Shown here: positions 1 to 64,000 of the stretch, one piece after another | Layout of the letters: every line of letters begins with the position of its first letter | Position numbering within the stretch: position 1 is the first letter of the stretch | Source of the DNA: a virus | Lineage: Duplodnaviria; Caudoviricetes | Reading direction: 5' to 3' (one strand) | DNA length: 64,000 nt | IMG/VR virus record: IMGVR_UViG_3300021431_000075 | Location: 544,001 to 608,000 of that record | Notes under the pieces: model-generated | Seen by the model: the letters and a program-made list of their open reading frames with translations, nothing else | Told to the model about the DNA's origin: nothing | The model's database searches: none | Program-made: the position numbers and the translations under genes

Positions 1-2519
1 ATGTGGAGTCCCTTGAGCGGGATGAAGCGGAGTGACTTCGAAATTGCATCGCTGCTGATAGGAAGCTGTCTGCGGATGATGTTGCCGTTGCTGATATAGA
101 CCGGATCTATTGTCGTGAACAGATAGAAGCCGCGCTTTCCGTTCTTCGTGGAGATGACACCCTTGGTTGCATCGTACTTGTAAGTCTGACCGCCGTATGT
201 GAACACGTTGCTTGAAGTCAGGTTCACGAAAATCTTCTTGGTTACGCGAGTGATGCCCGGAATGATGCCGAACTTGGTTGCATCGCCATTGTTGTTGTTG
301 ATGGCAATGTTTTCTACAAAGTCGCCAACTGTGATTTCAGCAGCATCATCAAGAGTGGTTACGATGAACATGTTTCTAATGTCCTTTGGAACCGGATTCT
401 CGTTGAAGAACGTGCTTGTGTCTGCAAGTGTTACAGGGTCGTTGATTGTAGAGCTGTTCTTCTGACCGTTGAAGTAGTAGGCATTCCTTACATTGCAAGT
501 AACGTTGTTGTCATCTGCAGAGTTGCTTACATAGTTGTAAGAGAGGAAGTTGATACCGTATTTCTTTGCAGAGTTGTCAGTTGTGCGAGTATATATATTT
601 CCCTTTGGCAGTGTTCCGGTAGATGCATTGATGAGATACTCCTTACCATTGTAGTAGAATGTGTAAACTGAGCTGTCAGTTGTTGCAGTATCAGGAATCT
701 TCACGCCGACTGGAACCTGCGTGGTCATATCAACGATTGTCTCGTCAACAACCTCAGGCGTATTGTCTGCACCGTTGCGGACAGAATATACATAAACCTG
801 CTTTGTCGAAGTGTTCATGGAAGCATAGTTTCCGTAGAATACAGATGCGTTCTCGTAGAAATCCTTGTATGACTTCTTGTTGATTTTCACAGAAGTAACG
901 CCTGCTGGCAATGCCTGAGAAACCGTGCTTGCATTTGCCGTTCCGTCTTCCTTATAAATCTTAAGAGCCTTGATGCTTGCATCGCTGATGCTTTCTGCTC
1001 TATCGGCAGAGATTGCAACATACTTGTAGCCTCCGTCCTTAAGTTCAATGATTCTATTGGTTGATGCATCATAAACCGGATAAAGTCTCAAAGCGGAACC
1101 GCTTGCTGCATTGTAGTCGCCAGCACTCTTTGTTTCTGTAACAATCTTAGGATACTTCACGGATGCATTTTCCTTTGCGGTGCCGACTGAAGCATTGTCA
1201 AGATAATAAACGCTACCATCAAGGTTGCCTGTGCTCGCATCGAATATGATGGACTTGTACTTCTTTGTAAGCTCGCTAATCTTGGACTTGGAACCGCCTG
1301 CCACGCCGTTTCTGAAGTTGTGACCGACCATATCAATCAAGAAGCCGTTCTCGCCGATTTCAGACTCGCCTGCGTCGGAATCAGCCTCGTTGTTGCCGTC
1401 ATAGTCATAAACCCAGCAGCCTGTACCTGTCTGCTGACCGGTTGTCAAGTCTACGCCGTTCTTGTCGTAAGAGATAACCTGCATGGCATCCTCGTTGATG
1501 GTCATCAAGATGCCGGTAGATTCAGTCTGTGCGTTAACCTTGTCAAGAATGTACCAGTAGTTGCCCTGCTTGTCTGTGAAGTCCGGAATAATCGAACCTG
1601 TCCAAGAACCGATGAACGTAACGCCTTCTGCCTGCGAGAACTGGAAAATCTTGTCCTTTCTGATACCCTTTGAATCGAAGTAGTTGCCCCAAGTCGAGTC
1701 AGAAGAAAGAATAGGATAGTTGGACCAGTTGCCCTTTACAGCAACAACGCGGATGAAGTAGTCGGACATGTAGTCTGACGGACGAATCCATCCGAACGGA
1801 ATGTTCTCTTCTCCGCCGTACCAGTCCTTTGCTGTCACGTCATAACCTGCAAAGCCCTCTGGCTTATATACAAGAAGTGAAACTTCATCTGTTCCTGTGT
1901 TGGCGAAGTTGATAAAGTTGGACTTCTCGAAGTTTCCAACCATCGTCTTTCCGGCAACACCAAGACCAACGGAAGCGACCTGCATCAGATTTGCAGCTGA
2001 AGGAATCCAGAAGCGGGAACGGTCGAACATGGAAGCATATGGAGCCTTTCCGACGAAAGGAATGACATTGCCGGTTGATGTTCCGTAAATCTCATTGTCA
2101 ATCGTGTCAGCAAGATAGTCAACTTCTCCGTAAACAAGACCTGGATCCGTAACAGCAGGGTTCTTCGCGCCTGCGTCAAGAGAAAGAGCAACATAGTTGA
2201 CCTGATCCGGACCGTCATAGCTGTCATCGACCTTCAATAGATTGAGTGCGAGAATTGGACTATTCTCAAGCATCGTCTGTGCTGCACGGTTGAAGAAGCA
2301 GCCCTTCTTCTCCAGCTTGGAATCAATATCGCCGAACAACTTCTGTCTCTGTGCATCATTCTGAATATACACAGGTCTATTGAAAGGACCCTTACCAGCA
2401 AAACCCACAAGAAGACGAAGCGCAGAAACCTGTGTTTCAATACGCTGCGACTCATCAATCTCGATGGTATAAATACCTGCGGATTTTATTGATGAAAGGT
2501 CGAGTGAAATTTTACTCAT
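1..2519 (-). CDS. Tail sheath protein (T4 gp18-like), runs off the window start
   Basis: Absent from the ORF track because no stop lies in the window. My translation from ATG 2519 is MSKISLDLSSIKSAGIYTIEIDESQR...LLVGFAGKGPFNRPVYIQ...QKLFGDID, matching the sheath N-terminus (GxYxxExD, VGFxxKGP). A GATAAATA motif lies upstream. Confidence 0.85.
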   Translation of the reverse strand, partial: MSKISLDLSSIKSAGIYTIEIDESQRIETQVSALRLLVGFAGKGPFNRPVYIQNDAQRQKLFGDIDSKLEKKGCFFNRAAQTMLENSPILALNLLKVDDSYDGPDQVNYVALSLDAGAKNPAVTDPGLVYGEVDYLADTIDNEIYGTSTGNVIPFVGKAPYASMFDRSRFWIPSAANLMQVASVGLGVAGKTMVGNFEKSNFINFANTGTDEVSLLVYKPEGFAGYDVTAKDWYGGEENIPFGWIRPSDYMSDYFIRVVAVKGNWSNYPILSSDSTWGNYFDSKGIRKDKIFQFSQAEGVTFIGSWTGSIIPDFTDKQGNYWYILDKVNAQTESTGILMTINEDAMQVISYDKNGVDLTTGQQTGTGCWVYDYDGNNEADSDAGESEIGENGFLIDMVGHNFRNGVAGGSKSKISELTKKYKSIIFDASTGNLDGSVYYLDNASVGTAKENASVKYPKIVTETKSAGDYNAASGSALRLYPVYDASTNRIIELKDGGYKYVAISADRAESISDASIKALKIYKEDGTANASTVSQALPAGVTSVKINKKSYKDFYENASVFYGNYASMNTSTKQVYVYSVRNGADNTPEVVDETIVDMTTQVPVGVKIPDTATTDSSVYTFYYNGKEYLINASTGTLPKGNIYTRTTDNSAKKYGINFLSYNYVSNSADDNNVTCNVRNAYYFNGQKNSSTINDPVTLADTSTFFNENPVPKDIRNMFIVTTLDDAAEITVGDFVENIAINNNNGDATKFGIIPGITRVTKKIFVNLTSSNVFTYGGQTYKYDATKGVISTKNGKRGFYLFTTIDPVYISNGNIIRRQLPISSDAISKSLRFIPLKGLH

Positions 2520-2546
2520 TGTTGAAATTACAATATTTTATTTTAT

Positions 2547-2554
2547 TATTTATC
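2547..2554 (-). promoter_or_regulatory. Putative late promoter (GATAAATA, T4 TATAAATA-like) for the sheath gene
   Basis: The same (G)ATAAATA motif lies shortly upstream of the terminase, tail tube, gp15-like gene and other late-type genes. Confidence 0.6.
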
Positions 2555-2680
2555 TTTTGGCAAATCTCCGAAAGTCCATTTATAATGAATGGAAACTGTT
2601 CAACTCTTTTTCATTATAAGATATTTATTTGTGTGGGTTGTTTTTGATTAGTAGTTAAGTAAGTACATAAACAAGAAAAA

Positions 2681-2719
2681 GCTGGCTGCATCAGGGTTTT
2701 AATCTGATAACAGCCAGCC
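2681..2719 (-). terminator. Putative intrinsic terminator
   Basis: GCTGGCTG...CAGCCAGC stem flanked by A tracts, downstream of the 2748..3467 gene. Confidence 0.5.
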
Positions 2720-2747
2720 GGCAAAAAAAGAAAATGACAGTTATAAC

Positions 2748-3467
2748 TTATTTCTTTTTCAATAGAGGAATGTATATGACAATGCCATTATTGTTTTTTT
2801 CATCTCTCTGAACATATAGTTCTGAAACTCCGATTTTCTTGGTAACAAGTTCTTTGATGTTTTCAATAGCATCGCTTCTCAAGTCATAGAAAACAGCAAT
2901 GTCCTGAGGAATCCTTAGTTCAACCGCATGCGGAACTACTCCAGTACCGCGGATGATTGTATACTTCTTGTTCGGACCGGTTTCACTTAAAGAATTCTCG
3001 ATGTAATCGCATATCTTGTTGATTTTGTCAAGCTGCTTGTTTTGCTGCTGCTCTTTCTTAATATCTTCTTCGATTTCATCAAGAAGCTTTTCACGAATGG
3101 TTTTCTTGGATTTGGATGGCGTGTCACCATCTTGCTTTTTGTTGCAAGGTTTCAAGTTGCAGTTATTGTTCTCGGAGCACTTGTCGCAGCATGGTTCCTT
3201 GAAGTCATCAACAAAGCCGGTTTCTTTCTGTTCATCCGTATTGTCTTTGGTTTCATCCGAAGAGAATGCATCAATAATTTCTTTCAGGAAATCTGCGGCA
3301 ATATCTTCAAATTCGTTCAGGTCAATTTTGATTGTATTGACTTTCACGTCTTTTCTTGTGTCATTTGAAGTTGCTTTCTTTTCATCTTTTTTTGATGAGT
3401 TTCTTTCATTGATTGCTTCAATAGCCGTAGCGAGCAAATCAAAGATATTATTTACATTACTGTTCAT
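2748..3467 (-). CDS. Hypothetical protein (239 aa, charged)
   Basis: Long ORF co-oriented with primase and SSB; no motif recognised. Confidence 0.75.
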   Translation of the reverse strand: MNSNVNNIFDLLATAIEAINERNSSKKDEKKATSNDTRKDVKVNTIKIDLNEFEDIAADFLKEIIDAFSSDETKDNTDEQKETGFVDDFKEPCCDKCSENNNCNLKPCNKKQDGDTPSKSKKTIREKLLDEIEEDIKKEQQQNKQLDKINKICDYIENSLSETGPNKKYTIIRGTGVVPHAVELRIPQDIAVFYDLRSDAIENIKELVTKKIGVSELYVQRDEKNNNGIVIYIPLLKKK

Positions 3468-3498
3468 TTGAATGAATTGTTTTTAATGATTTTCTAAA

Positions 3499-4638
3499 TT
3501 AAATAGACATGCCCAAGTCATCGAGATATATCAAGTCAAGCGGATTGTTCGAGAAGTACTTAATCCAGTCTATCTTGAAGTTGTTCCAGCCATATGTCGA
3601 TACCATGTACTTGATGATGTCATTCACGTCCCATTTGCTCTGCTTTGGAAGATTCAAGTCTTTCTTGAGCTTTCCCCACAAGAATATGTTATACTTCTTG
3701 TTGATTGCCGCTATTGCTTGTTTCTTTCCGGTAGCGTCAGAGTCGTACATATAATACAATGAGGAAATTGAGATCGGAATCTTCTTGTTTGCTCCGCTCG
3801 TAGCGATTGCATTTGGAAGCAGGAATGCATCCATCGGACCTTCCGTCACGATAATTGGCTTGTATATATCAACATTGAACAGGTCGAACAGAGTGCTTAA
3901 AGACTCAAGCTGGTCCGGAACCTTGACTGTGTCGCGTTTCAGAATATTCTTGTATATCTTGCTTAATGTCAATGTCTTGAATCTCCGGTCTTTCGGAATG
4001 TTCGGATTCAAGAAACGCATCTGGCATCCGATTACCTTGTTCTCGACAAGATTTAGAATGACGATTGCATTGCTTGACTGACTGTACATGAACTTGTTGA
4101 ACGAGAACTGGCATCTTCCGACAAGGTAGTCGTGTGCAGGCTTTGCATACCAGTCTTTTCCATCACACTCCCTCAGTCCTCCAAGGTCCCTGAACACGTT
4201 CCTGTCTATGCCGTACTGCAGTGCAAGTTCCTTGTTGAATAGGTCAAAGCCGGACTTTGTCTTGAATGACGTGTCAAACTCTGTCTTGTGCTCTTGGGAG
4301 TACTTGATGCCGGCAAGCGACAAGTCTGTGTCAAATTCCTGCATGAACTTTGTTATCGGAACGAATCTTGAGCAGTTGAAGCATTTGTAGTTTCCAGCCC
4401 ATTTTCCGTTCAGAAGGATATGACCGCGCTTCTTTGTCATGTTCGTCGCAGAGTCTCCGCAGTACGGACATGCAAAGTTGAGACCTTCTGTTGTCGTTAT
4501 GATTCTTTGCTTTTGAGGATAGTTCTGGAACCGCTTCTGAAGAATCTGACTGACTTTCTGATAAATCTCATTCACATATGATTCCGTGTTGTATGTGGAT
4601 ATGCTGGAGTCTAATGCAGACGCGTCGAACAAGTTCAT
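3499..4638 (-). CDS. DNA primase (T4 gp61-like)
   Basis: N-terminal zinc finger (NFACPYCGDS...KRGH...YKCFNC) and TOPRIM motifs (VTEGPMDA, YDSD). Confidence 0.9.
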   Translation of the reverse strand: MNLFDASALDSSISTYNTESYVNEIYQKVSQILQKRFQNYPQKQRIITTTEGLNFACPYCGDSATNMTKKRGHILLNGKWAGNYKCFNCSRFVPITKFMQEFDTDLSLAGIKYSQEHKTEFDTSFKTKSGFDLFNKELALQYGIDRNVFRDLGGLRECDGKDWYAKPAHDYLVGRCQFSFNKFMYSQSSNAIVILNLVENKVIGCQMRFLNPNIPKDRRFKTLTLSKIYKNILKRDTVKVPDQLESLSTLFDLFNVDIYKPIIVTEGPMDAFLLPNAIATSGANKKIPISISSLYYMYDSDATGKKQAIAAINKKYNIFLWGKLKKDLNLPKQSKWDVNDIIKYMVSTYGWNNFKIDWIKYFSNNPLDLIYLDDLGMSI

Positions 4639-4719
4639 TTTGTTTTTGCTTTTTTTTGAAAATAGTCCATCTCACTATGTTGAAAAGCAAGATGGACTAT
4701 TGACAGAAACCTTTGTTTG

Positions 4720-5931
4720 TTAGATAATTCCTTTGATGATGTCGTCGAGGTTTCCGAGACCGCCACCTGTTTCACCTTGAGGCTGTGGCTGTGGTTCGGG
4801 AGATCCGCCGAGACCGCCGAGAACATCGTTCAGATTGTCAAGCCCGTTTCCGGAGAAACCTGATGGTGGCTGCTGTGCTGGTGGGACTGGACCATATGGC
4901 TGGTCGCCGAAACCCGGAGCCTCGTTGATAGAAGGCATCTGCGGTTGTGGCGCAGGTCCGACAGGCTGTCCAAACTGTGGCTGTGCTGGTTGCTGCTGCG
5001 GTTGCGGCGCAGGGTTGATCGGCTGACCGCTGTTCATATTCACGATAGAACTTGGGTTAGCAGCAGGTTGCTGACCGTAGTTCACGCCCGGACCCATTCC
5101 GAACTGACTTGCAGCCGCTTGCATCGAAGCCTTAGGATTCTTAGAAATGTTCGCGCAAGTAATCGCGAAGTTTCTGTCATCATCTGTCATCGGATGATAC
5201 TTGTATGGTTCAAGAGACGGACCTTCTTCAAGCCATTTCTTAACTTGCTCGGCGAAGTTCTGATTAGCGATGTTTGTTTCGTTTACTGGAACATACTGAA
5301 TGCCGTTTGATGTCATAATAGGGCATTGTGCCTTTGTTCTGTCATCCGTACTGTCATAGAAAGCGCAAGCATCGAAGTTGTTAAAACCGGACTTTTCTTG
5401 GACTTTCAGGTAAAGATAGCGACCGTTCATCAGAGAGAACGGAGATACGGCAGAAACCATCGGGTTGCTCGGATTCATCTGGTCTGAGATGAGCGCGTAG
5501 ATTTTCTCGCCATAACGCCAGATTCTTAACTGGTTCACGAGAGTAGGATCAGACGGGCAGTCGAGAATCTGAATGATTGACGCATAGCGCATCTTTCTTG
5601 ACCAACCCTTGCTGTTCTCCTTAAGAACTGGGTCCGAACTGTTGCGCAAGTCGAAGAATGTCTGTGTGAAGATGGACGGCTCGTTCACCGTTGATGGGTC
5701 GTCAAGCTCTCTCTTTTCATGGGTGAGTGGATTCTCAAGCCATACAGTGTACTTGGAAACAACCGATTCAACCACATTCTTGATATACGGGATGAAGCGG
5801 ATTGTTGCCTTGAAAACATGGTCCGGAGACTTTTTGTAGGAAGGGGAGAACTCGATACTCGAGATGCTGTCTTTCCTAAGGTTGGCTCCGTCAACCTGAA
5901 CATTTGCATCAAATAAATTCTTGTCGTACAT
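4720..5931 (-). CDS. Single-stranded DNA-binding protein (T4 gp32-like)
   Basis: ATIRFIP, WRYGEKIY and PFSLMNG...LKV motifs, a P/Q/G-rich linker and an acidic-hydrophobic tip (LDDIIKGII); adjacent to primase and gp46. Confidence 0.8.
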   Translation of the reverse strand: MYDKNLFDANVQVDGANLRKDSISSIEFSPSYKKSPDHVFKATIRFIPYIKNVVESVVSKYTVWLENPLTHEKRELDDPSTVNEPSIFTQTFFDLRNSSDPVLKENSKGWSRKMRYASIIQILDCPSDPTLVNQLRIWRYGEKIYALISDQMNPSNPMVSAVSPFSLMNGRYLYLKVQEKSGFNNFDACAFYDSTDDRTKAQCPIMTSNGIQYVPVNETNIANQNFAEQVKKWLEEGPSLEPYKYHPMTDDDRNFAITCANISKNPKASMQAAASQFGMGPGVNYGQQPAANPSSIVNMNSGQPINPAPQPQQQPAQPQFGQPVGPAPQPQMPSINEAPGFGDQPYGPVPPAQQPPSGFSGNGLDNLNDVLGGLGGSPEPQPQPQGETGGGLGNLDDIIKGII

Positions 5932-6112
5932 ACCTTAAAATTAAAACTACTAATATTTTATAATTAACATCATGTACATGGCAGTCTGCTTGTTCATCTA
6001 ACCCACTTGTTATAGTGACTATGATGTGTCAGAGAGCCAACCGATGTTTCAGAAAAGTATACTTTAAAGTTTCTATTTAGTTTAAACTTTTGGAGTTAAA
6101 AATTGTTAATGC

Positions 6113-7813
6113 TCATAACTCATTGACTGTCAGAGATTTTGCAGATTCGCCCTTTATGATTTTGCTGAATCCGTTCGTCTTTTCGACCTCAATCACATCA
6201 TCAAAGTAGTCCAAGTCAAGCGACGTGTGAGACACTATGATGATATTGATGTTGTTTTCTTCTGCGAATGCCTTCATGAAAGACATGACTTTGGATGAGT
6301 TCTCTTGGTCAAGACTTGATATGATTTCGTCCACGCTCAATATGTTGATGGTCGGGAACTTCATCTTAAGTAGATTGTACATGCTGCAAAGAACTACCAA
6401 GTCAACCCTTGTCGTTTCTCCGTCACTCAGTGAAGTCTCGCTCATTACGACGCCGCAATCTTTCAATGTGCTGTTGAATTCAGAATCGAACGACAACGTG
6501 TACGGAAAGCCGAGTAGTAGAAGGTTCTGCGAAATCTCTTCGTTCAATCTTGGAAGATAGTTGTCGATGACCATCTTTGTGACACCCTTGATTGAATAGA
6601 CAATCTGCAGTTTCTGTAAATATGATAGTCTCTTTGTCTTTTCATCTATTGAATTGCGGACTTCATCAAGCTGTTTGTTCGTATTGTCGATGATGTTCTT
6701 GACTGCCTGATATTCCGCGCTTGCTTTCAACTTTTCCTCAATCATCAGGTTCTCGTTGCTGATGTTGTTGATTTCAAGTCGAATCTGGTACATTCCGCTC
6801 TGGACTTTCTGTGCCGCCTCTGCAATCTTGTTGCTCTTTTCCCTTAATGATTCAAGTTCTGCAACCAGCAGTTCACGCTTCTTTTTTTTGTCTTCATAAA
6901 GTTCATTGAGCTTTGTCTTGAGCTTGTCGAAATCAGGACCGCTGAACAGGGAACTGCAAGTCGGGCAACGGTTCTTGTTGTACAAGTCTATCTTTGACAT
7001 GATGTTCCTGATGTTCATGTCATTCTCCGTTATTTCCCTGCTCTTATTCGACACTTCAGTGTTGTTCTCGTTCTGCTTTTCTATGACAGTTTTTGCAACA
7101 TCGTTATACTGGTTAAGACGATTGTTGAGCGCGTCAATCTTCTTCTTGTTCTCTTCAACCTTGCTCATCGAAGAATCGGAGTTCGTGTTCTTTTCCTGAA
7201 TCTTGACAAGTTCCGCATTCGCGTTGGTCAATGTCCTCGTCAATGAGAAAAGCAGGCTCTGGTCTCCGTTGATTGACTGCCCGAGGTCTCGGGCATCCTT
7301 CTTAATCTGGTCGAATATGATGTTGATGATTCTAACATCAAAGACTTCGTCAACAACACCTTTTCTTTCAGTCGGCGACATTGACAAGAACGACTTGAAC
7401 TTCTTCATAGATATGGCTATCATGTTCGTGAAAGTAGATAGCGGTATCTCGATGATTTCTGTTGATATGTAGTCCTCGCCTGCTGACGAGCCGAACAAGT
7501 CAACTTCATCTCCGTCCTTCCATATCCTTAGGTTGTTCGGAGTGAACTCGCGCTCTATTACAAACCTGTGTTGTCCTTTTATGATGGTTCCGCGAATCCA
7601 GCCGTGCTTGTTGATGCGGTTTGCTATTCCGGATTTTGTCACCTTTGTGAGCCTGCCGTACAGAACAAGAATCGGCAACGAGAGAATCGCGCTCTTTCCG
7701 GCTCCACTGACGCCCTTTAGAAGAATCAGTTTTCCTTCTGAAGAGTAGTTTATCTTTTGGACTTGTTCTCCGTATGAGAATATGTTTTTAAATTCAATGC
7801 TTTCGAACTTCAT
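6113..7813 (-). CDS. Recombination endonuclease ATPase subunit (T4 gp46 / SbcC / Rad50-like)
   Basis: FKNIFSYG, Walker A GVSGAGKS, coiled coil with CPTC zinc hook, signature LSDGE, Walker B ILSVDE and switch VSH. Confidence 0.93.
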   Translation of the reverse strand: MKFESIEFKNIFSYGEQVQKINYSSEGKLILLKGVSGAGKSAILSLPILVLYGRLTKVTKSGIANRINKHGWIRGTIIKGQHRFVIEREFTPNNLRIWKDGDEVDLFGSSAGEDYISTEIIEIPLSTFTNMIAISMKKFKSFLSMSPTERKGVVDEVFDVRIINIIFDQIKKDARDLGQSINGDQSLLFSLTRTLTNANAELVKIQEKNTNSDSSMSKVEENKKKIDALNNRLNQYNDVAKTVIEKQNENNTEVSNKSREITENDMNIRNIMSKIDLYNKNRCPTCSSLFSGPDFDKLKTKLNELYEDKKKKRELLVAELESLREKSNKIAEAAQKVQSGMYQIRLEINNISNENLMIEEKLKASAEYQAVKNIIDNTNKQLDEVRNSIDEKTKRLSYLQKLQIVYSIKGVTKMVIDNYLPRLNEEISQNLLLLGFPYTLSFDSEFNSTLKDCGVVMSETSLSDGETTRVDLVVLCSMYNLLKMKFPTINILSVDEIISSLDQENSSKVMSFMKAFAEENNINIIIVSHTSLDLDYFDDVIEVEKTNGFSKIIKGESAKSLTVNEL

Positions 7814-7829
7814 TATTCAGTTTCTTTAA

Positions 7830-8036
7830 TTAGACAAGCATCGAATTGCTATATATGCAAGTTTCGCCGCAATCTGGACACTTTGCTGTGCGCTGACCAT
7901 CAGGGCGTCTTTCAATAGAGTCAAGCTCGTTGATGTTTACTGTGAACTGGCAACCGCATTTCGGACACTTGAAGTAATAGTCGAACTTCTTATCTTCTGT
8001 CAAGAGTTGTTTCTTTCCGTGTTGTAGAATTTCCAT
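7830..8036 (-). CDS. Small zinc-ribbon protein
   Basis: CPKC...CPDC motifs; likely start is ATG 8036 (MEILQHG). Confidence 0.65.
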   Translation of the reverse strand: MEILQHGKKQLLTEDKKFDYYFKCPKCGCQFTVNINELDSIERRPDGQRTAKCPDCGETCIYSNSMLV

Positions 8037-8172
8037 AATGTGAGAATCAATTTTATTTCTACAATTATATAGAAGAAAAAGCAAAAAGTTTAAATATTTG
8101 TTGATTTTTTAAACCTGTTCCACATTGTTTTTGGCATCCAGACGATGTGATGTGACATTCGATCAACTAATT

Positions 8173-10086
8173 TTAATTGTCCAATCGTCCATATTCCATA
8201 TTCTCTATCATTTCGTCGCTGGTTATTGCCGATTCGATGACTTCCTTTATCTCTTTCTTCTCTGCACGAGTCAATTCAAGTTTATCAAAGATTTCATTAT
8301 CTGTATAAGCTTTGTCTGCAACGAATGGAATGAAATCCTTATATATATTTGTCCTTGCATTGACGCATGATAGTATAATGCCAACATATTTCATTATTGC
8401 AAGATGGCAGTTCTTCTTATAGTTCTCGATTTCTTCAACAGTATCCGCAACTATATAGCGCGGATTGATGTTTCTGTCTGTTAATTCAGAATTGTTCACT
8501 TCATATAACGGACTGAAGAACCAAGATTTTAAGCCATCAATCATCCGTTCAGAACGAATGCTGCATCTACTCTTGATATAGTTCTTTTGTGGAGCAGAAA
8601 GAAAATACGGATAAATCAATTTCGGTTTCTCGCCAGCGTCGCTAAGAATCGTCACTACTCCGAAACAGTCCCATAGTTTCTCCATAATCCTCTTGAATAT
8701 GTTCGGGTTTCCGAACTCGATGCAATGCCTTAACGAATATTCTTTTCGTAAGATGCCATGACAGCAGAAATCAAATGTCTCATATCTTTCGCCAAAATCC
8801 GCTGTGATAGACAAGAATGAAATGCATGCTTGTGTCTTTGTGAACTGATTCGTGTTCTCAAGACTTACATATCGGATATGTCCATCAAGCATTTTGTGAA
8901 TCTGATCTATATAATGATAAGATGTCTTTTCACCGATAACGACAGTTTTTATTGTTTCGTTGTCATAATCATCCATGACGCGTCTATGAATCACATATGT
9001 GTGAACCAATGACGAGTCTGTCAAAATTTTAGCAGTTCCTGTTTTCTTGACGTACTTCTGCAAGATGGTAGCCAAGACTTTATTGCCGAAATTTCCAGCA
9101 TTTGGAATATGCATGACAACATAGTCGTATCTTTCATCATTATGGTCCCAGAGTTCCTTGACATCTACGTTTGAATAATTAAGAAAACTCAATCTGTCTT
9201 TGACATTGTCTATCATGTCAGGTTTCATGCAATATATAGCAATCTTGCAAGTCTTTTCTATGTATATTTGCATCATATTGACAGCATCCGGGACAGATGA
9301 AGAAAATATGGCACATGAATCCGATTCTGTTATCCTGTCATCGAACAACAGTTTTCTATATGCAAATCTTTGCATACAGAACTCTTTCCTTGAATTTGAA
9401 TGGGCTTCGTCGTATTTCTTCTGTCTGTCTTTATCTGAATCATGTGCATTGTCTGTCATTTTCTTCAGATCGTTCATCACACGAGCAACATCCTTGTCTG
9501 CCTTTACCTTTTCATATAATTCATCAGTGTTCTCATTTTTGATTCCGTATATGAATTCATTTACGAGCATGATGATTATGTCGAACTCTTTCTTTGAATT
9601 GTGATAAGAGAGTTCTGTCGGACTGCCGCTCGTGTTGAACAAATCAACATCTTCCTGTGTTGCGGTTCCTTTTTCAACAAACTTCTTCAACTGCTGCCAT
9701 GTGTAATACGAACCATAGAACGGGTCTATGATTTTTGACACTGCCGGATGCAATTTTTCTCTGAAAATATCATCTATTTTCTGCGAATGATGTCCCGGTA
9801 TTATGATAATGTGCAAATTATAATAATAGTCGATCGCCTTTGATGATGATTTGGCACGCTTTGCTGTATCATCAATAATATGTTCATCGCGATTTTCTGT
9901 TTGAATGATTATGCGGTGCTGACCAAGTTTCCATGAAACATATTCGTTTTTGTTGAAACGCCGCTTGTTCTCACGGTCCGTAATGACATGATATAGTATA
10001 GTATACTGTGTAAGACCGGGTCTGAAAATGTAGTCAGGAAATGTTCTTGTTTCTGTGCAATCTGAAATATAACCAAAGTCGTTCAT
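8173..10086 (-). CDS. Hypothetical protein with a degenerate Eco57I-type adenine methyltransferase-like C-terminal half
   Basis: YDYVVMHIPN sits where FDxVxxNPPY is expected. The C-terminal FIPFVADKAYTDNEIFDKLELTRAEKKEI resembles the tail of this MTase family. Confidence 0.5.
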   Translation of the reverse strand: MNDFGYISDCTETRTFPDYIFRPGLTQYTILYHVITDRENKRRFNKNEYVSWKLGQHRIIIQTENRDEHIIDDTAKRAKSSSKAIDYYYNLHIIIIPGHHSQKIDDIFREKLHPAVSKIIDPFYGSYYTWQQLKKFVEKGTATQEDVDLFNTSGSPTELSYHNSKKEFDIIIMLVNEFIYGIKNENTDELYEKVKADKDVARVMNDLKKMTDNAHDSDKDRQKKYDEAHSNSRKEFCMQRFAYRKLLFDDRITESDSCAIFSSSVPDAVNMMQIYIEKTCKIAIYCMKPDMIDNVKDRLSFLNYSNVDVKELWDHNDERYDYVVMHIPNAGNFGNKVLATILQKYVKKTGTAKILTDSSLVHTYVIHRRVMDDYDNETIKTVVIGEKTSYHYIDQIHKMLDGHIRYVSLENTNQFTKTQACISFLSITADFGERYETFDFCCHGILRKEYSLRHCIEFGNPNIFKRIMEKLWDCFGVVTILSDAGEKPKLIYPYFLSAPQKNYIKSRCSIRSERMIDGLKSWFFSPLYEVNNSELTDRNINPRYIVADTVEEIENYKKNCHLAIMKYVGIILSCVNARTNIYKDFIPFVADKAYTDNEIFDKLELTRAEKKEIKEVIESAITSDEMIENMEYGRLDN

Positions 10087-10147
10087 CTGGAACTTGTTTT
10101 GTGCATAACTGTTAGATAATTTTTATTTTATAATATGTTGATGCTGC

Positions 10148-11284
10148 TTAATTAGCATCAAACTCTGCAAGCGCAGTCTTGTAGTATTCTGAACTGATCG
10201 ACTTCAGAATCCCTTTCGTTTCTTCATCGACATCAGAAAGTTCGTCAATCGACTTGTTAATCAAGTCTTCGATGCTCAACTTCTCATAATCTTCTTCGTC
10301 TGACAAGTTGATTTCACTCTTGGATGGAACAACTTCTATGATAACTTTCTTCGCATCCGGAATGTCTATGAGCTTGTATATGTCGGAACGCTTGTACTTC
10401 TTGTCTATGTCATCTTCTTCAACGATGATGTCAGTATAGTTGTTTGCAAGCATCTTGTGCTTTACGGAATCATCATAGTTGACAAGGCTGCTCAACTCGA
10501 TTTTCTGAAAGATTGGAGAGTACTTGTTCTCCGTGAAGTCCATGAACCCGGTCTCAAGATTCAGCGTGAATATGCCGCTTACGTTTCCGATGTCGCTTCT
10601 TGACATCTGATACGGGGAACCGATGTATGTTACTTTCGGAGTCTCCTGCATCTTGTGGATGTGACCGGAAATAATTTTTCCTTTGAACTTCTCTGCATCA
10701 ACCGCCCCGACGATGACCTTTCCGTTGTTGAACTTCATCTTCGATATGTCAGTATGCATGAACGCGTAGTCTGCTGTTCCGCTGAATTTGACAATCTGCT
10801 TGTTCTCTTCATTGCAGTCGCCAAGATAAGGAATCGCTGCTATGTTCTTGAAACATTTCTTTCCGTCCATGCACTTGACAAGAGTCGGTTCCCTGATAAG
10901 CGTCAGGTTCGATATGTTGTCAAGAGAACGCAGAGATGAGGTTCCCTTGTTTGTTTTCTTAGACAAGTCATGGTTGCCGTTGATTATATATACAGGTAGC
11001 ATTTTCGATAGAGTCTCGAAAGTCGAGATGCAGAGTTCGTTCGCGTCAATGTCAATCGACATCCTGTCATGGTACACGTCACCGAGACAGAACAGAACAC
11101 AATCCGGGTTCTCTTTAAGCTTGCTCTCGACAAGAGGAATGAACCACTTCTCGAAATAGTCGCTTATGTTGTTGAGCCATTCCTCGCTTGCAGAGTTCCA
11201 TCCGAAGTGAATGTCAGAAATCAGGATGATGTGCTTCGACTGTATCTTTATCGTGCTGTAGTCCTTTTCTTTATCTTGTGTCAT
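10148..11284 (-). CDS. Recombination endonuclease nuclease subunit (T4 gp47 / SbcD / Mre11-like)
   Basis: Metallophosphoesterase motifs SDIHFG, LGDVYH, GNHD, SGHIH and YIGSPYQ. Confidence 0.93.
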   Translation of the reverse strand: MTQDKEKDYSTIKIQSKHIILISDIHFGWNSASEEWLNNISDYFEKWFIPLVESKLKENPDCVLFCLGDVYHDRMSIDIDANELCISTFETLSKMLPVYIINGNHDLSKKTNKGTSSLRSLDNISNLTLIREPTLVKCMDGKKCFKNIAAIPYLGDCNEENKQIVKFSGTADYAFMHTDISKMKFNNGKVIVGAVDAEKFKGKIISGHIHKMQETPKVTYIGSPYQMSRSDIGNVSGIFTLNLETGFMDFTENKYSPIFQKIELSSLVNYDDSVKHKMLANNYTDIIVEEDDIDKKYKRSDIYKLIDIPDAKKVIIEVVPSKSEINLSDEEDYEKLSIEDLINKSIDELSDVDEETKGILKSISSEYYKTALAEFDAN

Positions 11285-11299
11285 TATTATTTCAACGAT

Positions 11300-12085
11300 T
11301 TATTTGTCAGCATCAATCATGCTCAAGTCCAGTTTTCCAATCGGCTCGTCAGGAAGGCTTCCCTTGAGAATCTTCGTATAGTATTTCTTTCCGAAAATGC
11401 CATAGTCAAGCATGAATCCGTAGCAGCCTTCATCCAGACGATAACCATTGTCAACAAGGTCGGCAATCGTTCTTGCCTTTCCGTTCTCGTCATTGACAAG
11501 AGAACTTGCATATAGAACAACCTTTCCGTATATCTTATCTCCGATTAGGTTGTCGTAAAGAAGATTCAAGACTTTCTTCATATCTTCAATGGACTTGAAA
11601 CTCCCACTAATCTTGACAGTTGTGAACTTGTTTATCGTATCATAATTGAAAACTCTGGACATATGCTCATAGTCAAGCCTTGACAGATGCTCGTCGTCGG
11701 TGTCCGGGATGTAACCGTATATTGTCAATGTCGGAATCTCCATTGATTCTGCAATGAAACCGCATATCGGATCCGGAGCAGTCCTAAGGCTTGTTGATGA
11801 AATCTTTATCGAAGTGTAGTTGATGTCGAATGCCGTATTGACGAACTCTGGTGCCGCAAACTTGTAATTCAGCAAGATTCCGTCCTGCGTTTTCTTGCAT
11901 CTGGTGATGCAGTTGCCGAAGAAATTGACCGGACTGTCATCAGACTTGAACCACTTGCTTGCGGTCAGCGGTTTCTTTTTTGTTTCTTTATCCGCATTAG
12001 AAGCCGCATTATCTGCAGATTCGTTTAAGACTTCTTCTTTAACTTCTGTCAGATTTTCAGTTTTGTCTATTTTCTTTTTTGTCAT
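11300..12085 (-). CDS. Hypothetical protein (261 aa)
   Basis: Long ORF in the same operon as gp47; no motif recognised. Confidence 0.75.
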   Translation of the reverse strand: MTKKKIDKTENLTEVKEEVLNESADNAASNADKETKKKPLTASKWFKSDDSPVNFFGNCITRCKKTQDGILLNYKFAAPEFVNTAFDINYTSIKISSTSLRTAPDPICGFIAESMEIPTLTIYGYIPDTDDEHLSRLDYEHMSRVFNYDTINKFTTVKISGSFKSIEDMKKVLNLLYDNLIGDKIYGKVVLYASSLVNDENGKARTIADLVDNGYRLDEGCYGFMLDYGIFGKKYYTKILKGSLPDEPIGKLDLSMIDADK

Positions 12086-12171
12086 TTTCAGAGAGAAACT
12101 AAAAAATCAAATGAGTATACACAAAAAAACTTGTTTGGTTTAAAAAATAACAAAAATAATTAGTTTTTAAT

Positions 12172-12179
12172 GATAAATA
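12172..12179 (+). promoter_or_regulatory. Putative late promoter GATAAATA
   Basis: About 35 bp upstream of the ATG at 12214. Confidence 0.55.
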
Positions 12180-12213
12180 TCTTATAATAATTAAAGTATC
12201 TTGAAAGTTTTCA

Positions 12214-12999
12214 ATGCCAAATGCAGTAACATTAAATGAAGTAGATGCTATACTTGACAGTGTTTATCCAAGCCAGATAAATCTTAAGTCGTTTGACAAG
12301 AAAGAAGATTTGAACAGAAAGATTTGGGGTTCAGATAACAAACTCAAGAAAGTCATCAGAAAGCATCTTGTAAACATAGCGAACGACTTTATCGACGATA
12401 TGGAGATGGGAATCAAGATTGATGATATCGTGCTTGTCGGTTCTCTTGCCGGCTATAACTGGAGCAAGTACTCTGATGTTGACTTGCACATCATGATTGA
12501 TTTCAGCAAACTTTCCGAGTATGGAAATCCGGACACTCTTAAGAAATTGTTCGACATGAAGAAAAATGACTGGAACCGCGTGCATGACGTTCTCATATAC
12601 GGTTATCCTGTCGAGATTTATGTACAGGAGAAGAATGAGGAAAATGCGTCAAACGGCATCTATTCCGTGAAGTATGACAAGTGGATTAAGATTCCTAACT
12701 CGGATGACTATGAACTGAACAAGGAACTCATCAAGACCCAGGCGTCGCAGTACATCAACATCATCGATAAAATCGAGGAACTGACTGACAGGCTTCTGAC
12801 CAAGAGACAGTGCATGATTCTCCGAGAAGAGGTTGTCAAGTTGAATGACGAAATCATTCAGGGAAGAAGAGACGCGATTGCAGAAGCCGGCGAGTATGCT
12901 CCGGGCAACATCGTGTTCAAGGTTTTGCGCAGAAGCGGACACATCGGAAAGTTGAAGGAAATCAAGGCTTACTTGTTCGACAAGATAAACACGATTTAA
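12214..12999 (+). CDS. Nucleotidyltransferase (DNA pol-beta superfamily)
   Basis: hGS...DxD motif (LVGSLAGYNWSKYSDVDLHI) plus PVEIYVQ; a family common in large phages. Confidence 0.8.
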   Translation: MPNAVTLNEVDAILDSVYPSQINLKSFDKKEDLNRKIWGSDNKLKKVIRKHLVNIANDFIDDMEMGIKIDDIVLVGSLAGYNWSKYSDVDLHIMIDFSKLSEYGNPDTLKKLFDMKKNDWNRVHDVLIYGYPVEIYVQEKNEENASNGIYSVKYDKWIKIPNSDDYELNKELIKTQASQYINIIDKIEELTDRLLTKRQCMILREEVVKLNDEIIQGRRDAIAEAGEYAPGNIVFKVLRRSGHIGKLKEIKAYLFDKINTI

Positions 13000-13035
13000 A
13001 TCAATAATAAGAAACAAATTCACAAATCTTTATAA

Positions 13036-14280
13036 ATGAGAAGATATAATAGCAATAGCACTATCAAAAACAGAATCATAAGGGATGTTATGAAAGAAGT
13101 CGGACCGCTTCTTGAGCATGACTGGACTTCATCTGAGGCTGCGATGATGGCGGACAGATACGGCGAGCTTCATCTTTCTTCCGATGCCAAGAGATGGAGA
13201 GACTTTGCAGACGAGCTTAAGGACAAGGAGCAGTCGCAGGACTATGATGACGTGATTGACGTGAAGAGCATGATGTCATTCTTCGACAACAAGAAGAGAT
13301 TCATTCTTGCGACATACATTCCGGCAAAGATGAACATTCTCATGTACTTCGGAAACAACAACAAGATTGCGATTGTCAGATTGACTCCGCAGGGAACGAA
13401 GGAAATATATTGGCAGGACATTATCCAGTCAATCGCGTCTCTGTACAAGAGAGAGCATGTCAAGAAGAACGGCAACTGTGCTTCTGTGAGCAAGTCTCTC
13501 AGGAACCACAGAAAGGAAGCAAAGGAACTATGTGCAGAAATCAAGAGAGTGTTCGGCTATGACCTCAGCTGGAGATTCTTCAGTGTGACAGGAAGCACTC
13601 GTGTTGTCAAGAACGTATTCATTGAAAAGGCATTCAACATCATCGAGATAAAGAATGACATTTTATCGGAAGAGAATAACTACACTTATATGCCGGTAGG
13701 AGAAGTTGATGCAGGAAACACGCTAAGATATTCGCGTGCCGTGTTTGACCGCGAGTTCTACATGTTCATCTTAAAAGATATGACAATCAACGAGAAGAAC
13801 TCTCAGTATTTTATCTATATCGGCAACATGACAACTGCTATCGTGTTCAGAATCAAAGCATATAGAAATAAATCGGATTTCTATCATTCGCTGCAGCCGG
13901 GTCCGGCAAATGAATACCTGAGGCATTTCAACCTTATCAGTTCAAGAAACAGGTTGAGCATCGCGACGAAGGAAACAAGCCACATTGACAATATCTATAA
14001 TTTCTTCAAGTCGAGACCTAAGGATGAGAGGGACGCATTCTTCGCATACTTGTCAAAGTGCATTTCTTCAAATGTGTCGTTCAAGGATGTTAGAGAGTAC
14101 TATAACATCGAGCACAATAACATCGTGAAGAAAAAGAAAGACGAACTCCATGAGCTCGACCTTGATGGAAAGGGTAATGTTATTGTCAGCACAGTAGATA
14201 ACACTCCTTCTGATGACATCAACGCAGATGACGATACAATCGTAGCAAGCGGCAACAATTCCGCAGAGGATTTCGTTTAG
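13036..14280 (+). CDS. Hypothetical protein (414 aa)
   Basis: Long ORF ending in TAG before a terminator. The N-terminus (MRR...IIRDVMKEV..LLE) resembles the leader of the 17285 and 18849 genes. Confidence 0.75.
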   Translation: MRRYNSNSTIKNRIIRDVMKEVGPLLEHDWTSSEAAMMADRYGELHLSSDAKRWRDFADELKDKEQSQDYDDVIDVKSMMSFFDNKKRFILATYIPAKMNILMYFGNNNKIAIVRLTPQGTKEIYWQDIIQSIASLYKREHVKKNGNCASVSKSLRNHRKEAKELCAEIKRVFGYDLSWRFFSVTGSTRVVKNVFIEKAFNIIEIKNDILSEENNYTYMPVGEVDAGNTLRYSRAVFDREFYMFILKDMTINEKNSQYFIYIGNMTTAIVFRIKAYRNKSDFYHSLQPGPANEYLRHFNLISSRNRLSIATKETSHIDNIYNFFKSRPKDERDAFFAYLSKCISSNVSFKDVREYYNIEHNNIVKKKKDELHELDLDGKGNVIVSTVDNTPSDDINADDDTIVASGNNSAEDFV

Positions 14281-14299
14281 GAGATGAGTATTATATAAA

Positions 14300-14335
14300 G
14301 AAAAGAGCAATCCGAATTTCCGGGTTGCTCTTTTT
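14300..14335. terminator. Bidirectional intrinsic terminator
   Basis: AAAAGAGCAATCCG-aattt-CCGGGTTGCTCTTTT between convergent genes. Confidence 0.7.
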
Positions 14336-14337
14336 CG

Positions 14338-17148
14338 TTATCTTCCTGTCGGATAATGCATCGGCTGCCTTAGTGGACTCGCAGTCGGATAGCCTCCGCC
14401 GTAACCGGGCATCTGCGGACTTCTCGGTGCTGATGGAACGCTTGACGGATATGACGGCATCGGTGCCGACGGATAACGTCCGGTTTGCGGATATGCAGGT
14501 GGCATTTGATGCATGCTTCCTGTCGATGAAGCTGTTGTTATCTTTCCGAAACCGCTTGCCGCGTTTCCGTACAGATGGGCGATGTCTGATTCCGAATATT
14601 CGTCGTCAAGTGTCTGGACTGCATATTTCTCTATGAACATGTTAACCTGCGAAAGCGTCTCTGTCATTTCATAGCTCACAAGTTCGGAAGAGCATAGCAT
14701 CATGAACCAGTCATCCAGCCAGTACTGGAATTCTTCTTCCTCGAAAGCGACAGAGACGAACAAGACTGTTGTCGCAAGGTCGTCGTGCATGACTCCGCCT
14801 GAATATGTTCCTGTCTTCGATTTCGCGAATGCCTCAAGCTGCTGAATGGTTGAGTTTGACGACACTTCATGGTCGTGTGTTATGATGATTTGTCTTCTTG
14901 AAATCATCTTCGCGCCGAGTTCGCAGAAGTATCCCTTTCCCTTGCTGCCGGAGACTGTCTTGAATCCCATCTCCTTCTTTGTCGCTTTGCTGGAATGGAA
15001 AGTCTTGATGACAAGAGACGGATAGAACATGTCATGCTTCTTGAATATCTTCAGCCAGTTGTGTCCATTGAAATTAATTTCTATATTGACACGGCAGTTG
15101 TCGAACTCTGTTCCGAGATATGTCATTTGTCCGTTCTTGAGCCATGTGAACACGATATGCTTTGCCGCTTCCGCGCATTCTTCCTCGTCGAACACCTGAT
15201 CCATATAGACTCCGACCTGTCTGAACGCGATGCAGTCTTTCAGTTTGACTTCCTTGTATCCGTCTCTGTTCGCTTCGATTATCTGCGGGTCCAAGAATTC
15301 GATTTTGTATATCGTTATGACGTTCCAGTCCGAATCTTCCTGTCCCTTTTCTCCGATTTGCTTTCCCTCTGCCGTGTCTATCTGCAGAAAGAACCTGCTT
15401 GTCATCAGGTCTTGTTCTGTCAACTGGTCCGGATGGAAGTCGGGATGCCAGAACAGTTTGGAAGAGACGTTTCTCGGAATGCCGTATATGTCAACAGAAC
15501 GGAAGAAGCAAGCATGGTCGTTCATCCACTTCAAATCAACAGGAGAAACAAGCTTTGATGCATCAGAGTCGAAAGAGAGACCGAATTCCTGATTGAAGTT
15601 CGCTTCGCCGAATGCCGCTATCTGCTTCTGCTTCCATTCTTCCGTATCGTGTCCCGGAACCTGCCAGTAGTCAACCCTCTTGTATCTGAATCCGTTCCAC
15701 TTCGGATTGTCGTGCGAATAGACCATGTCGCTGGAGAACAGCAGGTCTGCATAAAGGTTATGACGTCCGCGTGGCGTTGAAAGAACGATGATTTGCGATA
15801 TTTCCGATGATGAAAGAGTCGGCCAGACAGACTGCCAGAACGGAACAATTTTGTTTGCCGGAATAAGAGCGCACTCGTCAACCATGAGAAGATGAATGGT
15901 AGAACCTGTCGCCGGCGTCTCTGATGTTGCGGAACACTTGAGCGTGCATCCGTTCTCGAACTTGATTGTCGTCTTTGATACAGAGCGGACTCCGGGCTTG
16001 AGCCAGAACGGAAGTCCCTTTAGGATGTCTGTGACCTTGTCAAGAATCTCTTCTGCAGTATCTCCCTTGTTTGCTACGATTCTTGCATTCTTGTCCTTGT
16101 TGAATATCATATAATAGACCATGAATGCGGCAGTCGTTGTCGTGTTGTGCGAAAGTATTCCGTTCGTGAAGTAAGAATGACAATAGTCGTTTATTGAAAC
16201 ATCGCACATGAACTCTTTCCGGTCTGTCTTTGTGACAGAGATGACGCGAGAGAAACCTGTCGTGACTTGTAGCAGGTCAGATGTTGTCAAGTCCTTTGCA
16301 TATTTCCAGACATTTGTCGATGTCTTGACAAGATGCGTGTCCGCGCATTCGAGAGAGAAACCGTTCTCCAACTTGATTATATAGACAATGAACGGCTTCG
16401 TGATATGAAAGTGAGTAGCCGGCTTGTAGTCGTTGTTTTCAGAAAGAACAAGCGTGTCTATGTTCGTTGTCTGTATTATCTTCTTGTTAAAATGCTGAAA
16501 GTCTTTGATTTTGAACTTTCTGCACATGCACTTGTATATGAAACCGGACATGATGTTGTTCTTGTTGAACTTGTGCGCTGTGTATATCAAGAAGTCAAGA
16601 ATCGTCGGTTTCTTGATTGAACGGTAGTATATTTCATAGAGTGGAACTTGCTTGTTGTTGATTGTGACGTTTGTGTTCAGGGAAACGCATTTTCCGGTCT
16701 GTCTTGACTGAAGCAGGATGTTGAGTCTTGACTTCGGAAGGAACATCTCGTACTCTTCATTGTAGTACGAATCAGTGTACATTTCGATGACATCTTTCTG
16801 GTAGTCCCTGAGCTTGACAGTCATCCTGCCGCGGTCCGTCAAGAACTTGCAGTATGTCTCGATGAAGTAAAACGGATCGTCTTGGCATTTCTGCATCTCG
16901 TCCCACTCTTCTTTTGTGTACTCGAAGGCGAGGTCCGCGTTACGCCACTCTATCTTTCCATGAAAGAACGGAATCATGTCCGGAGCAGTTCCGTTCTCTA
17001 TGTCTTTCAGTATCTGGTTTATCTTCTCTGTCGAGTATATCTCCGCTCGTTTCTCCTTCTCAAGTTCCTTGTCGAGATAGTTTGACTTGTCATCACGAAG
17101 TTCAATCTGCTCCCGGCGTGGAATAGACATCCTGCGCTTTGTTGGCAT
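14338..17148 (-). CDS. Terminase large subunit (T4 gp17-like) containing an intein
   Basis: DPFYFIETY, LRDYQ, Walker A SRQTGK/TTT split by the intein, Walker B LLMVDECA, STPRG, FNQEF and nuclease HDDLA. Confidence 0.95.
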   Translation of the reverse strand: MPTKRRMSIPRREQIELRDDKSNYLDKELEKEKRAEIYSTEKINQILKDIENGTAPDMIPFFHGKIEWRNADLAFEYTKEEWDEMQKCQDDPFYFIETYCKFLTDRGRMTVKLRDYQKDVIEMYTDSYYNEEYEMFLPKSRLNILLQSRQTGKCVSLNTNVTINNKQVPLYEIYYRSIKKPTILDFLIYTAHKFNKNNIMSGFIYKCMCRKFKIKDFQHFNKKIIQTTNIDTLVLSENNDYKPATHFHITKPFIVYIIKLENGFSLECADTHLVKTSTNVWKYAKDLTTSDLLQVTTGFSRVISVTKTDRKEFMCDVSINDYCHSYFTNGILSHNTTTTAAFMVYYMIFNKDKNARIVANKGDTAEEILDKVTDILKGLPFWLKPGVRSVSKTTIKFENGCTLKCSATSETPATGSTIHLLMVDECALIPANKIVPFWQSVWPTLSSSEISQIIVLSTPRGRHNLYADLLFSSDMVYSHDNPKWNGFRYKRVDYWQVPGHDTEEWKQKQIAAFGEANFNQEFGLSFDSDASKLVSPVDLKWMNDHACFFRSVDIYGIPRNVSSKLFWHPDFHPDQLTEQDLMTSRFFLQIDTAEGKQIGEKGQEDSDWNVITIYKIEFLDPQIIEANRDGYKEVKLKDCIAFRQVGVYMDQVFDEEECAEAAKHIVFTWLKNGQMTYLGTEFDNCRVNIEINFNGHNWLKIFKKHDMFYPSLVIKTFHSSKATKKEMGFKTVSGSKGKGYFCELGAKMISRRQIIITHDHEVSSNSTIQQLEAFAKSKTGTYSGGVMHDDLATTVLFVSVAFEEEEFQYWLDDWFMMLCSSELVSYEMTETLSQVNMFIEKYAVQTLDDEYSESDIAHLYGNAASGFGKITTASSTGSMHQMPPAYPQTGRYPSAPMPSYPSSVPSAPRSPQMPGYGGGYPTASPLRQPMHYPTGR
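16144..16689 (-). mobile_element. Mini-intein (182 aa) in the terminase Walker A motif
   Basis: Begins CVSLNT, contains block B (LECADTHLV) and block F (MCDVSI), and ends YFTNGILSHN followed by Thr. Removal restores SRQTGKTTT. No LAGLIDADG or HNH motif seen. Confidence 0.9.
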
Positions 17149-17173
17149 TGGCAGTAGTTTTGCAAAATTTTTT

Positions 17174-17181
17174 TATTTATC
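17174..17181 (-). promoter_or_regulatory. Putative late promoter GATAAATA for terminase
   Basis: About 26 bp upstream of the ATG at 17148. Confidence 0.55.
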
Positions 17182-17241
17182 AAATGAAAATGTAGATTGT
17201 TGAAAATAATGAGTTTATGAGCATAGTGTGTTCAAAAATCC

Positions 17242-17365
17242 TTTTTTTTTGTGCAATAAATAAACAAAATGCATTTTTTATTAAATGAGAATACAAAGCA
17301 AGAAGGCTCTTTATGAGAGCATCATGAGAGATGTTGCCAAAGTAGTTAAGAGAAGATTGAATGAG
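17242..17365 (+). repeat. Promoter plus leader module, copy 1 (inverted partner at 18769..18892)
   Basis: TTTTTTTTTGTGCAATAAATAAACAAAATGCATTTTTTATTAAATGAGA is identical in both copies, followed by similar coding for LYESIMRDVAKVVKRRLNE. Confidence 0.85.
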
Positions 17366-17959
17366 TCTGATGGAGAAATTAACAGTTCGCGTTCTTATTC
17401 ATTGAGCGAGATTCCGTTTGAATGGCTTCTTAAACCCGATCTCAATAAAAAATTCAATAAATTAAACCCAGAACTATTCAAGCTTGACAATAAAGGAAGA
17501 ATTGGCATCAATTTATATTCTCTTGGCATTAATGATGATGATTATGATGATGCACCACCAACAAACCTAAAACCGATGATGACTATTTATGCAGAAAATA
17601 TAGCACAACTCTGTTGCAAAGTTTATTATTTGTATAATGTAACACAAAATAAAATTAATCCATGTAATAAATACTTTTTTAAAGTATTTAAAACATTTGA
17701 ACGAAATTCAATTAAATTTAATCATCTTCTTGGAAATTTCAGTGATTTGATCGATGAACTCAAAAAAGTAGATCCTTGGTTTATCAATCATCCAAAAAGA
17801 TACGCCGGTGGCTTTTTGAAGTTATTTGGTTCTAATGAAGAAAAAGCAAAATTGATTCTTGATGTATTCAATCATGTCGAAAAAGTTTATCCATTTTCAA
17901 GATTAATAAATGCAACATATGGTGAGATTGAAAAAGAACTTCATGACATGTTTTCTTAA
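17285..17959 (+). CDS. Hypothetical protein, paralog of 18151..18849; putative internal head protein
   Basis: Shared leader LYESIMRDVAKVVKRRLNE and shared FKLDxxGRIG and DPWFINH motifs. Confidence 0.75.
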   Translation: MRIQSKKALYESIMRDVAKVVKRRLNESDGEINSSRSYSLSEIPFEWLLKPDLNKKFNKLNPELFKLDNKGRIGINLYSLGINDDDYDDAPPTNLKPMMTIYAENIAQLCCKVYYLYNVTQNKINPCNKYFFKVFKTFERNSIKFNHLLGNFSDLIDELKKVDPWFINHPKRYAGGFLKLFGSNEEKAKLILDVFNHVEKVYPFSRLINATYGEIEKELHDMFS

Positions 17960-18016
17960 TGATATGAAAAGAAGCATAGAAGTAGAAGATGATGAATTCT
18001 AAAAACAATATAATCT

Positions 18017-18051
18017 AAAAAGGTCATCAATTTTATATGATGACCTTTTTT
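18017..18051 (+). terminator. Intrinsic terminator
   Basis: AAAAAGGTCATCA...TGATGACCTTTTTT; a similar hairpin at about 18092..18127 serves the opposite gene. Confidence 0.6.
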
Positions 18052-18150
18052 GTTTTTATAATGTATTGAAACATATTTATTTATTAATAAAGAAATGGTC
18101 ACCATTTTTTTGATGATGACCATTTTCCTTTTCAATTGTACTTTCTAAAA

Positions 18151-18849
18151 TCAGAGATATTTTCTAACAAACTTATCCAGTGGACAAACATGGTCAAGAT
18201 GCGTAAAAACATCTTCAATTACATTCAGACTTAGTGAACCGTCTTCTCCTGTTTTAATATATATTTTTTCATCACCTTCTTTGCCATAAACTCTTCTTGA
18301 ATGATTGATAAACCAAGGATCATTTTGTTTGATTTCATCTATTCTATCCAAGTAACCATGAATAAAATCTGCAAACCCTGGAATGTTACGCATAAAAAAA
18401 TAATACAAACGTTCAATTTTTGGATTGCATTTTCCAAATGTTCTTCTATGATCGAAAATTAAATAACTTAATTTAGCAATAGCAAATGCAATATTGTCTT
18501 CATACAATACAAATGATGGCTTTTGAACATTTGGAATATAATCACGATTTGCATCTCTAATATTTTTATAAGCATAAACATCAAAACCGATTCTTCCATC
18601 ATGGTCGAGTTTAAATATATCTGGACTGTCATTATGAAGAACTCTGTTGAATATAGGATTCAAAATATCTCTAAATGTATACTCTGAAAGTTTTTTCTTA
18701 CTTGCAATATTCATATCTATGTCATCAACATCATTAAAAGAATTTGTTGATTCAAAGTCATACAGACCTTCGTTGAGTCTTCTTTTGACAACTTTTGCAA
18801 CATCTCTCATGATGCTCTCATAGAGAGATCTTTTGTTTTGTCTTCTCAT
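18151..18849 (-). CDS. Hypothetical protein, paralog of 17285..17959; putative internal head protein
   Basis: Same leader and internal motifs as 17285..17959. Confidence 0.75.
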   Translation of the reverse strand: MRRQNKRSLYESIMRDVAKVVKRRLNEGLYDFESTNSFNDVDDIDMNIASKKKLSEYTFRDILNPIFNRVLHNDSPDIFKLDHDGRIGFDVYAYKNIRDANRDYIPNVQKPSFVLYEDNIAFAIAKLSYLIFDHRRTFGKCNPKIERLYYFFMRNIPGFADFIHGYLDRIDEIKQNDPWFINHSRRVYGKEGDEKIYIKTGEDGSLSLNVIEDVFTHLDHVCPLDKFVRKYL

Positions 18850-18892
18850 TTAATAAAAAATGCATTTTGTTTATTTATTGCACAAAAAAAAA
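18769..18892 (-). repeat. Promoter plus leader module, copy 2
   Basis: Reverse complement of 17242..17365. Confidence 0.85.
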
Positions 18893-18919
18893 ACAAAATC
18901 GAACAATCTTTGTAGATAT

Positions 18920-19000
18920 AAAAAAGATAATGAGCAACTATTTTAGTTGCTCATTATATCTTCAATTTTAATTATTCTCTATACGGAAATAAGTGTCTAT
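18920..19000 (-). pseudogene. Terminator plus 3' remnant of a companion gene (copy of about 46721..46801)
   Basis: Near-identical to the end of the 46769..47545 gene and its hairpin. Encodes IDTYFRIENN* versus IDTYFHIEHN*, with an in-frame stop a few codons upstream. Confidence 0.7.
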
Positions 19001-19077
19001 TGTTATTTGTTTAATTCAAACATATCCTCAACAAGTCTTTTGAAATTAAATAGTTATAAAACATCAATAAACATAAT

Positions 19078-21981
19078 TTATTCATTTATTGTTATTTCTG
19101 GACAATCCGCAAGCACTCTTGAGTATAACACTTTTGCTCCTGTTTGTGTCGGATGCACCATATCTGAAGAAATATGCCCTATTATATCACTCGAACTTAA
19201 TGCACTGAACACATAAGATGAATTGTTATATGAAACGGTGATTTCATTGTTTGTTTCATCTTTCGATTCTATTGTGTAATTGTCATTGACACTACCGTTT
19301 GAATTATATATATGATTTGCTGTGTTTGTGTCAAGAACCTTGTCTATACTTTTGCTTGTGTATATAGTGGCAGCAAGCGTTTCGTTTCTCCAAGCAAATA
19401 ATGTCGGCGAATTATGCCATATGCCATCTTCATCTGTACCAACAGCATCTGCAAAATCTATTATTCTACATCCAAGAGTTTTTATATAATTGTTATATCC
19501 AGTTCTCTGGACTCTCGGAGTTGTAGGAATAGTAGATATTACAACATCAAAACCATATTCATGAGACAAACTGATTAAAGTATCTATATAAGTCTTTTGA
19601 TAAGAATTGATTGTATAAGCATCATTTACCTTTTCTTCGGTTCCGCCACCATTCATACCATGACACCAAACAACTATAGATGGAACATATCCCATTCCAA
19701 GTAATGTAGTTAAATCTGAAATTCCCTCATCTGGTTTTTCTCCTGCCTTGTTATCATAAAGTGTTCCGAAATATAAATCTCTAAAATAATAATAAGGCCA
19801 TCTGTTTGCGTCATTATATGAAAAATATGAGTCGCCAAACATCCATATGCTTTTGGTTAAATCCTTTGGAAAGAATTTCACTTCAGCATCAATAATAGTT
19901 TGCGTACCATTATTTTCGATAAAAGGTCGTCCGACACCCCATTTGTTTTTAGTAGTATACTCAAAGATGTCACCTTTGCTATTAAAAATTTGTATTTTTG
20001 AAACACATTGAACATATGTAGAATTAGAAGTACTATCAATAGTTGTAGACACTACAACAGTCGTGTCATTATCTATAAATTCACTTGGCAATGTTTGAGT
20101 ATCTTCAGTGGTAGTTGATGTGTAATACCTATGAAGAATCGCTTGTGTTTGAGTTAATTCAAGCCAAGAAGCCGCATATAATCTTTTATTATTGCCATTA
20201 GTATAACCAACACCGAAACACACATTCTCTATTGTTCCCTTAACTCTTCCAACATAGGTACAGTTCTTTGAAATATTAATAGATGATGTATATATAACTC
20301 CGGAAGCATCAATAATTCCCTTTGCCGTTAAACAGTTAAATTTTTTTGGCGGAACATATGAACTAATATCAATATCTGGTATATATTCTGGCTTGATTTT
20401 TCTATCTGCTGAATACGGAACATAATTTGTTATTACAGAACCTTCTTCAACCTGTATAGAATCTTTATAATCATAATCAAATGTAAACCTTATATAAGCA
20501 TCACCCGCACATTCTACATATGTATAAATATTGGTTCTGTCACCTCTAATGTACTTTTTATCAGAGTCATAGACAGCCATGCCTGATGTATTACCAAGCG
20601 AACCATAATGATTAAGTATCAATCCATTCTCTGAAATCGGAATATAACCAGTACAACCAACTCTACCTTCATGTTCAGTACCTGCCCAAGAATATTCATT
20701 ACCTGAAGTAGAAGTGATTTGCACATTTAATTTAAAGTCAGGATCATTTGGATTACATAAATTCTTGCTATATATAATTTCAAAGAAATTTGCTTTATCT
20801 GGTGTAACTGCACTATCAACTAATTTTGTTGTTGATACTGAATTATCAGCAATTCGACCATCTTTCATTATCCAGTAAGGTTCAGCATAAGGAATGAATT
20901 CGCTTGGTAATGTACTTCCTTTGTATATTGCGTACTGGTTATTTTCGTTTGGATATAAGTTAAAACGAACATAAGCATATGAAGGGTTATCCGTTTTGGA
21001 TACTGCTATAGCACTACCGGGATTTGTAGTCTTATCAAGGAAAGTTATGTAGTCTCCATTCTCATCATATGCAACATAAGCTGCTACTCCTTGACCGCTT
21101 TTGTTCATACAACTAATGCAGATAATATCTTCTGTAAGCGGTATAAGTGGAGTACAACCGTATGTAGCATTATATGTGGGATTGGAGATATCTCCGACCA
21201 CTCCGGTATTTCTATTTACATATCTTCCTACTTCTATTGTGTCCGGATTAAGCAAATTCGTTCCGATAACCAAATCCATCGTAGCATCTGCAATTACCTT
21301 TCCTTGTGCAGCACTCAATGGTCTAACAGAATCATTAGTTGTTAAATTATTAACACTAATGTCATCTTTTAATTTCGATGCGGATATACTATTGTCTTTA
21401 AGTTGTTCTTCACCGATAATATTTGTTTTAAACTCACTTTCTAAATAATTATATGGGATATATTCATTTGGATAGTTAGAAGAAGTTCCTCTAATTACCA
21501 TAAATTCATCAAGTTGTGCGATTGCACCAGAATATCTTACATAAGCGTCTCCTTCTTGATATGTTGCTTGTTCATTGCTATAACCATGAGTAAATACTTT
21601 TTCGCTATTATAACAAGCATATCCTAAATAAGTACCACCCTTTTTTGCCAATGCAGCATAGCAACCGGCTTCATCAATAGGTATGTAATCTGTAGTAAAA
21701 GAAGCACCGACTGTTGAACTCGGTTTGAGTTCACCATCTAATCTACTGACTAAATAATCATCAACCTTTTTTCTTTTATCAAAAAGATTTATACGAGTAC
21801 TATCAATAAATTTATTAGCAATGTTTGTTAGCGGTTCAACTTTATCATTTATTTCTTCAGTAGCATCTTGCACATTTGTAGAAACTAAATCACTATTGGT
21901 ATTGTTGAACGTAATTATAGAAGCGTCTGAACCAATAAAGTAATCAAATTCTTCTACATTTATTTTCGTTACCTTAGCCAT
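19078..21981 (-). CDS. Cassette 1L: virion-type protein with repeated beta-sandwich-like modules and a C-terminal SGNH hydrolase
   Basis: MAKVTKINV N-terminus; three NLxNP...TxYIP...AYDxxxxYI...YVRF repeats; FGDS, GMNG and DMVHP motifs. Confidence 0.75.
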   Translation of the reverse strand: MAKVTKINVEEFDYFIGSDASIITFNNTNSDLVSTNVQDATEEINDKVEPLTNIANKFIDSTRINLFDKRKKVDDYLVSRLDGELKPSSTVGASFTTDYIPIDEAGCYAALAKKGGTYLGYACYNSEKVFTHGYSNEQATYQEGDAYVRYSGAIAQLDEFMVIRGTSSNYPNEYIPYNYLESEFKTNIIGEEQLKDNSISASKLKDDISVNNLTTNDSVRPLSAAQGKVIADATMDLVIGTNLLNPDTIEVGRYVNRNTGVVGDISNPTYNATYGCTPLIPLTEDIICISCMNKSGQGVAAYVAYDENGDYITFLDKTTNPGSAIAVSKTDNPSYAYVRFNLYPNENNQYAIYKGSTLPSEFIPYAEPYWIMKDGRIADNSVSTTKLVDSAVTPDKANFFEIIYSKNLCNPNDPDFKLNVQITSTSGNEYSWAGTEHEGRVGCTGYIPISENGLILNHYGSLGNTSGMAVYDSDKKYIRGDRTNIYTYVECAGDAYIRFTFDYDYKDSIQVEEGSVITNYVPYSADRKIKPEYIPDIDISSYVPPKKFNCLTAKGIIDASGVIYTSSINISKNCTYVGRVKGTIENVCFGVGYTNGNNKRLYAASWLELTQTQAILHRYYTSTTTEDTQTLPSEFIDNDTTVVVSTTIDSTSNSTYVQCVSKIQIFNSKGDIFEYTTKNKWGVGRPFIENNGTQTIIDAEVKFFPKDLTKSIWMFGDSYFSYNDANRWPYYYFRDLYFGTLYDNKAGEKPDEGISDLTTLLGMGYVPSIVVWCHGMNGGGTEEKVNDAYTINSYQKTYIDTLISLSHEYGFDVVISTIPTTPRVQRTGYNNYIKTLGCRIIDFADAVGTDEDGIWHNSPTLFAWRNETLAATIYTSKSIDKVLDTNTANHIYNSNGSVNDNYTIESKDETNNEITVSYNNSSYVFSALSSSDIIGHISSDMVHPTQTGAKVLYSRVLADCPEITINE

Positions 21982-22003
21982 TTCTTATTAGTTAGAAGCA
22001 TTT

Positions 22004-22078
22004 TTATTGATTAACCGGTGTCATTTCGATTGAATTGTCTTCAAAATCTGCATCCTTTATGATTACAATCTTTCCCAT
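22004..22078 (-). CDS. Micro-ORF MGKIVIIKDADFEDNSIEMTPVNQ (24 aa)
   Basis: Manual translation; one of four homologous micro-ORFs, similar to the N-terminus of 59791..60342. Confidence 0.65.
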   Translation of the reverse strand: MGKIVIIKDADFEDNSIEMTPVNQ

Positions 22079-22141
22079 GAAAACTTTGCTACATATGTTA
22101 TTTTAAAATGATTAAAACAAGAGTGTTAGTATTTTTAACGA

Positions 22142-22252
22142 TTGTTTCTAAACAGGTAAGTTTCAGTTAGTTACAACTTCATATAATGCTATTGTGAACA
22201 AATTGAAGTCTTTGAAACCCAGCAAGATGCAAACTTACCTGTTTAGAAACAA
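22142..22252. repeat. Switch locus 1: 22-bp perfect inverted repeat with 67-bp spacer
   Basis: TTGTTTCTAAACAGGTAAGTTT (22142-22163) and AAACTTACCTGTTTAGAAACAA (22231-22252). Confidence 0.95.
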
Positions 22253-22277
22253 ACTTCTAAAAATAAGAGTGCAATCG

Positions 22278-22352
22278 ATGGGAAAACTTTTGATTATCAA
22301 AGATGCAGACTTTGAAGAAAATTCTATTGAAAGAACACAGGTAGAACAATAA
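22278..22352 (+). CDS. Micro-ORF MGKLLIIKDADFEENSIERTQVEQ (24 aa)
   Basis: Manual translation; lies directly upstream of the 22373 gene. Confidence 0.65.
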   Translation: MGKLLIIKDADFEENSIERTQVEQ

Positions 22353-22372
22353 AATAACTTCCGTATCAAGAC

Positions 22373-24442
22373 ATGGGTAATCCAATCATAACGACAATAA
22401 ATGTTGAAGATGTTCCATATAAGATTAAGGGTTCATTGTATGATGGACTTGGCAACAATACAGATGGTGGTATCACGCAGGCTGCAATAACTTCTGAGTT
22501 GAATAGCATCAATGAAACCATAGACAACATCGAGCACAACAATACATTGGAATATGAAGAAAGCATCGTCATTTTAGACAATCTGGATGCATCTGTTGTT
22601 GAGATTACGTCAAGTTATGTTAATGCAAAGAATCTGAAGTCTAACGGTATTGATGTTGCCACGCTTGAAGATATCAGCACATTTGCATCAATAGATGACA
22701 TTAACGATAAACAAGACAAGATAGACAATATCGGTTATGAAGAACTTAACTTCCAAACACCGACAATAGAATTCAGGGATGATAATGATAATTATGTCGG
22801 GGAAGTTTCTCCAGAGGCAATCGCAGCAAAGAAGTTCTTAATCAAGACAAGTCCGGAAGATATTGGGGTGGACATAAGCGGTATTGTTGGCGGCACCACA
22901 GTTGCAAAGACGCTCGGGTTCAGTGACATTGTCCATGTCATCGGTTACGGTCAGTCTCATATGTCCGGCACAAACAGCGGACTCCCGGTATCGACAACAC
23001 AAAACAGGGCAAATCTTAAAAGATTTGCAGGTGGAGTCAGACCGTATGATACATTTGACCTTGATTCAAGCCGTAGAGTCATTATCGAACGTCAATCTGG
23101 TGTCGAACCTACATATCTTGAAATGTCTGACAATAAAAGCGCATGCTTGACGCAAAAGTCCATCAACTATATTGCTGCATCTGTTGATAGTCTTGTTCCA
23201 TTGACAGAGCAGAGAGTAAAATATGAAAAGAACCAAAATAACACATACAGTCCGAATCCTTCTGTAATAAATGCATCTACATCTGGACATGCGGACGGAG
23301 AGACTCCATTGACCGGTTTCTGCGAAGGTTTCTTGAACGCGATTGAGAAATCATACGGAAACAATTTCGGATTTGAAATGCTTGCTACTTGCTGTGCTTA
23401 TGGTTCTGCTGATTTCCTGAGCCTTTGTCCGCTTGACAGAGATGGCATTATTCATAACGAAAAAGAAATAGACGGGACGAACTTCAACTACTTTGACGTT
23501 TTGATGATGACTGTCAAGGAAGCAAAAGAACTTGCAGATGCAGAGAATAAGTCATATTCTGTTGATGTGGTCATATATATGGAGTCGAATACGATAGCTG
23601 AAAACCGTAGTGGAACTTCTGTTAGTTTGACCGTTCAACAGAAAGCATACAGAATCGCGCAGCTTTTCACGCTCATTAACCAGAGAGTCAAAGAAATAAC
23701 AAAGCAAAGCAATGATATAATATTCTTATGTGACCAGAGCAAGACATATATGTCACAGAGAGAAGCCATACGCATTCTTTGTATCGACAAAGAATTTGCT
23801 TTGACGGAAGCTGAACAGAACGTACTGGAGACTTTGACGAACAATGATATTGAACCATACGACATGAACAAGATTTATCTTGTTATCGGTTCCAATAACT
23901 ATGAAATCGGCACTGACCACATTCATCATCCATCATATGCACAGAAACTTGAAGGAGCAACAATCGGAGAGATATATGCAAGGATTCTCTCAAGAAATAA
24001 TTTCGAGCCTTTGTATCCAATAAAGTTCAAGGTGATTGACAATGATATCTATGTCAAATATCATGTGCCTGTTTCTCCAATCGTAATAGACATGAATGCA
24101 GTGAACGGAGCGCATACTTGTCCGAACTGGTGTACAGAACGTGGTGAAATGTACGGTTTCTCAATCTTCAACAAGAATACATCTACTTATGAACCGAATT
24201 TCATCACTGCTGCGGAAGTGACAGAAGGAGATACTATTAAACTCACGTGTGAAAGTTCTCCTGTTGGTAAAGTTCTTGAATACTGTTATAAGCCTATTGA
24301 CAATAGTGGTAGTGGTTTGCCAACGAATTGCGAGTTCGGCAATGTCAGAGACTCGCAAGGAGATATTGCAAAAATCACAATCAACAACACAGAACATCCA
24401 TTGCATAACTGGTCAATCGGCTTCTCAAAAGATATAATGTAA
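22373..24442 (+). CDS. Cassette 1R: virion-type protein with a sialate O-acetylesterase-like (SASA/SGNH) domain
   Basis: Shared N-terminus YKIKGSLYDGLGNNTDGGITQAA; GYGQSH and DHIH motifs; C-terminal GNVRDS...LHNW typical of phage SASA-like tail proteins. Confidence 0.7.
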   Translation: MGNPIITTINVEDVPYKIKGSLYDGLGNNTDGGITQAAITSELNSINETIDNIEHNNTLEYEESIVILDNLDASVVEITSSYVNAKNLKSNGIDVATLEDISTFASIDDINDKQDKIDNIGYEELNFQTPTIEFRDDNDNYVGEVSPEAIAAKKFLIKTSPEDIGVDISGIVGGTTVAKTLGFSDIVHVIGYGQSHMSGTNSGLPVSTTQNRANLKRFAGGVRPYDTFDLDSSRRVIIERQSGVEPTYLEMSDNKSACLTQKSINYIAASVDSLVPLTEQRVKYEKNQNNTYSPNPSVINASTSGHADGETPLTGFCEGFLNAIEKSYGNNFGFEMLATCCAYGSADFLSLCPLDRDGIIHNEKEIDGTNFNYFDVLMMTVKEAKELADAENKSYSVDVVIYMESNTIAENRSGTSVSLTVQQKAYRIAQLFTLINQRVKEITKQSNDIIFLCDQSKTYMSQREAIRILCIDKEFALTEAEQNVLETLTNNDIEPYDMNKIYLVIGSNNYEIGTDHIHHPSYAQKLEGATIGEIYARILSRNNFEPLYPIKFKVIDNDIYVKYHVPVSPIVIDMNAVNGAHTCPNWCTERGEMYGFSIFNKNTSTYEPNFITAAEVTEGDTIKLTCESSPVGKVLEYCYKPIDNSGSGLPTNCEFGNVRDSQGDIAKITINNTEHPLHNWSIGFSKDIM

Positions 24443-24452
24443 AAATTAAGAT

Positions 24453-24983
24453 ATGAAACTTATATTAAAAAATAGCAATCTTGTATTTGCGCAAGGAATT
24501 CAGGATCTAACGATTCCAATACAACAAACAACCGGCGAAATGTATTATGTTGCAAATGCCCGTTCGACAATCGCTTGGGATAATTCGGATCCTTCTAATA
24601 AAGCAATCACAGCCGGTAGCAAATATCAACGTTCACAAGTAATAAATGTAGAAAGAACAAAATACAATGCTTTCAAGATTGTCACGTCGAATCCTAATGA
24701 CGTTACGACATATGCATGGATAACATTCGCTGGTTCTCAAAAAGGACAAAGAACTTATCAATCTTCTCCATTGACAGTCAACACAAAGCATGACTTTCGA
24801 GATTCTACGAAGTTCGTTATAGATTCTAAAAGACAATCATTAGACAGTGCTATTAGTAGCATAGATGGTTGTGCAGGAGAAATAGTGCATCAATTCGCAA
24901 TCAGTCTCAAAAACGACGGAACTGCGCCGTCGATGACTGCTGAAGAATTTAAAGCAATAACTATTGTTTTGATGGCTGAATAG
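24453..24983 (+). CDS. Small companion protein of cassette 1R
   Basis: Starts 10 bp after the cassette; MKLILKNSNLVF N-terminus. Confidence 0.7.
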   Translation: MKLILKNSNLVFAQGIQDLTIPIQQTTGEMYYVANARSTIAWDNSDPSNKAITAGSKYQRSQVINVERTKYNAFKIVTSNPNDVTTYAWITFAGSQKGQRTYQSSPLTVNTKHDFRDSTKFVIDSKRQSLDSAISSIDGCAGEIVHQFAISLKNDGTAPSMTAEEFKAITIVLMAE

Positions 24984-25003
24984 TTAAAAACAATATAAAA
25001 TAC

Positions 25004-25038
25004 GAAACCCAGACTTCTATCAAGAAATCTGGGTTTCT
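25004..25038. terminator. Bidirectional intrinsic terminator
   Basis: GAAACCCAGACTTCT...AGAAATCTGGGTTTC between convergent genes. Confidence 0.7.
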
Positions 25039-25069
25039 TCTTAATCGACCGGAATCTTTGGTTAGTTGA

Positions 25070-26338
25070 TTAGCTCTCGGAAGTCAGCCTGATTGAGTAG
25101 TACTTCTTCCCGGCGAACTTCTTGAATATACTCGTATCCGCAGTCGAGTTATGAACGCCGCGTGTTCCTTCTGTGAACTTGATGAAGAACTCCTTGTTTG
25201 CATTCATGTCAAATTGGAAGTGCTCGAGGATGGTCTGCTGGAACTTCTGCGATGAGATTGTGAACGTAGTAGGCTCGCCGTTCTTGTGGTTTCTGCCATA
25301 GATGCTGAGTCTCGCAATCTTCTTTGACTTGTTAGGAGCGTGTGTGCGGTTTTCCTGCTCCGTGAACACCATGTACATCGCGCCGTCCTTCCCGTCCACG
25401 AGAGTCACGTGCGTGAAATGATTTTCTATCATATCAGCGCCGAACTCTCTGTCCACCACCATCGGAGCGATGGTTCCGTTGCTGCGTACTCGGATTTTCA
25501 TCATGTTCGAACCGCCTGCAACCTTTGCATATGACTGGTTCTTGAACGGAGTTCCGCGACGCTTCTTGCGCTCGCTGATCGGAGTGTCGCAGTCGTACTC
25601 GTCTGCCGGAATATCGTTGGAAACAGTCACAGTTTCGGCAGCGGAGTCAGCGGCTTCTTCCGGAACATAGTTCTTGAACGAGTCCTCAAGCACGCTTGCG
25701 ATGCGATGAGGCTTCAGGAAACCGTTGAAGTGAGTCTGGTTGACCGTAACCTGCTTGGTGTTGCGGAAGTTGAAGCGAGGAGAGAAACCGCGGCACTTAC
25801 CGAGATATGCATGCACAAGACCTTTCGACATCTTGAGAATGTTCTCGTCCTCTTTGTCGAAGTTGCCTTCAGCCTTTCCTTCAAGAACGTTGTTGATGAC
25901 ATCCTCGCAGTACTTCTGGATAGCCATGAAGTCAAACAGCGGTGCAGGTTCCTTCTTTGCTGGTTCTGCTTCTGCAGTGGACTCTTCAATCTTCTGTTCA
26001 GACTTGTTCTCGTCCACTTCCGAAACGATATTCTGAACATAGTCAGACTGAACGCCTGTGCCGGTCACAGTCTTGATTGCATCGCTCACCTTGTTCTCGA
26101 CCATCGTCTTGACTGCTGTCTTGACTGTCGACACTTCGTCGATAAGAAGGTCTGAAATGGTTCTCATGGTCTCGGACATCTTCGTCATGACCTTGCTTGT
26201 GATTTCGGTTGTAATCTCGGCTACAATCTTGTCTAACACTTCAGTAGGGACTTGGAAAGTCGCCGTAATTTGTTTTGATGTTTCCATTTGGGCTTTTGTT
26301 TTTAGTTGAACAATCGTGTTTTGATTTTCTGCTTGCAA
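25070..26338 (-). CDS. Hypothetical protein (true start may be METSKQ near 26287)
   Basis: Long ORF with core-type codon usage; no motif recognised. Confidence 0.75.
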   Translation of the reverse strand: MQAENQNTIVQLKTKAQMETSKQITATFQVPTEVLDKIVAEITTEITSKVMTKMSETMRTISDLLIDEVSTVKTAVKTMVENKVSDAIKTVTGTGVQSDYVQNIVSEVDENKSEQKIEESTAEAEPAKKEPAPLFDFMAIQKYCEDVINNVLEGKAEGNFDKEDENILKMSKGLVHAYLGKCRGFSPRFNFRNTKQVTVNQTHFNGFLKPHRIASVLEDSFKNYVPEEAADSAAETVTVSNDIPADEYDCDTPISERKKRRGTPFKNQSYAKVAGGSNMMKIRVRSNGTIAPMVVDREFGADMIENHFTHVTLVDGKDGAMYMVFTEQENRTHAPNKSKKIARLSIYGRNHKNGEPTTFTISSQKFQQTILEHFQFDMNANKEFFIKFTEGTRGVHNSTADTSIFKKFAGKKYYSIRLTSES

Positions 26339-26490
26339 ATATATAATGTTTTTTAGAAACCAGCAAGCAATGCAATAAAAAATATTCTAATTTTAGGAAA
26401 CATTAACTATTTCTATTGTTTTTAAATATCAAAAAAGAGAAGCAAAGTTCTTATTTTGCTTCTCTTTCCACAATATGTTGATAATTATAA

Positions 26491-28017
26491 TTATGAAATC
26501 ATCTTGATGTTCTTCTTAAGCATCTGGGTTCGCTTTCCTCCGCGAATCACCTCGACTAAGTCATCTGGTTCCACAGCCTGCGTATATGACGTCGGGTTGA
26601 TTCTGATTTTCCTGAGCGGCTCGTCCGAATCAATATCGGTCTCGAAGTCGTCGTTGTCAACCATGACAGCCCAAGGCCACTGCTCGACCGGCACGACAAT
26701 CTGGCTCATCGGCAGCACGGCGTACTCTCCGTCCTCATTGACCACATGCACGTTTTCCTTGCACTCGTTGATGTCCTTGAGACTTGCATAGTACTTCTGG
26801 AAGTTCAACTTCATACCGTTTGCAACGATGTCGCATTCAACAGTACGGTCGTTCAGGTCCTTGTAGTCCCTCGTGTAGTCGTACTTGTCGTTCTCGACCG
26901 GGTTGTTGATTCTTGTTTCCGGATTCAGGTCGAACCTTGAATAGTACTTGTCATTATAATCAGTGTTTCCCCATCTCGTGTTCAGCAGATATGTCAGGTC
27001 CGGCTTGATGTCCTTTGCCACGAACTCGAACGTCTCTCCCTGCACCATGACATATACGAACTGTCCGCCGTCGATAATGTCCCTGACAGAAGTCACGGTT
27101 CCGCTCATGTCATATCCGTCTATGTTCACGACAACCCTGTCATATGGCTCGTACATAATCTCGTTCGCCGGTGTGTTCCTGACCTCGTTCAGATAGCTTT
27201 CAAGCATCGCTCTGTGAACATTCGGCAGGTTTATTCTTGGCGCAGCGCTTTCTTGCTGCTGCTGGTCTAATGCTCCCACTGTTCCGTCCTTTTTTTGTTT
27301 GTCTTCTATTTCTTGCTGGAAATTGTTCTCGTCAGATGTTCCGTACTTCGCTTCCTTGACCTTGACGCTCTTTGCAAAGATGCCGTCAGTGCCGAGCTTG
27401 TTTCTACGAATCACTTTGATGTTCTCGTTGATTCCAGTCTCGTTCACGAGCGCGGTCCTGTCCATCGTGTTCTCGTATGATTTGCCGGTCAGGGAACTCA
27501 TGATGCTTGAAACAACGAACAAGCAGTCATCCCGGTTCTTGTAGTCAACAGAGTCAAGCAGTTCATCTATGTTCTCGTAGCTGTACTTGAAACTGTCGAA
27601 CGAGACGCCCGGAACACCGTTCTCGATATCAGAAGCGATTTGTCCGAACTCGTCAGTGTCTCTATAGTAGATTTCCTGACCTATCCTGTACACCGTGTAG
27701 CTCTCGTCTCCCATCGAGATTGAGAAGTTCAGCGGAACCGTAGTTCCGCCAAACTTGTTCACTATCTCTGACACGATAACATGGTTTCCGTCGGCATTCG
27801 CGTTGGCAGCGCACGCGTTCGCTGCATAGTTCATCGCCGAGAGCGTGTCTGCCTGCTTGTTGTCGTAGTACTCGATAGGATCGCCGTCATACTGTCCGGT
27901 CGTAAGATCGCCGGCTGTTCCGTAGCCGGGCTTCTCGATGTCGGAACCACCAACATGAACATTGAGTCCGAGATTGTCCATCTCGCTCATTCTCTTTGAT
28001 TTTTTGGTAGCCTTCAT
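26491..28017 (-). CDS. Hypothetical acidic protein (508 aa), probably structural
   Basis: Directly downstream of the 1248-aa gene. Confidence 0.75.
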   Translation of the reverse strand: MKATKKSKRMSEMDNLGLNVHVGGSDIEKPGYGTAGDLTTGQYDGDPIEYYDNKQADTLSAMNYAANACAANANADGNHVIVSEIVNKFGGTTVPLNFSISMGDESYTVYRIGQEIYYRDTDEFGQIASDIENGVPGVSFDSFKYSYENIDELLDSVDYKNRDDCLFVVSSIMSSLTGKSYENTMDRTALVNETGINENIKVIRRNKLGTDGIFAKSVKVKEAKYGTSDENNFQQEIEDKQKKDGTVGALDQQQQESAAPRINLPNVHRAMLESYLNEVRNTPANEIMYEPYDRVVVNIDGYDMSGTVTSVRDIIDGGQFVYVMVQGETFEFVAKDIKPDLTYLLNTRWGNTDYNDKYYSRFDLNPETRINNPVENDKYDYTRDYKDLNDRTVECDIVANGMKLNFQKYYASLKDINECKENVHVVNEDGEYAVLPMSQIVVPVEQWPWAVMVDNDDFETDIDSDEPLRKIRINPTSYTQAVEPDDLVEVIRGGKRTQMLKKNIKMIS

Positions 28018-28035
28018 TTTACAAACCGTTCAGAT

Positions 28036-31000
28036 TTACTTTCTCACCTTCTTAATGGAAAGAATAGAGCGCTTCTCGTTGATTCTCTTGCCGGAGCGTC
28101 TTCTCTTGTAAGACTCTGGAATTACGTCATCGAGTTCGATGTTCTCGTCCGCATCCTCGGCTTCATCGTCAGATGCATTTCCGATTTTCTCTGCTGGAAC
28201 CTCAATCTCTGTTCCCTCTGCATCCGTATAGGTATCAACCGGATCTGTCGCTGTGTCAACCGATGCATCGACTGCATCAACTGCATCGACATCGTCGCCA
28301 AGGTCTCCGAAAATGTCTCCGAAATCAAAGTCATCCTCGTCGTCAAGACCGTCTATCTCCAAGTCCTCGTCGCCGTTGTCGTCAATTTCGATGGTTTCGG
28401 TGTCATCAACATCTGCTGGCGGAAGATTGTCATCATCGTTCTCGATTCCTGCTGCAGCATCAACCTCGTCAGTGTCGATGTCGAAGTTCACGTCATCGTC
28501 AGTATCTTCTTCGTCCCCGATAGTGAAGATGCCCTTGTCCTCGTCGTTGCCATCCTCGATGTACTCATTCTCCCAGTCATCGTCGTTTCCGCCTGCATCA
28601 ACAGTCTTGATGTCATCCGTCACTACCGCATCAGCAGAAGAAACAGTAACGCCGTTGGCGCATACGTCTGCATACTGAGGATGCGAAGTAATCGCGTTGA
28701 TGATAGAATTGTACATAGAAGTGGACATCTTCTCATTCATATCGAGAATAGGAGTGTTATCATCTCCGCTCAAATAGAACTTGATTTCAACATTCTCGAC
28801 ATCCTTCGAACCGTCCGCTGTAATAACAGGCTTCAGTACGAGAACAGTTCCGGACTTCATCACGGTCGAGTTCTTCACGTTGCCGTCGAACATCACGTTC
28901 ACGATGCTGTAGTCCGGCGTCTCTACATGAGGATTGAAGAGTTCAGTATCAACTTCCTTATTCAAGTCAATCGGGTCTTCCACGTCGCCGCCGAATATGT
29001 CAGTCGCCTCGGAACCTTCTTCGTCAGTCTCGCCGGTCTCTGCATCGACAGTTTCCATTCCGGCAAGATTGTCATTGTTTTCCTCGCCGAAGTCATCACC
29101 TATGATAATGTCCTCGTCGCTTGGAACATCTTCTGCAGCAGGCTCGTCGGAAATCTCATCATTTCCTTCTTCATCAGTCTCGTCAAAGATGTCGTCGCCG
29201 TCAACATACTCATCGCCAAGTTCTTCCGCATCAACTTCTGTCTCGGCAGGCTCGTCGTCAAGATTGTCAACATCTTCTGTATCGACTTCTTGGAACTCCT
29301 CGTCATCGGTTGCATCAGAGCCGTCTTCGATGTCATTGACAATATCATCAACCTCTTGGTCTGATACGGAATCAGTGTCTTCAGCAGGCTCGTCATCGCC
29401 GCCGTACTGTGTTGCAAGGCTGTTGATTGCTGCCGTGTCTGCATCTGTAACGCCGTCTTCTTCTGCGTTTCCAGAACCAGCACCGTCAAGATAATCATCA
29501 AACTCTGCATCGGAAATCTCTCCGGTAGCATCATCTGCATCATACTCGCCATCAGCAGTAGAACCGTCATAGCCGGCAGGGATTTCAATATCTTCGTCGC
29601 CGGTCACCTTTTGAACAGGCTGCGAGAGTTCGTCCTTCATCGCTTCTGCCTCATCTGCGGAAACAGGCTCGTTGCTTGTCTCTGTCTTCGTGTTCTCGTC
29701 ATCTTCCTCGTCGTCATCATCGGACTTCTTTGTTGCAAGAGCCTCGTCGTTGTCCTTCTGCCACTGCTTGTACTCATCCTTGATGTCCTTGAGTTTCTGC
29801 TTGGAATCGTCAATCATGTCAGTGATTTCCTTCTTAATCTCATCTGTCGTCGCTTCTTCCTTTGCAGCCTTCAGGTCCTCGATTGCCTGAGTGTACTCTT
29901 CAATGGACTTCTCGTACTCGTTCTTGGTCTCGTTCAGGCGGAGAATAATCTTGTCCTGATTAGGAAGCAAGTCTCCGAACAGACTTGAAACGTTGATGCC
30001 CATATGCTCGTTGAGCGTGTTCTTGCAGAATATAGGATTGACATTCCTATAGAACGTGTGCTTCATGAGAGCGTTGTTGTGAGTAGCCATGTAGATGTTC
30101 TCGTCAAGCTTGAACAAGTCAGCGGTGATGTCCGTGTTGCTGTTCAGCGAAATGTGCTTAGCCCAGTCGATTCTTGCGATGTTGTTGAAGTTCTCAAGCA
30201 GGCAGGAACACATGATGTAGAAGTTCGTGTCATAGTTGTCATACTTGATGCACATCTCGTCAAGACGGCGCAAAGACTCTCTGTCTTCCTTGTATCCGTT
30301 GATGTCAACATAGCCTTCATAGATAGTCGCGCTGTAGTCTGTTCCGATGAGGTCGATGTGGTCGTCGCAGATATGAACATGAGGATCGTTCACGAGATGA
30401 CAAAGTTCCACGAACCTTTCATCCAAGTGGCTGATGTACTTCTTGTCAAGAACAGACATGATGTTGCCTTTCTTCACGAAGTACTGTCCGTTCACGTTGA
30501 AGATTGACTCGTTCTCCCTGATGTACTGGACAGGAGTGTAGATTGGAGAAACAGTCGCGTTCTGGCGGATGATGTCAATCTCTTCCTTGATGGAGATAGC
30601 CTTCTCTGAAATGCTGTTAGCCTTGATTGAGTCGGACTGATAAATCACGTCGAACATCGCGCTGATATAAGGATCGTGCGCGTAAGGCATCAACGCATTG
30701 CGGAGCTGAACTCTGTTTGTCGCGTTAGGGTTCAGAACATAGCGCGCTACGTCTTCCTGAATGAGCTCTACATATATATAAGATGAGTAAGAGTCTCTCA
30801 TCTCCTCAAGCAGCTTGGTGAGCGCGATGCTCTCCTGATTCTTCTCGACCACCTTCTTGATGTCCTTTCTCATCTTGTCAACAGGAAGCAGGTAGTTGTA
30901 CATCGAAGTGTTCTGAAGCAGAGTCTCGTAAAGACGCTCCTCATATGCTCCGTTGGCAAGAGCGTTTGCATACTCGGAAAGAACATTCTTCAACTTGTCG

Positions 31001-31782
31001 TTATTGCCGGCATCAGATGCAAGAACGCTCTTGATTCTCTTTGCAAGATTAAGACCGTTGTGGTTGGCTATGCCGGTCAGAGAGAACTTCTCGTTGATGT
31101 GGTTCTTCTTGATTTCGCTCTCGTTGAGTCTCTGGTCGATGTACCTCTCGACCTTCTTGAAAATGTTGTTCGTCAGCTTCTTCTGCTTGAACTCGTCACG
31201 CTTCCTTTCGATTTCTGCCTGCTGCTGCTCGTTCACGACCTCTCCGCCGAATAGGTAAGGTCTCTCGTTCGCAGTTTCCGTAATGTTCACGATGAACATG
31301 TCTGCGAGACCTGGGTTGAAGTTGCGGAGATTGTCAATCTCCTCAAGAAGCTCGTTGCGTGTCTCGTCGCAAGGTTCTGCGATGTAGCGGTTGTAAGACT
31401 CGCGCACAGACTCGCGCACGTACTCGTCATTGATGTCCTCAATGAGCTTGAAGCCGCAGAGCTCTGTGAAGTTCTCGTCAAGAATGTTGTCCATCTTCTT
31501 AAGAACTTCCTTGACGTTCTTGTTGCCGGTCGAGAACTGGCGCAATCCAGTGCCGAAAGACTCGAACATCATGAACTGCTTGCCGCCATGCTTGATTCTC
31601 TCGTCATAGCGCATCAGGTAGGACATAAGGCTCGGATTCTTCTTGCCTTCTCCAAGCAGACCGTCGATGTATCGCTGGATGTTGAACACGACAGAACCGT
31701 CCGGAGTGTCGTTCATCTCGTTCTGAATGGATTCAGTGATAATCTGGCGAATCGACGCCTTAACATCTTCATTTTTATCCAT
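28036..31782 (-). CDS. Large protein with coiled coil and very long Asp/Glu-rich region; possible head scaffold/core protein
   Basis: 1248 aa; the C-terminal ~550 aa are D/E-rich and end in a basic tail; ATAAATA at 31824..31830. Confidence 0.7.
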   Translation of the reverse strand: MDKNEDVKASIRQIITESIQNEMNDTPDGSVVFNIQRYIDGLLGEGKKNPSLMSYLMRYDERIKHGGKQFMMFESFGTGLRQFSTGNKNVKEVLKKMDNILDENFTELCGFKLIEDINDEYVRESVRESYNRYIAEPCDETRNELLEEIDNLRNFNPGLADMFIVNITETANERPYLFGGEVVNEQQQAEIERKRDEFKQKKLTNNIFKKVERYIDQRLNESEIKKNHINEKFSLTGIANHNGLNLAKRIKSVLASDAGNNDKLKNVLSEYANALANGAYEERLYETLLQNTSMYNYLLPVDKMRKDIKKVVEKNQESIALTKLLEEMRDSYSSYIYVELIQEDVARYVLNPNATNRVQLRNALMPYAHDPYISAMFDVIYQSDSIKANSISEKAISIKEEIDIIRQNATVSPIYTPVQYIRENESIFNVNGQYFVKKGNIMSVLDKKYISHLDERFVELCHLVNDPHVHICDDHIDLIGTDYSATIYEGYVDINGYKEDRESLRRLDEMCIKYDNYDTNFYIMCSCLLENFNNIARIDWAKHISLNSNTDITADLFKLDENIYMATHNNALMKHTFYRNVNPIFCKNTLNEHMGINVSSLFGDLLPNQDKIILRLNETKNEYEKSIEEYTQAIEDLKAAKEEATTDEIKKEITDMIDDSKQKLKDIKDEYKQWQKDNDEALATKKSDDDDEEDDENTKTETSNEPVSADEAEAMKDELSQPVQKVTGDEDIEIPAGYDGSTADGEYDADDATGEISDAEFDDYLDGAGSGNAEEDGVTDADTAAINSLATQYGGDDEPAEDTDSVSDQEVDDIVNDIEDGSDATDDEEFQEVDTEDVDNLDDEPAETEVDAEELGDEYVDGDDIFDETDEEGNDEISDEPAAEDVPSDEDIIIGDDFGEENNDNLAGMETVDAETGETDEEGSEATDIFGGDVEDPIDLNKEVDTELFNPHVETPDYSIVNVMFDGNVKNSTVMKSGTVLVLKPVITADGSKDVENVEIKFYLSGDDNTPILDMNEKMSTSMYNSIINAITSHPQYADVCANGVTVSSADAVVTDDIKTVDAGGNDDDWENEYIEDGNDEDKGIFTIGDEEDTDDDVNFDIDTDEVDAAAGIENDDDNLPPADVDDTETIEIDDNGDEDLEIDGLDDEDDFDFGDIFGDLGDDVDAVDAVDASVDTATDPVDTYTDAEGTEIEVPAEKIGNASDDEAEDADENIELDDVIPESYKRRRSGKRINEKRSILSIKKVRK

Positions 31783-31865
31783 TTGTTATATATGATTTTT
31801 CTTATTTTTCTGCTTTGTTGAATTATTTATTTAGACAAAAATATGTCAAAATATAGAATTTTTGT

Positions 31866-33251
31866 CTAAATTATTGTAATCCAGTCACTTACGACTTTAT
31901 TCTCTTTTTGATAATGATCCTTGACAATCAGTCTGATTCTCTTTGCATCAATATTGTTGTTATACACAAAACACTCAAAATCAACAGGATTCATCTCATC
32001 AACCATGAAATTGTAGAGATTGACAGTTATGTCATGCTCCTCGATCATGTCATCCTTGTTCAAGAAAGACATGACAGCGGGAACCTTGTAGTTCGGCGAC
32101 GGAGCGATGAAGAAGCCGCGCGACTTGACATAGACGTTCTCCGGCTCCACAAGATGGGTTGACGGATCCGGAATGACAGATATTTCCGGCTGGCTCGTCA
32201 CAGTCACAGTATCCGTGTTCGGAATGATGACATCTATGCGTCCGTTGTCTGTCAGGTCGTCCGGAATCCTCAGGTGGTACATGTGATGATTGTCAATCGA
32301 GTCGAGAAGATATTCTGTGTCGTCGCCCTCGACCTGATAGCAAATATCGACAAACAGCAAGTCACGGTCCATGTATGTCTCGTACCACTCGATGAGAATG
32401 TCCTGACCCGTCACGAGAACCATTCCGGCAAAGTCTGTTTTCCAGACAATCGGACCAGTCCTGTTCGGATGCACTTCCTCGTCCTTGTGGTTATTCACCC
32501 AGATGTTCGCTCCGATGTTGTTGATAGAGCAGTCTGCCGGCGTTTCTGTATACGGATCGAAAACCGGCTGGTATGTCTCGCATTGTAGCGAAAGTGACAG
32601 TTTTATCCAGAGTTCGCCCGGAGCCTGTCCTGTCACAAAAGAAGAACCTTGCGAGCTGAGCTGCGTTTCAGGGAAACCGACACGGCACGGGCATACAGTC
32701 CCGCGGTAGTTGAAATGGAAAGTCTTGACCTTGTAGAAGTACTCCCTGATTGCCTGATCAATCTTGAAGGCAGTCAGCATCGTGTCGCATCTTATTTCAA
32801 GGTTGAACTGGAACTGCAGAGGCATCGAGTATAGATAAGAGACGTATGTCTTGAGCTTTCCGTCCTCGAACTTCGTGAACCTTCCCATAGAAAACCTGTT
32901 CGTTATGCTTCCGGAATCTATGCTGACAGATGCAAGCGAAAGCCTTCCCTGCGGATAGAAGTCGAAGTTTCCGTCAATCTTCTTGAGACCAATCGACGTG
33001 CATTCGTCTGACGTGAAGAACGTGTAGTTGTCCTGAATGAACCTCTCGGAGTTGATGTTGCTGCCGCCGAAGTCATAGAAGAAAGGGACAGTGACGTTCT
33101 GGATGCCGCCGTTCTCTTCCGACCATACCTGCTGATACACAAGCTTGCGGTTGAGGATGCGCAGGAGACCCATGATGACCTCTCTGTCAAACACGTCTGT
33201 TGTGTTCCTTCTCTCGAACAGCTGCTTTGGTGTTAAAACCGTCTTTGACAT
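31866..33251 (-). CDS. Tail completion / sheath stabiliser (T4 gp15-like)
   Basis: VTVPFFY, YPQGRLSLASVSID, MPLQFQFNLEI and IREYFY resemble the gp15 family; ATAAATA at 33277..33283. Confidence 0.6.
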   Translation of the reverse strand: MSKTVLTPKQLFERRNTTDVFDREVIMGLLRILNRKLVYQQVWSEENGGIQNVTVPFFYDFGGSNINSERFIQDNYTFFTSDECTSIGLKKIDGNFDFYPQGRLSLASVSIDSGSITNRFSMGRFTKFEDGKLKTYVSYLYSMPLQFQFNLEIRCDTMLTAFKIDQAIREYFYKVKTFHFNYRGTVCPCRVGFPETQLSSQGSSFVTGQAPGELWIKLSLSLQCETYQPVFDPYTETPADCSINNIGANIWVNNHKDEEVHPNRTGPIVWKTDFAGMVLVTGQDILIEWYETYMDRDLLFVDICYQVEGDDTEYLLDSIDNHHMYHLRIPDDLTDNGRIDVIIPNTDTVTVTSQPEISVIPDPSTHLVEPENVYVKSRGFFIAPSPNYKVPAVMSFLNKDDMIEEHDITVNLYNFMVDEMNPVDFECFVYNNNIDAKRIRLIVKDHYQKENKVVSDWITII

Positions 33252-33345
33252 ATAATGTACTATTGATATTATAAGATATTTATTAGAAATTTAGCCACAT
33301 AATGAAAACAAAATAAATATCTTATAATAAATTCCGTTTCCGAAA

Positions 33346-34815
33346 ATGAAGATAAATGAAAGTCTTTTCGACGAAGTGAATCCGGATGAAGTGAACGATA
33401 CCGAAGAAAACAAATTCGACACTTCAGGGATGCTGATGCTGAATATACACATGCTCAAGAGAAGCAAGAAAGAGGTTCCGCCCCGTGTTCTTCGCGGCTT
33501 TAATGAGGTGATGTACAACATTTCTATGCTGTTCTCGCTGGATGTGGACTTTGATAATATGAAACGCGCTCCGATAGAAATCTATTATAAGAACGGAGAT
33601 TCATTACACACCACAGACAGTTATGACAAGAGAGACTTTCCATATACAAGGGACAAGACAAAATGCCGTCTTGACAACTATTCTTTCTTCACAATCAGAT
33701 ATGACTACTTGAAGATAAATTTCAGCAATGTCGCCAGCATTTCAAAATTCCTGATAAAACTGTTCATCAGACTCCAGTGTGTGACGAACAACGTGTATGA
33801 CATAACGTTCAGAACATATGACAATAGGTTTGACAAGAAAGACATATTCCTGTTCACGCTGAATCCGATTGCGTTCTATCAGATTTCGTCAGACTATGAC
33901 TACTATAGAAGAACTATCTTTCCGAAATGTATGACAAGCCTATATAAGATGCTTCTCGGCTGGAGTGCAAGCAAGATTCCCGATGAAGATGCGAACGACC
34001 AAATTAACTATACGAATATCATCAACTATATGATTTCGTCAAACATTGCAAGCAATTTCGTTAGATTCAACTTGCTAAATACAGTTGATAAAAACAATAT
34101 CATCGAATGCAGATCCATGCAATTGCATAATCAATCACAAGGTGATTGTTTGGAGTTGGAAATTAAAGGCATCAATATCAAGAACATATTGAACAAGAAT
34201 GGAGATATATTTCCATTATGGTTCACGAATATTATGAAAATGTACAGATGTGAAGGATTTGTGAAAGTCGGCTTGCTATCGTTATCGTATGAAAAAGGCG
34301 ACATATTCGTGAATGGAGAGTTGAACCCGAGAATAAAAATATCATATGTAAACAGTCAAGATATCGGAAAGACATTCTTCTTTGAGACCGGAGACAACAA
34401 CACGGCATATAACATATTAAGATTAAGCGACTATACGCTGCTATCAAAGAAATGGTTCAATTCAGTGCGTTATTGCCAGAATTCCGGACTGTTCGTTATA
34501 AAATGCGGAACTGCACTTTCATATGCATATATGACCAAAGATGGAAAAATCGTTAATAACAAGTGGTTTAAAAACATAACAGATTTTAATCTTGCCGGCT
34601 ATGCTGTCGCGTCAATGTGTGAGAATGAATACTATATAATTGACAAGAATCTAAAAAGAATGAGCCAGAACTACTACTCGATTACAAACTTGGTTTCTTC
34701 TTATTCTTATGATAAAAATGCGAATGAAGCGATATTCAAAGTTGTAAGGGCATCTGATAAGAAAACGAACTTTTTGATGAATGACTTTAGTCTTAAGAAT
34801 GAAGAATGGATGTAA
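33346..34815 (+). CDS. Hypothetical protein with C-terminal WG-like beta repeats
   Basis: Repeats SKKWFNSVRY, NNKWFKNITDFNLAGYAVA and KNEEWM; MKINE leader; ATAAATA at 33313..33319. Confidence 0.6.
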   Translation: MKINESLFDEVNPDEVNDTEENKFDTSGMLMLNIHMLKRSKKEVPPRVLRGFNEVMYNISMLFSLDVDFDNMKRAPIEIYYKNGDSLHTTDSYDKRDFPYTRDKTKCRLDNYSFFTIRYDYLKINFSNVASISKFLIKLFIRLQCVTNNVYDITFRTYDNRFDKKDIFLFTLNPIAFYQISSDYDYYRRTIFPKCMTSLYKMLLGWSASKIPDEDANDQINYTNIINYMISSNIASNFVRFNLLNTVDKNNIIECRSMQLHNQSQGDCLELEIKGINIKNILNKNGDIFPLWFTNIMKMYRCEGFVKVGLLSLSYEKGDIFVNGELNPRIKISYVNSQDIGKTFFFETGDNNTAYNILRLSDYTLLSKKWFNSVRYCQNSGLFVIKCGTALSYAYMTKDGKIVNNKWFKNITDFNLAGYAVASMCENEYYIIDKNLKRMSQNYYSITNLVSSYSYDKNANEAIFKVVRASDKKTNFLMNDFSLKNEEWM

Positions 34816-34836
34816 TGTTTGATGTGACAAAATAAG

Positions 34837-34869
34837 AAAAACCCAGACTTCTTTGGAAGCCTGGGTTTT
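34837..34869. terminator. Bidirectional intrinsic terminator
   Basis: AAAACCCAGACTTC...GAAGCCTGGGTTTT; related in sequence to the 25004 hairpin. Confidence 0.7.
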
Positions 34870-34889
34870 ATTTTTGTCGCTTTGATAAT

Positions 34890-37385
34890 TTATCTACAAG
34901 TTTTTATAAATTCTGAAATTATTCCAGCATATACTTTATTTGCATCTCCACTAATATCAATATGCGGATGAACGCCGTCTTGATTATAAAGTCTAAAAAC
35001 ATTACAACCTGTGTTATTGTCAATGCAGTCGTTTGCTACACTTGGTCTTCCTTGTGACGATGGATATAATTCAAGAAAGTATTCTTTTGCAGTAGGAATA
35101 ATATGATTGCTGAAACCTAAATACTTATATACTTCACATAGTGGGAAAGCCCAGCTTTTTGCTATTGATTCTTGCGCTGAAATTATTGAAGAATATGAAG
35201 GTCTATCCCCGTTTTCATATTCATAATTGCTAATAAAAACAATTCTTGCCTTTGGTTTCCAAGACAAAATAACAGTAACAATGAAATTGATAGAACCGAT
35301 GTAACAATTTCTGTTAAGACTTGCTGCAAATGATGCAATATTTGATTCGCCAACTCTTTGAATCAATTTCGCTCCGTCGCCAATCGTATTATTTAAATCA
35401 TTTCTAATATTCAAGAAATAAGCAAGTCTTTCATAGTTATTTGCAGTCATAAATGAATCTTCAGCTAAAATACTATTCGATATATTCTCAACAGTTGGCT
35501 CTAATATTATATCTGGTGTGTCGTCGGAAAGTTTATAATATGTTTTGAAATCATTATGACCGTGATCAATGACAAATAAATCTGGAATCAAACCATTTGG
35601 GTTCTTTGTTGTGACAGTTCCTTCTAAATACGGCATAAGTTTATCTTCAAAACTTGACACTCTTAGTCTTGCAATGTCATTATTATCCAACACAAAGCCG
35701 GTGTTATTGAAATTGGAATCCGTACCATTGATGATATTTTCTATTTCTTGTTTTGTCCTTGACAAACATGATGTACAGTTATCTTTATTGATACTAACAT
35801 AGTCACCAGTCCTTACGTTTGCTCTACACATAGAAGAACCGACAGATTCATTGAAAATAGTAGCATTTAAATTTATACCAACTTCTTTTGGGTAATTACC
35901 AGCGACAGTTTCTTCAGTTCCCAATGCTGAATCTTTTCCGGCAGGAATAGACGTACCACACCACCAAATCGACTTATTATTCCAGTAATTTGAATGTCCA
36001 ATATTTGATATGTTTTCTTGCAATTCTGCTATATTTTCTGTATTTGTGTCTATTAAGTCAAATTTGCTTATTTTTTGTACGAATACAATGCTTATAATTT
36101 TTACAGTACTTGCATATAGTTTGCAATCTGTATTTTGAGCAGCAAATGTATAAGTATCATTAGAACCAGAATTGCACCAATCTATGACAATGCCGGCATT
36201 TGTAGTCAATGCCATTCCATAAGAACCGGACTTAATTATGTTTAAAATGACTTTCGTGTTTGCAGGAACATCATAGATTCTATAACTCGATGATGTTAAT
36301 TCCTTTAGATTTACTTGCGAACCTTTTGTTTGAGTTCCGTAAACATAATAACCGCCAGTTTGCTGATATATATCTGTATTGTTTGTTACATCTTTTGTTA
36401 TTTCAGATGAAGCTGATTCCTTATCCAAATATTTAGCGTCACTTTCTGATTTGCTATAAAATTGTTTAGTTAACTTGATGATATTTCTACAAGAAGCACT
36501 TGTTGTTGAACCTTCAACATATATTTTAATTGTGTTTGATGGAATTTCAAATATAGTCGGTTCTTCATATGCAATTCCAAGTTCTCCAAATATAGCCGTA
36601 TCTTGATTGGATGAATCAAAACAAATCATAATAGGGCTATTGCTATTGTTAGGTTGTTTTCCTGTAATTGCAACTTTGGTAGTTCCTTGTTCTAATGCAT
36701 ATTCAAGAACAGTAAAATCTTGATTTGTGCTAATCTTGTTTGTTGTTGTTATATTCGTGCAATATTGTGGATATGATGTTGTTGGAGTTATTTCTGTTCC
36801 AATTTCTTCTTCACTTAAATCATCAATCAATGAAGTTATTTTTTCATTTACTGTAACATCAGCATCCATCAAAGTTTCAATTCTTTCTTTGATTGTCTCT
36901 GATGAATTTATTACTTCTATTTTTACTACTTTATTTAATAATGCATGTATATAACCTGTAGATGAAATTGGAGCAAATTCATGACTGCCGCCATCTGTTG
37001 AAGTTACAAATTCTTTTACAATATCAGAACTATCAGTTAATACGAATCCGTAATTGCCAGTAGTGAGATATTCCAGTTGAACTTTGCAATTTGCTGGTAT
37101 TTCATATCTCTTGACATTATATGTAGTACTTCCGGGTGGTACAATTGCGATTGTTTGACCGACTACTTGGGTTTTAGAAGGATAACCAGAATAACTTACA
37201 CTTTCAGCAAGCGGAATAGTTATATTGTCAAAATGCAACTGCTTATCAATTTCTTCAAATTCATTAGTCAATGCAGCCTGCGTAATGCCACCATCTGTAT
37301 TATTGCCAAGTTCATCATAAAGAGTTCCTTTTATCTTATATGGAATATCTTGAATGTTTATTGATGTTACGATTGGATCGCCCAT
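34890..37385 (-). CDS. Cassette 2L: virion-type protein with a C-terminal SGNH hydrolase
   Basis: MGDPIVT...YKIKGTLYDELGNNTDGGITQAA N-terminus; WCGTS, VGSS, DHGHND and DGVHP motifs. Confidence 0.75.
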   Translation of the reverse strand: MGDPIVTSINIQDIPYKIKGTLYDELGNNTDGGITQAALTNEFEEIDKQLHFDNITIPLAESVSYSGYPSKTQVVGQTIAIVPPGSTTYNVKRYEIPANCKVQLEYLTTGNYGFVLTDSSDIVKEFVTSTDGGSHEFAPISSTGYIHALLNKVVKIEVINSSETIKERIETLMDADVTVNEKITSLIDDLSEEEIGTEITPTTSYPQYCTNITTTNKISTNQDFTVLEYALEQGTTKVAITGKQPNNSNSPIMICFDSSNQDTAIFGELGIAYEEPTIFEIPSNTIKIYVEGSTTSASCRNIIKLTKQFYSKSESDAKYLDKESASSEITKDVTNNTDIYQQTGGYYVYGTQTKGSQVNLKELTSSSYRIYDVPANTKVILNIIKSGSYGMALTTNAGIVIDWCNSGSNDTYTFAAQNTDCKLYASTVKIISIVFVQKISKFDLIDTNTENIAELQENISNIGHSNYWNNKSIWWCGTSIPAGKDSALGTEETVAGNYPKEVGINLNATIFNESVGSSMCRANVRTGDYVSINKDNCTSCLSRTKQEIENIINGTDSNFNNTGFVLDNNDIARLRVSSFEDKLMPYLEGTVTTKNPNGLIPDLFVIDHGHNDFKTYYKLSDDTPDIILEPTVENISNSILAEDSFMTANNYERLAYFLNIRNDLNNTIGDGAKLIQRVGESNIASFAASLNRNCYIGSINFIVTVILSWKPKARIVFISNYEYENGDRPSYSSIISAQESIAKSWAFPLCEVYKYLGFSNHIIPTAKEYFLELYPSSQGRPSVANDCIDNNTGCNVFRLYNQDGVHPHIDISGDANKVYAGIISEFIKTCR

Positions 37386-37405
37386 TTCTTAATACGGAAG
37401 TTATT

Positions 37406-37480
37406 TTATTGTTCAACCTGTGTTCTTTCAATAGAATTATCTTCAAAATCTGCATCCTTGATAATCAAAAGTTTTCCCAT
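37406..37480 (-). CDS. Micro-ORF MGKLLIIKDADFEDNSIERTQVEQ (24 aa)
   Basis: Manual translation; differs from the 22278 copy by synonymous changes and one E/D substitution. Confidence 0.65.
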   Translation of the reverse strand: MGKLLIIKDADFEDNSIERTQVEQ

Positions 37481-37504
37481 TGATTGCACTCTTATTTTTT
37501 AGAA

Positions 37505-37617
37505 ATTGTTTCTAAACAGGTAAGTTTGCATCTTGCTGGTTTTCAAAGACTTCAATTTGTTCACAATAGCATTATATGAAGTTGTAACTAACTGAAACTT
37601 ACCTGTTTAGAAACAAT
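37505..37617. repeat. Switch locus 2: 23-bp perfect inverted repeat with 67-bp spacer
   Basis: ATTGTTTCTAAACAGGTAAGTTT (37505-37527) and AAACTTACCTGTTTAGAAACAAT (37595-37617). The whole region ~37392..37729 is an inverted near-copy of ~22029..22366. Confidence 0.95.
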
Positions 37618-37679
37618 CGTTAAAAATACTAACACTTTTATTTTAATCATTTTAAAATAACATATGTAGCAAAGTTTTC

Positions 37680-37760
37680 ATGGGAAAGATTGTAATCATA
37701 AAGGATGCAGATTTTGAAGAAAATTCAATTGACATTCATCAAACATCATCAGAACAATAA
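37680..37760 (+). CDS. Micro-ORF MGKIVIIKDADFEENSIDIHQTSSEQ (26 aa)
   Basis: Manual translation; lies directly upstream of the 37781 gene. Confidence 0.65.
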   Translation: MGKIVIIKDADFEENSIDIHQTSSEQ

Positions 37761-37780
37761 AATAACTTCAACATCAAGAC

Positions 37781-40750
37781 ATGGGCGATCCAATTGTAAC
37801 GAAGATAAGCGTTCAAGACATTCAATATAAGATAAAAGGAACTCTTTATGACGAGCGTGGTTATAATACAGACGGTGGAATGACGCAATCTGCATTAAGC
37901 AGTTTGTTTGACAATATAGATCTTACATTGTCTGACATCAGAACAAAATCTGACGGTTTATCGCTCACATCAGAAGACGGTTTCTATATCATTGATGCAT
38001 CTGGAGACATAGCACTTAAAGTTGATAGCAATGGCGTGTTCGACGTATCTGCTATTGGAACGAATCTTCAAGAAATTATCGGAAACAAAGCGATACAAAC
38101 TGTTGATTCGTCGATTATAGAAATCAATAATACGATTGACAGTCTCGGAACAACTATTGATAATGTTGAAACAACTATTGATGATGTTGAAGGTGAAATA
38201 ACAGAATTGTCTAAAAATGCTCCACGTGTCGTAGATGATTACGGCGTCTATTTTACAGATGCTAACGGAAACATCATGTGGTTCATCAAGACATATAAAT
38301 GTTTAGAAGACGGTCTTTACTTCATAGATGAGCACGGCAATGTTGGTTTGCAATATGTAGATGGTGAATGGTCTTTTAGCAATCTAACAAATGTAGATGG
38401 AAGTGGTGGAGGAAGTTCTATTGATTCATCTACAATGGACCACTCATTGATAATGAGAGCAAATCGAGCAATAAAAGAACTCAATTCTGTCAAAAATCAA
38501 ATAGATCATTCTATACCATCATTATTAACACTTACTAATGGAGAAACACAATCAACATTCTCAACAACAGTTCAGAACACATCTGCTAAGGAAAAGGCAA
38601 TCGTTAGATTGAGATTGCACTATGGAAGTTCAAAGTACACTCCAGACAATAATGATATTTTCTTCAATGGAACTTGCAAAACGGATTTTAGCGACGTTAG
38701 GTTCTTTGACAGCAACGGAAACATGTTGAAAGCCGCATTCGGAGAACCGTTCCATCTTGGTGTGTATAGAGATACGAATCTGCATGGAACTGCACACGGA
38801 AGATACACAAAAATCACATCAAATGGTTATTTAATCAAACTTACCAACCAGGGAATTGTAATAACGAAGGATAATGGACAAACATGGACACCGATTGGTC
38901 CAAATGGTAGTGGTTATAAGAATTATTCCGAGTATCCGTCAGATGTGTATGGTTTTAGAGGTATGATTCCGGTTTTTGTTGATTCTAATAATAATTTATT
39001 TGGTTATTCAGGCGGAAAATTATATAAGATTGAACACGGAGCGAATTATGATTATGCAAATGAAGTAGAGGTCTGTGACTTTTCTTGGGTTTATACAGAT
39101 CCGTCAACAGGAGATACAAATACAGTATATCCGGAAATAACGCCGGCTGGAATGACTGAAGATATAAATGGCAATCTCTATTTCGGAACATATGCGGATA
39201 CAAAGTATTATCATGTAGACATATTTGTATCTACAAATCAAGGAAATTCCGGAACATGGGTTAAGAAATATCATAAAAGTGAAACAGACCTTGATGCTAC
39301 AGGGAATCGTCAAAAAGATTTTCAACATGTTCATCATGTCCATGCAGACAAATACTCTACCAAAGTATATGTCGGTATTGATGGCGGCTTTCCGGCACAA
39401 GGTCCAACACTCATATACACTGATGATGCCGGAGAAACATGGAATGATATCACAACAAGGTTAAAAGAGCATAGAGGTCATGACCAGTATCCTGCATATT
39501 TTGGACAAACATATAAGTTAGGTGGAGGTGAATCATATACTCTTGGTGGAAATTCAATCATCAGAGGAAATGCGGATGATACTGAATTTGAAGATGTTTG
39601 GAAAGGTTGGGGCGGAGTGCGTTTCATAAGCGACTTTGGCGATGATTCTCTGCTAATTGTCGGTATCCAAAGAAATTCTCATTTTGAAGAAAACCAGATA
39701 CTCTTATCATATGACCAGGGCAAGACTTGGAAAAACTTGATGCGCGTTGATACGCCCAAAAAGGTTACAAGTGGAGATGGATTCAGAAAAGCAATATATT
39801 GTGGAACTCTTGCTGGTGATACAGCACCTTGTGTTATTCTGAATCAGGGACATTTCACAGAAGCGTTTAGAGTATACAAAGAGACGAATGATTATTATAG
39901 AGAAGTTGAAGTAGAAGTTGATGACGTTCCATCTTCCGCTTCTGAAATAACAATCACTGCGAAAACAGGTTACGTAATGCCGTATCCATATACTACTGTT
40001 CGTGGTCTTGAAGTTGACGGGCTTGTATACGAGATTCCGTTCAATGAAGGTTGCGGAACAATGGTTCAAGATTCTCTTGGAAATATTGTTTCTATTGACG
40101 GAACAATTTCTTGGGAAACAAAAGAAGAACCAGTCAGATATGGAGAATATTCAAGCGAAGAAGATAAACCATTTGCATTCTCATCCGCAGCAAAAGTCAA
40201 TGGAATTCTTGACTTTGGAAAGATTGACGAATTGAATTTCTCAAATGGATATACGATAACTTTCTGGTGGAACGAGAAGAACCGTTTGTGTCATTATACG
40301 GAAGAAGAAAGATATGACCACGGTTATTTGACGAATCCTGTAATTTTGAGAATCCTGTCAGCCGGTAACTATGACTTGGTTAGAACAAGGGAAGCGATGT
40401 TCAGCATTATTCCAAGAGGCGCGACAACAAGAAACATTACCAATGGTCATTCAGCGGGAATGCAAGCGCTTCCTTGCAGTGATAATTATTGCTTTATCTG
40501 CATTGTTGTTAGCGACACAAGAATTTATCTTTATCTCAATGGCTCGTTATCAGGTGGCAACACTGTTGGTTCTTGGGTTGGTTTTAATGATATGAATCTT
40601 TCAGAGAACAACTTGGTCATAGGTAGTGCAGATACAGAGACGCCGGGTTATATTTCAGATTTCAAAATATACAACAGACAACTTTCAGATACTGAGATTA
40701 GAGACATTTACAAAGGCTTCAATTACGAGCCGCGACCAGAAAATCCTTAA
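37781..40750 (+). CDS. Cassette 2R: virion-type protein with a BNR/Asp-box propeller (sialidase-like) and C-terminal LamG-like lectin domain
   Basis: Shared N-terminus; DFSDVRF (DUF2341-like); Asp boxes TKDNGQTW, TDDAGETW and SYDQGKTW; GYISDFKIYNRQLSDTEI. Confidence 0.75.
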   Translation: MGDPIVTKISVQDIQYKIKGTLYDERGYNTDGGMTQSALSSLFDNIDLTLSDIRTKSDGLSLTSEDGFYIIDASGDIALKVDSNGVFDVSAIGTNLQEIIGNKAIQTVDSSIIEINNTIDSLGTTIDNVETTIDDVEGEITELSKNAPRVVDDYGVYFTDANGNIMWFIKTYKCLEDGLYFIDEHGNVGLQYVDGEWSFSNLTNVDGSGGGSSIDSSTMDHSLIMRANRAIKELNSVKNQIDHSIPSLLTLTNGETQSTFSTTVQNTSAKEKAIVRLRLHYGSSKYTPDNNDIFFNGTCKTDFSDVRFFDSNGNMLKAAFGEPFHLGVYRDTNLHGTAHGRYTKITSNGYLIKLTNQGIVITKDNGQTWTPIGPNGSGYKNYSEYPSDVYGFRGMIPVFVDSNNNLFGYSGGKLYKIEHGANYDYANEVEVCDFSWVYTDPSTGDTNTVYPEITPAGMTEDINGNLYFGTYADTKYYHVDIFVSTNQGNSGTWVKKYHKSETDLDATGNRQKDFQHVHHVHADKYSTKVYVGIDGGFPAQGPTLIYTDDAGETWNDITTRLKEHRGHDQYPAYFGQTYKLGGGESYTLGGNSIIRGNADDTEFEDVWKGWGGVRFISDFGDDSLLIVGIQRNSHFEENQILLSYDQGKTWKNLMRVDTPKKVTSGDGFRKAIYCGTLAGDTAPCVILNQGHFTEAFRVYKETNDYYREVEVEVDDVPSSASEITITAKTGYVMPYPYTTVRGLEVDGLVYEIPFNEGCGTMVQDSLGNIVSIDGTISWETKEEPVRYGEYSSEEDKPFAFSSAAKVNGILDFGKIDELNFSNGYTITFWWNEKNRLCHYTEEERYDHGYLTNPVILRILSAGNYDLVRTREAMFSIIPRGATTRNITNGHSAGMQALPCSDNYCFICIVVSDTRIYLYLNGSLSGGNTVGSWVGFNDMNLSENNLVIGSADTETPGYISDFKIYNRQLSDTEIRDIYKGFNYEPRPENP

Positions 40751-40796
40751 TCCGGAATTTTTTAATTCTATTAAAATAATTTGATATAATAATTAT

Positions 40797-41666
40797 ATGA
40801 GCGGAATTGCATTTATAGTTCCAAACGCAGACTTTTCAGGCAGCGTTCTTGGACAAGTAACGATTCAGAAAACTGTTGAAGAAATGGCTTCAACGGTCGT
40901 AAAAGCATACACAGATAAGATTGGAAGCACTCAGTATTCTTCTCAACTGACGAATATGGTAATGTCTCTTATGAGAGAAGGAATATGGAACGGTATTGAC
41001 GTATATCCGATGCTCGGTTCCACTTTAAATCATATGGCTATCAATATAAATCCAAACAACGGATTCCAAGGCCTTGATTTGAAATTTGGCACTAATGCTT
41101 CATATGTTACAAATGGTGTTGAGTTTGCAGAAGGCGATGATTACGGAAGTACTATAACAGATGTGACATATAAGGCATATGACGGTACTGCTGCAGAAGT
41201 TACACAATCTCTAAATGGTTTCTACATATTATCTGATTTGAGAAGATATACTTTGAATGGAAGAATCAGAACTTTTTATACTACAAGAGGTAACCAGAAC
41301 ACTCCGGTCACAATAAAAATAGGTTCAACTGGTAAGGCTATTTGGGAAATTAGCAATACGAGTTTATCATCCACAACGTTAATCGGAACAAGTAGAAATA
41401 ATGTTTCATTTTCAATTAATAACGGAACAATGATAGAATATATTGATGGTGTTCAAGATGTATCGACAGCAGTTGGTTTTGCAAGCGACTCACCAAATGT
41501 CAGGATTGGCAATTTCTTGGGAGCATCGCCAGTTAATGATACTGCAGTAACCACATTTAACGGTTCTTGCTGGTTCTGGGCCATTGGCATAATAGATCCA
41601 TCAAAGCATGCGACAGCAAATACAATATTTAAGACATTCCTTGATGCAGTAAAACCGAACATTTAA
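40797..41666 (+). CDS. Small companion protein of cassette 2R (LamG-like)
   Basis: MSGIAFIVPNADFSGSVLGQVT N-terminus, related to the other companion genes. Confidence 0.7.
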   Translation: MSGIAFIVPNADFSGSVLGQVTIQKTVEEMASTVVKAYTDKIGSTQYSSQLTNMVMSLMREGIWNGIDVYPMLGSTLNHMAININPNNGFQGLDLKFGTNASYVTNGVEFAEGDDYGSTITDVTYKAYDGTAAEVTQSLNGFYILSDLRRYTLNGRIRTFYTTRGNQNTPVTIKIGSTGKAIWEISNTSLSSTTLIGTSRNNVSFSINNGTMIEYIDGVQDVSTAVGFASDSPNVRIGNFLGASPVNDTAVTTFNGSCWFWAIGIIDPSKHATANTIFKTFLDAVKPNI

Positions 41667-41685
41667 CCAAAATACCATCAAATAC

Positions 41686-41725
41686 AAAAATGCCAAGACT
41701 TCTTAAAAATAGTCTTGGCATTTTT
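41686..41725 (+). terminator. Intrinsic terminator
   Basis: AAAAATGCCAAGACT...AGTCTTGGCATTTTT. Confidence 0.7.
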
Positions 41726-41744
41726 CATCATTTCAAGCATAAAA

Positions 41745-42005
41745 TCAATCCTGATAGTTCTGTAGAACATAGAGATTCATAGAATCACATATGTTTACTT
41801 TCTTTTGACGATTCATCGGTGACTTGGTACTCACAAGACCATTCATTAAGAATGCGTTTTCCTATTGGTCATCTCCACGTCCCGTCTCCCCGAACTCAGG
41901 GGCAGCCCGGACTATCGGACTCCGGGAAATCCAGAGACAACTTAATGTCTCTATGAGTTTACAAAGAACAATGATATTAAATCTACATAAGTATACTACA
42001 AGATG
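41745..42005 (-). mobile_element. Probable non-autonomous IS605/IS607 (TnpB-type) remnant with omega-RNA-like sequence
   Basis: GC-rich non-coding island. The minus strand reads GGGCTGCCCCTGAG...GGACGTGGAGATG...CGATGAATCGTCAA, which resembles tnpB 3' ends, with short TCTATG/TCTACA repeats at the edges. Recognised by eye only. Confidence 0.4.
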
Positions 42006-42059
42006 TCAAAATAGTTTAAAATAACTTCAATGTTTTTTTTGATAGCATATTAAATAGAA

Positions 42060-42694
42060 TTAGTTAATGATTACAATACATTAAACATCAAACGTAAATC
42101 CATCAGGATTTCTAATTTCATACAGAATAACATTGAATACTATGAAGAAAATTGCGAGATAATGGCATATTGTGCTGGCAATTTTAACAGAATAAAGAAT
42201 GTTACAAGTTCTAACATATCTTCTGTCAATACATTAAGGGTATTTAGTAAAAACTATACATTTCACCGAATGAGTTAAACAAATGCATCAAGATAGTATG
42301 CGGAACTGCAATTAAGAAGGTTGCGCTTTCTATAAGTAGAAATAGTTATGGAATGATAGCACTTGATGTTTATTCAGATAGACTTATTCCAGAAGGAAAA
42401 GAGCAGTTTTATCTTCCGGCGGTTCCAACTGATATGGGTAACATAAATGTTGGAGATAGTGTATTCGTAACATCTAATAACACAGTTGTTGTTTGGAATG
42501 GTTCGAAATGGGTTGAAAACGATAGTGCCGGAGCAAGTGTTGTCCGTAGCGGTGCAACAAGCGAGAGACCATCCGGAAGTTCAATTTATGTAGGATTCCA
42601 GTTCTTTGACACTACGCTTGGAAAACCTATATATGCTAATGCAATCAGCGGAAACACTGTAACATGGGTAGATGCAACAGGAGCAAATGTCTAA
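42060..42694 (+). pseudogene. 5'-truncated, frameshifted tail fibre/spike remnant
   Basis: 42353..42694 encodes SGATSERP...VGFQFFDTTLGKPIY...WVDATG, like the C-terminus of 49104..52085. The upstream open frame shifts near 42260 and there is no N-terminal anchor. Confidence 0.6.
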
Positions 42695-42705
42695 ATGATT
42701 TTTCA

Positions 42706-44457
42706 TTAAACTATTAATCTTTTCATTTCAGATAGATAAAACTTAAAAACTTTATCTTCTCCGGCTTGTGATTGGTGTTTGCCGTCATATGTATAAAGTC
42801 CATAACGTTTAGAATATCCATTATTCAACACTCCGTTATTGGTTGCTTCTTCATAAGTGCTTATCTGACCAGTCGAATCTTTAATAAAGTTGTATATCGG
42901 ATTTGTTCTTGACAAGTTAGTTCTGTCATTTGCAACACCCGGATTTCCATCATTGTAATATGGCTGGCATGGTTCAGTGAACGGAGAGAAACCACAATAA
43001 CGCTCTCCATCTATTATCTGAATGCACATGCGTTTGCATACATCTATTATAACATCATTCACTCGTTTAGCACTTTCACCATTCATATTACCCAATCTTT
43101 GAAATACAGTTCCGACAACAATATATGCAGTCGGATATTGTCTCTTGAGATATTCAAGATAGTATCTCATGCAAGCATATGTAGTCGTGGCGCTTTCAAG
43201 TTCTTTATAATTATATGTAGAGAATGCATCAGAAGCGGTTCCAATATCTTCTGTGTTACTAATGTCATTTCCACCAAGTTGAATGATAATTATATCAGGT
43301 TCTATATTTTCTGACTCAAAACTGTTTATCTGAGCGCCTAAACAATTTGTAAGTGTTTGGTCTTGATACTTATTTCTCCATGTAGCACCACCATTCGCAT
43401 AGTTTCTAAAAGTGTCTATTTCCAATTCTTCAGCAAGACGTTGTGCCCATTTGGTATTTCCGGTAGCGGTTGAAGAATCACCAAACACAATCATTGTTTT
43501 CCCTGATGTCGGCAAAGAATGTTTTAACGATTCGATTTTGTCATTCACTTCTGTGATTTTTGAATTAGTATATTCAATCGGATTCGATGTACGTTTCCAT
43601 AACGCTTTTGACAAAGATGTCCAAAGTGAGTTGAATATCAATGTGTCAAAAGAACCATCACATTCTATTGTTTCTGTTACAATTTCGGAACTTGTGCTTG
43701 AACCAATTTCTATAATTATATCATTCTTCACTTTTGCATATAGTTTTCCAGTTGAACCTCCTTGACCTGTTATTATGAACACATCTCCGATTGAAAAATC
43801 AGTTACTATTAAATATCTTCTTGTAGTTTTTGATGTATCAGGTGTAATTTCGGACAAACGATCACCGACATTTGTCTGAATCATTCCTACATTATTTGCA
43901 AAATCATCTTTGAAGTCAATGTCTATGTTTCCAGAAATGCTTGCTTTTATATTTTGCAATTCTTCTGTTATGATGTCTTTATATGGTCTGTAACTTTTAT
44001 GGATGATATTCAAATCTGCAGTTCTGCTGTTGAATATCAAAGTGTCAAATGTGCCATCGCAATAAACTTCAATCGTAGATAAAGAACTATTGCCTTCTGC
44101 ATATATGATAATGTCATCTTTTGCTTTCGCAACTAATTTTCCTGTTACACCTCCAGCACCTGTGATGATAAAAACATCTCCAGAAACAAAATCACTTGTT
44201 ATATAATAAGACCTGTTTGTTGATTCTTGGACAGTCTGCTCAGAAACTTTTCCATCAATTGGCGTTGGAAATATTCCATGTATGAATCTATTTTTAATAT
44301 CTTCATCATTTCTGTTCAGCAATAATGATTGTATAGTATTGGTTATAGTTGCTTGTGTTACGCTGCCGTCCGTGTTATAACCAAGTTCATTATATAAATT
44401 ATCCTTGATGTCATAAACAACACCTTTGACTCTTATTTTAGTTACATTATTACTCAT
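42706..44457 (-). CDS. Cassette 3L: virion-type protein with an SGNH hydrolase (start corrected to ATG 44457)
   Basis: MSNNVTKIRVKGVVYDIKDNLYNELGYNTDGSVTQ; duplicated GDVFIITGxGG module; FGDS, GGATW, LGGND and DGKH motifs. Confidence 0.8.
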   Translation of the reverse strand: MSNNVTKIRVKGVVYDIKDNLYNELGYNTDGSVTQATITNTIQSLLLNRNDEDIKNRFIHGIFPTPIDGKVSEQTVQESTNRSYYITSDFVSGDVFIITGAGGVTGKLVAKAKDDIIIYAEGNSSLSTIEVYCDGTFDTLIFNSRTADLNIIHKSYRPYKDIITEELQNIKASISGNIDIDFKDDFANNVGMIQTNVGDRLSEITPDTSKTTRRYLIVTDFSIGDVFIITGQGGSTGKLYAKVKNDIIIEIGSSTSSEIVTETIECDGSFDTLIFNSLWTSLSKALWKRTSNPIEYTNSKITEVNDKIESLKHSLPTSGKTMIVFGDSSTATGNTKWAQRLAEELEIDTFRNYANGGATWRNKYQDQTLTNCLGAQINSFESENIEPDIIIIQLGGNDISNTEDIGTASDAFSTYNYKELESATTTYACMRYYLEYLKRQYPTAYIVVGTVFQRLGNMNGESAKRVNDVIIDVCKRMCIQIIDGERYCGFSPFTEPCQPYYNDGNPGVANDRTNLSRTNPIYNFIKDSTGQISTYEEATNNGVLNNGYSKRYGLYTYDGKHQSQAGEDKVFKFYLSEMKRLIV

Positions 44458-44667
44458 TGATTGCAAAATGATTACTTTTAGTATTAAAATTACAAAACTG
44501 CGAGGTTTCTTATTCAAGCGAGTTTGCTACAGCATAGAACTACTTACAATTCTCTAATGCACAGAAACTTACACCAACTAATTGAAAGAGTAGAACTTAC
44601 CTGAATAAGAAACGTTGGAATTTTGATATTTTAATACTAAATGTAATCATTTTGCAATCAATGAGTA
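44451..44667. repeat. Switch locus 3: inner site pair with 67-bp spacer, plus outer 40-bp inverted repeat over both start codons
   Basis: GTTTCTTATTCAAGCGAGTTT (44505-44525) and GAACTTACCTGAATAAGAAAC (44593-44613). The outer arms 44451-44490 and 44628-44667 match at 39 of 40 positions. Confidence 0.9.
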
Positions 44668-46700
44668 CGAATGTAACCAAGATGAGAGTCAAGGGTGTTG
44701 TGTACAATCTTAATAAATTATATGACACAACTGGTTCTAATACAGACGGAAGTGTAACACAATCATTTTTTACAAGAAAGTTATCAGGAAAGAAAATAAG
44801 CATACCAGATACTGCAGATAATAGGTATTTGGTATCATCGACTGCAAAGTGGACTAATTCAAACTATTCAATTCTAATAGATGTCGTTTCTTTTCGTGGA
44901 AATAAAATAATCATCAATAATGTAATCGTTACAGGAACGAAATATGCATTCTTGATTGATAGTGATGAAACTTCTGTCACTTTGTGTAATGGAACTTCTA
45001 TCTCTGATTATACAAATTTCACTGCATTGACGATTCCAAATGATGCTAACTACTTATATCTTTATCTTGGAAACAATGTTCCGACTTATATGCCTGCTGT
45101 GTTTGTATATGGCACTGAAGAAGGTATTGAATACAGATTGACAAAAATAGAAAATGATGTTTATCAAATATCTGGCGAGACAGCAGAAATCACCAACTAT
45201 ACAAACAAATATATTATGTTATCAAGAGGAAGTTGGTTAGATGCACCGAATGAAAACTCTCATTGTGTCATAGTTGATGTTTCGAAGCAACGTAGCAATA
45301 AGATTAAAACCAACATCGGCGTTCAGTATGCGTTTATATCTGTTGACAATGGACAAAAAGTTATATATTGCAAAGATGTCAACGACACTGACTTACAAGG
45401 TTCTATAACATTAAATTCATTTTATACTATTCCAGATGATGCTATAGAATTTTATGTGTTTTATACAGGAGACACGATTCCAACTTTTGAATTTGAAACG
45501 CCGATAAAAGAAGGCATCAATCAGAAAATTATTGGTATTGAATCTGAATTAACAACCATTCAGCAAAATATAAATTCAGTTAAAGATAAAGTCAACGGTC
45601 GCATTCTTGAAATTCCAAATGCCGCTGACAATATATATTGTGGTTTAACATCGGGCAAATGGATGAGTGGAAATTATTCAATATTGCTTGACGTTTCCAA
45701 GTTCAGAGGCGAACAGATAAAGGCATCACAAGGCAACCAATGGGCATTTATGTTATCAGACGGCGGTCATGCCGTTGGTGGTATATGTGTATTTTGTAAA
45801 AATTCTTCAAACGAAGACATAAAGGGAACATCATTCGATAAGAACACATGGTATGACATTCCGTTGGATGCAAATTACTTTTATTTATATTTAAGCAATA
45901 ATCCATCTACTGTTCCAACTATAGAAATCACAGGAGAAGTTTACGGATTAGACAATATCATAGAAAATATCGACGCGATTTCATCTTCAACTATTATAAC
46001 AAAAGGAAAGAAGATAGCTTGGTTTGGTGATAGCCTAAGTCAACTTATGGAATTGCCTCATCTTGTTGAAAAAAGAATAGGTCAGACTGTGTATGATTGT
46101 AGTTTTGCAGGAGCGCCAATATATGGTTCCGGTTCAAACACAGACAATTATTATGATACCGGTTTCTGTTCTCTTGTATCGCAAATTGTAGCAAATGATT
46201 TCACACCGTTGCAAACTGCTCTTGACAATCAATTAAGCCAGGGACAAATAACACAAGATAGTTATAACAAGAAAATGATAAACTACAACATCTTGTCAAA
46301 TATTGATTTTAGTGAAATAGATAAGATTGTTGTATTTGCAGGAACAAATGATAAAGTTTATTCAACATTAAACATAGAGCCGTTGAAAACAGGTTTGAGA
46401 AATGCATTGCAATCGCTTTTCACAAATAAACGCAACATTATTGTTTATGGAATATTGCCACCATATAGAACAGATTGGGATGAGACATCTAACGGAACAA
46501 AAAGAACATTGTTACAAATCAATAGTGCAATTGCAGAAGTGTATTCTGAATTCGGCATTCCGTATCTTGATTTCTTCCATGCATGCTGCACCAATCAATA
46601 TAACTATTTGCAATGGATGAACAATGACGGTTTGCATCAAAATGCTGCCGGAGACAAGATGTGGGCTGATAAGATAAGCGCGTGGTTGTTGAGTTGTTAA
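44661..46700 (+). CDS. Cassette 3R: virion-type protein with three repeated modules and an SGNH hydrolase (start ATG 44661)
   Basis: MSTNVTKMRVKGVVYNLNKLYDTTGSNTDGSVTQ; three DVSxxRxxxI...IPxDA repeats; WFGDS, AGTND and DGLH motifs. Confidence 0.8.
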   Translation: MSTNVTKMRVKGVVYNLNKLYDTTGSNTDGSVTQSFFTRKLSGKKISIPDTADNRYLVSSTAKWTNSNYSILIDVVSFRGNKIIINNVIVTGTKYAFLIDSDETSVTLCNGTSISDYTNFTALTIPNDANYLYLYLGNNVPTYMPAVFVYGTEEGIEYRLTKIENDVYQISGETAEITNYTNKYIMLSRGSWLDAPNENSHCVIVDVSKQRSNKIKTNIGVQYAFISVDNGQKVIYCKDVNDTDLQGSITLNSFYTIPDDAIEFYVFYTGDTIPTFEFETPIKEGINQKIIGIESELTTIQQNINSVKDKVNGRILEIPNAADNIYCGLTSGKWMSGNYSILLDVSKFRGEQIKASQGNQWAFMLSDGGHAVGGICVFCKNSSNEDIKGTSFDKNTWYDIPLDANYFYLYLSNNPSTVPTIEITGEVYGLDNIIENIDAISSSTIITKGKKIAWFGDSLSQLMELPHLVEKRIGQTVYDCSFAGAPIYGSGSNTDNYYDTGFCSLVSQIVANDFTPLQTALDNQLSQGQITQDSYNKKMINYNILSNIDFSEIDKIVVFAGTNDKVYSTLNIEPLKTGLRNALQSLFTNKRNIIVYGILPPYRTDWDETSNGTKRTLLQINSAIAEVYSEFGIPYLDFFHACCTNQYNYLQWMNNDGLHQNAAGDKMWADKISAWLLSC

Positions 46701-46720
46701 AAACTAAATAAACTATTCAA

Positions 46721-46762
46721 TAAAAAGATAATGAGCAACTATTTTAGTTGCTCATTTTATCT
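46721..46762. terminator. Bidirectional intrinsic terminator
   Basis: AAGATAATGAGCAACTA-ttt-TAGTTGCTCATTTTATCTT between convergent genes. Confidence 0.7.
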
Positions 46763-46768
46763 TCAATT

Positions 46769-47545
46769 TTAATTATGCTCTATATGGAAATAAGTGTCTA
46801 TGTTTGATTCATTCAAAACAAATGTTACATCAACTGTTTGCGCTGCACTTCCATAAGCAGCCATGTTCAAAGCGAAACCGCCGCCTGTTGATGGAAGATA
46901 ACTTGACAAGTCGATAACTGTTTCTACTGTTGCACTACCTTTCCATTGCGAATCTCTTGAAATTTCTGTCAAATCATTTCCGGTTGCATAACAAACTCTG
47001 ACTTTATATCCGGGCGCTACATAAATCGTATAGTTGTTATCACTAACTGCTGTCAAGCATTTGGTAGTAGTTCCTTCAACCGTATCATACCATCCATATA
47101 TCTTGTTGTAATAAGTATCTGTTGAAGTATAAACTTTGAATTTTTTATCCGTTCCCCAACTACCGGTTACTGAAACGATATTGTGTTCTTCATAGAATGA
47201 AACATGTTCTTCTACTGCAATTGTCTTAGTGGCAGAAATCAATGAATTATAAACAGACGTTGCACGGATAACAATACTTTGCGCACTTCTATTCATATCA
47301 ATCGTCAAAACGCCATAACTGTTGATAGACGCGATTTCGCTTCCTTCTACAATGCTCCATTCGACGTCGGTTTCTTCCGTGTTGGCAGGATTGTAAACTA
47401 TACTATATTCAACGCTTGTCGTGTTGCTTGATATAGTTGAAGGTCCATCAATGCTTATGCTTTCAACACGACCTGCCAAGAAAGTTACTTGTCCCAAGTT
47501 ATTATTTGAGAAATCCAAATCGGTCACTTTTATCGCGATACCCAT
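46769..47545 (-). CDS. Small companion protein of cassette 4L with an Ig-like (Big_2) domain
   Basis: MGIAIKVTDLDFSNNNLGQVT N-terminus; VESISIDG...YNPANTEETDVEWS...ASINSYGVLT Ig-like pattern. Confidence 0.75.
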   Translation of the reverse strand: MGIAIKVTDLDFSNNNLGQVTFLAGRVESISIDGPSTISSNTTSVEYSIVYNPANTEETDVEWSIVEGSEIASINSYGVLTIDMNRSAQSIVIRATSVYNSLISATKTIAVEEHVSFYEEHNIVSVTGSWGTDKKFKVYTSTDTYYNKIYGWYDTVEGTTTKCLTAVSDNNYTIYVAPGYKVRVCYATGNDLTEISRDSQWKGSATVETVIDLSSYLPSTGGGFALNMAAYGSAAQTVDVTFVLNESNIDTYFHIEHN

Positions 47546-47564
47546 AATTGTTTCTTATTTTGAT

Positions 47565-48905
47565 TTATAAAATTGTTGTTTTGGTATAAGGAGTCTTGTA
47601 TGCATGCTCGGATGCACTCTTTGCAGAAGTTAATGCAGAAGAAGTGATTGTTCCGAATGATGATGTTTGTGGATATACATTCGGGTCTGTGTTTGAAGTT
47701 GACGAATCACTAAGAGCAAAAACGTTTGTTCCCCATATGGGTTTCCAATCTATTTCCGCAAGCGGTTTCATATCTCCGAATATTCTAAACAATGACAAAT
47801 AGAGAACATAAGAGCCGATTAATCTACCAATGCCGTCTTCCATATGTGCTCCGTCTGATGTAATATGACCAGCCGAACCATAAGCATCAAGTTCCTGATT
47901 CGTTCTTCCGTTTTGAATAGCGGTTCCGGAAGGAACTATGAAATCAACGATGCCGTTGGAAACCAGCGTTTGACAGATTGAACACATCGTCCCCCACATC
48001 GTATCGCCATATGTAATCTCTCCTTCTGTTGATTTTTTCGGATTCGTCAAAACATAGCCCCAAATTGGCTTATAACCGATATAACCATTAACAAGAGACG
48101 TTAATGTCTGCAGACCGGTTCCTTCATTGTTTATGATTGTGGTTTCACGGTCGCTCAGGTCTGATGCCTGATGCGTCATGATTATATTCCACTTATTGCC
48201 GTTGTCAAGAGCATTTTTAATCGTAGTGTTCGCGCTTCCGCTCGAAGTCCAATAGCCATTAGTGCTTTTGTATTCGAAATAATAATATGGCGTTTCATTA
48301 TTGAATCTGTTAATGTGTCCTTCAATATTCATCCCAGACAAATATAACACACCGATTATAAGAGTAATTCCGCTATTTGCTTCTATTAGACGTGGAAGAT
48401 ATACGCAGTTGTCGATGCTGAATGAATTACCGATGAAGAGAATCTTTATTTCCTTTGCTGAACTTCCGCTAATAATCGGAACATCATCAACCAGAGCACA
48501 AGACAAACCATCTTCGTCATACTTCATTCCGATGTTGCCATCTGCATCAACGACATAAAAACCATGTTCCATCACTTTCACACAATAAGGCATGGACATC
48601 TTGACGATGTCAAGCAGGGACGTTTTGAAATGAGTGCTCAACTTAGCAACATCGAATCCGTTCTCGTCATATTTCATGCCGACTTTTCCATTATTGTCTG
48701 TAACTGTGAAACCTTCTTCTTCTGTTATGCTTATTGATGAGAAACTGGATTCAACATCATTGACAAGATCGATAACATTGTCAAAACATTCAGTTATTGC
48801 AGACTGTGTCATTCCGCCATCTGTATTAGAACCGGTCGTGTCATATAACTTATTAAGGTCATAAACAACACCTTTGACTCTCACCTTGGTTACATTCGTA
48901 CCCAT
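47565..48905 (-). CDS. Cassette 4L: virion-type protein with a DUF4886-like SGNH hydrolase (start corrected to ATG 48905)
   Basis: MGTNVTKVRVKGVVYDLNKLYDTTGSNTDGGMTQ; KILFIGNSFS, HQAS, PSGTAIQNGR and DGAH motifs. Confidence 0.8.
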   Translation of the reverse strand: MGTNVTKVRVKGVVYDLNKLYDTTGSNTDGGMTQSAITECFDNVIDLVNDVESSFSSISITEEEGFTVTDNNGKVGMKYDENGFDVAKLSTHFKTSLLDIVKMSMPYCVKVMEHGFYVVDADGNIGMKYDEDGLSCALVDDVPIISGSSAKEIKILFIGNSFSIDNCVYLPRLIEANSGITLIIGVLYLSGMNIEGHINRFNNETPYYYFEYKSTNGYWTSSGSANTTIKNALDNGNKWNIIMTHQASDLSDRETTIINNEGTGLQTLTSLVNGYIGYKPIWGYVLTNPKKSTEGEITYGDTMWGTMCSICQTLVSNGIVDFIVPSGTAIQNGRTNQELDAYGSAGHITSDGAHMEDGIGRLIGSYVLYLSLFRIFGDMKPLAEIDWKPIWGTNVFALSDSSTSNTDPNVYPQTSSFGTITSSALTSAKSASEHAYKTPYTKTTIL

Positions 48906-48952
48906 TGATTGTAAAATGCTTACTTTTAGTATTAAAATTACAAAACTGCGAG

Positions 48953-49061
48953 GTTTCTTATTCAGGCGTGTTTGATGCGGCATATAACTACTTACAATTC
49001 TCTAATGCACAGAAACTTACACTAACTAAGGGAAAGAGTAGAACTTACCTGAATAAGAAAC
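48953..49061. repeat. Switch locus 4: site pair with 67-bp spacer
   Basis: GTTTCTTATTCAGGCGTGTTT (48953-48973) and GAACTTACCTGAATAAGAAAC (49041-49061). The spacer and left leader are a direct near-copy of locus 3. Confidence 0.9.
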
Positions 49062-49103
49062 GATGTTTTTGAACACTTATATAGTAAAATTAGACATCAA
49101 CTA

Positions 49104-52085
49104 ATGAGCACTAACGTAACCAAGATGAGAGTTAAGGGAGTTGTTTATACTCTCAATGGAAAGTTATATAATTCTACCGGTTCGAACACAGACGGTAGCA
49201 TGACGCAAGCTGTTATTACATCTGAATTGACAGATGCTAAAGATATGGCAGAGTCTGCTCTCGCTATTGCTGAACAGGTTCGTGAAGAAGGAACGACAAC
49301 TATTGAAGGAAATGTGACGAACAACCCTGATGAAGAAGACTTGACCACTGTTATCAATGCACAGACGAATCTTGGTGAACTCAAACTCAAGAACAGAGCT
49401 TATGTTCCTGTTGAAAATTCAAAAGGCTATGTCATTCTCCGAAAGAATAATAATTTTTCATCTCAACTAACACAAACCAACACTGTTTATGAGATACGAT
49501 ATAATTTTGATTTGAATGGTGGAATAGTTGAAATTCCAGAAAACTGTACATTAAAATTTAATGGTGGTTCTATCTCCAATGGAACACTTGTTGGTTCTGA
49601 AACATATATTGATGCGATTGATGAAAATATTTTAATACAAATAACAATTGGTGGAACTTGGTCAAATGAGATAATAACAGACAAATGGTTTAATGATGCA
49701 AATATATTAAACATTAATGCTATTATGCGTGAAGATGTATATCAGCATATTTATATGACTAAAGATTATATTTGCAATGCACTTGAAAACACTGGTTATT
49801 TAATTCCATTAAGCAATACCTATATTCATTTAATCGGTTCAATTACAAGCAATCTAACAATTACAAATCATAGATTGATATTCATATATACAAATCCTAC
49901 ATTTGAAAGTTTAAAAAATATAACTATTGATGGCGAACGAGTTGGAAAAATAAACGGTAATCGAAGTCTTATTCCAATTAGTGAAGAAGGAGCTTTACAA
50001 TCAAATGGAAAATACAAACATACAGAAAACGGAATAGGTATCGCAATACGTGGAAATATAGATGGTGTTACAATTAAGAATCTTGAAATTTATGAATGTC
50101 ATTGTGATGGTATTTATGCAGCATCTGGAAAAAACATTATTATACAAGATTGTTATATTCATGGTTGTATCAGACAAGGAATCTCTATTTGTTCTGATGT
50201 GTCATCTGTTACAAATTCGGAAAATGTTTTGGTAAAAGATTGTCGAATAGAAAATATTGTAGATTATGAGAACAACGGTTACGTTATTGAATCCGGACCG
50301 GGTGCTGCTATTGATATAGAACCGAACAGAAATGGTGGTTTTTGTAAAAATATATCAATAGAAAATATTACATTAAACAACTGTGTAAAAGGTATTCAAT
50401 TGGATGCATCACGCTCTGTAGCAACTGGAGAAAGTTTTGTTAGCAATGTAAGAGTATGTAACATTAAAGCAAGCAATGTATCAAGTTATCTATTAAGTAC
50501 ATATTCTAAGGCGGAAAACATAACAATTGAGAATATTACAGTTGAACACGTGAAGTATGAAAAAGATGATAATGCTTCATCTGGTTTATTCTTTATGTGT
50601 ATGTATGCTAAAAATATATTGCTTAATGATGTTGATGCAGTTGGGATAGGTAACGGATGTGTAATAAACGGTTCAACAGATATCTTGATAACGAATAGTA
50701 CAATAAGTTGCATTCGATTATTCTTCAGTGATTCAACAGATAATGAAAATGTAGAATTCAAAAATTGTAGAATTGATGCAAATAATATCAGCAATTCTCA
50801 TCAAGCAATTAGCGGAATAAATTTCTCATTAAATTATTTTAATATAATTTCTACTGACGGCTTCAACACATGGTTGTCCAATACCATATTTAAAGATAAT
50901 TATATTACAGGTTCAAACATTAGATTCGGTGAAAGCAATACAAGTAATGTGTTGAAAAACATTATTTTTGAGAACAATGAATTCAATATTACAAGAAATG
51001 CCCAAATTATTGTTTCTGCTGCCGATGTTCTTTTTGCAAATAATACATTCTTTTGTAATAATAATGCAAATGTTAAAGTTATAGTTAGAGGAATTGTAAA
51101 TAATGCTAATATTCGATTCATAGATAATCAACTTATTGATTATGTAAATAATTATTCAGATTTGATATATGATGGAAATCTCGGTTCATTGTATATAATA
51201 ACTATTGATGGAAAAATATATGATAATGGTTCTTGGAATTATACAAACGGAGATGCCATTATGATAAAACGTGGGTTGCTTGAAAACATACCTGATATAG
51301 AATCAGGAAATGACGGTGTTTCATATTATGCTACCGATATTCAAAAGAATTGCTACATTCAACAAAGAAATGACAAATTCTTATGGGCAGATAGTGATGG
51401 TTATCCTGTGTTCATTTACAATTATGAAGGAAGTGCCAATGTATTACATATTATTGAAAAACAAGGTCCATTGTCAGACAAACCAATATGTGGAAAAGTA
51501 GGAATGCGGTATTTTGAAACTACAAATAACCAACCTATTTATATAAAGAGCGGTACAGTTCCTGCATATGACATCACATTATCATTTGTTGACAATCCAA
51601 CTTATACCGGTTCTATTAATGAAGGTTATAGTGGTGGAAATTTTGTATTTACGTTTGAGAATGTAAAAAAGAGAATTGCTTTTCAAAAAACAAATAATGT
51701 TGGAACTATATTAACAGAAATATTTAACGCATTAAATCCATATTTTAACATTACAGTAGATACAGAAAACAACAAATTTACAATAATTGGAAATTTTATA
51801 GGTTCACATGTTCCACAAATATCTGGAGTATATATATATTCTACATATCCATTAAAATTGAGTGCTTCAAGAAGTGCTATAACTCGTGGAAGTCTTATTT
51901 GGGTTGATGAAGAAGGAGTAGATGTAACGAACGTCTCTACTGTCAAGGGAACTACTGTTCAGAGAGAAGCATTGACTCTTGCCGCTACTAACGAAGGTCT
52001 GAGGTACTATGACACTACTCTTAAGAAGTACGTTCTCTGGAACGGAACACAATGGACAAATCTTGATGGAACAGCATTGTCTTAA
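49104..52085 (+). CDS. Cassette 4R: tail spike-like right-handed beta-helix protein (putative polysaccharide depolymerase)
   Basis: Shared N-terminus; IPENCTLKFNGGSI; parallel beta-helix repeats (DGIY, RQGISI, AAIDIEPN); C-terminal GLRYYDTTLKK...WNG module. Confidence 0.8.
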   Translation: MSTNVTKMRVKGVVYTLNGKLYNSTGSNTDGSMTQAVITSELTDAKDMAESALAIAEQVREEGTTTIEGNVTNNPDEEDLTTVINAQTNLGELKLKNRAYVPVENSKGYVILRKNNNFSSQLTQTNTVYEIRYNFDLNGGIVEIPENCTLKFNGGSISNGTLVGSETYIDAIDENILIQITIGGTWSNEIITDKWFNDANILNINAIMREDVYQHIYMTKDYICNALENTGYLIPLSNTYIHLIGSITSNLTITNHRLIFIYTNPTFESLKNITIDGERVGKINGNRSLIPISEEGALQSNGKYKHTENGIGIAIRGNIDGVTIKNLEIYECHCDGIYAASGKNIIIQDCYIHGCIRQGISICSDVSSVTNSENVLVKDCRIENIVDYENNGYVIESGPGAAIDIEPNRNGGFCKNISIENITLNNCVKGIQLDASRSVATGESFVSNVRVCNIKASNVSSYLLSTYSKAENITIENITVEHVKYEKDDNASSGLFFMCMYAKNILLNDVDAVGIGNGCVINGSTDILITNSTISCIRLFFSDSTDNENVEFKNCRIDANNISNSHQAISGINFSLNYFNIISTDGFNTWLSNTIFKDNYITGSNIRFGESNTSNVLKNIIFENNEFNITRNAQIIVSAADVLFANNTFFCNNNANVKVIVRGIVNNANIRFIDNQLIDYVNNYSDLIYDGNLGSLYIITIDGKIYDNGSWNYTNGDAIMIKRGLLENIPDIESGNDGVSYYATDIQKNCYIQQRNDKFLWADSDGYPVFIYNYEGSANVLHIIEKQGPLSDKPICGKVGMRYFETTNNQPIYIKSGTVPAYDITLSFVDNPTYTGSINEGYSGGNFVFTFENVKKRIAFQKTNNVGTILTEIFNALNPYFNITVDTENNKFTIIGNFIGSHVPQISGVYIYSTYPLKLSASRSAITRGSLIWVDEEGVDVTNVSTVKGTTVQREALTLAATNEGLRYYDTTLKKYVLWNGTQWTNLDGTALS

Positions 52086-52216
52086 TCAATGTGATTTATT
52101 TTATAGTTTTTTGTGATCGCTTGATTCGAATCTTATAAATAAAGAGAGCATTCAATGAAATCGTAACTACAAAGCAACATTTCTTGAATGTTCTCTTTTC
52201 TTCTTGAAAGATGTTA

Positions 52217-52224
52217 GATAAATA
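52217..52224 (+). promoter_or_regulatory. Putative late promoter GATAAATA for the tail tube gene
   Basis: AGATAAATAATAAAA, the same context as upstream of the sheath gene. Confidence 0.6.
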
Positions 52225-52303
52225 ATAAAAGATGGTCGGGCTGTTCTTAATGTGACAGTTCCCGGATTAACCAAGTTGATAAAATACATTATTATATAAT
52301 AAT

Positions 52304-52915
52304 ATGCCAATAAGTACTCCTCAGATTACATCGCCGGGTCTTCTCGGTTTGAGTCATTTCAGGAACAGCCGTGTTTCAACGTCTCTTTGGGAACCTATAT
52401 ACCAGAACCTGTTTAGCGTGACGCTTGTTCCGCCAGAGCCACTTCAGGGCGACGACGAAAGAGTAAGAGTCATTCTTGAAGGCGTTCAGCAAGTCGGCAC
52501 AATACCTGCATCAAAGGCTTCGACCGCAGTTGAGCAGAAGTACAAGTTCGCTACCCGCTCGTTCTCTAACGCGACTCCTGAGAACACGACGATGGACTTG
52601 CAGATCAGCTTCGCTCTCAACCTCTCATATGACAACGAGACTCCGGAGAACTACACGTACAAGTTCCTTCGCCAGTGGGTTGACCTTGTGTATGATCCAT
52701 TGACTGGTCGTCAGGGACTTAAGAGGGACTATGTCGCTCCTTCCATGACAATCACGATGCACGACCGTGCAGGAAGTCCGTACTGGCAGTGGGTTATGTG
52801 GTACATATTCCCTACGACAGGTGCAGGCGGTCCGACACTCAACTACACAAGCGGCGACTTGATGTCAATCCAGATGACATTCAGATGCGACTGGTGGGAT
52901 GAGGTTTGCCTCTAA
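52304..52915 (+). CDS. Tail tube protein (T4 gp19-like)
   Basis: 203 aa; EPIYQNLFSV, FLRQWVDLVYDPLTG...KRDY, IFPT, LNY and MTFRCDWW match the tail tube pattern. Confidence 0.8.
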   Translation: MPISTPQITSPGLLGLSHFRNSRVSTSLWEPIYQNLFSVTLVPPEPLQGDDERVRVILEGVQQVGTIPASKASTAVEQKYKFATRSFSNATPENTTMDLQISFALNLSYDNETPENYTYKFLRQWVDLVYDPLTGRQGLKRDYVAPSMTITMHDRAGSPYWQWVMWYIFPTTGAGGPTLNYTSGDLMSIQMTFRCDWWDEVCL

Positions 52916-53092
52916 TCCTTTGTTTGAAATCTGTCATAAACATAAATATTTTTTGTTAATAAAAAGAAAGATGCAGTCAGTTCATGGCTGCATCTTCTAT
53001 TTTTGTTTTTATTCTCTAATGAATTATTAAAAAAAAGGACAGCCAAATATCGGCTGTCCATGAATTATGATAAGTATGTTAATTTATTATAT

Positions 53093-56000
53093 CTAACTAC
53101 TTTGTTCAGTTTGCATATAGACTTCTTTATATACACCAACTTGTGTAGAACTTCCAGCACTGATACATCTATAACCAACTTTTAATAAATTTGTCATTAG
53201 TACAGGATTTTCTATTTCTATAGTAATGTTTGTATTAGTTGTTTTTAGTATTTTCCATTCATTACTATTTTCATTCGAAGGATTTGTATCACCTTTTGCA
53301 TCAATGATTAATTTTCCATTTTTTAATTCATAACCATACATTACATTAGATGTAGGAGTAGTACATTTCACTCTTGTTGTTAAACAACTGTTAATGTTAT
53401 CATCAAATAACACAGCCTGTTCAGAATATAGTTCAAATACGCTGTTTATAAATTGGTTTGATTTACTCGCTCCAATAAGTATATCATTTACTGTACCTTT
53501 TATGTGACATTTTATGTAACTATTTATGAAGTTAAATGCACCGGCATATATAAGATGACTATTGTTTGATGAAGAAGTAAATTTACAATCTACTACTTGT
53601 AAATTATTTATGGTTGATTCATTATCATAACAACGGAAGATGTTGTTTACACCTGTAATATTACAATTGATTATCTGAACATCATCTGTTCCAAAACCAA
53701 ATGAGCAAAATGTTGAACTTCCATTATCTAATATATTTCCATTATATAGACGTACAGTATTATTGCTAATAATATTATTATTTCCATTCATATAGTACAA
53801 ACCTCTAAAAAAGTCAATTGAATTATCCGCAACATCAATATTAAATACATTGTTATTGCAAATAATATTATCAACTCGATAAACATCTGTATTTCCACCG
53901 GTTTGTCCGATAATTGTAATGAAATTTGTATATGTGTGTTTTATTGCTATTATATTATCTTCAAATCTTGTACCTGCAGAACGTATCTGAACTTTTCCTT
54001 CAATATAACAATTTTTGATTAAACAGTCTTTAAATGCTGTTTTGTTGTTTCCTTGCATAAAAATAGCATAAAATGTACTACCATTATTATATGTGTTTAT
54101 AAATTTACAATTAATGATATTAAGTTTCTTTACATTTGCCAAACTTACTACTGCAGTAATACAACCATTAGTTGTAGAACTGTTTATCTCACTAAAAGAA
54201 CAATTATTTATGGTAATTGCTTCATAAGAATGACCATATATTGCAAACTGAATAGAATTTGCACTATTTTCAACAGAATTTATATTTTTAAACTCACAAC
54301 TTTCAAAAATAACATTTGCATTGACATCTTGAATTTTTACCAGTGAACGTGCAACCCACTTTGAGTTTGTTTCATCATAATATTCCAATGCTAAACCATT
54401 TGCATCAAAAATAGTATTTTCAACTCTGAATGAACTTTTGAACGTAACTACTGTATTTTTATTCAAAACTTTTATAGTTCCGCCATATATATTAGATTTT
54501 GGTTCTATCTCACCAGATATTCCATAAGTATTTGTAAGATGTATTGTATTACTTATAAAATGAGCTTTGCTTAATGCAATTGTATCATCAGTAATACCAT
54601 CACCGGTAGCACCGAACCATTCAGGGTAAGCTTCTGCAATATTCCATGAACCATCAAAATTGATATTTTCACCAAATATTTGTTCTTTATCAGCAACAAT
54701 AGATGTATTGTTACCTGTTATTGTAATGATATTGTTTGAATCATTTATAAATTTACCACCTATGAAACGTAAAGTGATATTATTTGGTAATACAAGAGAA
54801 TCTGACAATATAACATCTTCTTTTATATCTATGAATTTTTCAACTTCTATGTCAGTCGTTGCTGTATAATCTATCGGATTTATTTCATAACAAGGAACGA
54901 GTGGATTTGAAGAGTTATTTCCATATCTATATTGACTACCAAGAATATCATGATTATAATTATTCTTAACGCAAATATATTTGTAGTTTTCAACTATGAT
55001 TTTGCGTGTATTTCTTGAAACTGACAAATAACTATTTGTAAGATTTAATCCACAATCAAATCCTTGCCATGAACCAATATAACCATAATTGAAATATCTG
55101 CGTTTTATGCAATTAATAGTAGCAGTTTCAATAGCTTCGAAATAACCTTTATCAAAAACAACATTTCCACTGATAGAGCATATTCCATAACCTTCAAGAT
55201 TTGGTGATGCATTTGCTACATAACCAATTCCTTCGATAACAGAATTTGTTAAAGATATTTCACGACTACAATTTATTATACCTTCTTGACATGCCTCAAT
55301 CACTATATTATCAAAAATAGCATTTGTTGTTTGTCTGGAACAAAATAATCCAATATAACAATATCTTATCAAGAAATCTCTTTTGTGAGTACACCATTCA
55401 AAATCATCTATTACTCCGATATTAAATCTTTCAACATATATGTTTTCAATACTTCCTCTAACGAATGTAGTAGTTTGTTCAACGTTATGTACACCAGTAT
55501 TGTCATGATAACGAATATAACTATAAGATTCACCCATTTGTATTCCTATTGTCATATATAAATAAGACCACATATATTGACAATATTCTTCAAGAGAACA
55601 AATCATAGGATATACATCATCATTATCAACATAAGTATGTGATGATAGATAAGGTATTCTATAATCTCCTATTCTTTTTCCAATAGAATAACAAATATAT
55701 CTATATAAAATATTAGTTCGTACATCATCTATTCCGTTTAATTTTCTGGCAACGTAATTTCGTACCCAAGCAAACATATTCTCACGAACTTCATCATCTT
55801 CTTCAGAAGTAAATGTCGGATTTGAATAATTCGTCTCATAATACTTAATAAATGATGTGATTAAATCTTCATTAACTCTTAAGTTTCTCCAATCTGAATA
55901 TAAGATTTTACACAATTGATTAAACGTAAGACTTTTACCAGAATATGTTTTCGGCAATTTTTCATATGAATTATCTCCAATATATCTTAATGTATAACAT

Positions 56001-57742
56001 CCTGTATTGATAAACGAACCTATTATGCTAATTCCGATTTTAGCAGTAGTTAAAATAAAAGTTTTTTCACGCCCACTTCCATTAAAATTTATAACGGTAC
56101 TTGTATTTAAACGTAATCTTTTTATTGTTGTTTGTATAGTTAATGATTCATCAAGATAACCGTTTATTATATTCTCTGTAAAATCAGAATGTAAATTTAT
56201 AGTTTCATTAACATAATAATATCTCGGCAACAGTAAAATATTAAGTCCGATTCTCTTGCTAATACTTATTACTTTATTTAGTATTGATGAACAATATTCA
56301 GGTTCTGAAACAATATTATTATAACTTATTGCTCCCCACCACTCTATAAATAAATTTTCTACATTCCAGTTTCCTTCTAATTCTATATTATCAAATATCT
56401 TTATCATATTTGCATCAATATTAGCATTATTTCCAACTATTATTCCATTAGTAATTGAACCTCCATTAAATTTCAAAACACATCCATAAGGAAGTATAAG
56501 TTTTTTTGAAATATTATATCTTCCTTCATATATAGAAGAATTTATGGCAATGCAAGGAGTATAAAGTAAAGCATGAGATGTATTGTTTGTCAATGTATAT
56601 TCATTTCCATTAACAACATCCGGTTCTTTTTTGGTTGTTCCAAGTTCATTAAGAACTGTACATTCTCCAAGAACTGTTAGAACTAATGATGGTGTTCCAA
56701 TATTACTGCTTTCAACTGGAAATAAAGCAATAATTCTATTAATAAGTGTTTCTAATGGTATAGCTTCACTTCTTTCATATCTATTACCATTTATATTAGA
56801 ATATGTATCTAATGATATATTACTTTCTATACTTCTACTGCACAATATTGATGTATGAATGTCTGTTCCCGGTGTTGAAGTTCCAATGTATATATTATCA
56901 TCCGATTGCATAATATATTCATTGTTAGAAGTAGTTAGTTGTTGTTTATTTTTATCATATAATAATTCACCTTGACCAAGAGTTATTACATCTCCTTTAT
57001 TCAAAGAGAGAACATTAGACAGATAATGCGAAATACCAGTTTCTAATTGACTTGAAGATTTCATCCCAGTTGTATTGCAAGTAGAAATTGCAGTCAATTT
57101 AAAAGGTTTTTGTTGTATTGGTGACTTTTTTGCTAAATAAACAATATTCGTTGAAGGTAGATTGATAATATCTCCAAATTCATTATTATTAGAATCTATA
57201 AAAATACACCCATCAAGTCCCATTATTATATTTCCTTCATCAAATTGACTTAAATCAATTTGTGAATCAGATATATTGTATTTGAACGAACCGGAAATGA
57301 TTTGATTGCTTAAACTTAATACTGGTTCGTCATCTGTAACTTTTAAATTAAAGTTATTTCTGATTTCAAATATCGTATTTGTCTTTCCGGCAATCTGTTC
57401 TTCAATCGGACTATCTGAACGAAGAATACAATATCCTTTTGTATTTTCGACTGGAACATATGCTCTGTCTTTGATTTTCAGAACACCAACACCTGTCTGT
57501 GAGTCTAAAACTGTCGTAATATCGTCTTCATCAGGATTGTTAATTACATTTCCTTCGATATTGAATCTTCCATCTTCTTGCAACTGGCTTATGTCATTGT
57601 AGATTTCATCAATTGCTTCTTGAATGTTTGTTGCTTCAGTATTGCTTACAGTCTTATCAAAAGAAACTTTGGATGCATCTTGGCTGATGTTGTAGTTTAC
57701 TCCTTTGACTCTTATTTTGTTTACAGTACTATTGATAGACAT
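53093..57742 (-). CDS. Cassette 5L: large tail spike-like protein with two beta-helix regions
   Basis: MSINSTVNKIRVKGVNYNI; shares IEGNVxNNPDE...RAYVPVENxKGY with 49104; LKFNGG...IEWWGA and LRFIGG...PEWFGATGDGITDDTIAL (pectate lyase 3-like starts). Confidence 0.8.
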   Translation of the reverse strand: MSINSTVNKIRVKGVNYNISQDASKVSFDKTVSNTEATNIQEAIDEIYNDISQLQEDGRFNIEGNVINNPDEDDITTVLDSQTGVGVLKIKDRAYVPVENTKGYCILRSDSPIEEQIAGKTNTIFEIRNNFNLKVTDDEPVLSLSNQIISGSFKYNISDSQIDLSQFDEGNIIMGLDGCIFIDSNNNEFGDIINLPSTNIVYLAKKSPIQQKPFKLTAISTCNTTGMKSSSQLETGISHYLSNVLSLNKGDVITLGQGELLYDKNKQQLTTSNNEYIMQSDDNIYIGTSTPGTDIHTSILCSRSIESNISLDTYSNINGNRYERSEAIPLETLINRIIALFPVESSNIGTPSLVLTVLGECTVLNELGTTKKEPDVVNGNEYTLTNNTSHALLYTPCIAINSSIYEGRYNISKKLILPYGCVLKFNGGSITNGIIVGNNANIDANMIKIFDNIELEGNWNVENLFIEWWGAISYNNIVSEPEYCSSILNKVISISKRIGLNILLLPRYYYVNETINLHSDFTENIINGYLDESLTIQTTIKRLRLNTSTVINFNGSGREKTFILTTAKIGISIIGSFINTGCYTLRYIGDNSYEKLPKTYSGKSLTFNQLCKILYSDWRNLRVNEDLITSFIKYYETNYSNPTFTSEEDDEVRENMFAWVRNYVARKLNGIDDVRTNILYRYICYSIGKRIGDYRIPYLSSHTYVDNDDVYPMICSLEEYCQYMWSYLYMTIGIQMGESYSYIRYHDNTGVHNVEQTTTFVRGSIENIYVERFNIGVIDDFEWCTHKRDFLIRYCYIGLFCSRQTTNAIFDNIVIEACQEGIINCSREISLTNSVIEGIGYVANASPNLEGYGICSISGNVVFDKGYFEAIETATINCIKRRYFNYGYIGSWQGFDCGLNLTNSYLSVSRNTRKIIVENYKYICVKNNYNHDILGSQYRYGNNSSNPLVPCYEINPIDYTATTDIEVEKFIDIKEDVILSDSLVLPNNITLRFIGGKFINDSNNIITITGNNTSIVADKEQIFGENINFDGSWNIAEAYPEWFGATGDGITDDTIALSKAHFISNTIHLTNTYGISGEIEPKSNIYGGTIKVLNKNTVVTFKSSFRVENTIFDANGLALEYYDETNSKWVARSLVKIQDVNANVIFESCEFKNINSVENSANSIQFAIYGHSYEAITINNCSFSEINSSTTNGCITAVVSLANVKKLNIINCKFINTYNNGSTFYAIFMQGNNKTAFKDCLIKNCYIEGKVQIRSAGTRFEDNIIAIKHTYTNFITIIGQTGGNTDVYRVDNIICNNNVFNIDVADNSIDFFRGLYYMNGNNNIISNNTVRLYNGNILDNGSSTFCSFGFGTDDVQIINCNITGVNNIFRCYDNESTINNLQVVDCKFTSSSNNSHLIYAGAFNFINSYIKCHIKGTVNDILIGASKSNQFINSVFELYSEQAVLFDDNINSCLTTRVKCTTPTSNVMYGYELKNGKLIIDAKGDTNPSNENSNEWKILKTTNTNITIEIENPVLMTNLLKVGYRCISAGSSTQVGVYKEVYMQTEQSS

Positions 57743-57772
57743 TTTAGACTTATTAGAATTTTGGGTTAAATT

Positions 57773-58189
57773 CGTTTCTTATTCAGGTAAGTTTTGTTCT
57801 TTCCTTTCCGTCTTTGAAAACTGCTCGTTCTTTCCTTAAAAATGTTTTTTTATTTTTCAAGTCAAGAACTTCATCGAAAACGATTTTACTATTTATCTTG
57901 ATTTGACGCTTTCTTGTTATTCTGTTTTTGCTAATCAGATAAAAAGAAACATCCATTTCGATTGAGAGTTCTCAAATGCTGACAGTCACTTGTCATGACT
58001 AATCAGCCAAAGAAACACTTTTATTTTCATTATTTATCTTTGCATTTTGCGAGACCATTCAAAACGCTTTTCAGGTTTATTAGCACAGAACAGCTGCTGG
58101 ACTGCGATTTCTTGAAGTTAAGAAATCTTAATAAAAACACGTAACGCATTATTAATATTGAAGAACAAAACGTACCTGAATAAGAAACG
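57773..58189. promoter_or_regulatory. Switch locus 5: 29-bp inverted repeat (one mismatch) around a 359-bp segment with two left-pointing late-promoter motifs; candidate invertible promoter / expression site
   Basis: CGTTTCTTATTCAGGTAAGTTTTGTTCTT (57773-57801) and AAGAACAAAACGTACCTGAATAAGAAACG (58161-58189); GATAAATA on the minus strand at 57890-57897 and 58031-58038. Confidence 0.75.
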
Positions 58190-58229
58190 TTGGATTTTTG
58201 ATTTTAATACTAAAAGTAAGCATTAATCA

Positions 58230-59768
58230 ATGAGTATGGATATAGGCAAGATAAGAGTAAAGGGAATTGTTTATAATCTCAAAGATAATCTATATGACAC
58301 GCTTGGAGACCACACTGACGGAAGCATGACTCAGGCAGCAATAACCAGCAATTTTGATGAGATTACTTCTGGCATTGCATCAAAAGCTGATGTTCAGAAC
58401 GACATCAATGCCGATTTTGACATAGCTGATGATAATAACCACTCTATTGTACGTTTCACTGACGGACATATCCAGACGCAGAACTTTGATAGCCATGATG
58501 TAAACAAATTAAAACAGAACGTTGGCTTAACAAAATATCAAGAGTTTTCTGACGAGAGTGATTATTATGTCGGAAACATCGTTCTTCATGACGGCTTGCT
58601 TTATAAGTTCACATCAAACCATACAGCAGGCTCATGGGACTCATCAGAAGTTGAAGAAACTGACATTACTGACAACATAGAAAAATCTACTGATGTTATC
58701 AATTCTTCATATGATTTTGATATTGCTGATGAAAACGGTCTTTCTATTCTAAGAGTATCAAACGGATACTTGAAAACAAAGAATTTTGACAGCGAGAACA
58801 TCGACACAGAAGTATCTCAAAAGACCGATGAGTATCTCCAGTATCTTCGTGGAGGTTCCCCATCTACTATCATAACAGGAATTCCTTCCAATGCAGACAT
58901 AGCAATTAATGACACAATCAAACAAATTCTTGCCACGTGTCCATATGCCGATATCATCCTCATAGCAAATCCTTCAACCAGACGCAACAAACAGCGTTTC
59001 ATAAAGAGGCGTGCATATATCGAAGAACTGAAAGCATTTGCAGATTTCTATTCATTTGGTTTCATCAATTTAAGAGATGCTGGCATATCAAGACCGATGG
59101 TAACGGACACGTCTTATTATACAACTGACGGAACTCACACAAACGATTTGGGAAGCGAGAAACTATTCAATTACATATACGGATTTCTAACACAACGTTA
59201 TAACGGAGAAGAAAATATATCATCAAAGAAAATACTTGTGATGGGAGATTCTTCTTGCGCTCATCAGAATCCAAGTAGCTCCTCGCCGGACGGATTCTTC
59301 TCTTGGAGTACATTGTTGATGAAAAAGTCCAATAGAAGATATGAACTGTTTGATTCTTCAAAATCTTATAATATCGGCGATGTGGTTAGACGTGAAGTGG
59401 AATACACATTATCGAACAACAAAACGGTTTCCATTCCGTATCTATACGAGTTCGTTAACAATCACAGCGGTTCTTGGACTCAAAATGATGTCAAAGTCGT
59501 TAAGAAAGATGTGTATTTGGCAGCAGTCGGCGGTTCTGGATGGAGTGCTGTAGCAGAGACTGGATACACGTCTTCGGACAGAGCAGTTTCTGTCCAGTTC
59601 AATGACTGGAAAGCAACAAAGACATTAGACCCGGTTACGCAGCAAGTGAATCCGGAGGATATAGACATCATTATCATAGGAACTGGCGGAAACGAGTTGA
59701 ACAAATTCAAACTCGATTATTCATCAACAATGAAGTATTTGTGTAATGATGAAACTATTGTTTATTAA
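58230..59768 (+). CDS. Cassette 5R: virion-type protein with a circularly permuted SGNH hydrolase and CBM-like modules
   Basis: KIRVKGIVYNLKDNLYDTLGDHTDGSMTQ N-terminus; DGTH block precedes the MGDS, GGSG and GGNE blocks. Confidence 0.75.
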   Translation: MSMDIGKIRVKGIVYNLKDNLYDTLGDHTDGSMTQAAITSNFDEITSGIASKADVQNDINADFDIADDNNHSIVRFTDGHIQTQNFDSHDVNKLKQNVGLTKYQEFSDESDYYVGNIVLHDGLLYKFTSNHTAGSWDSSEVEETDITDNIEKSTDVINSSYDFDIADENGLSILRVSNGYLKTKNFDSENIDTEVSQKTDEYLQYLRGGSPSTIITGIPSNADIAINDTIKQILATCPYADIILIANPSTRRNKQRFIKRRAYIEELKAFADFYSFGFINLRDAGISRPMVTDTSYYTTDGTHTNDLGSEKLFNYIYGFLTQRYNGEENISSKKILVMGDSSCAHQNPSSSSPDGFFSWSTLLMKKSNRRYELFDSSKSYNIGDVVRREVEYTLSNNKTVSIPYLYEFVNNHSGSWTQNDVKVVKKDVYLAAVGGSGWSAVAETGYTSSDRAVSVQFNDWKATKTLDPVTQQVNPEDIDIIIIGTGGNELNKFKLDYSSTMKYLCNDETIVY

Positions 59769-59790
59769 ATCTTTATATTAAAACAATTAT

Positions 59791-60342
59791 ATGGGAAAAG
59801 CGTTAATTATCAAAGGTGCTGATTTTTCTGCACACTCAATAGGTCCAATTCAAAGAATCGTTCAAATGGAATTTGAGCAGTCAAACATTATGTACAGACA
59901 GAGTGACTGCGGTGTTTATCCAAAACCGTCTGCGCAAGACCAAGTAGTTCTTCCGAAACGATGCAGAACAACAAATGGTACATTGATAGAAGTTGCACCA
60001 AACCAGACCATCACCATCAGCGGTTTGAAAGATCTATTTTATCGAATATTCGAATATCAGGCTTATACAAATGGAGCCGATGAATACAAAACAAATTATG
60101 CATTCACTGGAATAAACTATGGAACTTGGACTGACAATGTTTCAAATTGCTTAACTCCATATGTTTCCAGTTCTACAGATTCGAATATTGCATCAGGCTC
60201 AAGCGTGAACACAATAACTTATACAAATACACATGAAATGACAGTATATATTGGAATGCGTGTTGGCTGGAATGTTGACAGCGGAAAGAACGACACTAAC
60301 ATCTTGCCTGAGGAAATATCAGTGTTCGTTGAATATGATTAA
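59791..60342 (+). CDS. Small companion protein of cassette 5R
   Basis: MGKALIIKGADFSAHSIG N-terminus, homologous to the micro-ORFs. Confidence 0.75.
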   Translation: MGKALIIKGADFSAHSIGPIQRIVQMEFEQSNIMYRQSDCGVYPKPSAQDQVVLPKRCRTTNGTLIEVAPNQTITISGLKDLFYRIFEYQAYTNGADEYKTNYAFTGINYGTWTDNVSNCLTPYVSSSTDSNIASGSSVNTITYTNTHEMTVYIGMRVGWNVDSGKNDTNILPEEISVFVEYD

Positions 60343-60363
60343 ACAAATTTATTCAAACATAAA

Positions 60364-60395
60364 AAAGTTCGTCAAAATAATTCTTGACGAACTTT
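60364..60395. terminator. Bidirectional intrinsic terminator
   Basis: AAAGTTCGTCAA...TTGACGAACTTT between convergent genes. Confidence 0.7.
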
Positions 60396-60409
60396 GTGTT
60401 TTATATTGT

Positions 60410-61354
60410 TTATGTTTTGTGTCTATTGACATAATCTTCATCAAGCAACCAATCTGGAATTTCTTCTTTATGTGTGATTTCCTTTCCATCTGCGTCGTAT
60501 AGTTTAGAAAACATTGTTAATACTGATACTGAATTTGGCGTATAGAGATTTGATATAGCTTTGATTGTACTTTCTGCTGATAAACCATTTGTAATTGAAT
60601 CATCGACAATAAGGACGTTTGATGAATTGAGTTCGTCTGCATATATGTTTTTGAACTGCTCATCCAACTTGATAGTGTCAAGAACGGTCTTTCTGAGAAT
60701 CATATCTGTAATAAGATGATATTTAAATGTTCCGGCTCCGTTTGATTCGATATCCATATCATCTAAATATTCCATCAATTTATCATAAGCTATATCATAC
60801 TTACCTCGTTTTGTCCAGAACTTATAGAAGTATGACTCTTTGTCCAGAGCCATATTTTCAATTTCTGTTGTGTCCAGTTTAACAAGTCCGTTAGTGATGA
60901 ACGTCGATATTCCAACTTCATCTGAAAGATTTTGAATCATGCTCATAATCTTCTTGTTTATTTTACTGGATGTCGGAACCATAACGGCTGTATCGAATTC
61001 ATTCTTATGCTCGCGCAGCCATCGTCTTAGGATATGCTCAAACGTTCTCCAGAACTGTTTTTCAGAATCGACGTTTTCAAATTTCCAACCTCGTTCTCCT
61101 TTAAGAGAATATATGACAGGATTTGAATCTCCTGTTCTTTTTGCTTTTGGATTGTCCGGATTCTTAATTTGCATTCTCCTAAATATAGAATAAACATCGA
61201 TGTCTCTGTTCAAGACAACAGAATGAATGACAGACTTGGTTGGTTCGCCACTAAGGTCTGTGTTGAGAATGTTGTTGTGTCTTGGATTAAAACGCAACTT
61301 ACGTCCAGATAAGATGTCAAATCCTTCGTTTATATTATGTTCAATATAACTCAT
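60410..61354 (-). CDS. Phosphoribosyltransferase (type I PRTase)-domain protein
   Basis: PRPP-binding loop VLIVDDSITNGLS and upstream VMVPTSS. Confidence 0.7.
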   Translation of the reverse strand: MSYIEHNINEGFDILSGRKLRFNPRHNNILNTDLSGEPTKSVIHSVVLNRDIDVYSIFRRMQIKNPDNPKAKRTGDSNPVIYSLKGERGWKFENVDSEKQFWRTFEHILRRWLREHKNEFDTAVMVPTSSKINKKIMSMIQNLSDEVGISTFITNGLVKLDTTEIENMALDKESYFYKFWTKRGKYDIAYDKLMEYLDDMDIESNGAGTFKYHLITDMILRKTVLDTIKLDEQFKNIYADELNSSNVLIVDDSITNGLSAESTIKAISNLYTPNSVSVLTMFSKLYDADGKEITHKEEIPDWLLDEDYVNRHKT

Positions 61355-61540
61355 ATAATTTTACAATTTAATTTATTTTTTGCAAAAGTACGGCTTTTTT
61401 TTTAATTAGCCGTAGTTTTCACAAATAAAATTGCAAAATCACCCCAATTATATAATGATGTATAAAAACATAATCAAATTATGAAACTATCATCCAGTCT
61501 TGCAAGTGCTTTTAATAATTTGTTAATCTTTTCCATTGCG

Positions 61541-64000
61541 TTATGAATTTTTAAGTACATATTCACCGTATCTGTATAACTGTACTCTTAACGTATAATC
61601 ACCAATAGCAAAAACATCATCACCATAGTTTATCCTACTATGGTTTGATGTTATATGAGTGCCCGGTACTGCATTGTCACCTCCAAACATAATGGATGAA
61701 CATATTTCTATTGTGCATGCAAATACAGCACCTTGTTCATTGAAATATTTTGTTGTTGTTCCATTACCTGTTGTTGATGCCACTCTGTTTATAGCACCTT
61801 TATAATACTCGTCTGTTGTATCACCAAAATACTCCTCACCAAGTTCCTTCATAAATGTATATACACAATCACTACAAGCATTTCTTGTAAGAAGTATTTG
61901 ATCTGAATTACCAATATGAGTGTAAAAATGATATACTGTCCATAAATCCCAATCGTAATTATGATGATCTATGACAAAATCAGGATTTATTACTTCTTTC
62001 CATGCCATTATCATTTGTGTCTCTGCTTCACTCCCCGCATAAGGTCCTGTATTGTTACTACCTGCTGTTTCATCAGCTACCCATCCATTAAAAGGGAAAT
62101 TACGATTGATGTTAACACCATTTGCATTAACTCTCTGATTGTGATACTGACCATATCCATTAACACAAGGAATGAAATAAATATCAAACGCATTCAAGAA
62201 TTGTACTAAATTTGGCTCATTTGCATGACAAAGAGAATATGCCAATATGTATGTATTTACTGGACCCGCTTTTTCATTACCATGCAAGGCTGACACAATC
62301 AGCAATTTCTTTTTTGTAGTATCGTTTGGTTTTCTTATAAATTTGTATATATAAGTATTGTATGAAGGAGTTGCCAAATAATCACCTGATGCAACATTAT
62401 TAAGTTCGGCATAGGATGGATTTTGAAGATTGACAGCTGTATATGCGTTCTCTTTTGATACATAATCTGGAAATGCTGCGACTAAAGCATCAAATCCATT
62501 TTGCACCTTATCATGTATTGTATTATCATCGTCCAATCTTCTATTATTTGAGTTTTTCTGCCATATTGTTTCTACAATACTTGAAACATCGCGCAATTTA
62601 TGGTCAATTATAAATGTTGGGTAATCAGCTGATGTTATTTTTATATTTGCAATTCTATTCGATAGTTCTTCTAAAGCCAAGGAATTCTTTATCTCTTTTA
62701 ATTCTGCAACAGTTGCAGGGGTATCTTCTGTACCTTTTTGAACAGTAATCCTTACCGCATATTCACCACTACAAATATAATTTCTTGATTTTACTTGAGA
62801 ATAGTTAACAAAAGCAAGCGTTTCCTTGTTGTATAACAATGCCCATCTCACTCTATATCCAACAGGCATTGTTATTTTCTTTGAACCATAAATGAAATTA
62901 CTTCGCAAAAGATAATTACTATCAACATCTTTTCCTACTACATTAATACCACCTCTTTCAAATAATATCAAATTATTGTCAAATGGGGCATTAGTCACAT
63001 TCTCTGCATAGTCGGCTTCAAGTGAGTCTAATCTATCTGTGAAATCAAGAACACGTCTTTTTATTTCCTCTATCGAGGTTTCTATCTTATATGATTGATT
63101 CCTATATACATTAAAGATGACATAACCATCATCAGGGGCAATCAATTCAAGAAGAACGACTTCGAGATTTGCATTTGCATGGCTTACAATCTCATTATCA
63201 GTATCAACAAAGCACCACAATCTTGCGTTTGCACCTCCCTTTCCTGTTATACGAAATTTATCACCTTCTTTACATTCAAGAACAATATAATTAAGGCTTT
63301 GGCTTGTAGTCGGAGTGATAACTATCTCTGTGCCTATTTCTGATGATGTATTGACTTGCCCTGACTTTGCTTCATCTGATACATCAAAATACAATGAATC
63401 TTGCAAATCCTCCACATCATCATTCACTTTCTCCAATGAAAGATTTTGTTTCAAGTCATAAACTGTAATATCTGTGGCATCGTTGTCATTCTTCTTAATT
63501 ACAATTCTTGCAACCTTACCTGATATTTCAGTAATGATGAATGTATTGGAGTTTGATTTTGAACCATCATAACTTGAAAAAGAAAAATCATCTATATTGT
63601 AATATACAATATATTGACAAACAAACCCCGTAGGAAGTTTCAAGGTATAAGTGCCACTGATATAACTCTTTGATCTCAATCTTTTAGAATTCGTTGTTTC
63701 TTTACCTGAAACATCAATACCACCTTGCTCAAAGAGAATCGACTCACATTTTAATTTTGGAAGTTCATCATCTATATATTTCGTGTATGATATAAAAGAA
63801 TAATTTGTGTCATCATAATAATACTGCTTGTTCTCAAATACATAGTTGGCACCATCCTTGTAAGGCACTTCCATAAATGTGCTTGTACTCAAATCACCCG
63901 TGTAATCTGTGCATTTATATATCTTTCTTTGTGTTGTGTTGTAATAGTATTGCCCTACCGCCGTCACATTACTATAAATCTTACTACTTGCCGAGATAGA
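61541..64000 (-). CDS. Virion-type protein with a C-terminal M14 zinc carboxypeptidase domain; the 5' end lies beyond the window
   Basis: LHGNE, IPCVNGYG, RVNANGVNINRNFP, SEAETQ, DHH and catalytic TIE motifs. The frame stays open to 64000. Its GDKFRITGKGG module resembles that of cassette 3L. Confidence 0.8.
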   Translation of the reverse strand, partial: SISASSKIYSNVTAVGQYYYNTTQRKIYKCTDYTGDLSTSTFMEVPYKDGANYVFENKQYYYDDTNYSFISYTKYIDDELPKLKCESILFEQGGIDVSGKETTNSKRLRSKSYISGTYTLKLPTGFVCQYIVYYNIDDFSFSSYDGSKSNSNTFIITEISGKVARIVIKKNDNDATDITVYDLKQNLSLEKVNDDVEDLQDSLYFDVSDEAKSGQVNTSSEIGTEIVITPTTSQSLNYIVLECKEGDKFRITGKGGANARLWCFVDTDNEIVSHANANLEVVLLELIAPDDGYVIFNVYRNQSYKIETSIEEIKRRVLDFTDRLDSLEADYAENVTNAPFDNNLILFERGGINVVGKDVDSNYLLRSNFIYGSKKITMPVGYRVRWALLYNKETLAFVNYSQVKSRNYICSGEYAVRITVQKGTEDTPATVAELKEIKNSLALEELSNRIANIKITSADYPTFIIDHKLRDVSSIVETIWQKNSNNRRLDDDNTIHDKVQNGFDALVAAFPDYVSKENAYTAVNLQNPSYAELNNVASGDYLATPSYNTYIYKFIRKPNDTTKKKLLIVSALHGNEKAGPVNTYILAYSLCHANEPNLVQFLNAFDIYFIPCVNGYGQYHNQRVNANGVNINRNFPFNGWVADETAGSNNTGPYAGSEAETQMIMAWKEVINPDFVIDHHNYDWDLWTVYHFYTHIGNSDQILLTRNACSDCVYTFMKELGEEYFGDTTDEYYKGAINRVASTTGNGTTTKYFNEQGAVFACTIEICSSIMFGGDNAVPGTHITSNHSRINYGDDVFAIGDYTLRVQLYRYGEYVLKNS

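Follow-up and report, generated by a model that had tools for sequence, protein, structure and literature searches.

The window, the whole stretch of 64,000 nucleotides analysed here, is part of a complete phage genome of 673,114 bp. This genome contains 14 complete fibre/depolymerase genes as seven divergent pairs, which span ~52 kb and are scattered among core genes. An earlier, sequence-only reading had recognised five head-to-head pairs (21981/22373, 37385/37781, 44457/44661, 48905/49104 and 57742/58230), and all five are present at these coordinates; its count of ten genes and sites has to be raised to 14, four of the cassette genes and their sites lying beyond the right end. The related N-termini that it had noticed proved to be a common module of ~45 aa, carried by all 14 genes and occurring exactly 14 times genome-wide, on site-bearing genes only. 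A megablast search with 9 kb of the window against a phage collection returned no match.

The genes fall into two groups named for the central letters of their upstream sites, TTT or AATA. In the TTT class, gene A (19078..21981, minus strand; 967 aa) is an ORF with a Pfam Phage_fiber_rpt match and the N-terminal module, and its partner, gene B (22373..24442, plus strand; 689 aa), is a tail fibre protein (PHROG 4201, tail fibre, E 2.7e-39). Gene C (34890..37385, minus; 831 aa) is an ORF with the N-terminal module, paired with gene D (37781..40750, plus; 989 aa), which has BNR and Laminin_G_3 domains. The AATA class begins with two genes identified as esterases by domain matches, gene E (42706..44457, minus; 583 aa; GDSL/SGNH) and gene F (44661..46700, plus; 679 aa; GDSL, and a tail fibre PHROG). 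Gene G (47565..48905, minus; 446 aa) matches DUF4886 and gene H (49104..52085, plus; 993 aa) a right-handed beta-helix. They are followed by gene I (53093..57742, minus; 1549 aa) and gene J (58230..59768, plus; 512 aa; CBM5/12 and a weak GDSL match). Gene K, a peptidase M14 of 871 aa (61541..64000, minus), extends outside the window as far as 64156. Contig L001 contains, at 2204-11362, the site of this gene (S11), the short segment j4, S12, genes L and M, S13, segment R, S14 and gene N.

Short ORFs precede the genes of the TTT class. That of gene A (22004..22078, minus) encodes 24 aa (MGKIVIIKDADFEDNSIE...), and the peptide is kept in six of six TTT-class leaders, among them those of gene B (22278..22352, plus; 24 aa), gene C (37406..37480, minus; 24 aa) and gene D (37680..37760, plus; 26 aa). 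Fusion of an upstream ORF to its main gene by frameshift or read-through was considered and rejected: the frames differ, and a stop in the main frame lies between them.

Recombination sites, inner segments and recombinase

Each gene is preceded by a site that is directed towards it. The 14 sites, seven per strand, lie 30-160 nt upstream of complete genes, in the 5' leader in every case, and form two classes that differ in a central TTT (CTGTTTAGAAAC, six sites) or AATA (TGAATAAGAAAC, eight sites). A related site upstream of every gene, in the same relative orientation, had been described before; that description stands, but the division into two classes had been overlooked. The scan of the full genome for more sites that had been suggested does reveal them. 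In the whole 673-kb genome the 12-mer cores TGAATAAGAAAC and CTGTTTAGAAAC occur eight and six times, confined to the 14 loci, where an arithmetic estimate of chance gives ~0.08 occurrences per core. Within the window, ACTTACCTG-N3/4-AGAAAC has seven exact matches (22144, 37508 and 57774 on the minus strand; 22233, 37597, 44595 and 49043 on the plus strand) and none in 100 shuffles. One more site, with one mismatch, lies at 58170 on the plus strand, and the minus-strand sites at 44505-44524 and 48953-48972 are degenerate in the inner half only. An exact-site scan of viral contigs gave two matches, both in unrelated contigs and judged to be due to chance.

Between the two sites of a pair lies an inner piece of one of three kinds: a blank of ~70 bp (i1, i2, j1, j2 and j4), segment P or segment R. 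In the TTT class, S1 (22142..22163, minus; AAACTTACCTGTTTAGAAACAA) and S2 (22231..22252, plus) enclose i1 (22164..22230), which lacks the motif nATAAATA considered below, and S3 (37506..37527, minus) and S4 (37595..37616, plus) enclose i2 (37528..37594); the whole C|D spacer (~390 bp) repeats the A|B spacer in inverted orientation. In the AATA class, j1 (44525..44593) is bounded by S5 (44505..44524, minus), with its core TGAATAAGAAAC intact and an inner half AACTCGCT, and by S6 (44594..44613, plus). Similarly, j2 (48973..49041) lies between S7 (48953..48972, minus; inner half AACACGCC) and S8 (49042..49061, plus). Segment P, a movable piece of 375 bp (57794..58168, minus), is flanked by S9 (57774..57793, minus) and S10 (58169..58188, plus; inner half AACGTACC), and in the present arrangement its promoter end adjoins gene I. 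Segment R, of 1.7 kb, lies between S13 and S14, which match each other perfectly as a 24-bp inverted repeat of the site. The pieces exchanged are non-coding or recombinase-bearing, and C-terminal coding segments are not exchanged. The movable parts are the segments with promoter motifs; this, like the recombinase segment, had escaped the earlier reading.

A tyrosine recombinase is encoded inside R, 5.6 kb beyond the window end, with the Pfam domains Phage_int_SAM_5 and Phage_integrase. Its residues R187, K210, H290, R293, H316 and Y325 are invariant among 23 homologues, and no other match to PF00589 is present in the genome. A recombinase elsewhere in the genome had been anticipated, and this one, with those residues intact, lies between two sites. 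Its action on the AATA class is inferred, being assigned by elimination. All matches to PF00239 (serine recombinase) are distant from the locus. Neighbouring ORFs were examined for three of them, all with an N-terminal extension: two lie beside an ORF that matches TnpB (OrfB_IS605), and the ORF beside the third matches no Pfam family; as far as these three neighbourhoods can indicate, the serine recombinases of the genome are IS607-type transposases (TnpA). None of the PF00239 matches is a Gin-type serine invertase beside an invertible segment.

Relatives of the tyrosine recombinase were sought in viral contigs without any being found, and a PDB sequence search gave spurious weak matches only. 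In another phage, whose recombinase is 84% identical, the flanks have diverged, but the site is the same, two GATAAATA motifs again face outwards, and both the terminator and the upstream ORFs are present. A 57%-identical homologue is bracketed by ...ACCTGTTTAGAAACA repeats and lies between divergent genes with common N-termini. Two more distant homologues, P0032 (41% identity) and P0077 (39% identity), have other contexts without flanking repeats, and thus not all members of the recombinase family share the architecture.

Alternative arrangements in public assemblies

Isomers were compared across public assemblies with 99.9-100% identity to the phage, among which there are at least three arrangements, reciprocal junctions included. 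Segment R adjoins gene B in contig L006 and in GCA_001684375.1, and in L007 it lies between genes A and B; it is joined to S1 in L007 and to S2 in both L006 and L007. In L037 and L043, genes M and N are separated by the short segment i1. Segment P lies between genes E and F in L015, with S5 as the crossover point, and abuts gene F in L016, a contig that starts inside P. Between genes I and J, j1 or j4 is present in L014 (j1) and L012, and L012 contains a flipped j segment. No in-place flip of R or P was seen among these isomers. Reciprocal products occur within single assemblies, L006 with L037 in ERZ28612978 and L016 with L014 in JGI 3300002641. The latter contains both an R-M junction (L045) and an R-B junction (L007) and could be a mixed population, although the basis for this is assembled contigs rather than reads, and co-assembly is possible.

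The crossover on the E/I side is confined to the 12 bp of GTTTCTTATTCA, and the inner half-site moves with the segment. Partners of the AATA class share just 12 bp on one side and 22 bp on the other, and their precise exchange was seen in three assemblies. In the TTT class the crossover windows are wide, with 46 bp and ~95 bp of shared sequence, so that homologous exchange is not excluded for this class alone; its recombined flanks join like with like types only. Two predictions of the sequence-only reading are thereby met: recombination exactly at the sites, in the form of alternative junctions in assemblies of the same phage with one crossover placed within 12 bp, and re-pairing between related genomes, with R, P and the blanks lying between different gene pairs and giving reciprocal products.

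Promoter motifs and the proposed choice of gene

The genome contains 262 copies of the motif nATAAATA, of which 181 are intergenic, and the motif's position peaks 30-39 nt before start codons, for example that of TerL. In the seven divergent spacers it is found inside R and P only, always facing one end. Segment P has two GATAAATA motifs on the minus strand (57890-57897 and 58031-58038) facing S9, and in R two GATAAATA motifs point outwards across one end, the other end having a terminator downstream of the recombinase gene. The AATA-class leaders, from site to start, measure 30-50 nt and lack the promoter motif. That nATAAATA is a phage promoter is inferred from its enrichment and position, without expression data, and the blanks or leaders could contain promoters that went unrecognised. 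A match to TAnnTTTG (TAAGTTTG) lies at the junction between the site and the 'GCATC' end of i1 and i2, directed across the blank to genes A and D, and a host-type promoter in these blanks is possible. A TAnnTTTG promoter in P facing gene J was rejected: the match is the reverse complement of CAAAGATAAATAA, and the better-supported motif faces the opposite way.

Most likely, the phage changes the fibres that it makes by flipping DNA, because 14 site-fronted genes are combined with promoter pieces that stand before different genes in different assemblies. Specifically, the locus is read, with a probability of roughly 0.7, as a multiple-inversion (shufflon-type) system that moves promoters and not coding segments, carried by a 673-kb phage with a Bacteroidota host. 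The recombinase would exchange DNA between sites of opposite orientation, and the inner pieces would therefore be flipped and passed from pair to pair. It is proposed that, given promoter motifs at one end of R and P and a terminator at the other end of R, only the gene that abuts a promoter is transcribed. R would serve the six genes of the TTT class and P the eight of the AATA class, and the difference between TTT and AATA at the centre of the crossover should prevent recombination across classes, allowing up to 6 x 8 expression states. The common N-terminus presumably docks the proteins on the virion. Whereas the sites, the recombinase, the isomers, the crossover position and the distribution of the promoter motif are observed, the silence of blank-fronted genes and the role of the proteins as alternative virion fibres are inferred. 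Transcription of one gene per class at a time is likewise an inference, there being no RNA or read data. The earlier proposal that whole genes are switched from upstream is accordingly upheld in the position of the sites and the movement of pieces; the choice of expressed gene is deduced only from motif placement.

Site recombination could be real without selecting what is expressed. All 14 genes would then be transcribed from unrecognised promoters, and recombination would serve to reshuffle or spread cassettes (integron-like, or as a recombination hotspot) or would reflect mainly the movement of a selfish recombinase segment. Phages with many simultaneous tailspikes exist, each gene has its own start codon, six have an upstream ORF, and the TAnnTTTG matches at the i1 and i2 junctions leave room for such promoters as long as expression data are lacking. 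Nevertheless, this alternative is considered unlikely: it must contend with an abundant phage motif that appears in the pair spacers only within P and R, facing one end with R's terminator opposite, with short AATA leaders devoid of that motif, and with retention of the layout alongside the 84%-identical recombinase.

Far less room remains for explanations that dispense with site-specific recombination. If the site were an operator or promoter box of a fibre regulon, the arrangements would have to arise by ordinary homologous recombination between duplicated upstream regions. The ~390-bp inverted copies that form the A|B and C|D spacers and the 46-95 bp of identity among TTT-class flanks would permit this, but AATA partners share only 12 and 22 bp and are exchanged precisely in three assemblies, the sites bracket a recombinase, and the site is kept where flanks have diverged, which makes a mere regulatory box very improbable. 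Even harder to credit is that the alternative junctions are assembly chimeras at repeats. Exact repeats of at least 46 bp in the TTT flanks can mislead short-k assemblers, but just 12-22 bp are shared at the AATA junctions, identical junctions appear in independent ENA, JGI and NCBI assemblies, reciprocal products are found, and contigs of 8-88 kb cross the junctions at ~26x coverage.

Relation to known inversion systems

The closest analogues of the proposed promoter-moving system are the Mycoplasma vsa/vpma loci and the R64 and Rin shufflons. Expression-site inversion in Mycoplasma (M. pulmonis vsa with HvsR, M. agalactiae vpma with Xer1, and M. bovis vsp) involves many surface-protein genes, each with a 5' site, one or a few promoters, and a dedicated tyrosine recombinase whose gene is part of the locus; when DNA inverts between two sites of opposite orientation, another gene comes to lie behind the promoter. 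The phage resembles vsa and vpma in having a site in the 5' leader of each alternative gene and a tyrosine recombinase at the locus. It differs in that the carrier is a virus, the genes are for virion fibres or enzymes and are spread over ~52 kb among core genes, the sites are of two classes, and two pieces with promoter motifs are movable, one of them with the recombinase gene inside.

The phage host-range inversions of Gin (Mu), Cin (P1) and Min (p15B, with several crossover sites) depend on serine invertases that exchange fibre C-termini. The likeness lies in a host range altered by phage-encoded DNA inversion via tail fibres, whereas the only serine recombinases in the present genome appear, from the neighbourhoods examined, to be IS607-type transposases. 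The R64 shufflon uses Rci with sfx sites, and phage tail-fibre shufflons are represented by Rin of Bifidobacterium prophages (PMC6109161) and by BV01-like phages (PMC13596623). Shared with these are a tyrosine recombinase, several asymmetric sites in both orientations, inversions only, and populations with a mixture of receptor-binding variants. Three features of the R64 type are present, namely at least three sites in both orientations (here 14), a dedicated tyrosine recombinase and isomers at the sites; exchange of C-terminal segments is not, the sites being upstream of complete genes. In the R64, Rin and BV01-like systems, within 2-4 kb, one fixed 5' gene part receives alternative C-terminal coding segments, whereas the phage keeps its genes whole and moves the upstream promoter piece, and its inversions can span tens of kilobases. 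In Bacteroidales invertons at capsule and SusC/D loci (cited in PMC8042965), a promoter segment flips in place, turning one operon on or off. The phage has in common with them a segment with promoter motifs bounded by inverted repeats, an adjacent Phage_int_SAM_5/Phage_integrase tyrosine recombinase and a Bacteroidota setting, but its segment also relocates among seven loci. Neither this genome nor any promoter-moving phage shufflon was found described in the literature.

In phages, the known switches of host range (Mu, P1, p15B, Rin, BV01-like) swap the tips of one fibre gene; this phage appears to use a trick of bacterial antigenic variation, shifting a promoter among many complete genes, and to do so genome-wide, by inversions that run through core genes and reach tens of kilobases in length. 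In its fullest form the proposal stands at about even odds: this would be the first expression-site shufflon of a virus, in which one tyrosine recombinase rides in a movable promoter cassette, two mutually exclusive site classes display one of six plus one of eight enzyme-tipped fibres (48 states), the states are re-sorted every few generations, and the design recurs in related uncultured phages. Should expression track the promoter pieces, a single lineage could cycle through dozens of combinations of esterase-, lyase-, sialidase-like- and peptidase-tipped fibres, which, if true, would be a direct counter to phase-variable Bacteroidota capsules. The system also provides a compact recombinase and a pair of sites with a 12-bp core and two apparently orthogonal spacers, and it accounts for the breaks of metagenome assemblies in these regions.

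Divergent genes and two classes of site

All five head-to-head gene pairs of the sequence-only reading are present in the window, and its upstream site, ACTTACCTG-N3/4-AGAAAC, has seven exact matches there versus none in 100 shuffles, together with a one-mismatch copy at 58170. At the minus-strand genes 44457 and 48905 the sites retain the gene-proximal TGAATAAGAAAC and differ in the inner eight bases. The sites stood but the tally of ten did not, because across the 673-kb genome the motif is confined to the window loci and four places just to the right, three recovered by pattern scan and the fourth, with a degenerate inner half, by the 12-mer core. The total is therefore seven divergent pairs, or 14 genes (A to N, with sites S1 to S14). 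Related N-termini, proposed for the ten, extend to all 14 proteins over the first ~45 residues, and tblastn places this module at these genes only. Past the N-terminus the proteins diverge, again as proposed, with matches to GDSL/SGNH esterases, DUF4886, beta-helix, BNR with LamG, alpha/beta-hydrolase, peptidase M14, CBM5/12 and phage fibre repeats; two of the 14 match PHROG tail-fibre families.

The sites form two classes, named by their central bases. The TTT class comprises six sites (AAACTTACCTG-TTT-AGAAACAA; genes A, B, C, D, M and N), and the AATA class eight (AAC-nnn-C-n-TG-AATA-AGAAAC; genes E to L), 30-50 nt upstream of the start codon. Between every TTT site and its gene lies a conserved upstream ORF of 24-26 aa, MGK[IL][VL]IIKDADFE[ED]NS...; the ORFs are at 22004-22078(-), 22278-22352(+), 37406-37480(-) and 37680-37760(+), and, right of the window, at L001 7375-7452(-) and 9308-9382(+). 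Adding both leaders of a related phage, L024, gives MGK[ILV][VL]I[IV]KD[AES][DS]FE[ED]NS.... The peptide is absent from AATA-class leaders. Because the copies vary by many synonymous changes, it looks, from sequence comparison, to be under selection; possible roles are those of a leader peptide or of a small factor in assembly.

The A-B (21982-22372) and C-D (37386-37780) spacers are ~390-bp inverted copies, 15 kb apart, that take in sites, blank segment and upstream ORFs. Core genes, including one for a 1248-aa protein, separate them, and this block has the opposite orientation in L024.

Rearrangement and the position of the crossover

Comparison was made with public-assembly contigs encoding exactly identical proteins. 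With the piece between two genes in brackets (i1, i2, j1, j2 and j4, ~70-bp blanks; P, a 375-bp segment; R, a 1.7-kb segment carrying a recombinase), the arrangement A[i1]B, C[i2]D, E[j1]F, G[j2]H, I[P]J, K[j4]L, M[R]N is shared by this genome, ERZ28612959 scaffold_1 and an SRR873597 contig. The anticipated re-pairing at the sites was borne out by alternative junctions in three assemblies. In ERZ28612978, R adjoins gene B on a 40.7-kb scaffold elsewhere collinear with the window, i1, recognised by a GGG variant, lies between M and N, a j4-type blank lies between I and J, and P is located at the E-F spacer of the scaffold by a +306-bp offset. In ERZ12302814, a 22.9-kb contig (26x coverage) reads E[P]F, and another contig, which ends inside i1, has i1 adjoining M. 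JGI 3300002641 has A[R]B within one 2.6-kb contig, P beside F, and I[j1]J; the original R-M junction is likewise found, so that two isomers coexist in this assembly. Flanks are 99.9-100% identical across all compared contigs, and rearrangement therefore outpaces point change by far, the switching rates being inferred without reads.

The E flank of E[P]F joins the P end inside the 12-bp GTTTCTTATTCA; outside it the E and I flanks differ at once, and inside it the P and j1 ends do so. On the opposite side, 22 bp are shared. The inner half-sites (AACTTACC, AACTCGCT, AACACGCC and AACGTACC) vary and always move together with the inner piece. RecA-dependent homologous recombination needs more than twelve bases, and on that basis the AATA-class exchange at E and I is site-specific. 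The TTT class by itself is less decisive, since its shared stretches are 46 bp and about 95 bp, though in a related phage the repeat is restricted to the site itself. The assemblies compared contain no TTT-class exchanges except between like-with-like flanks. The difference between TTT and AATA falls exactly within the crossover window, and tyrosine recombinases do not exchange across a heterologous overlap region, as established for Cre and FLP. By inference, the two classes would be kept from recombining together, and no TTT x AATA hybrid junctions were seen in the assemblies compared. Overall, the recombination part of the model is strongly supported.

The recombinase and its relatives

Just right of the window, R is flanked by S13 and S14, which together make a perfect inverted repeat of 24 bp. 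R encodes the recombinase sought elsewhere in the genome; the protein has 330 aa and matches Phage_int_SAM_5 and Phage_integrase, and on alignment with 22 homologues its R187, K210, H290, R293, H316 and Y325 are invariant. A strong hairpin terminator lies 3' of the gene, just inside S13. The recombinase is the only PF00589 match genome-wide. The genome has five to six matches to PF00239, including five small serine recombinases at 76.6, 86.0, 119.4, 198.8 and 308.1 kb of the genome (L018-L022). None is near the locus; in all three whose neighbours were examined the catalytic domain lies behind an N-terminal extension, and the adjacent ORF matches TnpB (OrfB_IS605) in two and no Pfam family in the third. 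They are taken to be IS607-type transposases, not invertases, and the TnpB neighbours suggest insertion sequences inside the phage genome. The case for the one tyrosine recombinase acting on both site classes rests on elimination.

A total of 159 homologues were recovered for the recombinase at E <= 1e-5, nearly all in metagenome contigs. L024, whose recombinase is 84% identical, has the site CGAAACTTACC[T/C]GTTTAGAAACA at both ends of its R segment, which additionally contains an inserted TnpB; one R end has two outward-facing GATAAATA motifs, the opposite end a terminator. Its upstream ORFs are kept, its flanks have diverged, and its core-gene block is reversed relative to this genome. A 57%-identical homologue (L049) again lies between ...ACCTGTTTAGAAACA repeats, with divergent genes sharing N-termini outside. 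The layout is not present around homologues at 39-41% identity. About one third of homologue clusters are found solely on 1.3-2.6 kb contigs, which would fit assembly breaks either side of a recombinase segment that inverts; the evidence is weak, as short contigs make up most of the collection anyway.

In the literature searched, phage tail-fibre shufflons, Rin (PMC6109161) and BV01-like (PMC13596623), swap C-terminal tips, whereas here whole genes are involved and putative promoter pieces move; the listing of viral invertons is only beginning (PMC13501310). No promoter-moving, whole-gene system was found there for any phage. The inferred logic of the present system is that of Mycoplasma expression-site systems.

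Promoter-like motifs, moving pieces and genome setting

Among upstream-region 8-mers, GATAAATA and AATAAATA are enriched >20-fold. The broader nATAAATA, commonly GATAAATA or AATAAATATCTTATAAT, has 262 copies genome-wide, 181 of them intergenic, and peaks 30-39 nt ahead of start codons, that of the terminase gene included (window examples: 17181(-), 31831(-), 33284(-) and 33312(+)). It resembles the T4 late promoter, TATAAATA. From enrichment and position, without RNA data, we take it to be the phage's own promoter, probably late. In the seven divergent spacers none of the five blanks contains it, nor does any site-to-start leader; P has two copies (57897 and 58038), each facing S9, and R two (window-equivalent 70769 and 71133), each facing S14. 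The same distribution was obtained with a weight matrix whose training set came from outside the region. In the present arrangement the putative promoters are thus directed at gene I (1549 aa) and gene N (an alpha/beta-hydrolase), whereas those of P are directed at E in ERZ12302814 and those of R at A in JGI 3300002641. That flips select the expressed gene, an inference made without RNA, is moderately supported. Where i1 and i2 abut the site with their 'GCATC' ends, TAAGTTTG matches TAnnTTTG, the Bacteroidota -7 element (22237(-) and 37521(+)), reading across the blank towards A and D, and might give these genes some transcription.

The same element stands 30-45 nt ahead of the start codon in some genes, and points to a Bacteroidota host, a prediction only. 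Sample names suggest what are presumably sheep rumen data sets. The virus record, with direct terminal repeats, is one contig of 673,114 bp (GC 41%; completeness rating 100%), in which the window occupies bases 544,001-608,000. By its PHROG matches (tail sheath, large terminase, SbcCD and primase) it is, at the level of annotation, a very large tailed phage.

Near the fibre genes, short intergenic stretches that carry promoters or terminators recur with ~95% identity, as at 17255(+) and 18879(-), and 18921-19004 versus about 46722-46804; TTTTTTTTGTGCAATAAATAAACAAAATGCATTTTT, present twice, is an example.

Follow-up and report, generated by a model that had tools for sequence, protein, structure and literature searches.

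Putative peptide genes, homologous to the N-terminus of accessory lectins, precede the switchable tail-fibre genes of a megaphage

Here we analysed a stretch of 64,000 nucleotides (hereafter the window) of a phage genome of 673 kb, in which micro-ORFs precede switchable tail-fibre genes at recombination sites called class A. Four micro-ORFs lie in the window, each with a class A inverted-repeat site on one side and a large fibre gene on the other, as the sequence-only reading of this DNA had reported. The first (22004-22078, minus strand, 24 amino acids, ending 22 nt from the fibre ATG at 21981) and the fourth (37680-37760, plus strand, 26 amino acids, 20 nt from the fibre ATG at 37781) are of the MGKIVII type and stand in long arms, the first being separated from its site by a spacer of 65 nt. 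The second (22278-22352, plus strand, 24 amino acids, 20 nt from the fibre ATG at 22373) and the third (37406-37480, minus strand, 24 amino acids, 20 nt from the fibre ATG at 37385) are of the MGKLLII type and stand in short arms, with a spacer of 27 nt in the case of the second. Their translations are, from first to fourth, MGKIVIIKDADFEDNSIEMTPVNQ, MGKLLIIKDADFEENSIERTQVEQ, MGKLLIIKDADFEDNSIERTQVEQ and MGKIVIIKDADFEENSIDIHQTSSEQ, and the tryptic peptides predicted from them include DADFEENSIER, DADFEENSIDIHQTSSEQ and forms containing LLIIK. Two extra micro-ORFs beyond the window, at genome positions 613452 (minus strand) and 615308 (plus strand), flank a third class A switch, giving six copies within the genome and a total of 18 distinct copies when the related metagenome contigs are included. 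All 18 arms have the micro-ORF between the class A site and the fibre gene, in the order class A site, conserved spacer, micro-ORF (ATG start, TAA stop, 24-26 codons), a gap of 20-22 nt, and fibre ATG.

The first class A switch (22132-22262) is made of two 32-nt inverted repeats (22132-22163 and 22231-22262), with the core TTTCTAAACAGGTAAGTTT, flanking a segment of 67 bp, and the second (37496-37626) carries the same repeats (37496-37527 and 37595-37626) around a 67-bp segment that runs the other way. Recombination takes place at the class A sites: alternative switch junctions are present in metagenomes, and a tyrosine recombinase is encoded within one invertible segment. In the metagenome search conducted with the 19-nt site, 11 of the 14 matches were attributable to chance.

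The four fibre cassettes that follow the micro-ORFs in the window differ in their architecture. C1 (19078-21981, minus strand, 967 amino acids) has a Phage_fiber_rpt domain and lacks the DGFYIID hairpin, C2 (22373-24442, plus strand, 689 amino acids) is a phrog_4201 tail fibre with no clear hairpin, and C3 (34890-37385, minus strand, 831 amino acids) has neither hairpin nor companion gene. C4 (37781-40750, plus strand, 989 amino acids) ends in a Laminin_G_3 domain and has three DGFYIID-type hairpins, a motif restricted to those fibres that have a companion gene. The companion of C4 (40797-41666, plus strand, 289 amino acids) comprises an N-terminal putative docking tail (residues 1-25), helices and a ConA-like lectin domain, and two other companions belong to class B fibres (46769-47545, minus strand, 258 amino acids, N-terminus MGIAIKVTDLDFS; 59791-60342, plus strand, 183 amino acids, N-terminus MGKALIIKGADFS). 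None of the three matched Pfam or PHROGs. The micro-ORF motif does open these three larger genes of the window, at 40797 (plus), 47545 (minus) and 59791 (plus), as had been claimed from the sequence. Members of the companion family have about 270-300 amino acids and, according to structure modelling and fold searches, share the loose N-terminal tail, the helices and the ConA-like lectin domain.

On the evidence of the alignments, homology links the peptide to the N-terminal 24 or so residues of the companions. It aligns to residues 2-25 of the 71-member companion family (alignment A2), a family in which the N-terminus is conserved, and the family N-terminal motif (G3, the hydrophobic strand 4-8, and A-D-F at 11-13) is present in the micro-ORFs, which read G-K-[IL]-[VL]-I-I-K-D-A-D-F and align with members opening MGKAIII or MGTAIII. 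At the DNA level, the 5' end of the companion at 59791 is 70% identical to the second micro-ORF, and this companion was the only full-length gene grouped with the micro-ORFs in the repeat search (family D5). The micro-ORFs end after their 24-26 codons, without the helical linker and the ConA-like jelly-roll domain. The family residue S14, the invariant G19 (71 of 71 members) and the V/I21 of the second strand are replaced by E, E and T in the micro-ORFs, and the acidic signature KDADFEENS is specific to the peptide and absent from the companion family. Owing to the loss of S14, G19 and V21 and to the strongly acidic character of the peptide, the capacity to bind the same site may have been lost.

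Analysis of the substitutions pointed to selection acting on the encoded peptide. Among the 14 distinct sequences of the 18-codon core, the minimum numbers of changes at the first, second and third codon positions were 7, 2 and 23 (binomial P about 1e-5), and six pairs with no shared sequence gave 35 synonymous against 12 non-synonymous differences (pN/pS 0.076, with pS about 0.6 across pairs). The differences in the core, described in the sequence-only reading as largely synonymous or conservative, are indeed so, to an extent far beyond chance. Within arm types, the mean pairwise difference was 0.03-0.09 in the spacer, 0-0.016 at first and second positions and 0.17-0.235 at third positions, which means that third positions diverge faster than the adjoining non-coding spacer and the other two far more slowly. 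Length changes are all in frame, and the variable part of the peptide consists of its C-terminal 6-9 residues and its length, the N-terminal 17-18 residues being conserved; the residue before the TAA is Q in every intact arm except that of the diverged relative L012. Both L012 and the phage L036 (recombinase 84% identical) have kept the ORF with conservative changes, and the micro-ORF is absent from the switches of relatives whose recombinase is 57% identical. Frameshifts or stops in homologous copies had been named among the signs that would tell against the earlier suggestion of a peptide partner for the fibre; 17 of the 18 copies are intact, and one has both a premature stop and a frameshift, together with five non-synonymous changes and a codon deletion, its spacer and gap being still conserved and the fibre gene that it precedes intact. 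This single decayed copy is one that has escaped selection, and its decay was quick. Taking these results together, the micro-ORFs are very probably protein-coding genes under selection.

Searches of phage collections for close relatives of the locus had a negative outcome. The locus had no match among GenBank phages by blastn, nor had a degenerate micro-ORF pattern in IMG/VR; a profile of the fibre N-terminus recovered only distant fibres sharing the motif LY..G.NTDG..TQ, none of them with a micro-ORF; and the looser pattern K-D-x-x-F-E-E-N-S gave six chance matches inside unrelated ORFs.

Structure modelling suggested what the motif may do in the companions. In the monomer model of the 289-residue companion, the N-terminal motif is an unstructured tail ahead of the helices and the lectin domain, and in the model of the complex (three companion and three fibre chains) companion residues 1-29 contact fibre residues 59-90, a DGFYIID hairpin encoded at 37955-38050 (plus strand) in C4. 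The complex scored 0.74, 0.74 and 0.49, the best control scoring 0.00, on a scale whose mark was attained by 58 of the 80 solved complexes and by 2 of the 110 mismatched pairs, figures that are approximate here because of the custom alignments; contact agreement between runs was at least 70% and the pLDDT of the partner at least 73. The model was run on the full companion and fibre pair, the peptide of 24-26 residues being shorter than the 30 residues in the guidance of the tool. On the strength of this model, the companion N-terminal motif would dock on the fibre hairpin. The earlier suggestion that the peptide is a partner or assembly strand for the fibre stands in so far as the motif appears, in the monomer and complex models, to be a modular N-terminal docking element and the micro-ORFs bear the mark of coding selection; it is weakened by the loss of S14, G19 and V21 and by the fact that hairpin-less fibres are also preceded by micro-ORFs.

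The distribution of the micro-ORFs among cassettes does not agree with the idea that the peptide is supplied either alone or fused to a larger domain. Both the micro-ORF and a full companion are present at C4 (37781) and C6 (genome position 615404), and micro-ORFs lie upstream of the hairpin-less fibres C1, C2, C3, P0006 and P0007. Class B cassettes with the same fibre anchor lack the micro-ORF, as do class B fibres that have hairpins and companions. Presence of the micro-ORF follows the class A site arm and not the fibre type, and arms sharing one micro-ORF tail join different fibres in different strains.

We propose that the micro-ORFs may derive from the beginning of a companion gene: this 5' fragment would have been fixed in a class A site arm, and the arm with its micro-ORF would have been copied to every class A fibre cassette in the megaphage clade. 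Three elements are retained by the peptide, namely the hydrophobic strand, a D-F turn and the I/V anchor; in full-length companions these make up the strand for which pairing with the DGFYIID hairpin is predicted. Transcription of the cassette would yield, as its first product, a free, acidic docking-strand peptide that may occupy docking hairpins, cap them or compete for them while the fibres assemble, and the ribosome finishing the micro-ORF would re-initiate at the fibre gene 20-22 nt downstream, so that peptide and fibre would be made together. Translation of the micro-ORFs, its coupling to that of the fibre gene and what the free peptide targets are inferred here. As a whole, this proposal (free docking-strand peptides that are translated and selected, with the fibre gene coupled to them in translation) is a tentative one, to which we give somewhat less than an even chance; docking on fibres as the way in which the free peptide acts is a more doubtful part of it. 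It is conceivable, if unlikely, that a cassette switched on by the recombinase first makes a peptide that caps or competes for hairpins and so determines the lectin companions (those of the second cassette class among them) that are mounted on the fibres. To our knowledge, no phage has been described in which a peptide regulates modular receptor-binding assembly in this way.

How else the micro-ORF might be joined to the expression of the fibre gene deserves consideration. Fusion to the fibre by frameshift, read-through or bypass, in the manner of T4 gene 60, was rejected, the ATG-to-ATG offset ranging between 95 and 101 nt with all three frame relations, and at least four arms lacking a landing CAA, contrary to a ribosome-hop fusion. 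Sigma-70-type promoters in the arms are at chance level (4 against 3.3 expected). A possible but rather unlikely alternative is that the micro-ORF acts in cis as an upstream ORF, its translation serving only to bring ribosomes to the fibre gene or to regulate that gene, whether through termination and re-initiation, protection of the 120-165-nt leader or a nascent-peptide effect, the released peptide having no role. Bacterial operons are known to use leader peptides and upstream ORFs of this kind, such as the arrest peptides TnaC and ErmCL, and translational coupling, and the arrangement in the arms resembles theirs in that a short ORF in the 5' leader ends at a fixed short distance ahead of the main gene. 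The constant gap of 20-22 nt between stop and ATG across intact arms, including the diverged L012, agrees with this alternative, as do the tie of the micro-ORF to the site arm and not to a particular fibre type, the Q before TAA in all intact arms but L012, and the unstructured leader RNA (arms fold no better than shuffled sequences, with z-scores from -0.45 to +1.49, which led us to reject an RNA structure or attenuator). Simple coupling, however, needs no conserved peptide, yet the 17-18 N-terminal residues evolve at a pN/pS of about 0.08, and class B arms and distant relatives express their fibres without the upstream ORF. Arrest peptides such as TnaC, SecM and ErmCL are constrained near the C-terminus and in their spacing, whereas here it is the C-terminal 6-9 residues and the length that vary and no alternative RNA structure is found; the conserved arrest motif at fixed spacing, or the attenuator, that would mark a regulatory arrest or leader peptide is absent. 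Unlike leader peptides, this one is homologous to a protein-docking motif.

The peptide may also be functional with a target other than the hairpin, for example the site of fibre attachment on the baseplate, the recombinase of the switch or a protein of the host, and the docking strand would then be its origin only. Its own acidic signature, its presence whatever the hairpin content of the adjoining fibre and its linkage to class A arms only would all suit such a target, an explanation that we nevertheless consider improbable, as no candidate target was found and the residues retained (the hydrophobic strand, F and the I/V anchors) are exactly those that make the modelled contacts. It is less likely still that the micro-ORFs lack a function and are what remains of a truncated companion gene, passively carried because the arm was duplicated and homogenised, despite the homology to companion N-termini, the decayed copy ahead of an intact fibre gene and the precedent set by shortened proteins in which the docking peptide survives (PMC6872550). 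The substitution pattern already sits poorly with this explanation, which would have to account for 17 of 18 arms remaining intact despite 17-24% third-position divergence within arm types and a pS of about 0.6, for first and second positions more conserved than the flanking non-coding spacer and for length changes that are all in frame, the lone relaxed copy showing the speed of decay in the absence of selection. That the conservation stems from the DNA itself or from the opposite strand (as an additional binding site for the recombinase, an arm of homology used in cassette exchange, or an antisense ORF) is barely credible. In its favour, adjoining spacers are strongly conserved as DNA, the same micro-ORF tail is joined to different fibres between strains and the antisense frame sharing third positions is open across the core; against it, a three-base periodicity with free wobble is not expected of a protein-binding DNA site, and that antisense frame, rejected as a gene, has no conserved start and stops at differing places between arms.

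Several known systems come close to the one described here. Invertible fibre switches and shufflons include the G segment of phage Mu with Gin, the R64 shufflon and the tyrosine-recombinase invertible promoters of Bacteroides. As in the Mu G segment and the R64 shufflon, site-specific inversion here selects among alternative receptor-binding genes, but whole fibre genes rather than C-terminal exons are brought to the promoter-bearing segment, and we know of no described switch with a conserved peptide gene in each arm. In the branched (anchor-branch) systems of the Klebsiella phages KP32 and KP34 and of K1-5, SP6 and G7C, secondary receptor-binding proteins have a conserved N-terminal docking peptide (Latka et al. 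2019, PMC6872550; Latka et al. 2026, PMC13352976). The modelled attachment in the present phage would be of the same kind, with a short conserved N-terminal peptide fastening an accessory receptor-binding protein to a part of the primary fibre reserved for it; its acceptor is instead a repeated beta-hairpin motif, and the T4gp10-like branching domain was not detected in the fibres by a Pfam scan. Differences also lie in the genome, here that of a 673-kb megaphage, and in the peptide being also free-standing, as multi-copy genes of 24-26 codons. In KpV767 and KP-Rio/2015, the second receptor-binding protein has been truncated (to 69 and 61 amino acids, respectively) and retains only its docking peptide, a state interpreted as loss, or retrograde evolution (PMC6872550). 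The micro-ORFs resemble these remnants in being essentially equal to the docking peptide of a secondary receptor-binding protein, but the remnants are single copies at the normal downstream position, whereas the micro-ORFs are shorter, lie upstream in the arm of a recombination site, occur in six copies in the genome and evolve under strong purifying selection.

Docking peptides serve phages, as well as those who engineer them, as handles for attaching additional receptor-binding proteins to a fibre, and in this phage such a handle appears to have been cut loose, multiplied and selected as a gene of its own within the recombination switch of one of the largest phage genomes known. Whichever way the peptide acts, the comparison of paralogues alone can reveal genes of 24 codons, below annotation cut-offs. 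Should the peptide act in cis only, it would be an unusual, sequence-constrained upstream ORF; should it bind, it would be an example from nature of fibre assembly controlled by strand mimicry, and could serve modular fibre design as a ready-made competitor or cap.

The virus record, 673,114 bp long with direct terminal repeats and a G+C content of 40.6%, codes within the window (its positions 544001-608000) for the large terminase and for many tail-fibre-like proteins, with matches to Phage_fiber_rpt, phrog_4201, Laminin_G_3, GDSL lipase and beta-helix. Divergent pairs of these fibre genes flank short inverted-repeat sites belonging to two related classes. The class A site, TTTCTAAACAGGTAAGTTT, has six genomic copies, arranged in three pairs: two inside the window, each enclosing a 67-bp core, and one 5.5 kb past the window, enclosing a 1.7-kb segment that contains the gene for a 330-aa tyrosine recombinase (Phage_int_SAM_5 and Phage_integrase, phrog_1) and two AGATAAATA motifs facing one repeat. 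A Bacteroidota-type -7 box, TAAGTTTG, is present at window 22230-22237(-) and 37521-37528(+); it is built from the repeat's inner end plus the first G of the core's GCATC end and points across the core toward the long-arm cassette, without a well-spaced -33 TTTG. Elsewhere in the window, the 936-aa terminase (14338-17148 (-)) shows a weak Intein_splicing match directly before its Terminase_6N domain and may, by this match, contain an intein; 143-nt inverted repeats, 84% complementary, enclose two convergent paralogous genes (17285-17959 (+) and 18151-18849 (-)) at 17222-18912; and an 80-nt repeat with a hairpin, 96% identical between 18921-19000 and 46722-46801, sits at the 3' end of two fibre cassettes, one of each site class, and looks like a terminator.

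The four micro-ORFs reported by the sequence-only reading were all found in place (22004-22078(-), 22278-22352(+), 37406-37480(-) and 37680-37760(+)), and a genome-wide motif scan added two more, at genome 613452(-) and 615308(+), either side of the third switch. The order is invariably site, spacer, micro-ORF, 20-22 nt and fibre ATG, with a 27-nt spacer and a peptide starting MGKLLII in the short arm and a 65-nt spacer and MGKIVII in the long arm. Micro-ORF presence tracks site class: class B arms, in which the fibre ATG lies about 40-50 nt past the site, have none, even at B3, a class B fibre with both hairpins and a companion (the accessory lectin protein encoded after a fibre), while the class A cassettes C4 and C6 have micro-ORF and full companion together. 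Between paralogous arms the non-coding spacers (window 22164-22277 and 37481-37679) diverge by just 3-9%, far below the micro-ORF wobble positions, and so few differences mean that the spacers must themselves serve some purpose at the DNA or RNA level.

No close relative was found among GenBank phages or in IMG/VR. Relatives were represented by metagenome contigs obtained through a scan with the 19-nt site, picked to avoid selecting for the micro-ORF, and through homologue look-ups of the fibres and of the recombinase. Together with this genome they gave 18 distinct arms, including one from the diverged phage L012 (peptide MGKLLIVKDSDFEENSVEQTEVQPL) and two from L036, with a recombinase 84% identical (MGKVVIIKDESFEENSVDYIPEIEQ and MGKLLIVKDSDFEENSVDYIPEIEQ). 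These contigs link the same set of cassettes differently (L023:193-3492; L027:574-4799; L025:2620-3040; L033:2740-2980), direct evidence that recombination at class A sites takes place in nature. The recombinase 3' end adjoins C5 in this genome, C2 in L023 and C4 in L027-L029; L025 places C4 opposite a 1028-aa fibre across a core of 21 bp instead of 67 bp, and L033 has two short arms opposite each other. In every junction the micro-ORF is retained between site and fibre, and the fibre joined to the arm with tail EMTPVNQ is not the same in L031 as in this genome. The switch of L045, with a similar site and a recombinase 57% identical, has no micro-ORF, and the mini-gene was therefore acquired by the class A arm of this clade. 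Related phages also carry an IS605-type TnpB gene within the recombinase-bearing invertible segment, and a resolvase and TnpB pair 3' of the C4 companion (L036:2693-3946; L025:7801-8949).

Analysis of the 18-codon core, present in 14 distinct versions, required a minimum of 7, 2 and 23 changes at codon positions 1, 2 and 3, respectively, a position-3 excess with P of about 1e-5. Differences in the core had been described from the sequence as largely synonymous or conservative, and a dN/dS-type comparison agrees: six sequence-disjoint pairs, not fully independent phylogenetically, showed 35 synonymous versus 12 non-synonymous differences (pS 0.59, pN 0.045, ratio 0.076). Within arm types, mean pairwise difference was 0.03-0.09 in the spacer, 0-0.016 at positions 1+2 and 0.17-0.235 at position 3. 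Every intact copy opens with ATG, ends in TAA and is 24, 25 or 26 codons long, which keeps every indel in frame. On the antisense strand, the frame that shares the third positions lacks a conserved start and is interrupted by scattered stops. This pattern of substitution indicates that the micro-ORFs are very probably protein-coding mini-genes under purifying selection.

For the 289-aa companion of C4 (40797..41666(+)), 76 representative relatives were retrieved, about 270-300 aa long and for the most part aligned from residue 1; their N-terminal consensus is M-x-G-I-A-x-I-I-P-x-A-D-F-S-x-S-P-L-G-x-V-T, in which G19 is invariant. The companion's AlphaFold2 model (pLDDT 91.8) has a loose tail (residues 1-25, pLDDT 69-78), helices (27-60) and a ConA-like jelly roll matching sialidase lectin domains and CBM40. 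Modelled as a 3+3 complex, C4 fibre residues 1-180 and companion residues 1-110 scored 0.74, 0.74 and 0.49 versus 0.00 for the best of three controls, against a mark that 58 of 80 solved complexes and 2 of 110 mismatched pairs pass and whose calibration is only rough here (own alignments, multi-copy set-up); runs shared at least 70% of contacts, with partner pLDDT of at least 73. In this model companion residues 1-29 lie on fibre residues 59-90 and 41-56, the closest contacts being companion 4-8 with fibre FYIID, F13 with fibre 71-78, and companion 18-21 with fibre 75-77. The companion-followed fibres (C4, C6, P0004 and B3; repeat regions at window 37955-38320 and 48546-48905 (-) and genome 615404-616000) are precisely the fibres with the hairpin motif DGFYIID..G.I, two or three copies each; the genome's one other match lies elsewhere, in an unrelated ORF. 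Model and motif distribution both speak for the companion's N-terminal motif being a docking strand, though they fall short of proof; in function it would resemble the conserved peptide by which branched receptor-binding systems dock (PMC6872550, PMC13352976). The genes after C2 (window 24453-24983 (+)) and C5 (genome 610915-612021 (-)) begin MKLILKNSNLVF and MNVIFFPRKDYD, which may be strongly diverged forms of this same hydrophobic-strand-plus-aromatic N-terminal motif.

In alignment the micro-ORFs match companion family residues 2-25, replacing S14 by E, the invariant G19 by E and V21 by T; a repeat search clustered them with a single full-length gene, that of a 183-aa class B companion at 59791 (70% DNA identity over 53 nt). 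Regarding their role, a purely cis-acting upstream ORF is possible if doubtful: the constant gap would fit it equally well and the arms show no more RNA structure than shuffled sequences, but it is the peptide-determining codon positions that are conserved. Frameshift, read-through or hopping to give a peptide-fibre fusion is excluded by the frame relation, which varies among arms. Some other target for the peptide is unlikely; the conserved acidic run KDADFEENS is the micro-ORFs' own, and they lie upstream of fibres of both N-terminal anchor types, with or without hairpins, while retaining the strand, D-F and the I/V at position 18. A relic is very unlikely. One decayed copy, MRRIIINDVDFK* at L035:2662-2700(-) (region 2620-2700), precedes an intact 1031-aa fibre; it has lost a codon, gained five non-synonymous changes and runs into a stop followed by a frameshift, with spacer and gap still conserved; decay is therefore fast without selection, and a cassette can lack its own copy. 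A DNA-level element is the least credible alternative, wobble positions being freer and positions 1+2 far more constrained than adjacent non-coding DNA.

Both docking peptides and truncated remnants of them have been described before (PMC6872550); our literature search found no multi-copy, selected, free-standing docking peptides of 24-26 codons in fibre-gene switch arms. Taking these results together, the mini-genes derive from the predicted docking N-terminus of a companion gene and sit within the class A arm. Because the hairpin-bearing fibres have two or three hairpins and one companion gene each, some docking layers would lack a full-length partner. Our preferred reading, held tentatively, is that fibre translation may be coupled to the micro-ORF, as the constant gap suggests, and that the peptide may still be a docking-strand mimic on the fibre hairpins, whether by capping them, by competing for them or by helping assembly.

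Follow-up and report, generated by a model that had tools for sequence, protein, structure and literature searches.

A probable multi-locus recombination switch in a rumen megaphage, with a promoter cartridge found before different fibre-like genes

The vpma locus of Mycoplasma agalactiae and the vsp locus of Mycoplasma bovis combine a unique promoter with recombination sites located in the genes' 5' untranslated regions and with a tyrosine recombinase encoded at the locus, and rearrangement at these loci links a silent gene to the promoter (PMC2268961). By the logic of their layout, these systems and their tyrosine recombinases (Xer1 and Mbr, respectively) are the closest analogue of the switch described here. 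The present system differs from them in that its carrier is a phage, in that its genes are tail-fibre-like and arranged in divergent pairs that are distributed over 50 kb and interspersed with essential genes, in that it has two classes of recombination site, each with a promoter cartridge of its own, and in that the states seen for one of these classes (type A) are forward cassette swaps instead of plain inversions. 

Several other recombination switches share some features with this locus. In the capsule and fimbrial invertons of Bacteroides and in fimS of Escherichia coli, a promoter segment flips in place and so turns a single operon ON or OFF; these have in common with the phage a promoter on a short segment, inverted repeats and a site-specific recombinase, whereas the phage segment is seen in one orientation and changes locus. 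In the R64 shufflon, the Rci tyrosine recombinase acts at sfx sites, which appear to be asymmetric, and exchanges C-terminal coding segments of pilV. The likeness here lies in the many sites in both orientations, the single tyrosine recombinase and the many isomers per population, but crossover in the phage falls in an untranslated leader, and whole genes would be chosen via their promoter. The Gin, Cin and Min systems of phage Mu, phage P1 and p15B depend on serine invertases and an enhancer, and swap the C-terminal coding part of a gene behind a constant N-terminus. Like the locus under study, they are phage-encoded switches of the tail-fibre variant, and hence of host range; unlike them, this locus has a tyrosine recombinase, exchanges promoters and involves 14 complete genes. 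The host-range switches known from phages either swap fibre tips by means of serine invertases or mutate them by means of diversity-generating retroelements, and a full-text literature search, of incomplete coverage, found no phage with promoter shuffling among fibre genes.

The DNA analyzed here, termed the window, is a stretch of 64,000 nucleotides corresponding to positions 544001-608000 of a virus record (IMGVR_UViG_3300021431_000075; 673,114 bp) that has direct terminal repeats and represents a rumen megaphage; positions are those of the window unless given as genome positions. Near its right end, at what we term locus 5, a 29-nt inverted repeat (arms at 57773-57801 and 58161-58189, complementary at 28 of 29 positions) encloses 359 nt, and no match to such a repeat with three or fewer mismatches was found in the shuffled window. 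The repeat is set between two divergent genes: 5L (53093-57742, minus strand), which encodes a fibre- or spike-like protein of 1549 aa, and 5R (58230-59768, plus strand), which encodes a fibre-like protein of 512 aa with CBM5/12 and weak SGNH matches and is followed by a companion gene of 183 aa (59791-60342, plus strand). Each arm is a recombination site of type A, the left one on the plus strand with its 12-nt crossover core, GTTTCTTATTCA, at 57774-57785, and the right one on the minus strand with its core at 58177-58188. Between them lies the segment that we call the promoter cartridge sp5 (57802-58160, minus strand; 359 bp, or 391 nt from core to core), which holds two promoter-like GATAAATA motifs. 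Both motifs face 5L in the reference assembly, and the 5R side has none. The proximal copy (57890-57897, minus strand) lies 88 nt from the site, and the distal copy (58031-58038, minus strand) has a position weight matrix (PWM) score of 11.8, above the 5th percentile of the instances in the genome; its context, AAAGATAAATAATGAAAAT, closely resembles those of the motifs that precede the genes for the tail sheath (2547) and the tail tube (52217). A sequence-only reading of this DNA had pointed to the 359-bp segment, to its near-perfect inverted repeat with both motifs directed toward the 1549-aa gene and to the likeness with the sheath and tube upstream regions; coordinates and shuffles confirm the repeat and the motif directions, and the likeness holds for the distal copy. 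That reading had also taken sp5 for the only long spacer, which is correct within the window, but beyond the window end, at a distance of 5.5 kb, there is a second one of 1723 bp. A 57-aa open reading frame of sp5 (57783-57956, minus strand), which ends in the recombination site, is probably not a gene: it was rejected as an accessory protein for want of any family match, a 1-nt deletion in a relative of sp5 from another sample (run X4, below) falls within it, and it is alike to a 55-aa reading frame of the type-B cartridge in the promoter motif only, the two ending in their sites in different frames.

Sites of this kind are present in 14 copies in the whole 673-kb genome, forming seven inverted pairs with none left unpaired. 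Four of the pairs have the type-A form (GTTTCTTATTCAGGTAAGTT and variants), located at 44505/44594 (locus 3, 44505-44614), at 48953/49042 (locus 4, 48953-49062), at 57774/58169 (locus 5) and, 200 nt beyond the window end, at genome positions 608204/608293 (locus 6). The type-B form (GTTTCTAAACAGGTAAGTTT) accounts for the pairs at 22144/22231 (locus 1, 22132-22262), at 37508/37595 (locus 2, 37496-37626) and at genome positions 613480/615223 (locus 7). Eight genes are associated with the type-A sites of loci 3-6 and six with the type-B sites of loci 1, 2 and 7. The two classes have the blocks GTTTCT and CAGGTAAGTT in common and differ by one base in the length between both blocks; the type-A sites lie 31-45 nt upstream of a start codon, and the sites are without the clear dyad symmetry of classic core sites. 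Five of the seven spacers are short, the type-B spacers of loci 1 and 2 measuring 67 nt and the type-A spacers of loci 3, 4 and 6 measuring 85 nt from core to core, while the two long ones are sp5 and the 1723-bp spacer of locus 7. The spacer of locus 4 (sp4, 48965-49049) is the exact reverse complement of that of locus 6 (sp6, genome positions 608216-608300), and a single base separates sp1 from sp2, the spacers of loci 1 and 2; these relations imply that spacers were inverted or copied in the past. When IMG/VR was scanned for the exact pattern of the site, 65 single matches emerged, about the number expected by chance, and no relatives.

Each site pair is enclosed by one pair of divergent genes, for a total of 14 long genes in seven pairs. 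All 14 encode the N-terminal motif VTKIxV..Y.., in most cases followed by LYDxxGxNTDGxxTQ, and many of them resemble one another at 75-91% in their leaders and N-terminal coding parts, over stretches of 45-478 nt. The C-terminal parts are diverse, with matches to SGNH/GDSL esterases, beta-helix proteins, DUF4886, CBM5/12, M14 peptidases and alpha/beta hydrolases, and the product of 3R matches a PHROG tail-fibre family. As in the vpma and vsp families, a conserved 5' leader and N-terminus are thus joined to a variable remainder. Loci 4 and 5 have the tail tube gene between them, and the genes for the tail sheath and the large terminase are close by. From these features we infer that the 14 genes code for alternative fibres with a receptor-binding or depolymerase role, all built on a common docking module. 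Among other features of this gene set, the type-B leaders contain a reading frame of about 24 aa (MGK(L/I)(L/V)IIKDADFEENSI...) at 22278-22352, 37406-37480 and 37680-37754, with one more copy beyond the window; this frame is similar to the N-terminus of the 183-aa companion of 5R (59791) and may be a remnant of a companion gene or a real upstream reading frame. In addition, an 80-nt repeat (18921-19000 and 46722-46801, 96% identical) that contains a hairpin (ATGAGCAACTA...TAGTTGCTCAT) is positioned after the 3' end of 1L and after the 3' ends of 3R and the 4L companion, and looks like a common terminator module.

The GATAAATA motif has 90 copies genome-wide, 75 of them intergenic in a genome that is 11% intergenic, and 56 of the 90 lie no more than 150 nt upstream of a gene on the same strand, mostly 20-40 nt ahead of the start codon. 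In the wider RATAAATA set, 157 of 192 copies are intergenic and the median distance is 28 nt. Together with AATAAATA, GATAAATA ranks as one of the top two enriched 8-mers in upstream regions, and the motif is present ahead of the sheath, tube and terminase genes. Phages with a tube protein 77% identical to that of the megaphage have kept RATAAATA before the tube gene; no such recombination sites were found in these phages. One divergent fibre pair met in this comparison has N-terminal homology only. We regard GATAAATA as a real promoter-like motif of this megaphage, and its placement suggests that it acts as a promoter. The motif is not over-represented in the window as a whole (6 copies vs 5.1 expected), and at the switch loci its distribution is uneven. 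RATAAATA is found twice in sp5 and twice in sp7, the spacer of locus 7, with the copies within each spacer facing the same way, and is lacking from the other five spacers and from all 14 leaders; with a PWM built from 123 other instances, sp5 and sp7 are likewise the only ones among the seven switch loci to exceed the 5th percentile. On this basis, the 14 genes appear to share two promoter-bearing spacers, one per site class. These two cartridges are unrelated in sequence, except for the context of the proximal motif, AAGATAAATA(G/C)TAAAAT, which lies 82-88 nt from the site in both.

A single match to tyrosine recombinases was detected in the genome, a gene for a protein of 330 aa at genome positions 613595-614587, just outside the window and inside the type-B cartridge of locus 7. 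The protein scores 27.7 bits against Phage_int_SAM_5 (cut-off 22.3), a domain common in Bacteroidota integrases, and 24.6 bits against Phage_integrase, under the cut-off of 27.1. Its catalytic residues (R187, K210, H290, R293, H316 and Y325) are invariant in 33 homologues of 34-84% identity. An AlphaFold model (mean pLDDT 90.7) has a two-domain fold, with a core-binding helical domain and a catalytic domain, and the top Foldseek matches are lambda integrase, the Tn1549 integrase, XerA and Cre (probability 1.00, E 2e-8 to 1e-5); a sequence search of the PDB gave chance matches only. The fold search settles the identity of the protein, which, as judged from its sequence and predicted structure, is a tyrosine recombinase of the lambda Int/Cre/Xer superfamily. 

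A search with this protein among viral contigs found no related locus. Two of its homologues are carried by cartridges of similar design. The closest, at 84% identity and from sister samples, is encoded in a 2.85-kb cartridge that also holds a TnpB gene and GATAAATA motifs, lies between fibre-like genes and is bounded by the same 20-mer (20/20 and 19/20); its gene order is that of the reference genome with the block between loci 1 and 2 inverted. The second, at 57% identity and from an unrelated study, lies between GTTTCTAA(A/T)CAGGTAA sites together with four promoter motifs that face outward, and one of its contigs ends at both sites. The sites flanking both homologue cartridges conform to GTTTCTAA(A/T)C(A/G)GGTAA. 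Because the two homologues reside in like site-flanked cartridges, the pairing of enzyme and site is conserved. The type-A cartridge is without a recombinase of its own, and we infer that the same enzyme acts on the type-A sites. 

Some further features of the recombinase genes deserve mention. In the closest relative, the TnpB (OrfB_IS605) gene was gained directly upstream of the recombinase gene, at positions 8693-9946 of its contig. Upstream of the recombinase start in the megaphage (genome ~614.6 kb) stands TAATTTTG, which fits the Bacteroidota -7 promoter consensus, TAnnTTTG, and hints at expression by the host polymerase and at a Bacteroidota host. The genome also carries resolvase-type serine recombinase genes, five of them (~205 aa) over the Pfam cut-off and one a weaker match, at genome positions 76640-77020, 86043-86435, 119357-119767, 198780-199196, 308136-308522 and 655541-655840; spread over 76-655 kb, none is near the switch sites. 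With no serine recombinase at the loci and crossover in the leader, not in coding sequence, the hallmarks of the Gin, Cin and Min switches are absent.

Alternative arrangements of the loci were found by looking up the locus proteins in public assemblies whose flanks are 100% identical to the reference; a single study, with several sub-samples under one umbrella biosample, supplies all of the DNA evidence for relocation. The reference arrangement, 5L-sp5-5R, is that of the IMG/VR record, of ENA ERZ28612959 (S005) scaffold_1 (673.7 kb), of a 15.2-kb Logan contig of SRR873597 and of JGI 3300002641 loc_105452963. In other assemblies, sp5 is docked at locus 3 in place of the promoter-less 85-nt spacer (sp3) that the reference has there, giving 3L-sp5-3R with the promoter motifs toward 3L (ENA ERZ28612978 (S006) scaffold_1616, 40.8 kb; ENA ERZ12302814 NODE_4039, 22.9 kb, coverage 26.5; JGI loc_107405325 and loc_107434569). 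Locus 5, in turn, is found with sp3 (JGI loc_107407125) or with a spacer of the sp4/sp6 type (ENA scaffold_1616 and ENA NODE_73409), and at its right site the 5R leader is joined to spacers of other loci in other assemblies. In SRR873598, a Logan contig has the 5L leader connected to the left end of sp3 across just 12 shared letters, a stretch too short for k=31, so that this joint is not an assembly artefact. The breaks between contigs of SRR873598 coincide exactly with the left arm's outer edge and the right arm's core, and the 15-kb contig of SRR873597 passes through both arms unbroken. 

The recombinant joints fall within the 12-nt core GTTTCTTATTCA, and the crossover thus lies in the 5' leader, as it does in the vpma and vsp systems; the base outside the core remains with the gene, and the inner half-site remains with the spacer. 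Since the shared stretches of 12-14 nt are too short for k-mer collapse and four pipelines agree, we place the crossover inside GTTTCTTATTCA. The earlier proposal that the repeat arms are recombination sites is borne out by these joints in several assemblies. No rule for which spacer ends join which leader types fits all of the joints. Loci 4 and 6 retain their own spacers in every contig examined, and one assembly set seemingly has three spacers of the sp4/6 type and no sp3; given the sp4/sp6 and sp1/sp2 identities and this apparent loss of sp3, some copying may also take place. For the type-B class, the cartridge is at locus 7 in the reference and at locus 1 in JGI loc_107417028 and in scaffold_1616, as well as in an NCBI contig, there by gene order only, and two Logan contigs consist of the type-B cartridge alone, ending at both sites. 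Outside the umbrella biosample, a run from sheep gut in another study (X4) contains sp5 in a 97%-identical copy that is connected to the 5R leader; the contig carrying it starts precisely at the left core. One apparent joint between opposite strands (4451/20000) was rejected as a recombinant, being a cross-match of paralogous N-termini, and apparent skips with sides of 20-25 letters were set aside as foreign contigs.

RNA contigs from the same biosample (metatranscriptome run X3) are present on the tube gene, and six of them lie along 5L. One of 890 nt, corresponding to 57100-57989, extends from inside sp5 across the left site and the leader and into 5L. The upstream end of this contig (57989) is situated between the distal and the proximal motif, which places the start of at least some transcripts upstream of the latter; this fits the distal motif at 58031, the end being that of a contig and not a mapped start site. 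The RNA contigs fall on only 14 of 30 bins despite an even DNA depth throughout the stretch, a pattern that speaks against carry-over of DNA. There are no X3 contigs on 5R, 3R, 4L or 4R and almost none on 6L, missing cover not being counted as silence. Motif direction and the RNA contig from sp5 into 5L both agree with the earlier claim that 5L is ON in the assembled orientation; its second half, that a flip reverses the state, is matched by no flipped copy. The predicted 283-nt leader RNA that extends from the distal promoter to the 5L start codon (57743-58025, minus strand) folds at -67.7 kcal/mol, with z = -4.6 vs shuffles, and in the predicted fold a GUUUCUU near its 5' end pairs with the AAGAAAC of the recombination site.

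How these arrangements arise can be read in several ways. The sequence-only reading had the 359-bp segment flip between its own arms and thereby toggle 5L against 5R and its companion, and the layout of locus 5 lends itself to such a reaction: its inverted arms are identical at 28 of 29 positions, a length of 359 bp suffices for looping, the promoter motifs all point in the same direction, and a recombinase that inverts between loci could act on both arms of sp5 too. However, in nine of nine contexts (from five assemblies and run X4) the promoter end of sp5 is on an L gene, 5L or 3L, and an R gene adjoins its other end. None of these nine, a small sample drawn from contigs, which drop rare variants, shows an in-place flip, and the coexistence of both orientations between a segment's own repeats, by which an inverton is recognized, was not observed for sp5. 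The variation that is seen consists instead of relocation to locus 3 and replacement by blank spacers, and we consider in-place inversion improbable. The term expression site, also applied to locus 5 by that reading, remains apt insofar as many genes would be served by one promoter, although locus 5 is no fixed site. 

Were the exchanges due to general homologous recombination or to gene conversion among the leaders of paralogues, with no dedicated site-specific recombinase, they would make use of the extensive likeness among many of the leaders and N-terminal coding parts, and the exact inverted copies sp4 and sp6, the one-base difference between sp1 and sp2 and the assembly set that seems to have three sp4/6-type spacers and no sp3 could all reflect copying. 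Yet the 5L leader shares just 12-13 nt with the leaders of 3L, 4L and 6L, and the 5L-sp3, 5L-sp6 and 3L-sp5 joints fall exactly there; furthermore, the core is conserved beside the 84% and 57% recombinase homologues where the flanks have diverged, and the recombinase gene itself sits within one of the cartridges. On balance, there is little to recommend homologous recombination as the source of these joints. It is harder still to credit that the repeat is a regulatory element in the 5' leaders of paralogues, whether an operator or an RNA element, and that the alternative arrangements are assembly chimeras. A similar distance to the start codon (31-45 nt) would indeed yield inverted repeats automatically wherever such paralogues diverge, and the predicted 283-nt leader folds unusually well, but the same non-reference joints come from different pipelines (two ENA assemblies, JGI and Logan) between partners sharing 12-14 nt, and whole loci with both of their joints are present on contigs of 22.9 and 40.8 kb with full coverage.

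The explanation that we favour, and hold to be likely, is that sp5 is one of two promoter cartridges in a multi-locus recombination switch and moves between loci rather than flipping in place. Each gene carries a recombination site in its 5' leader, such that each divergent pair encloses a spacer between inverted sites; according to this model, one promoter-bearing spacer would be available per class, sp5 for the eight type-A genes and the 1.7-kb recombinase-encoding segment for the six type-B genes; and site-specific crossover in GTTTCTTATTCA would exchange spacers between loci and so place the promoter before a different fibre gene. The model builds on observed sites, recombinant joints and motif positions and on the RNA contig that leads from the cartridge into 5L. 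The location of sp5 probably decides which host-binding fibre is made; the other fibre genes would meanwhile be silent, and a change in receptor specificity would be the outcome. 

Orientation bears on the reaction path of the type-A class. Two nested inversions would both swap and invert the spacers. This matches the type-B cartridge, which is found inverted at locus 1, but would not yield the swaps at loci 3 and 5, where the type-A spacers stay forward and which could proceed through several inversions (at least four), through excision between direct sites and re-insertion or through exchange between replicating genome copies. A more far-reaching version of the relocation model can be offered tentatively, as a possibility about which we remain rather doubtful: a single tyrosine recombinase would serve two site classes that do not cross-react (TTATT vs TAAA in the crossover region), each virion lineage would always express exactly one of the eight type-A and one of the six type-B fibres, allowing up to 48 combinations, and the forward type-A swaps would represent a natural form of recombinase-mediated cassette exchange, either through excision followed by re-insertion or between copies of the genome, and not inversion.

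The recombinase and its sites form a compact natural pair, possibly with two orthogonal site classes, and the existence of natural isomers and of RNA data makes the idea directly testable on public reads. It appears that this phage maintains 14 complete receptor-binding or depolymerase genes as a library and selects among them through the movement of promoters, a logic known from the surface antigens of Mycoplasma. If true, this would mean that one database 'genome' is one isomer among many, and it would account for the way in which a very large gut phage deals with the phase-variable surfaces of Bacteroidota.
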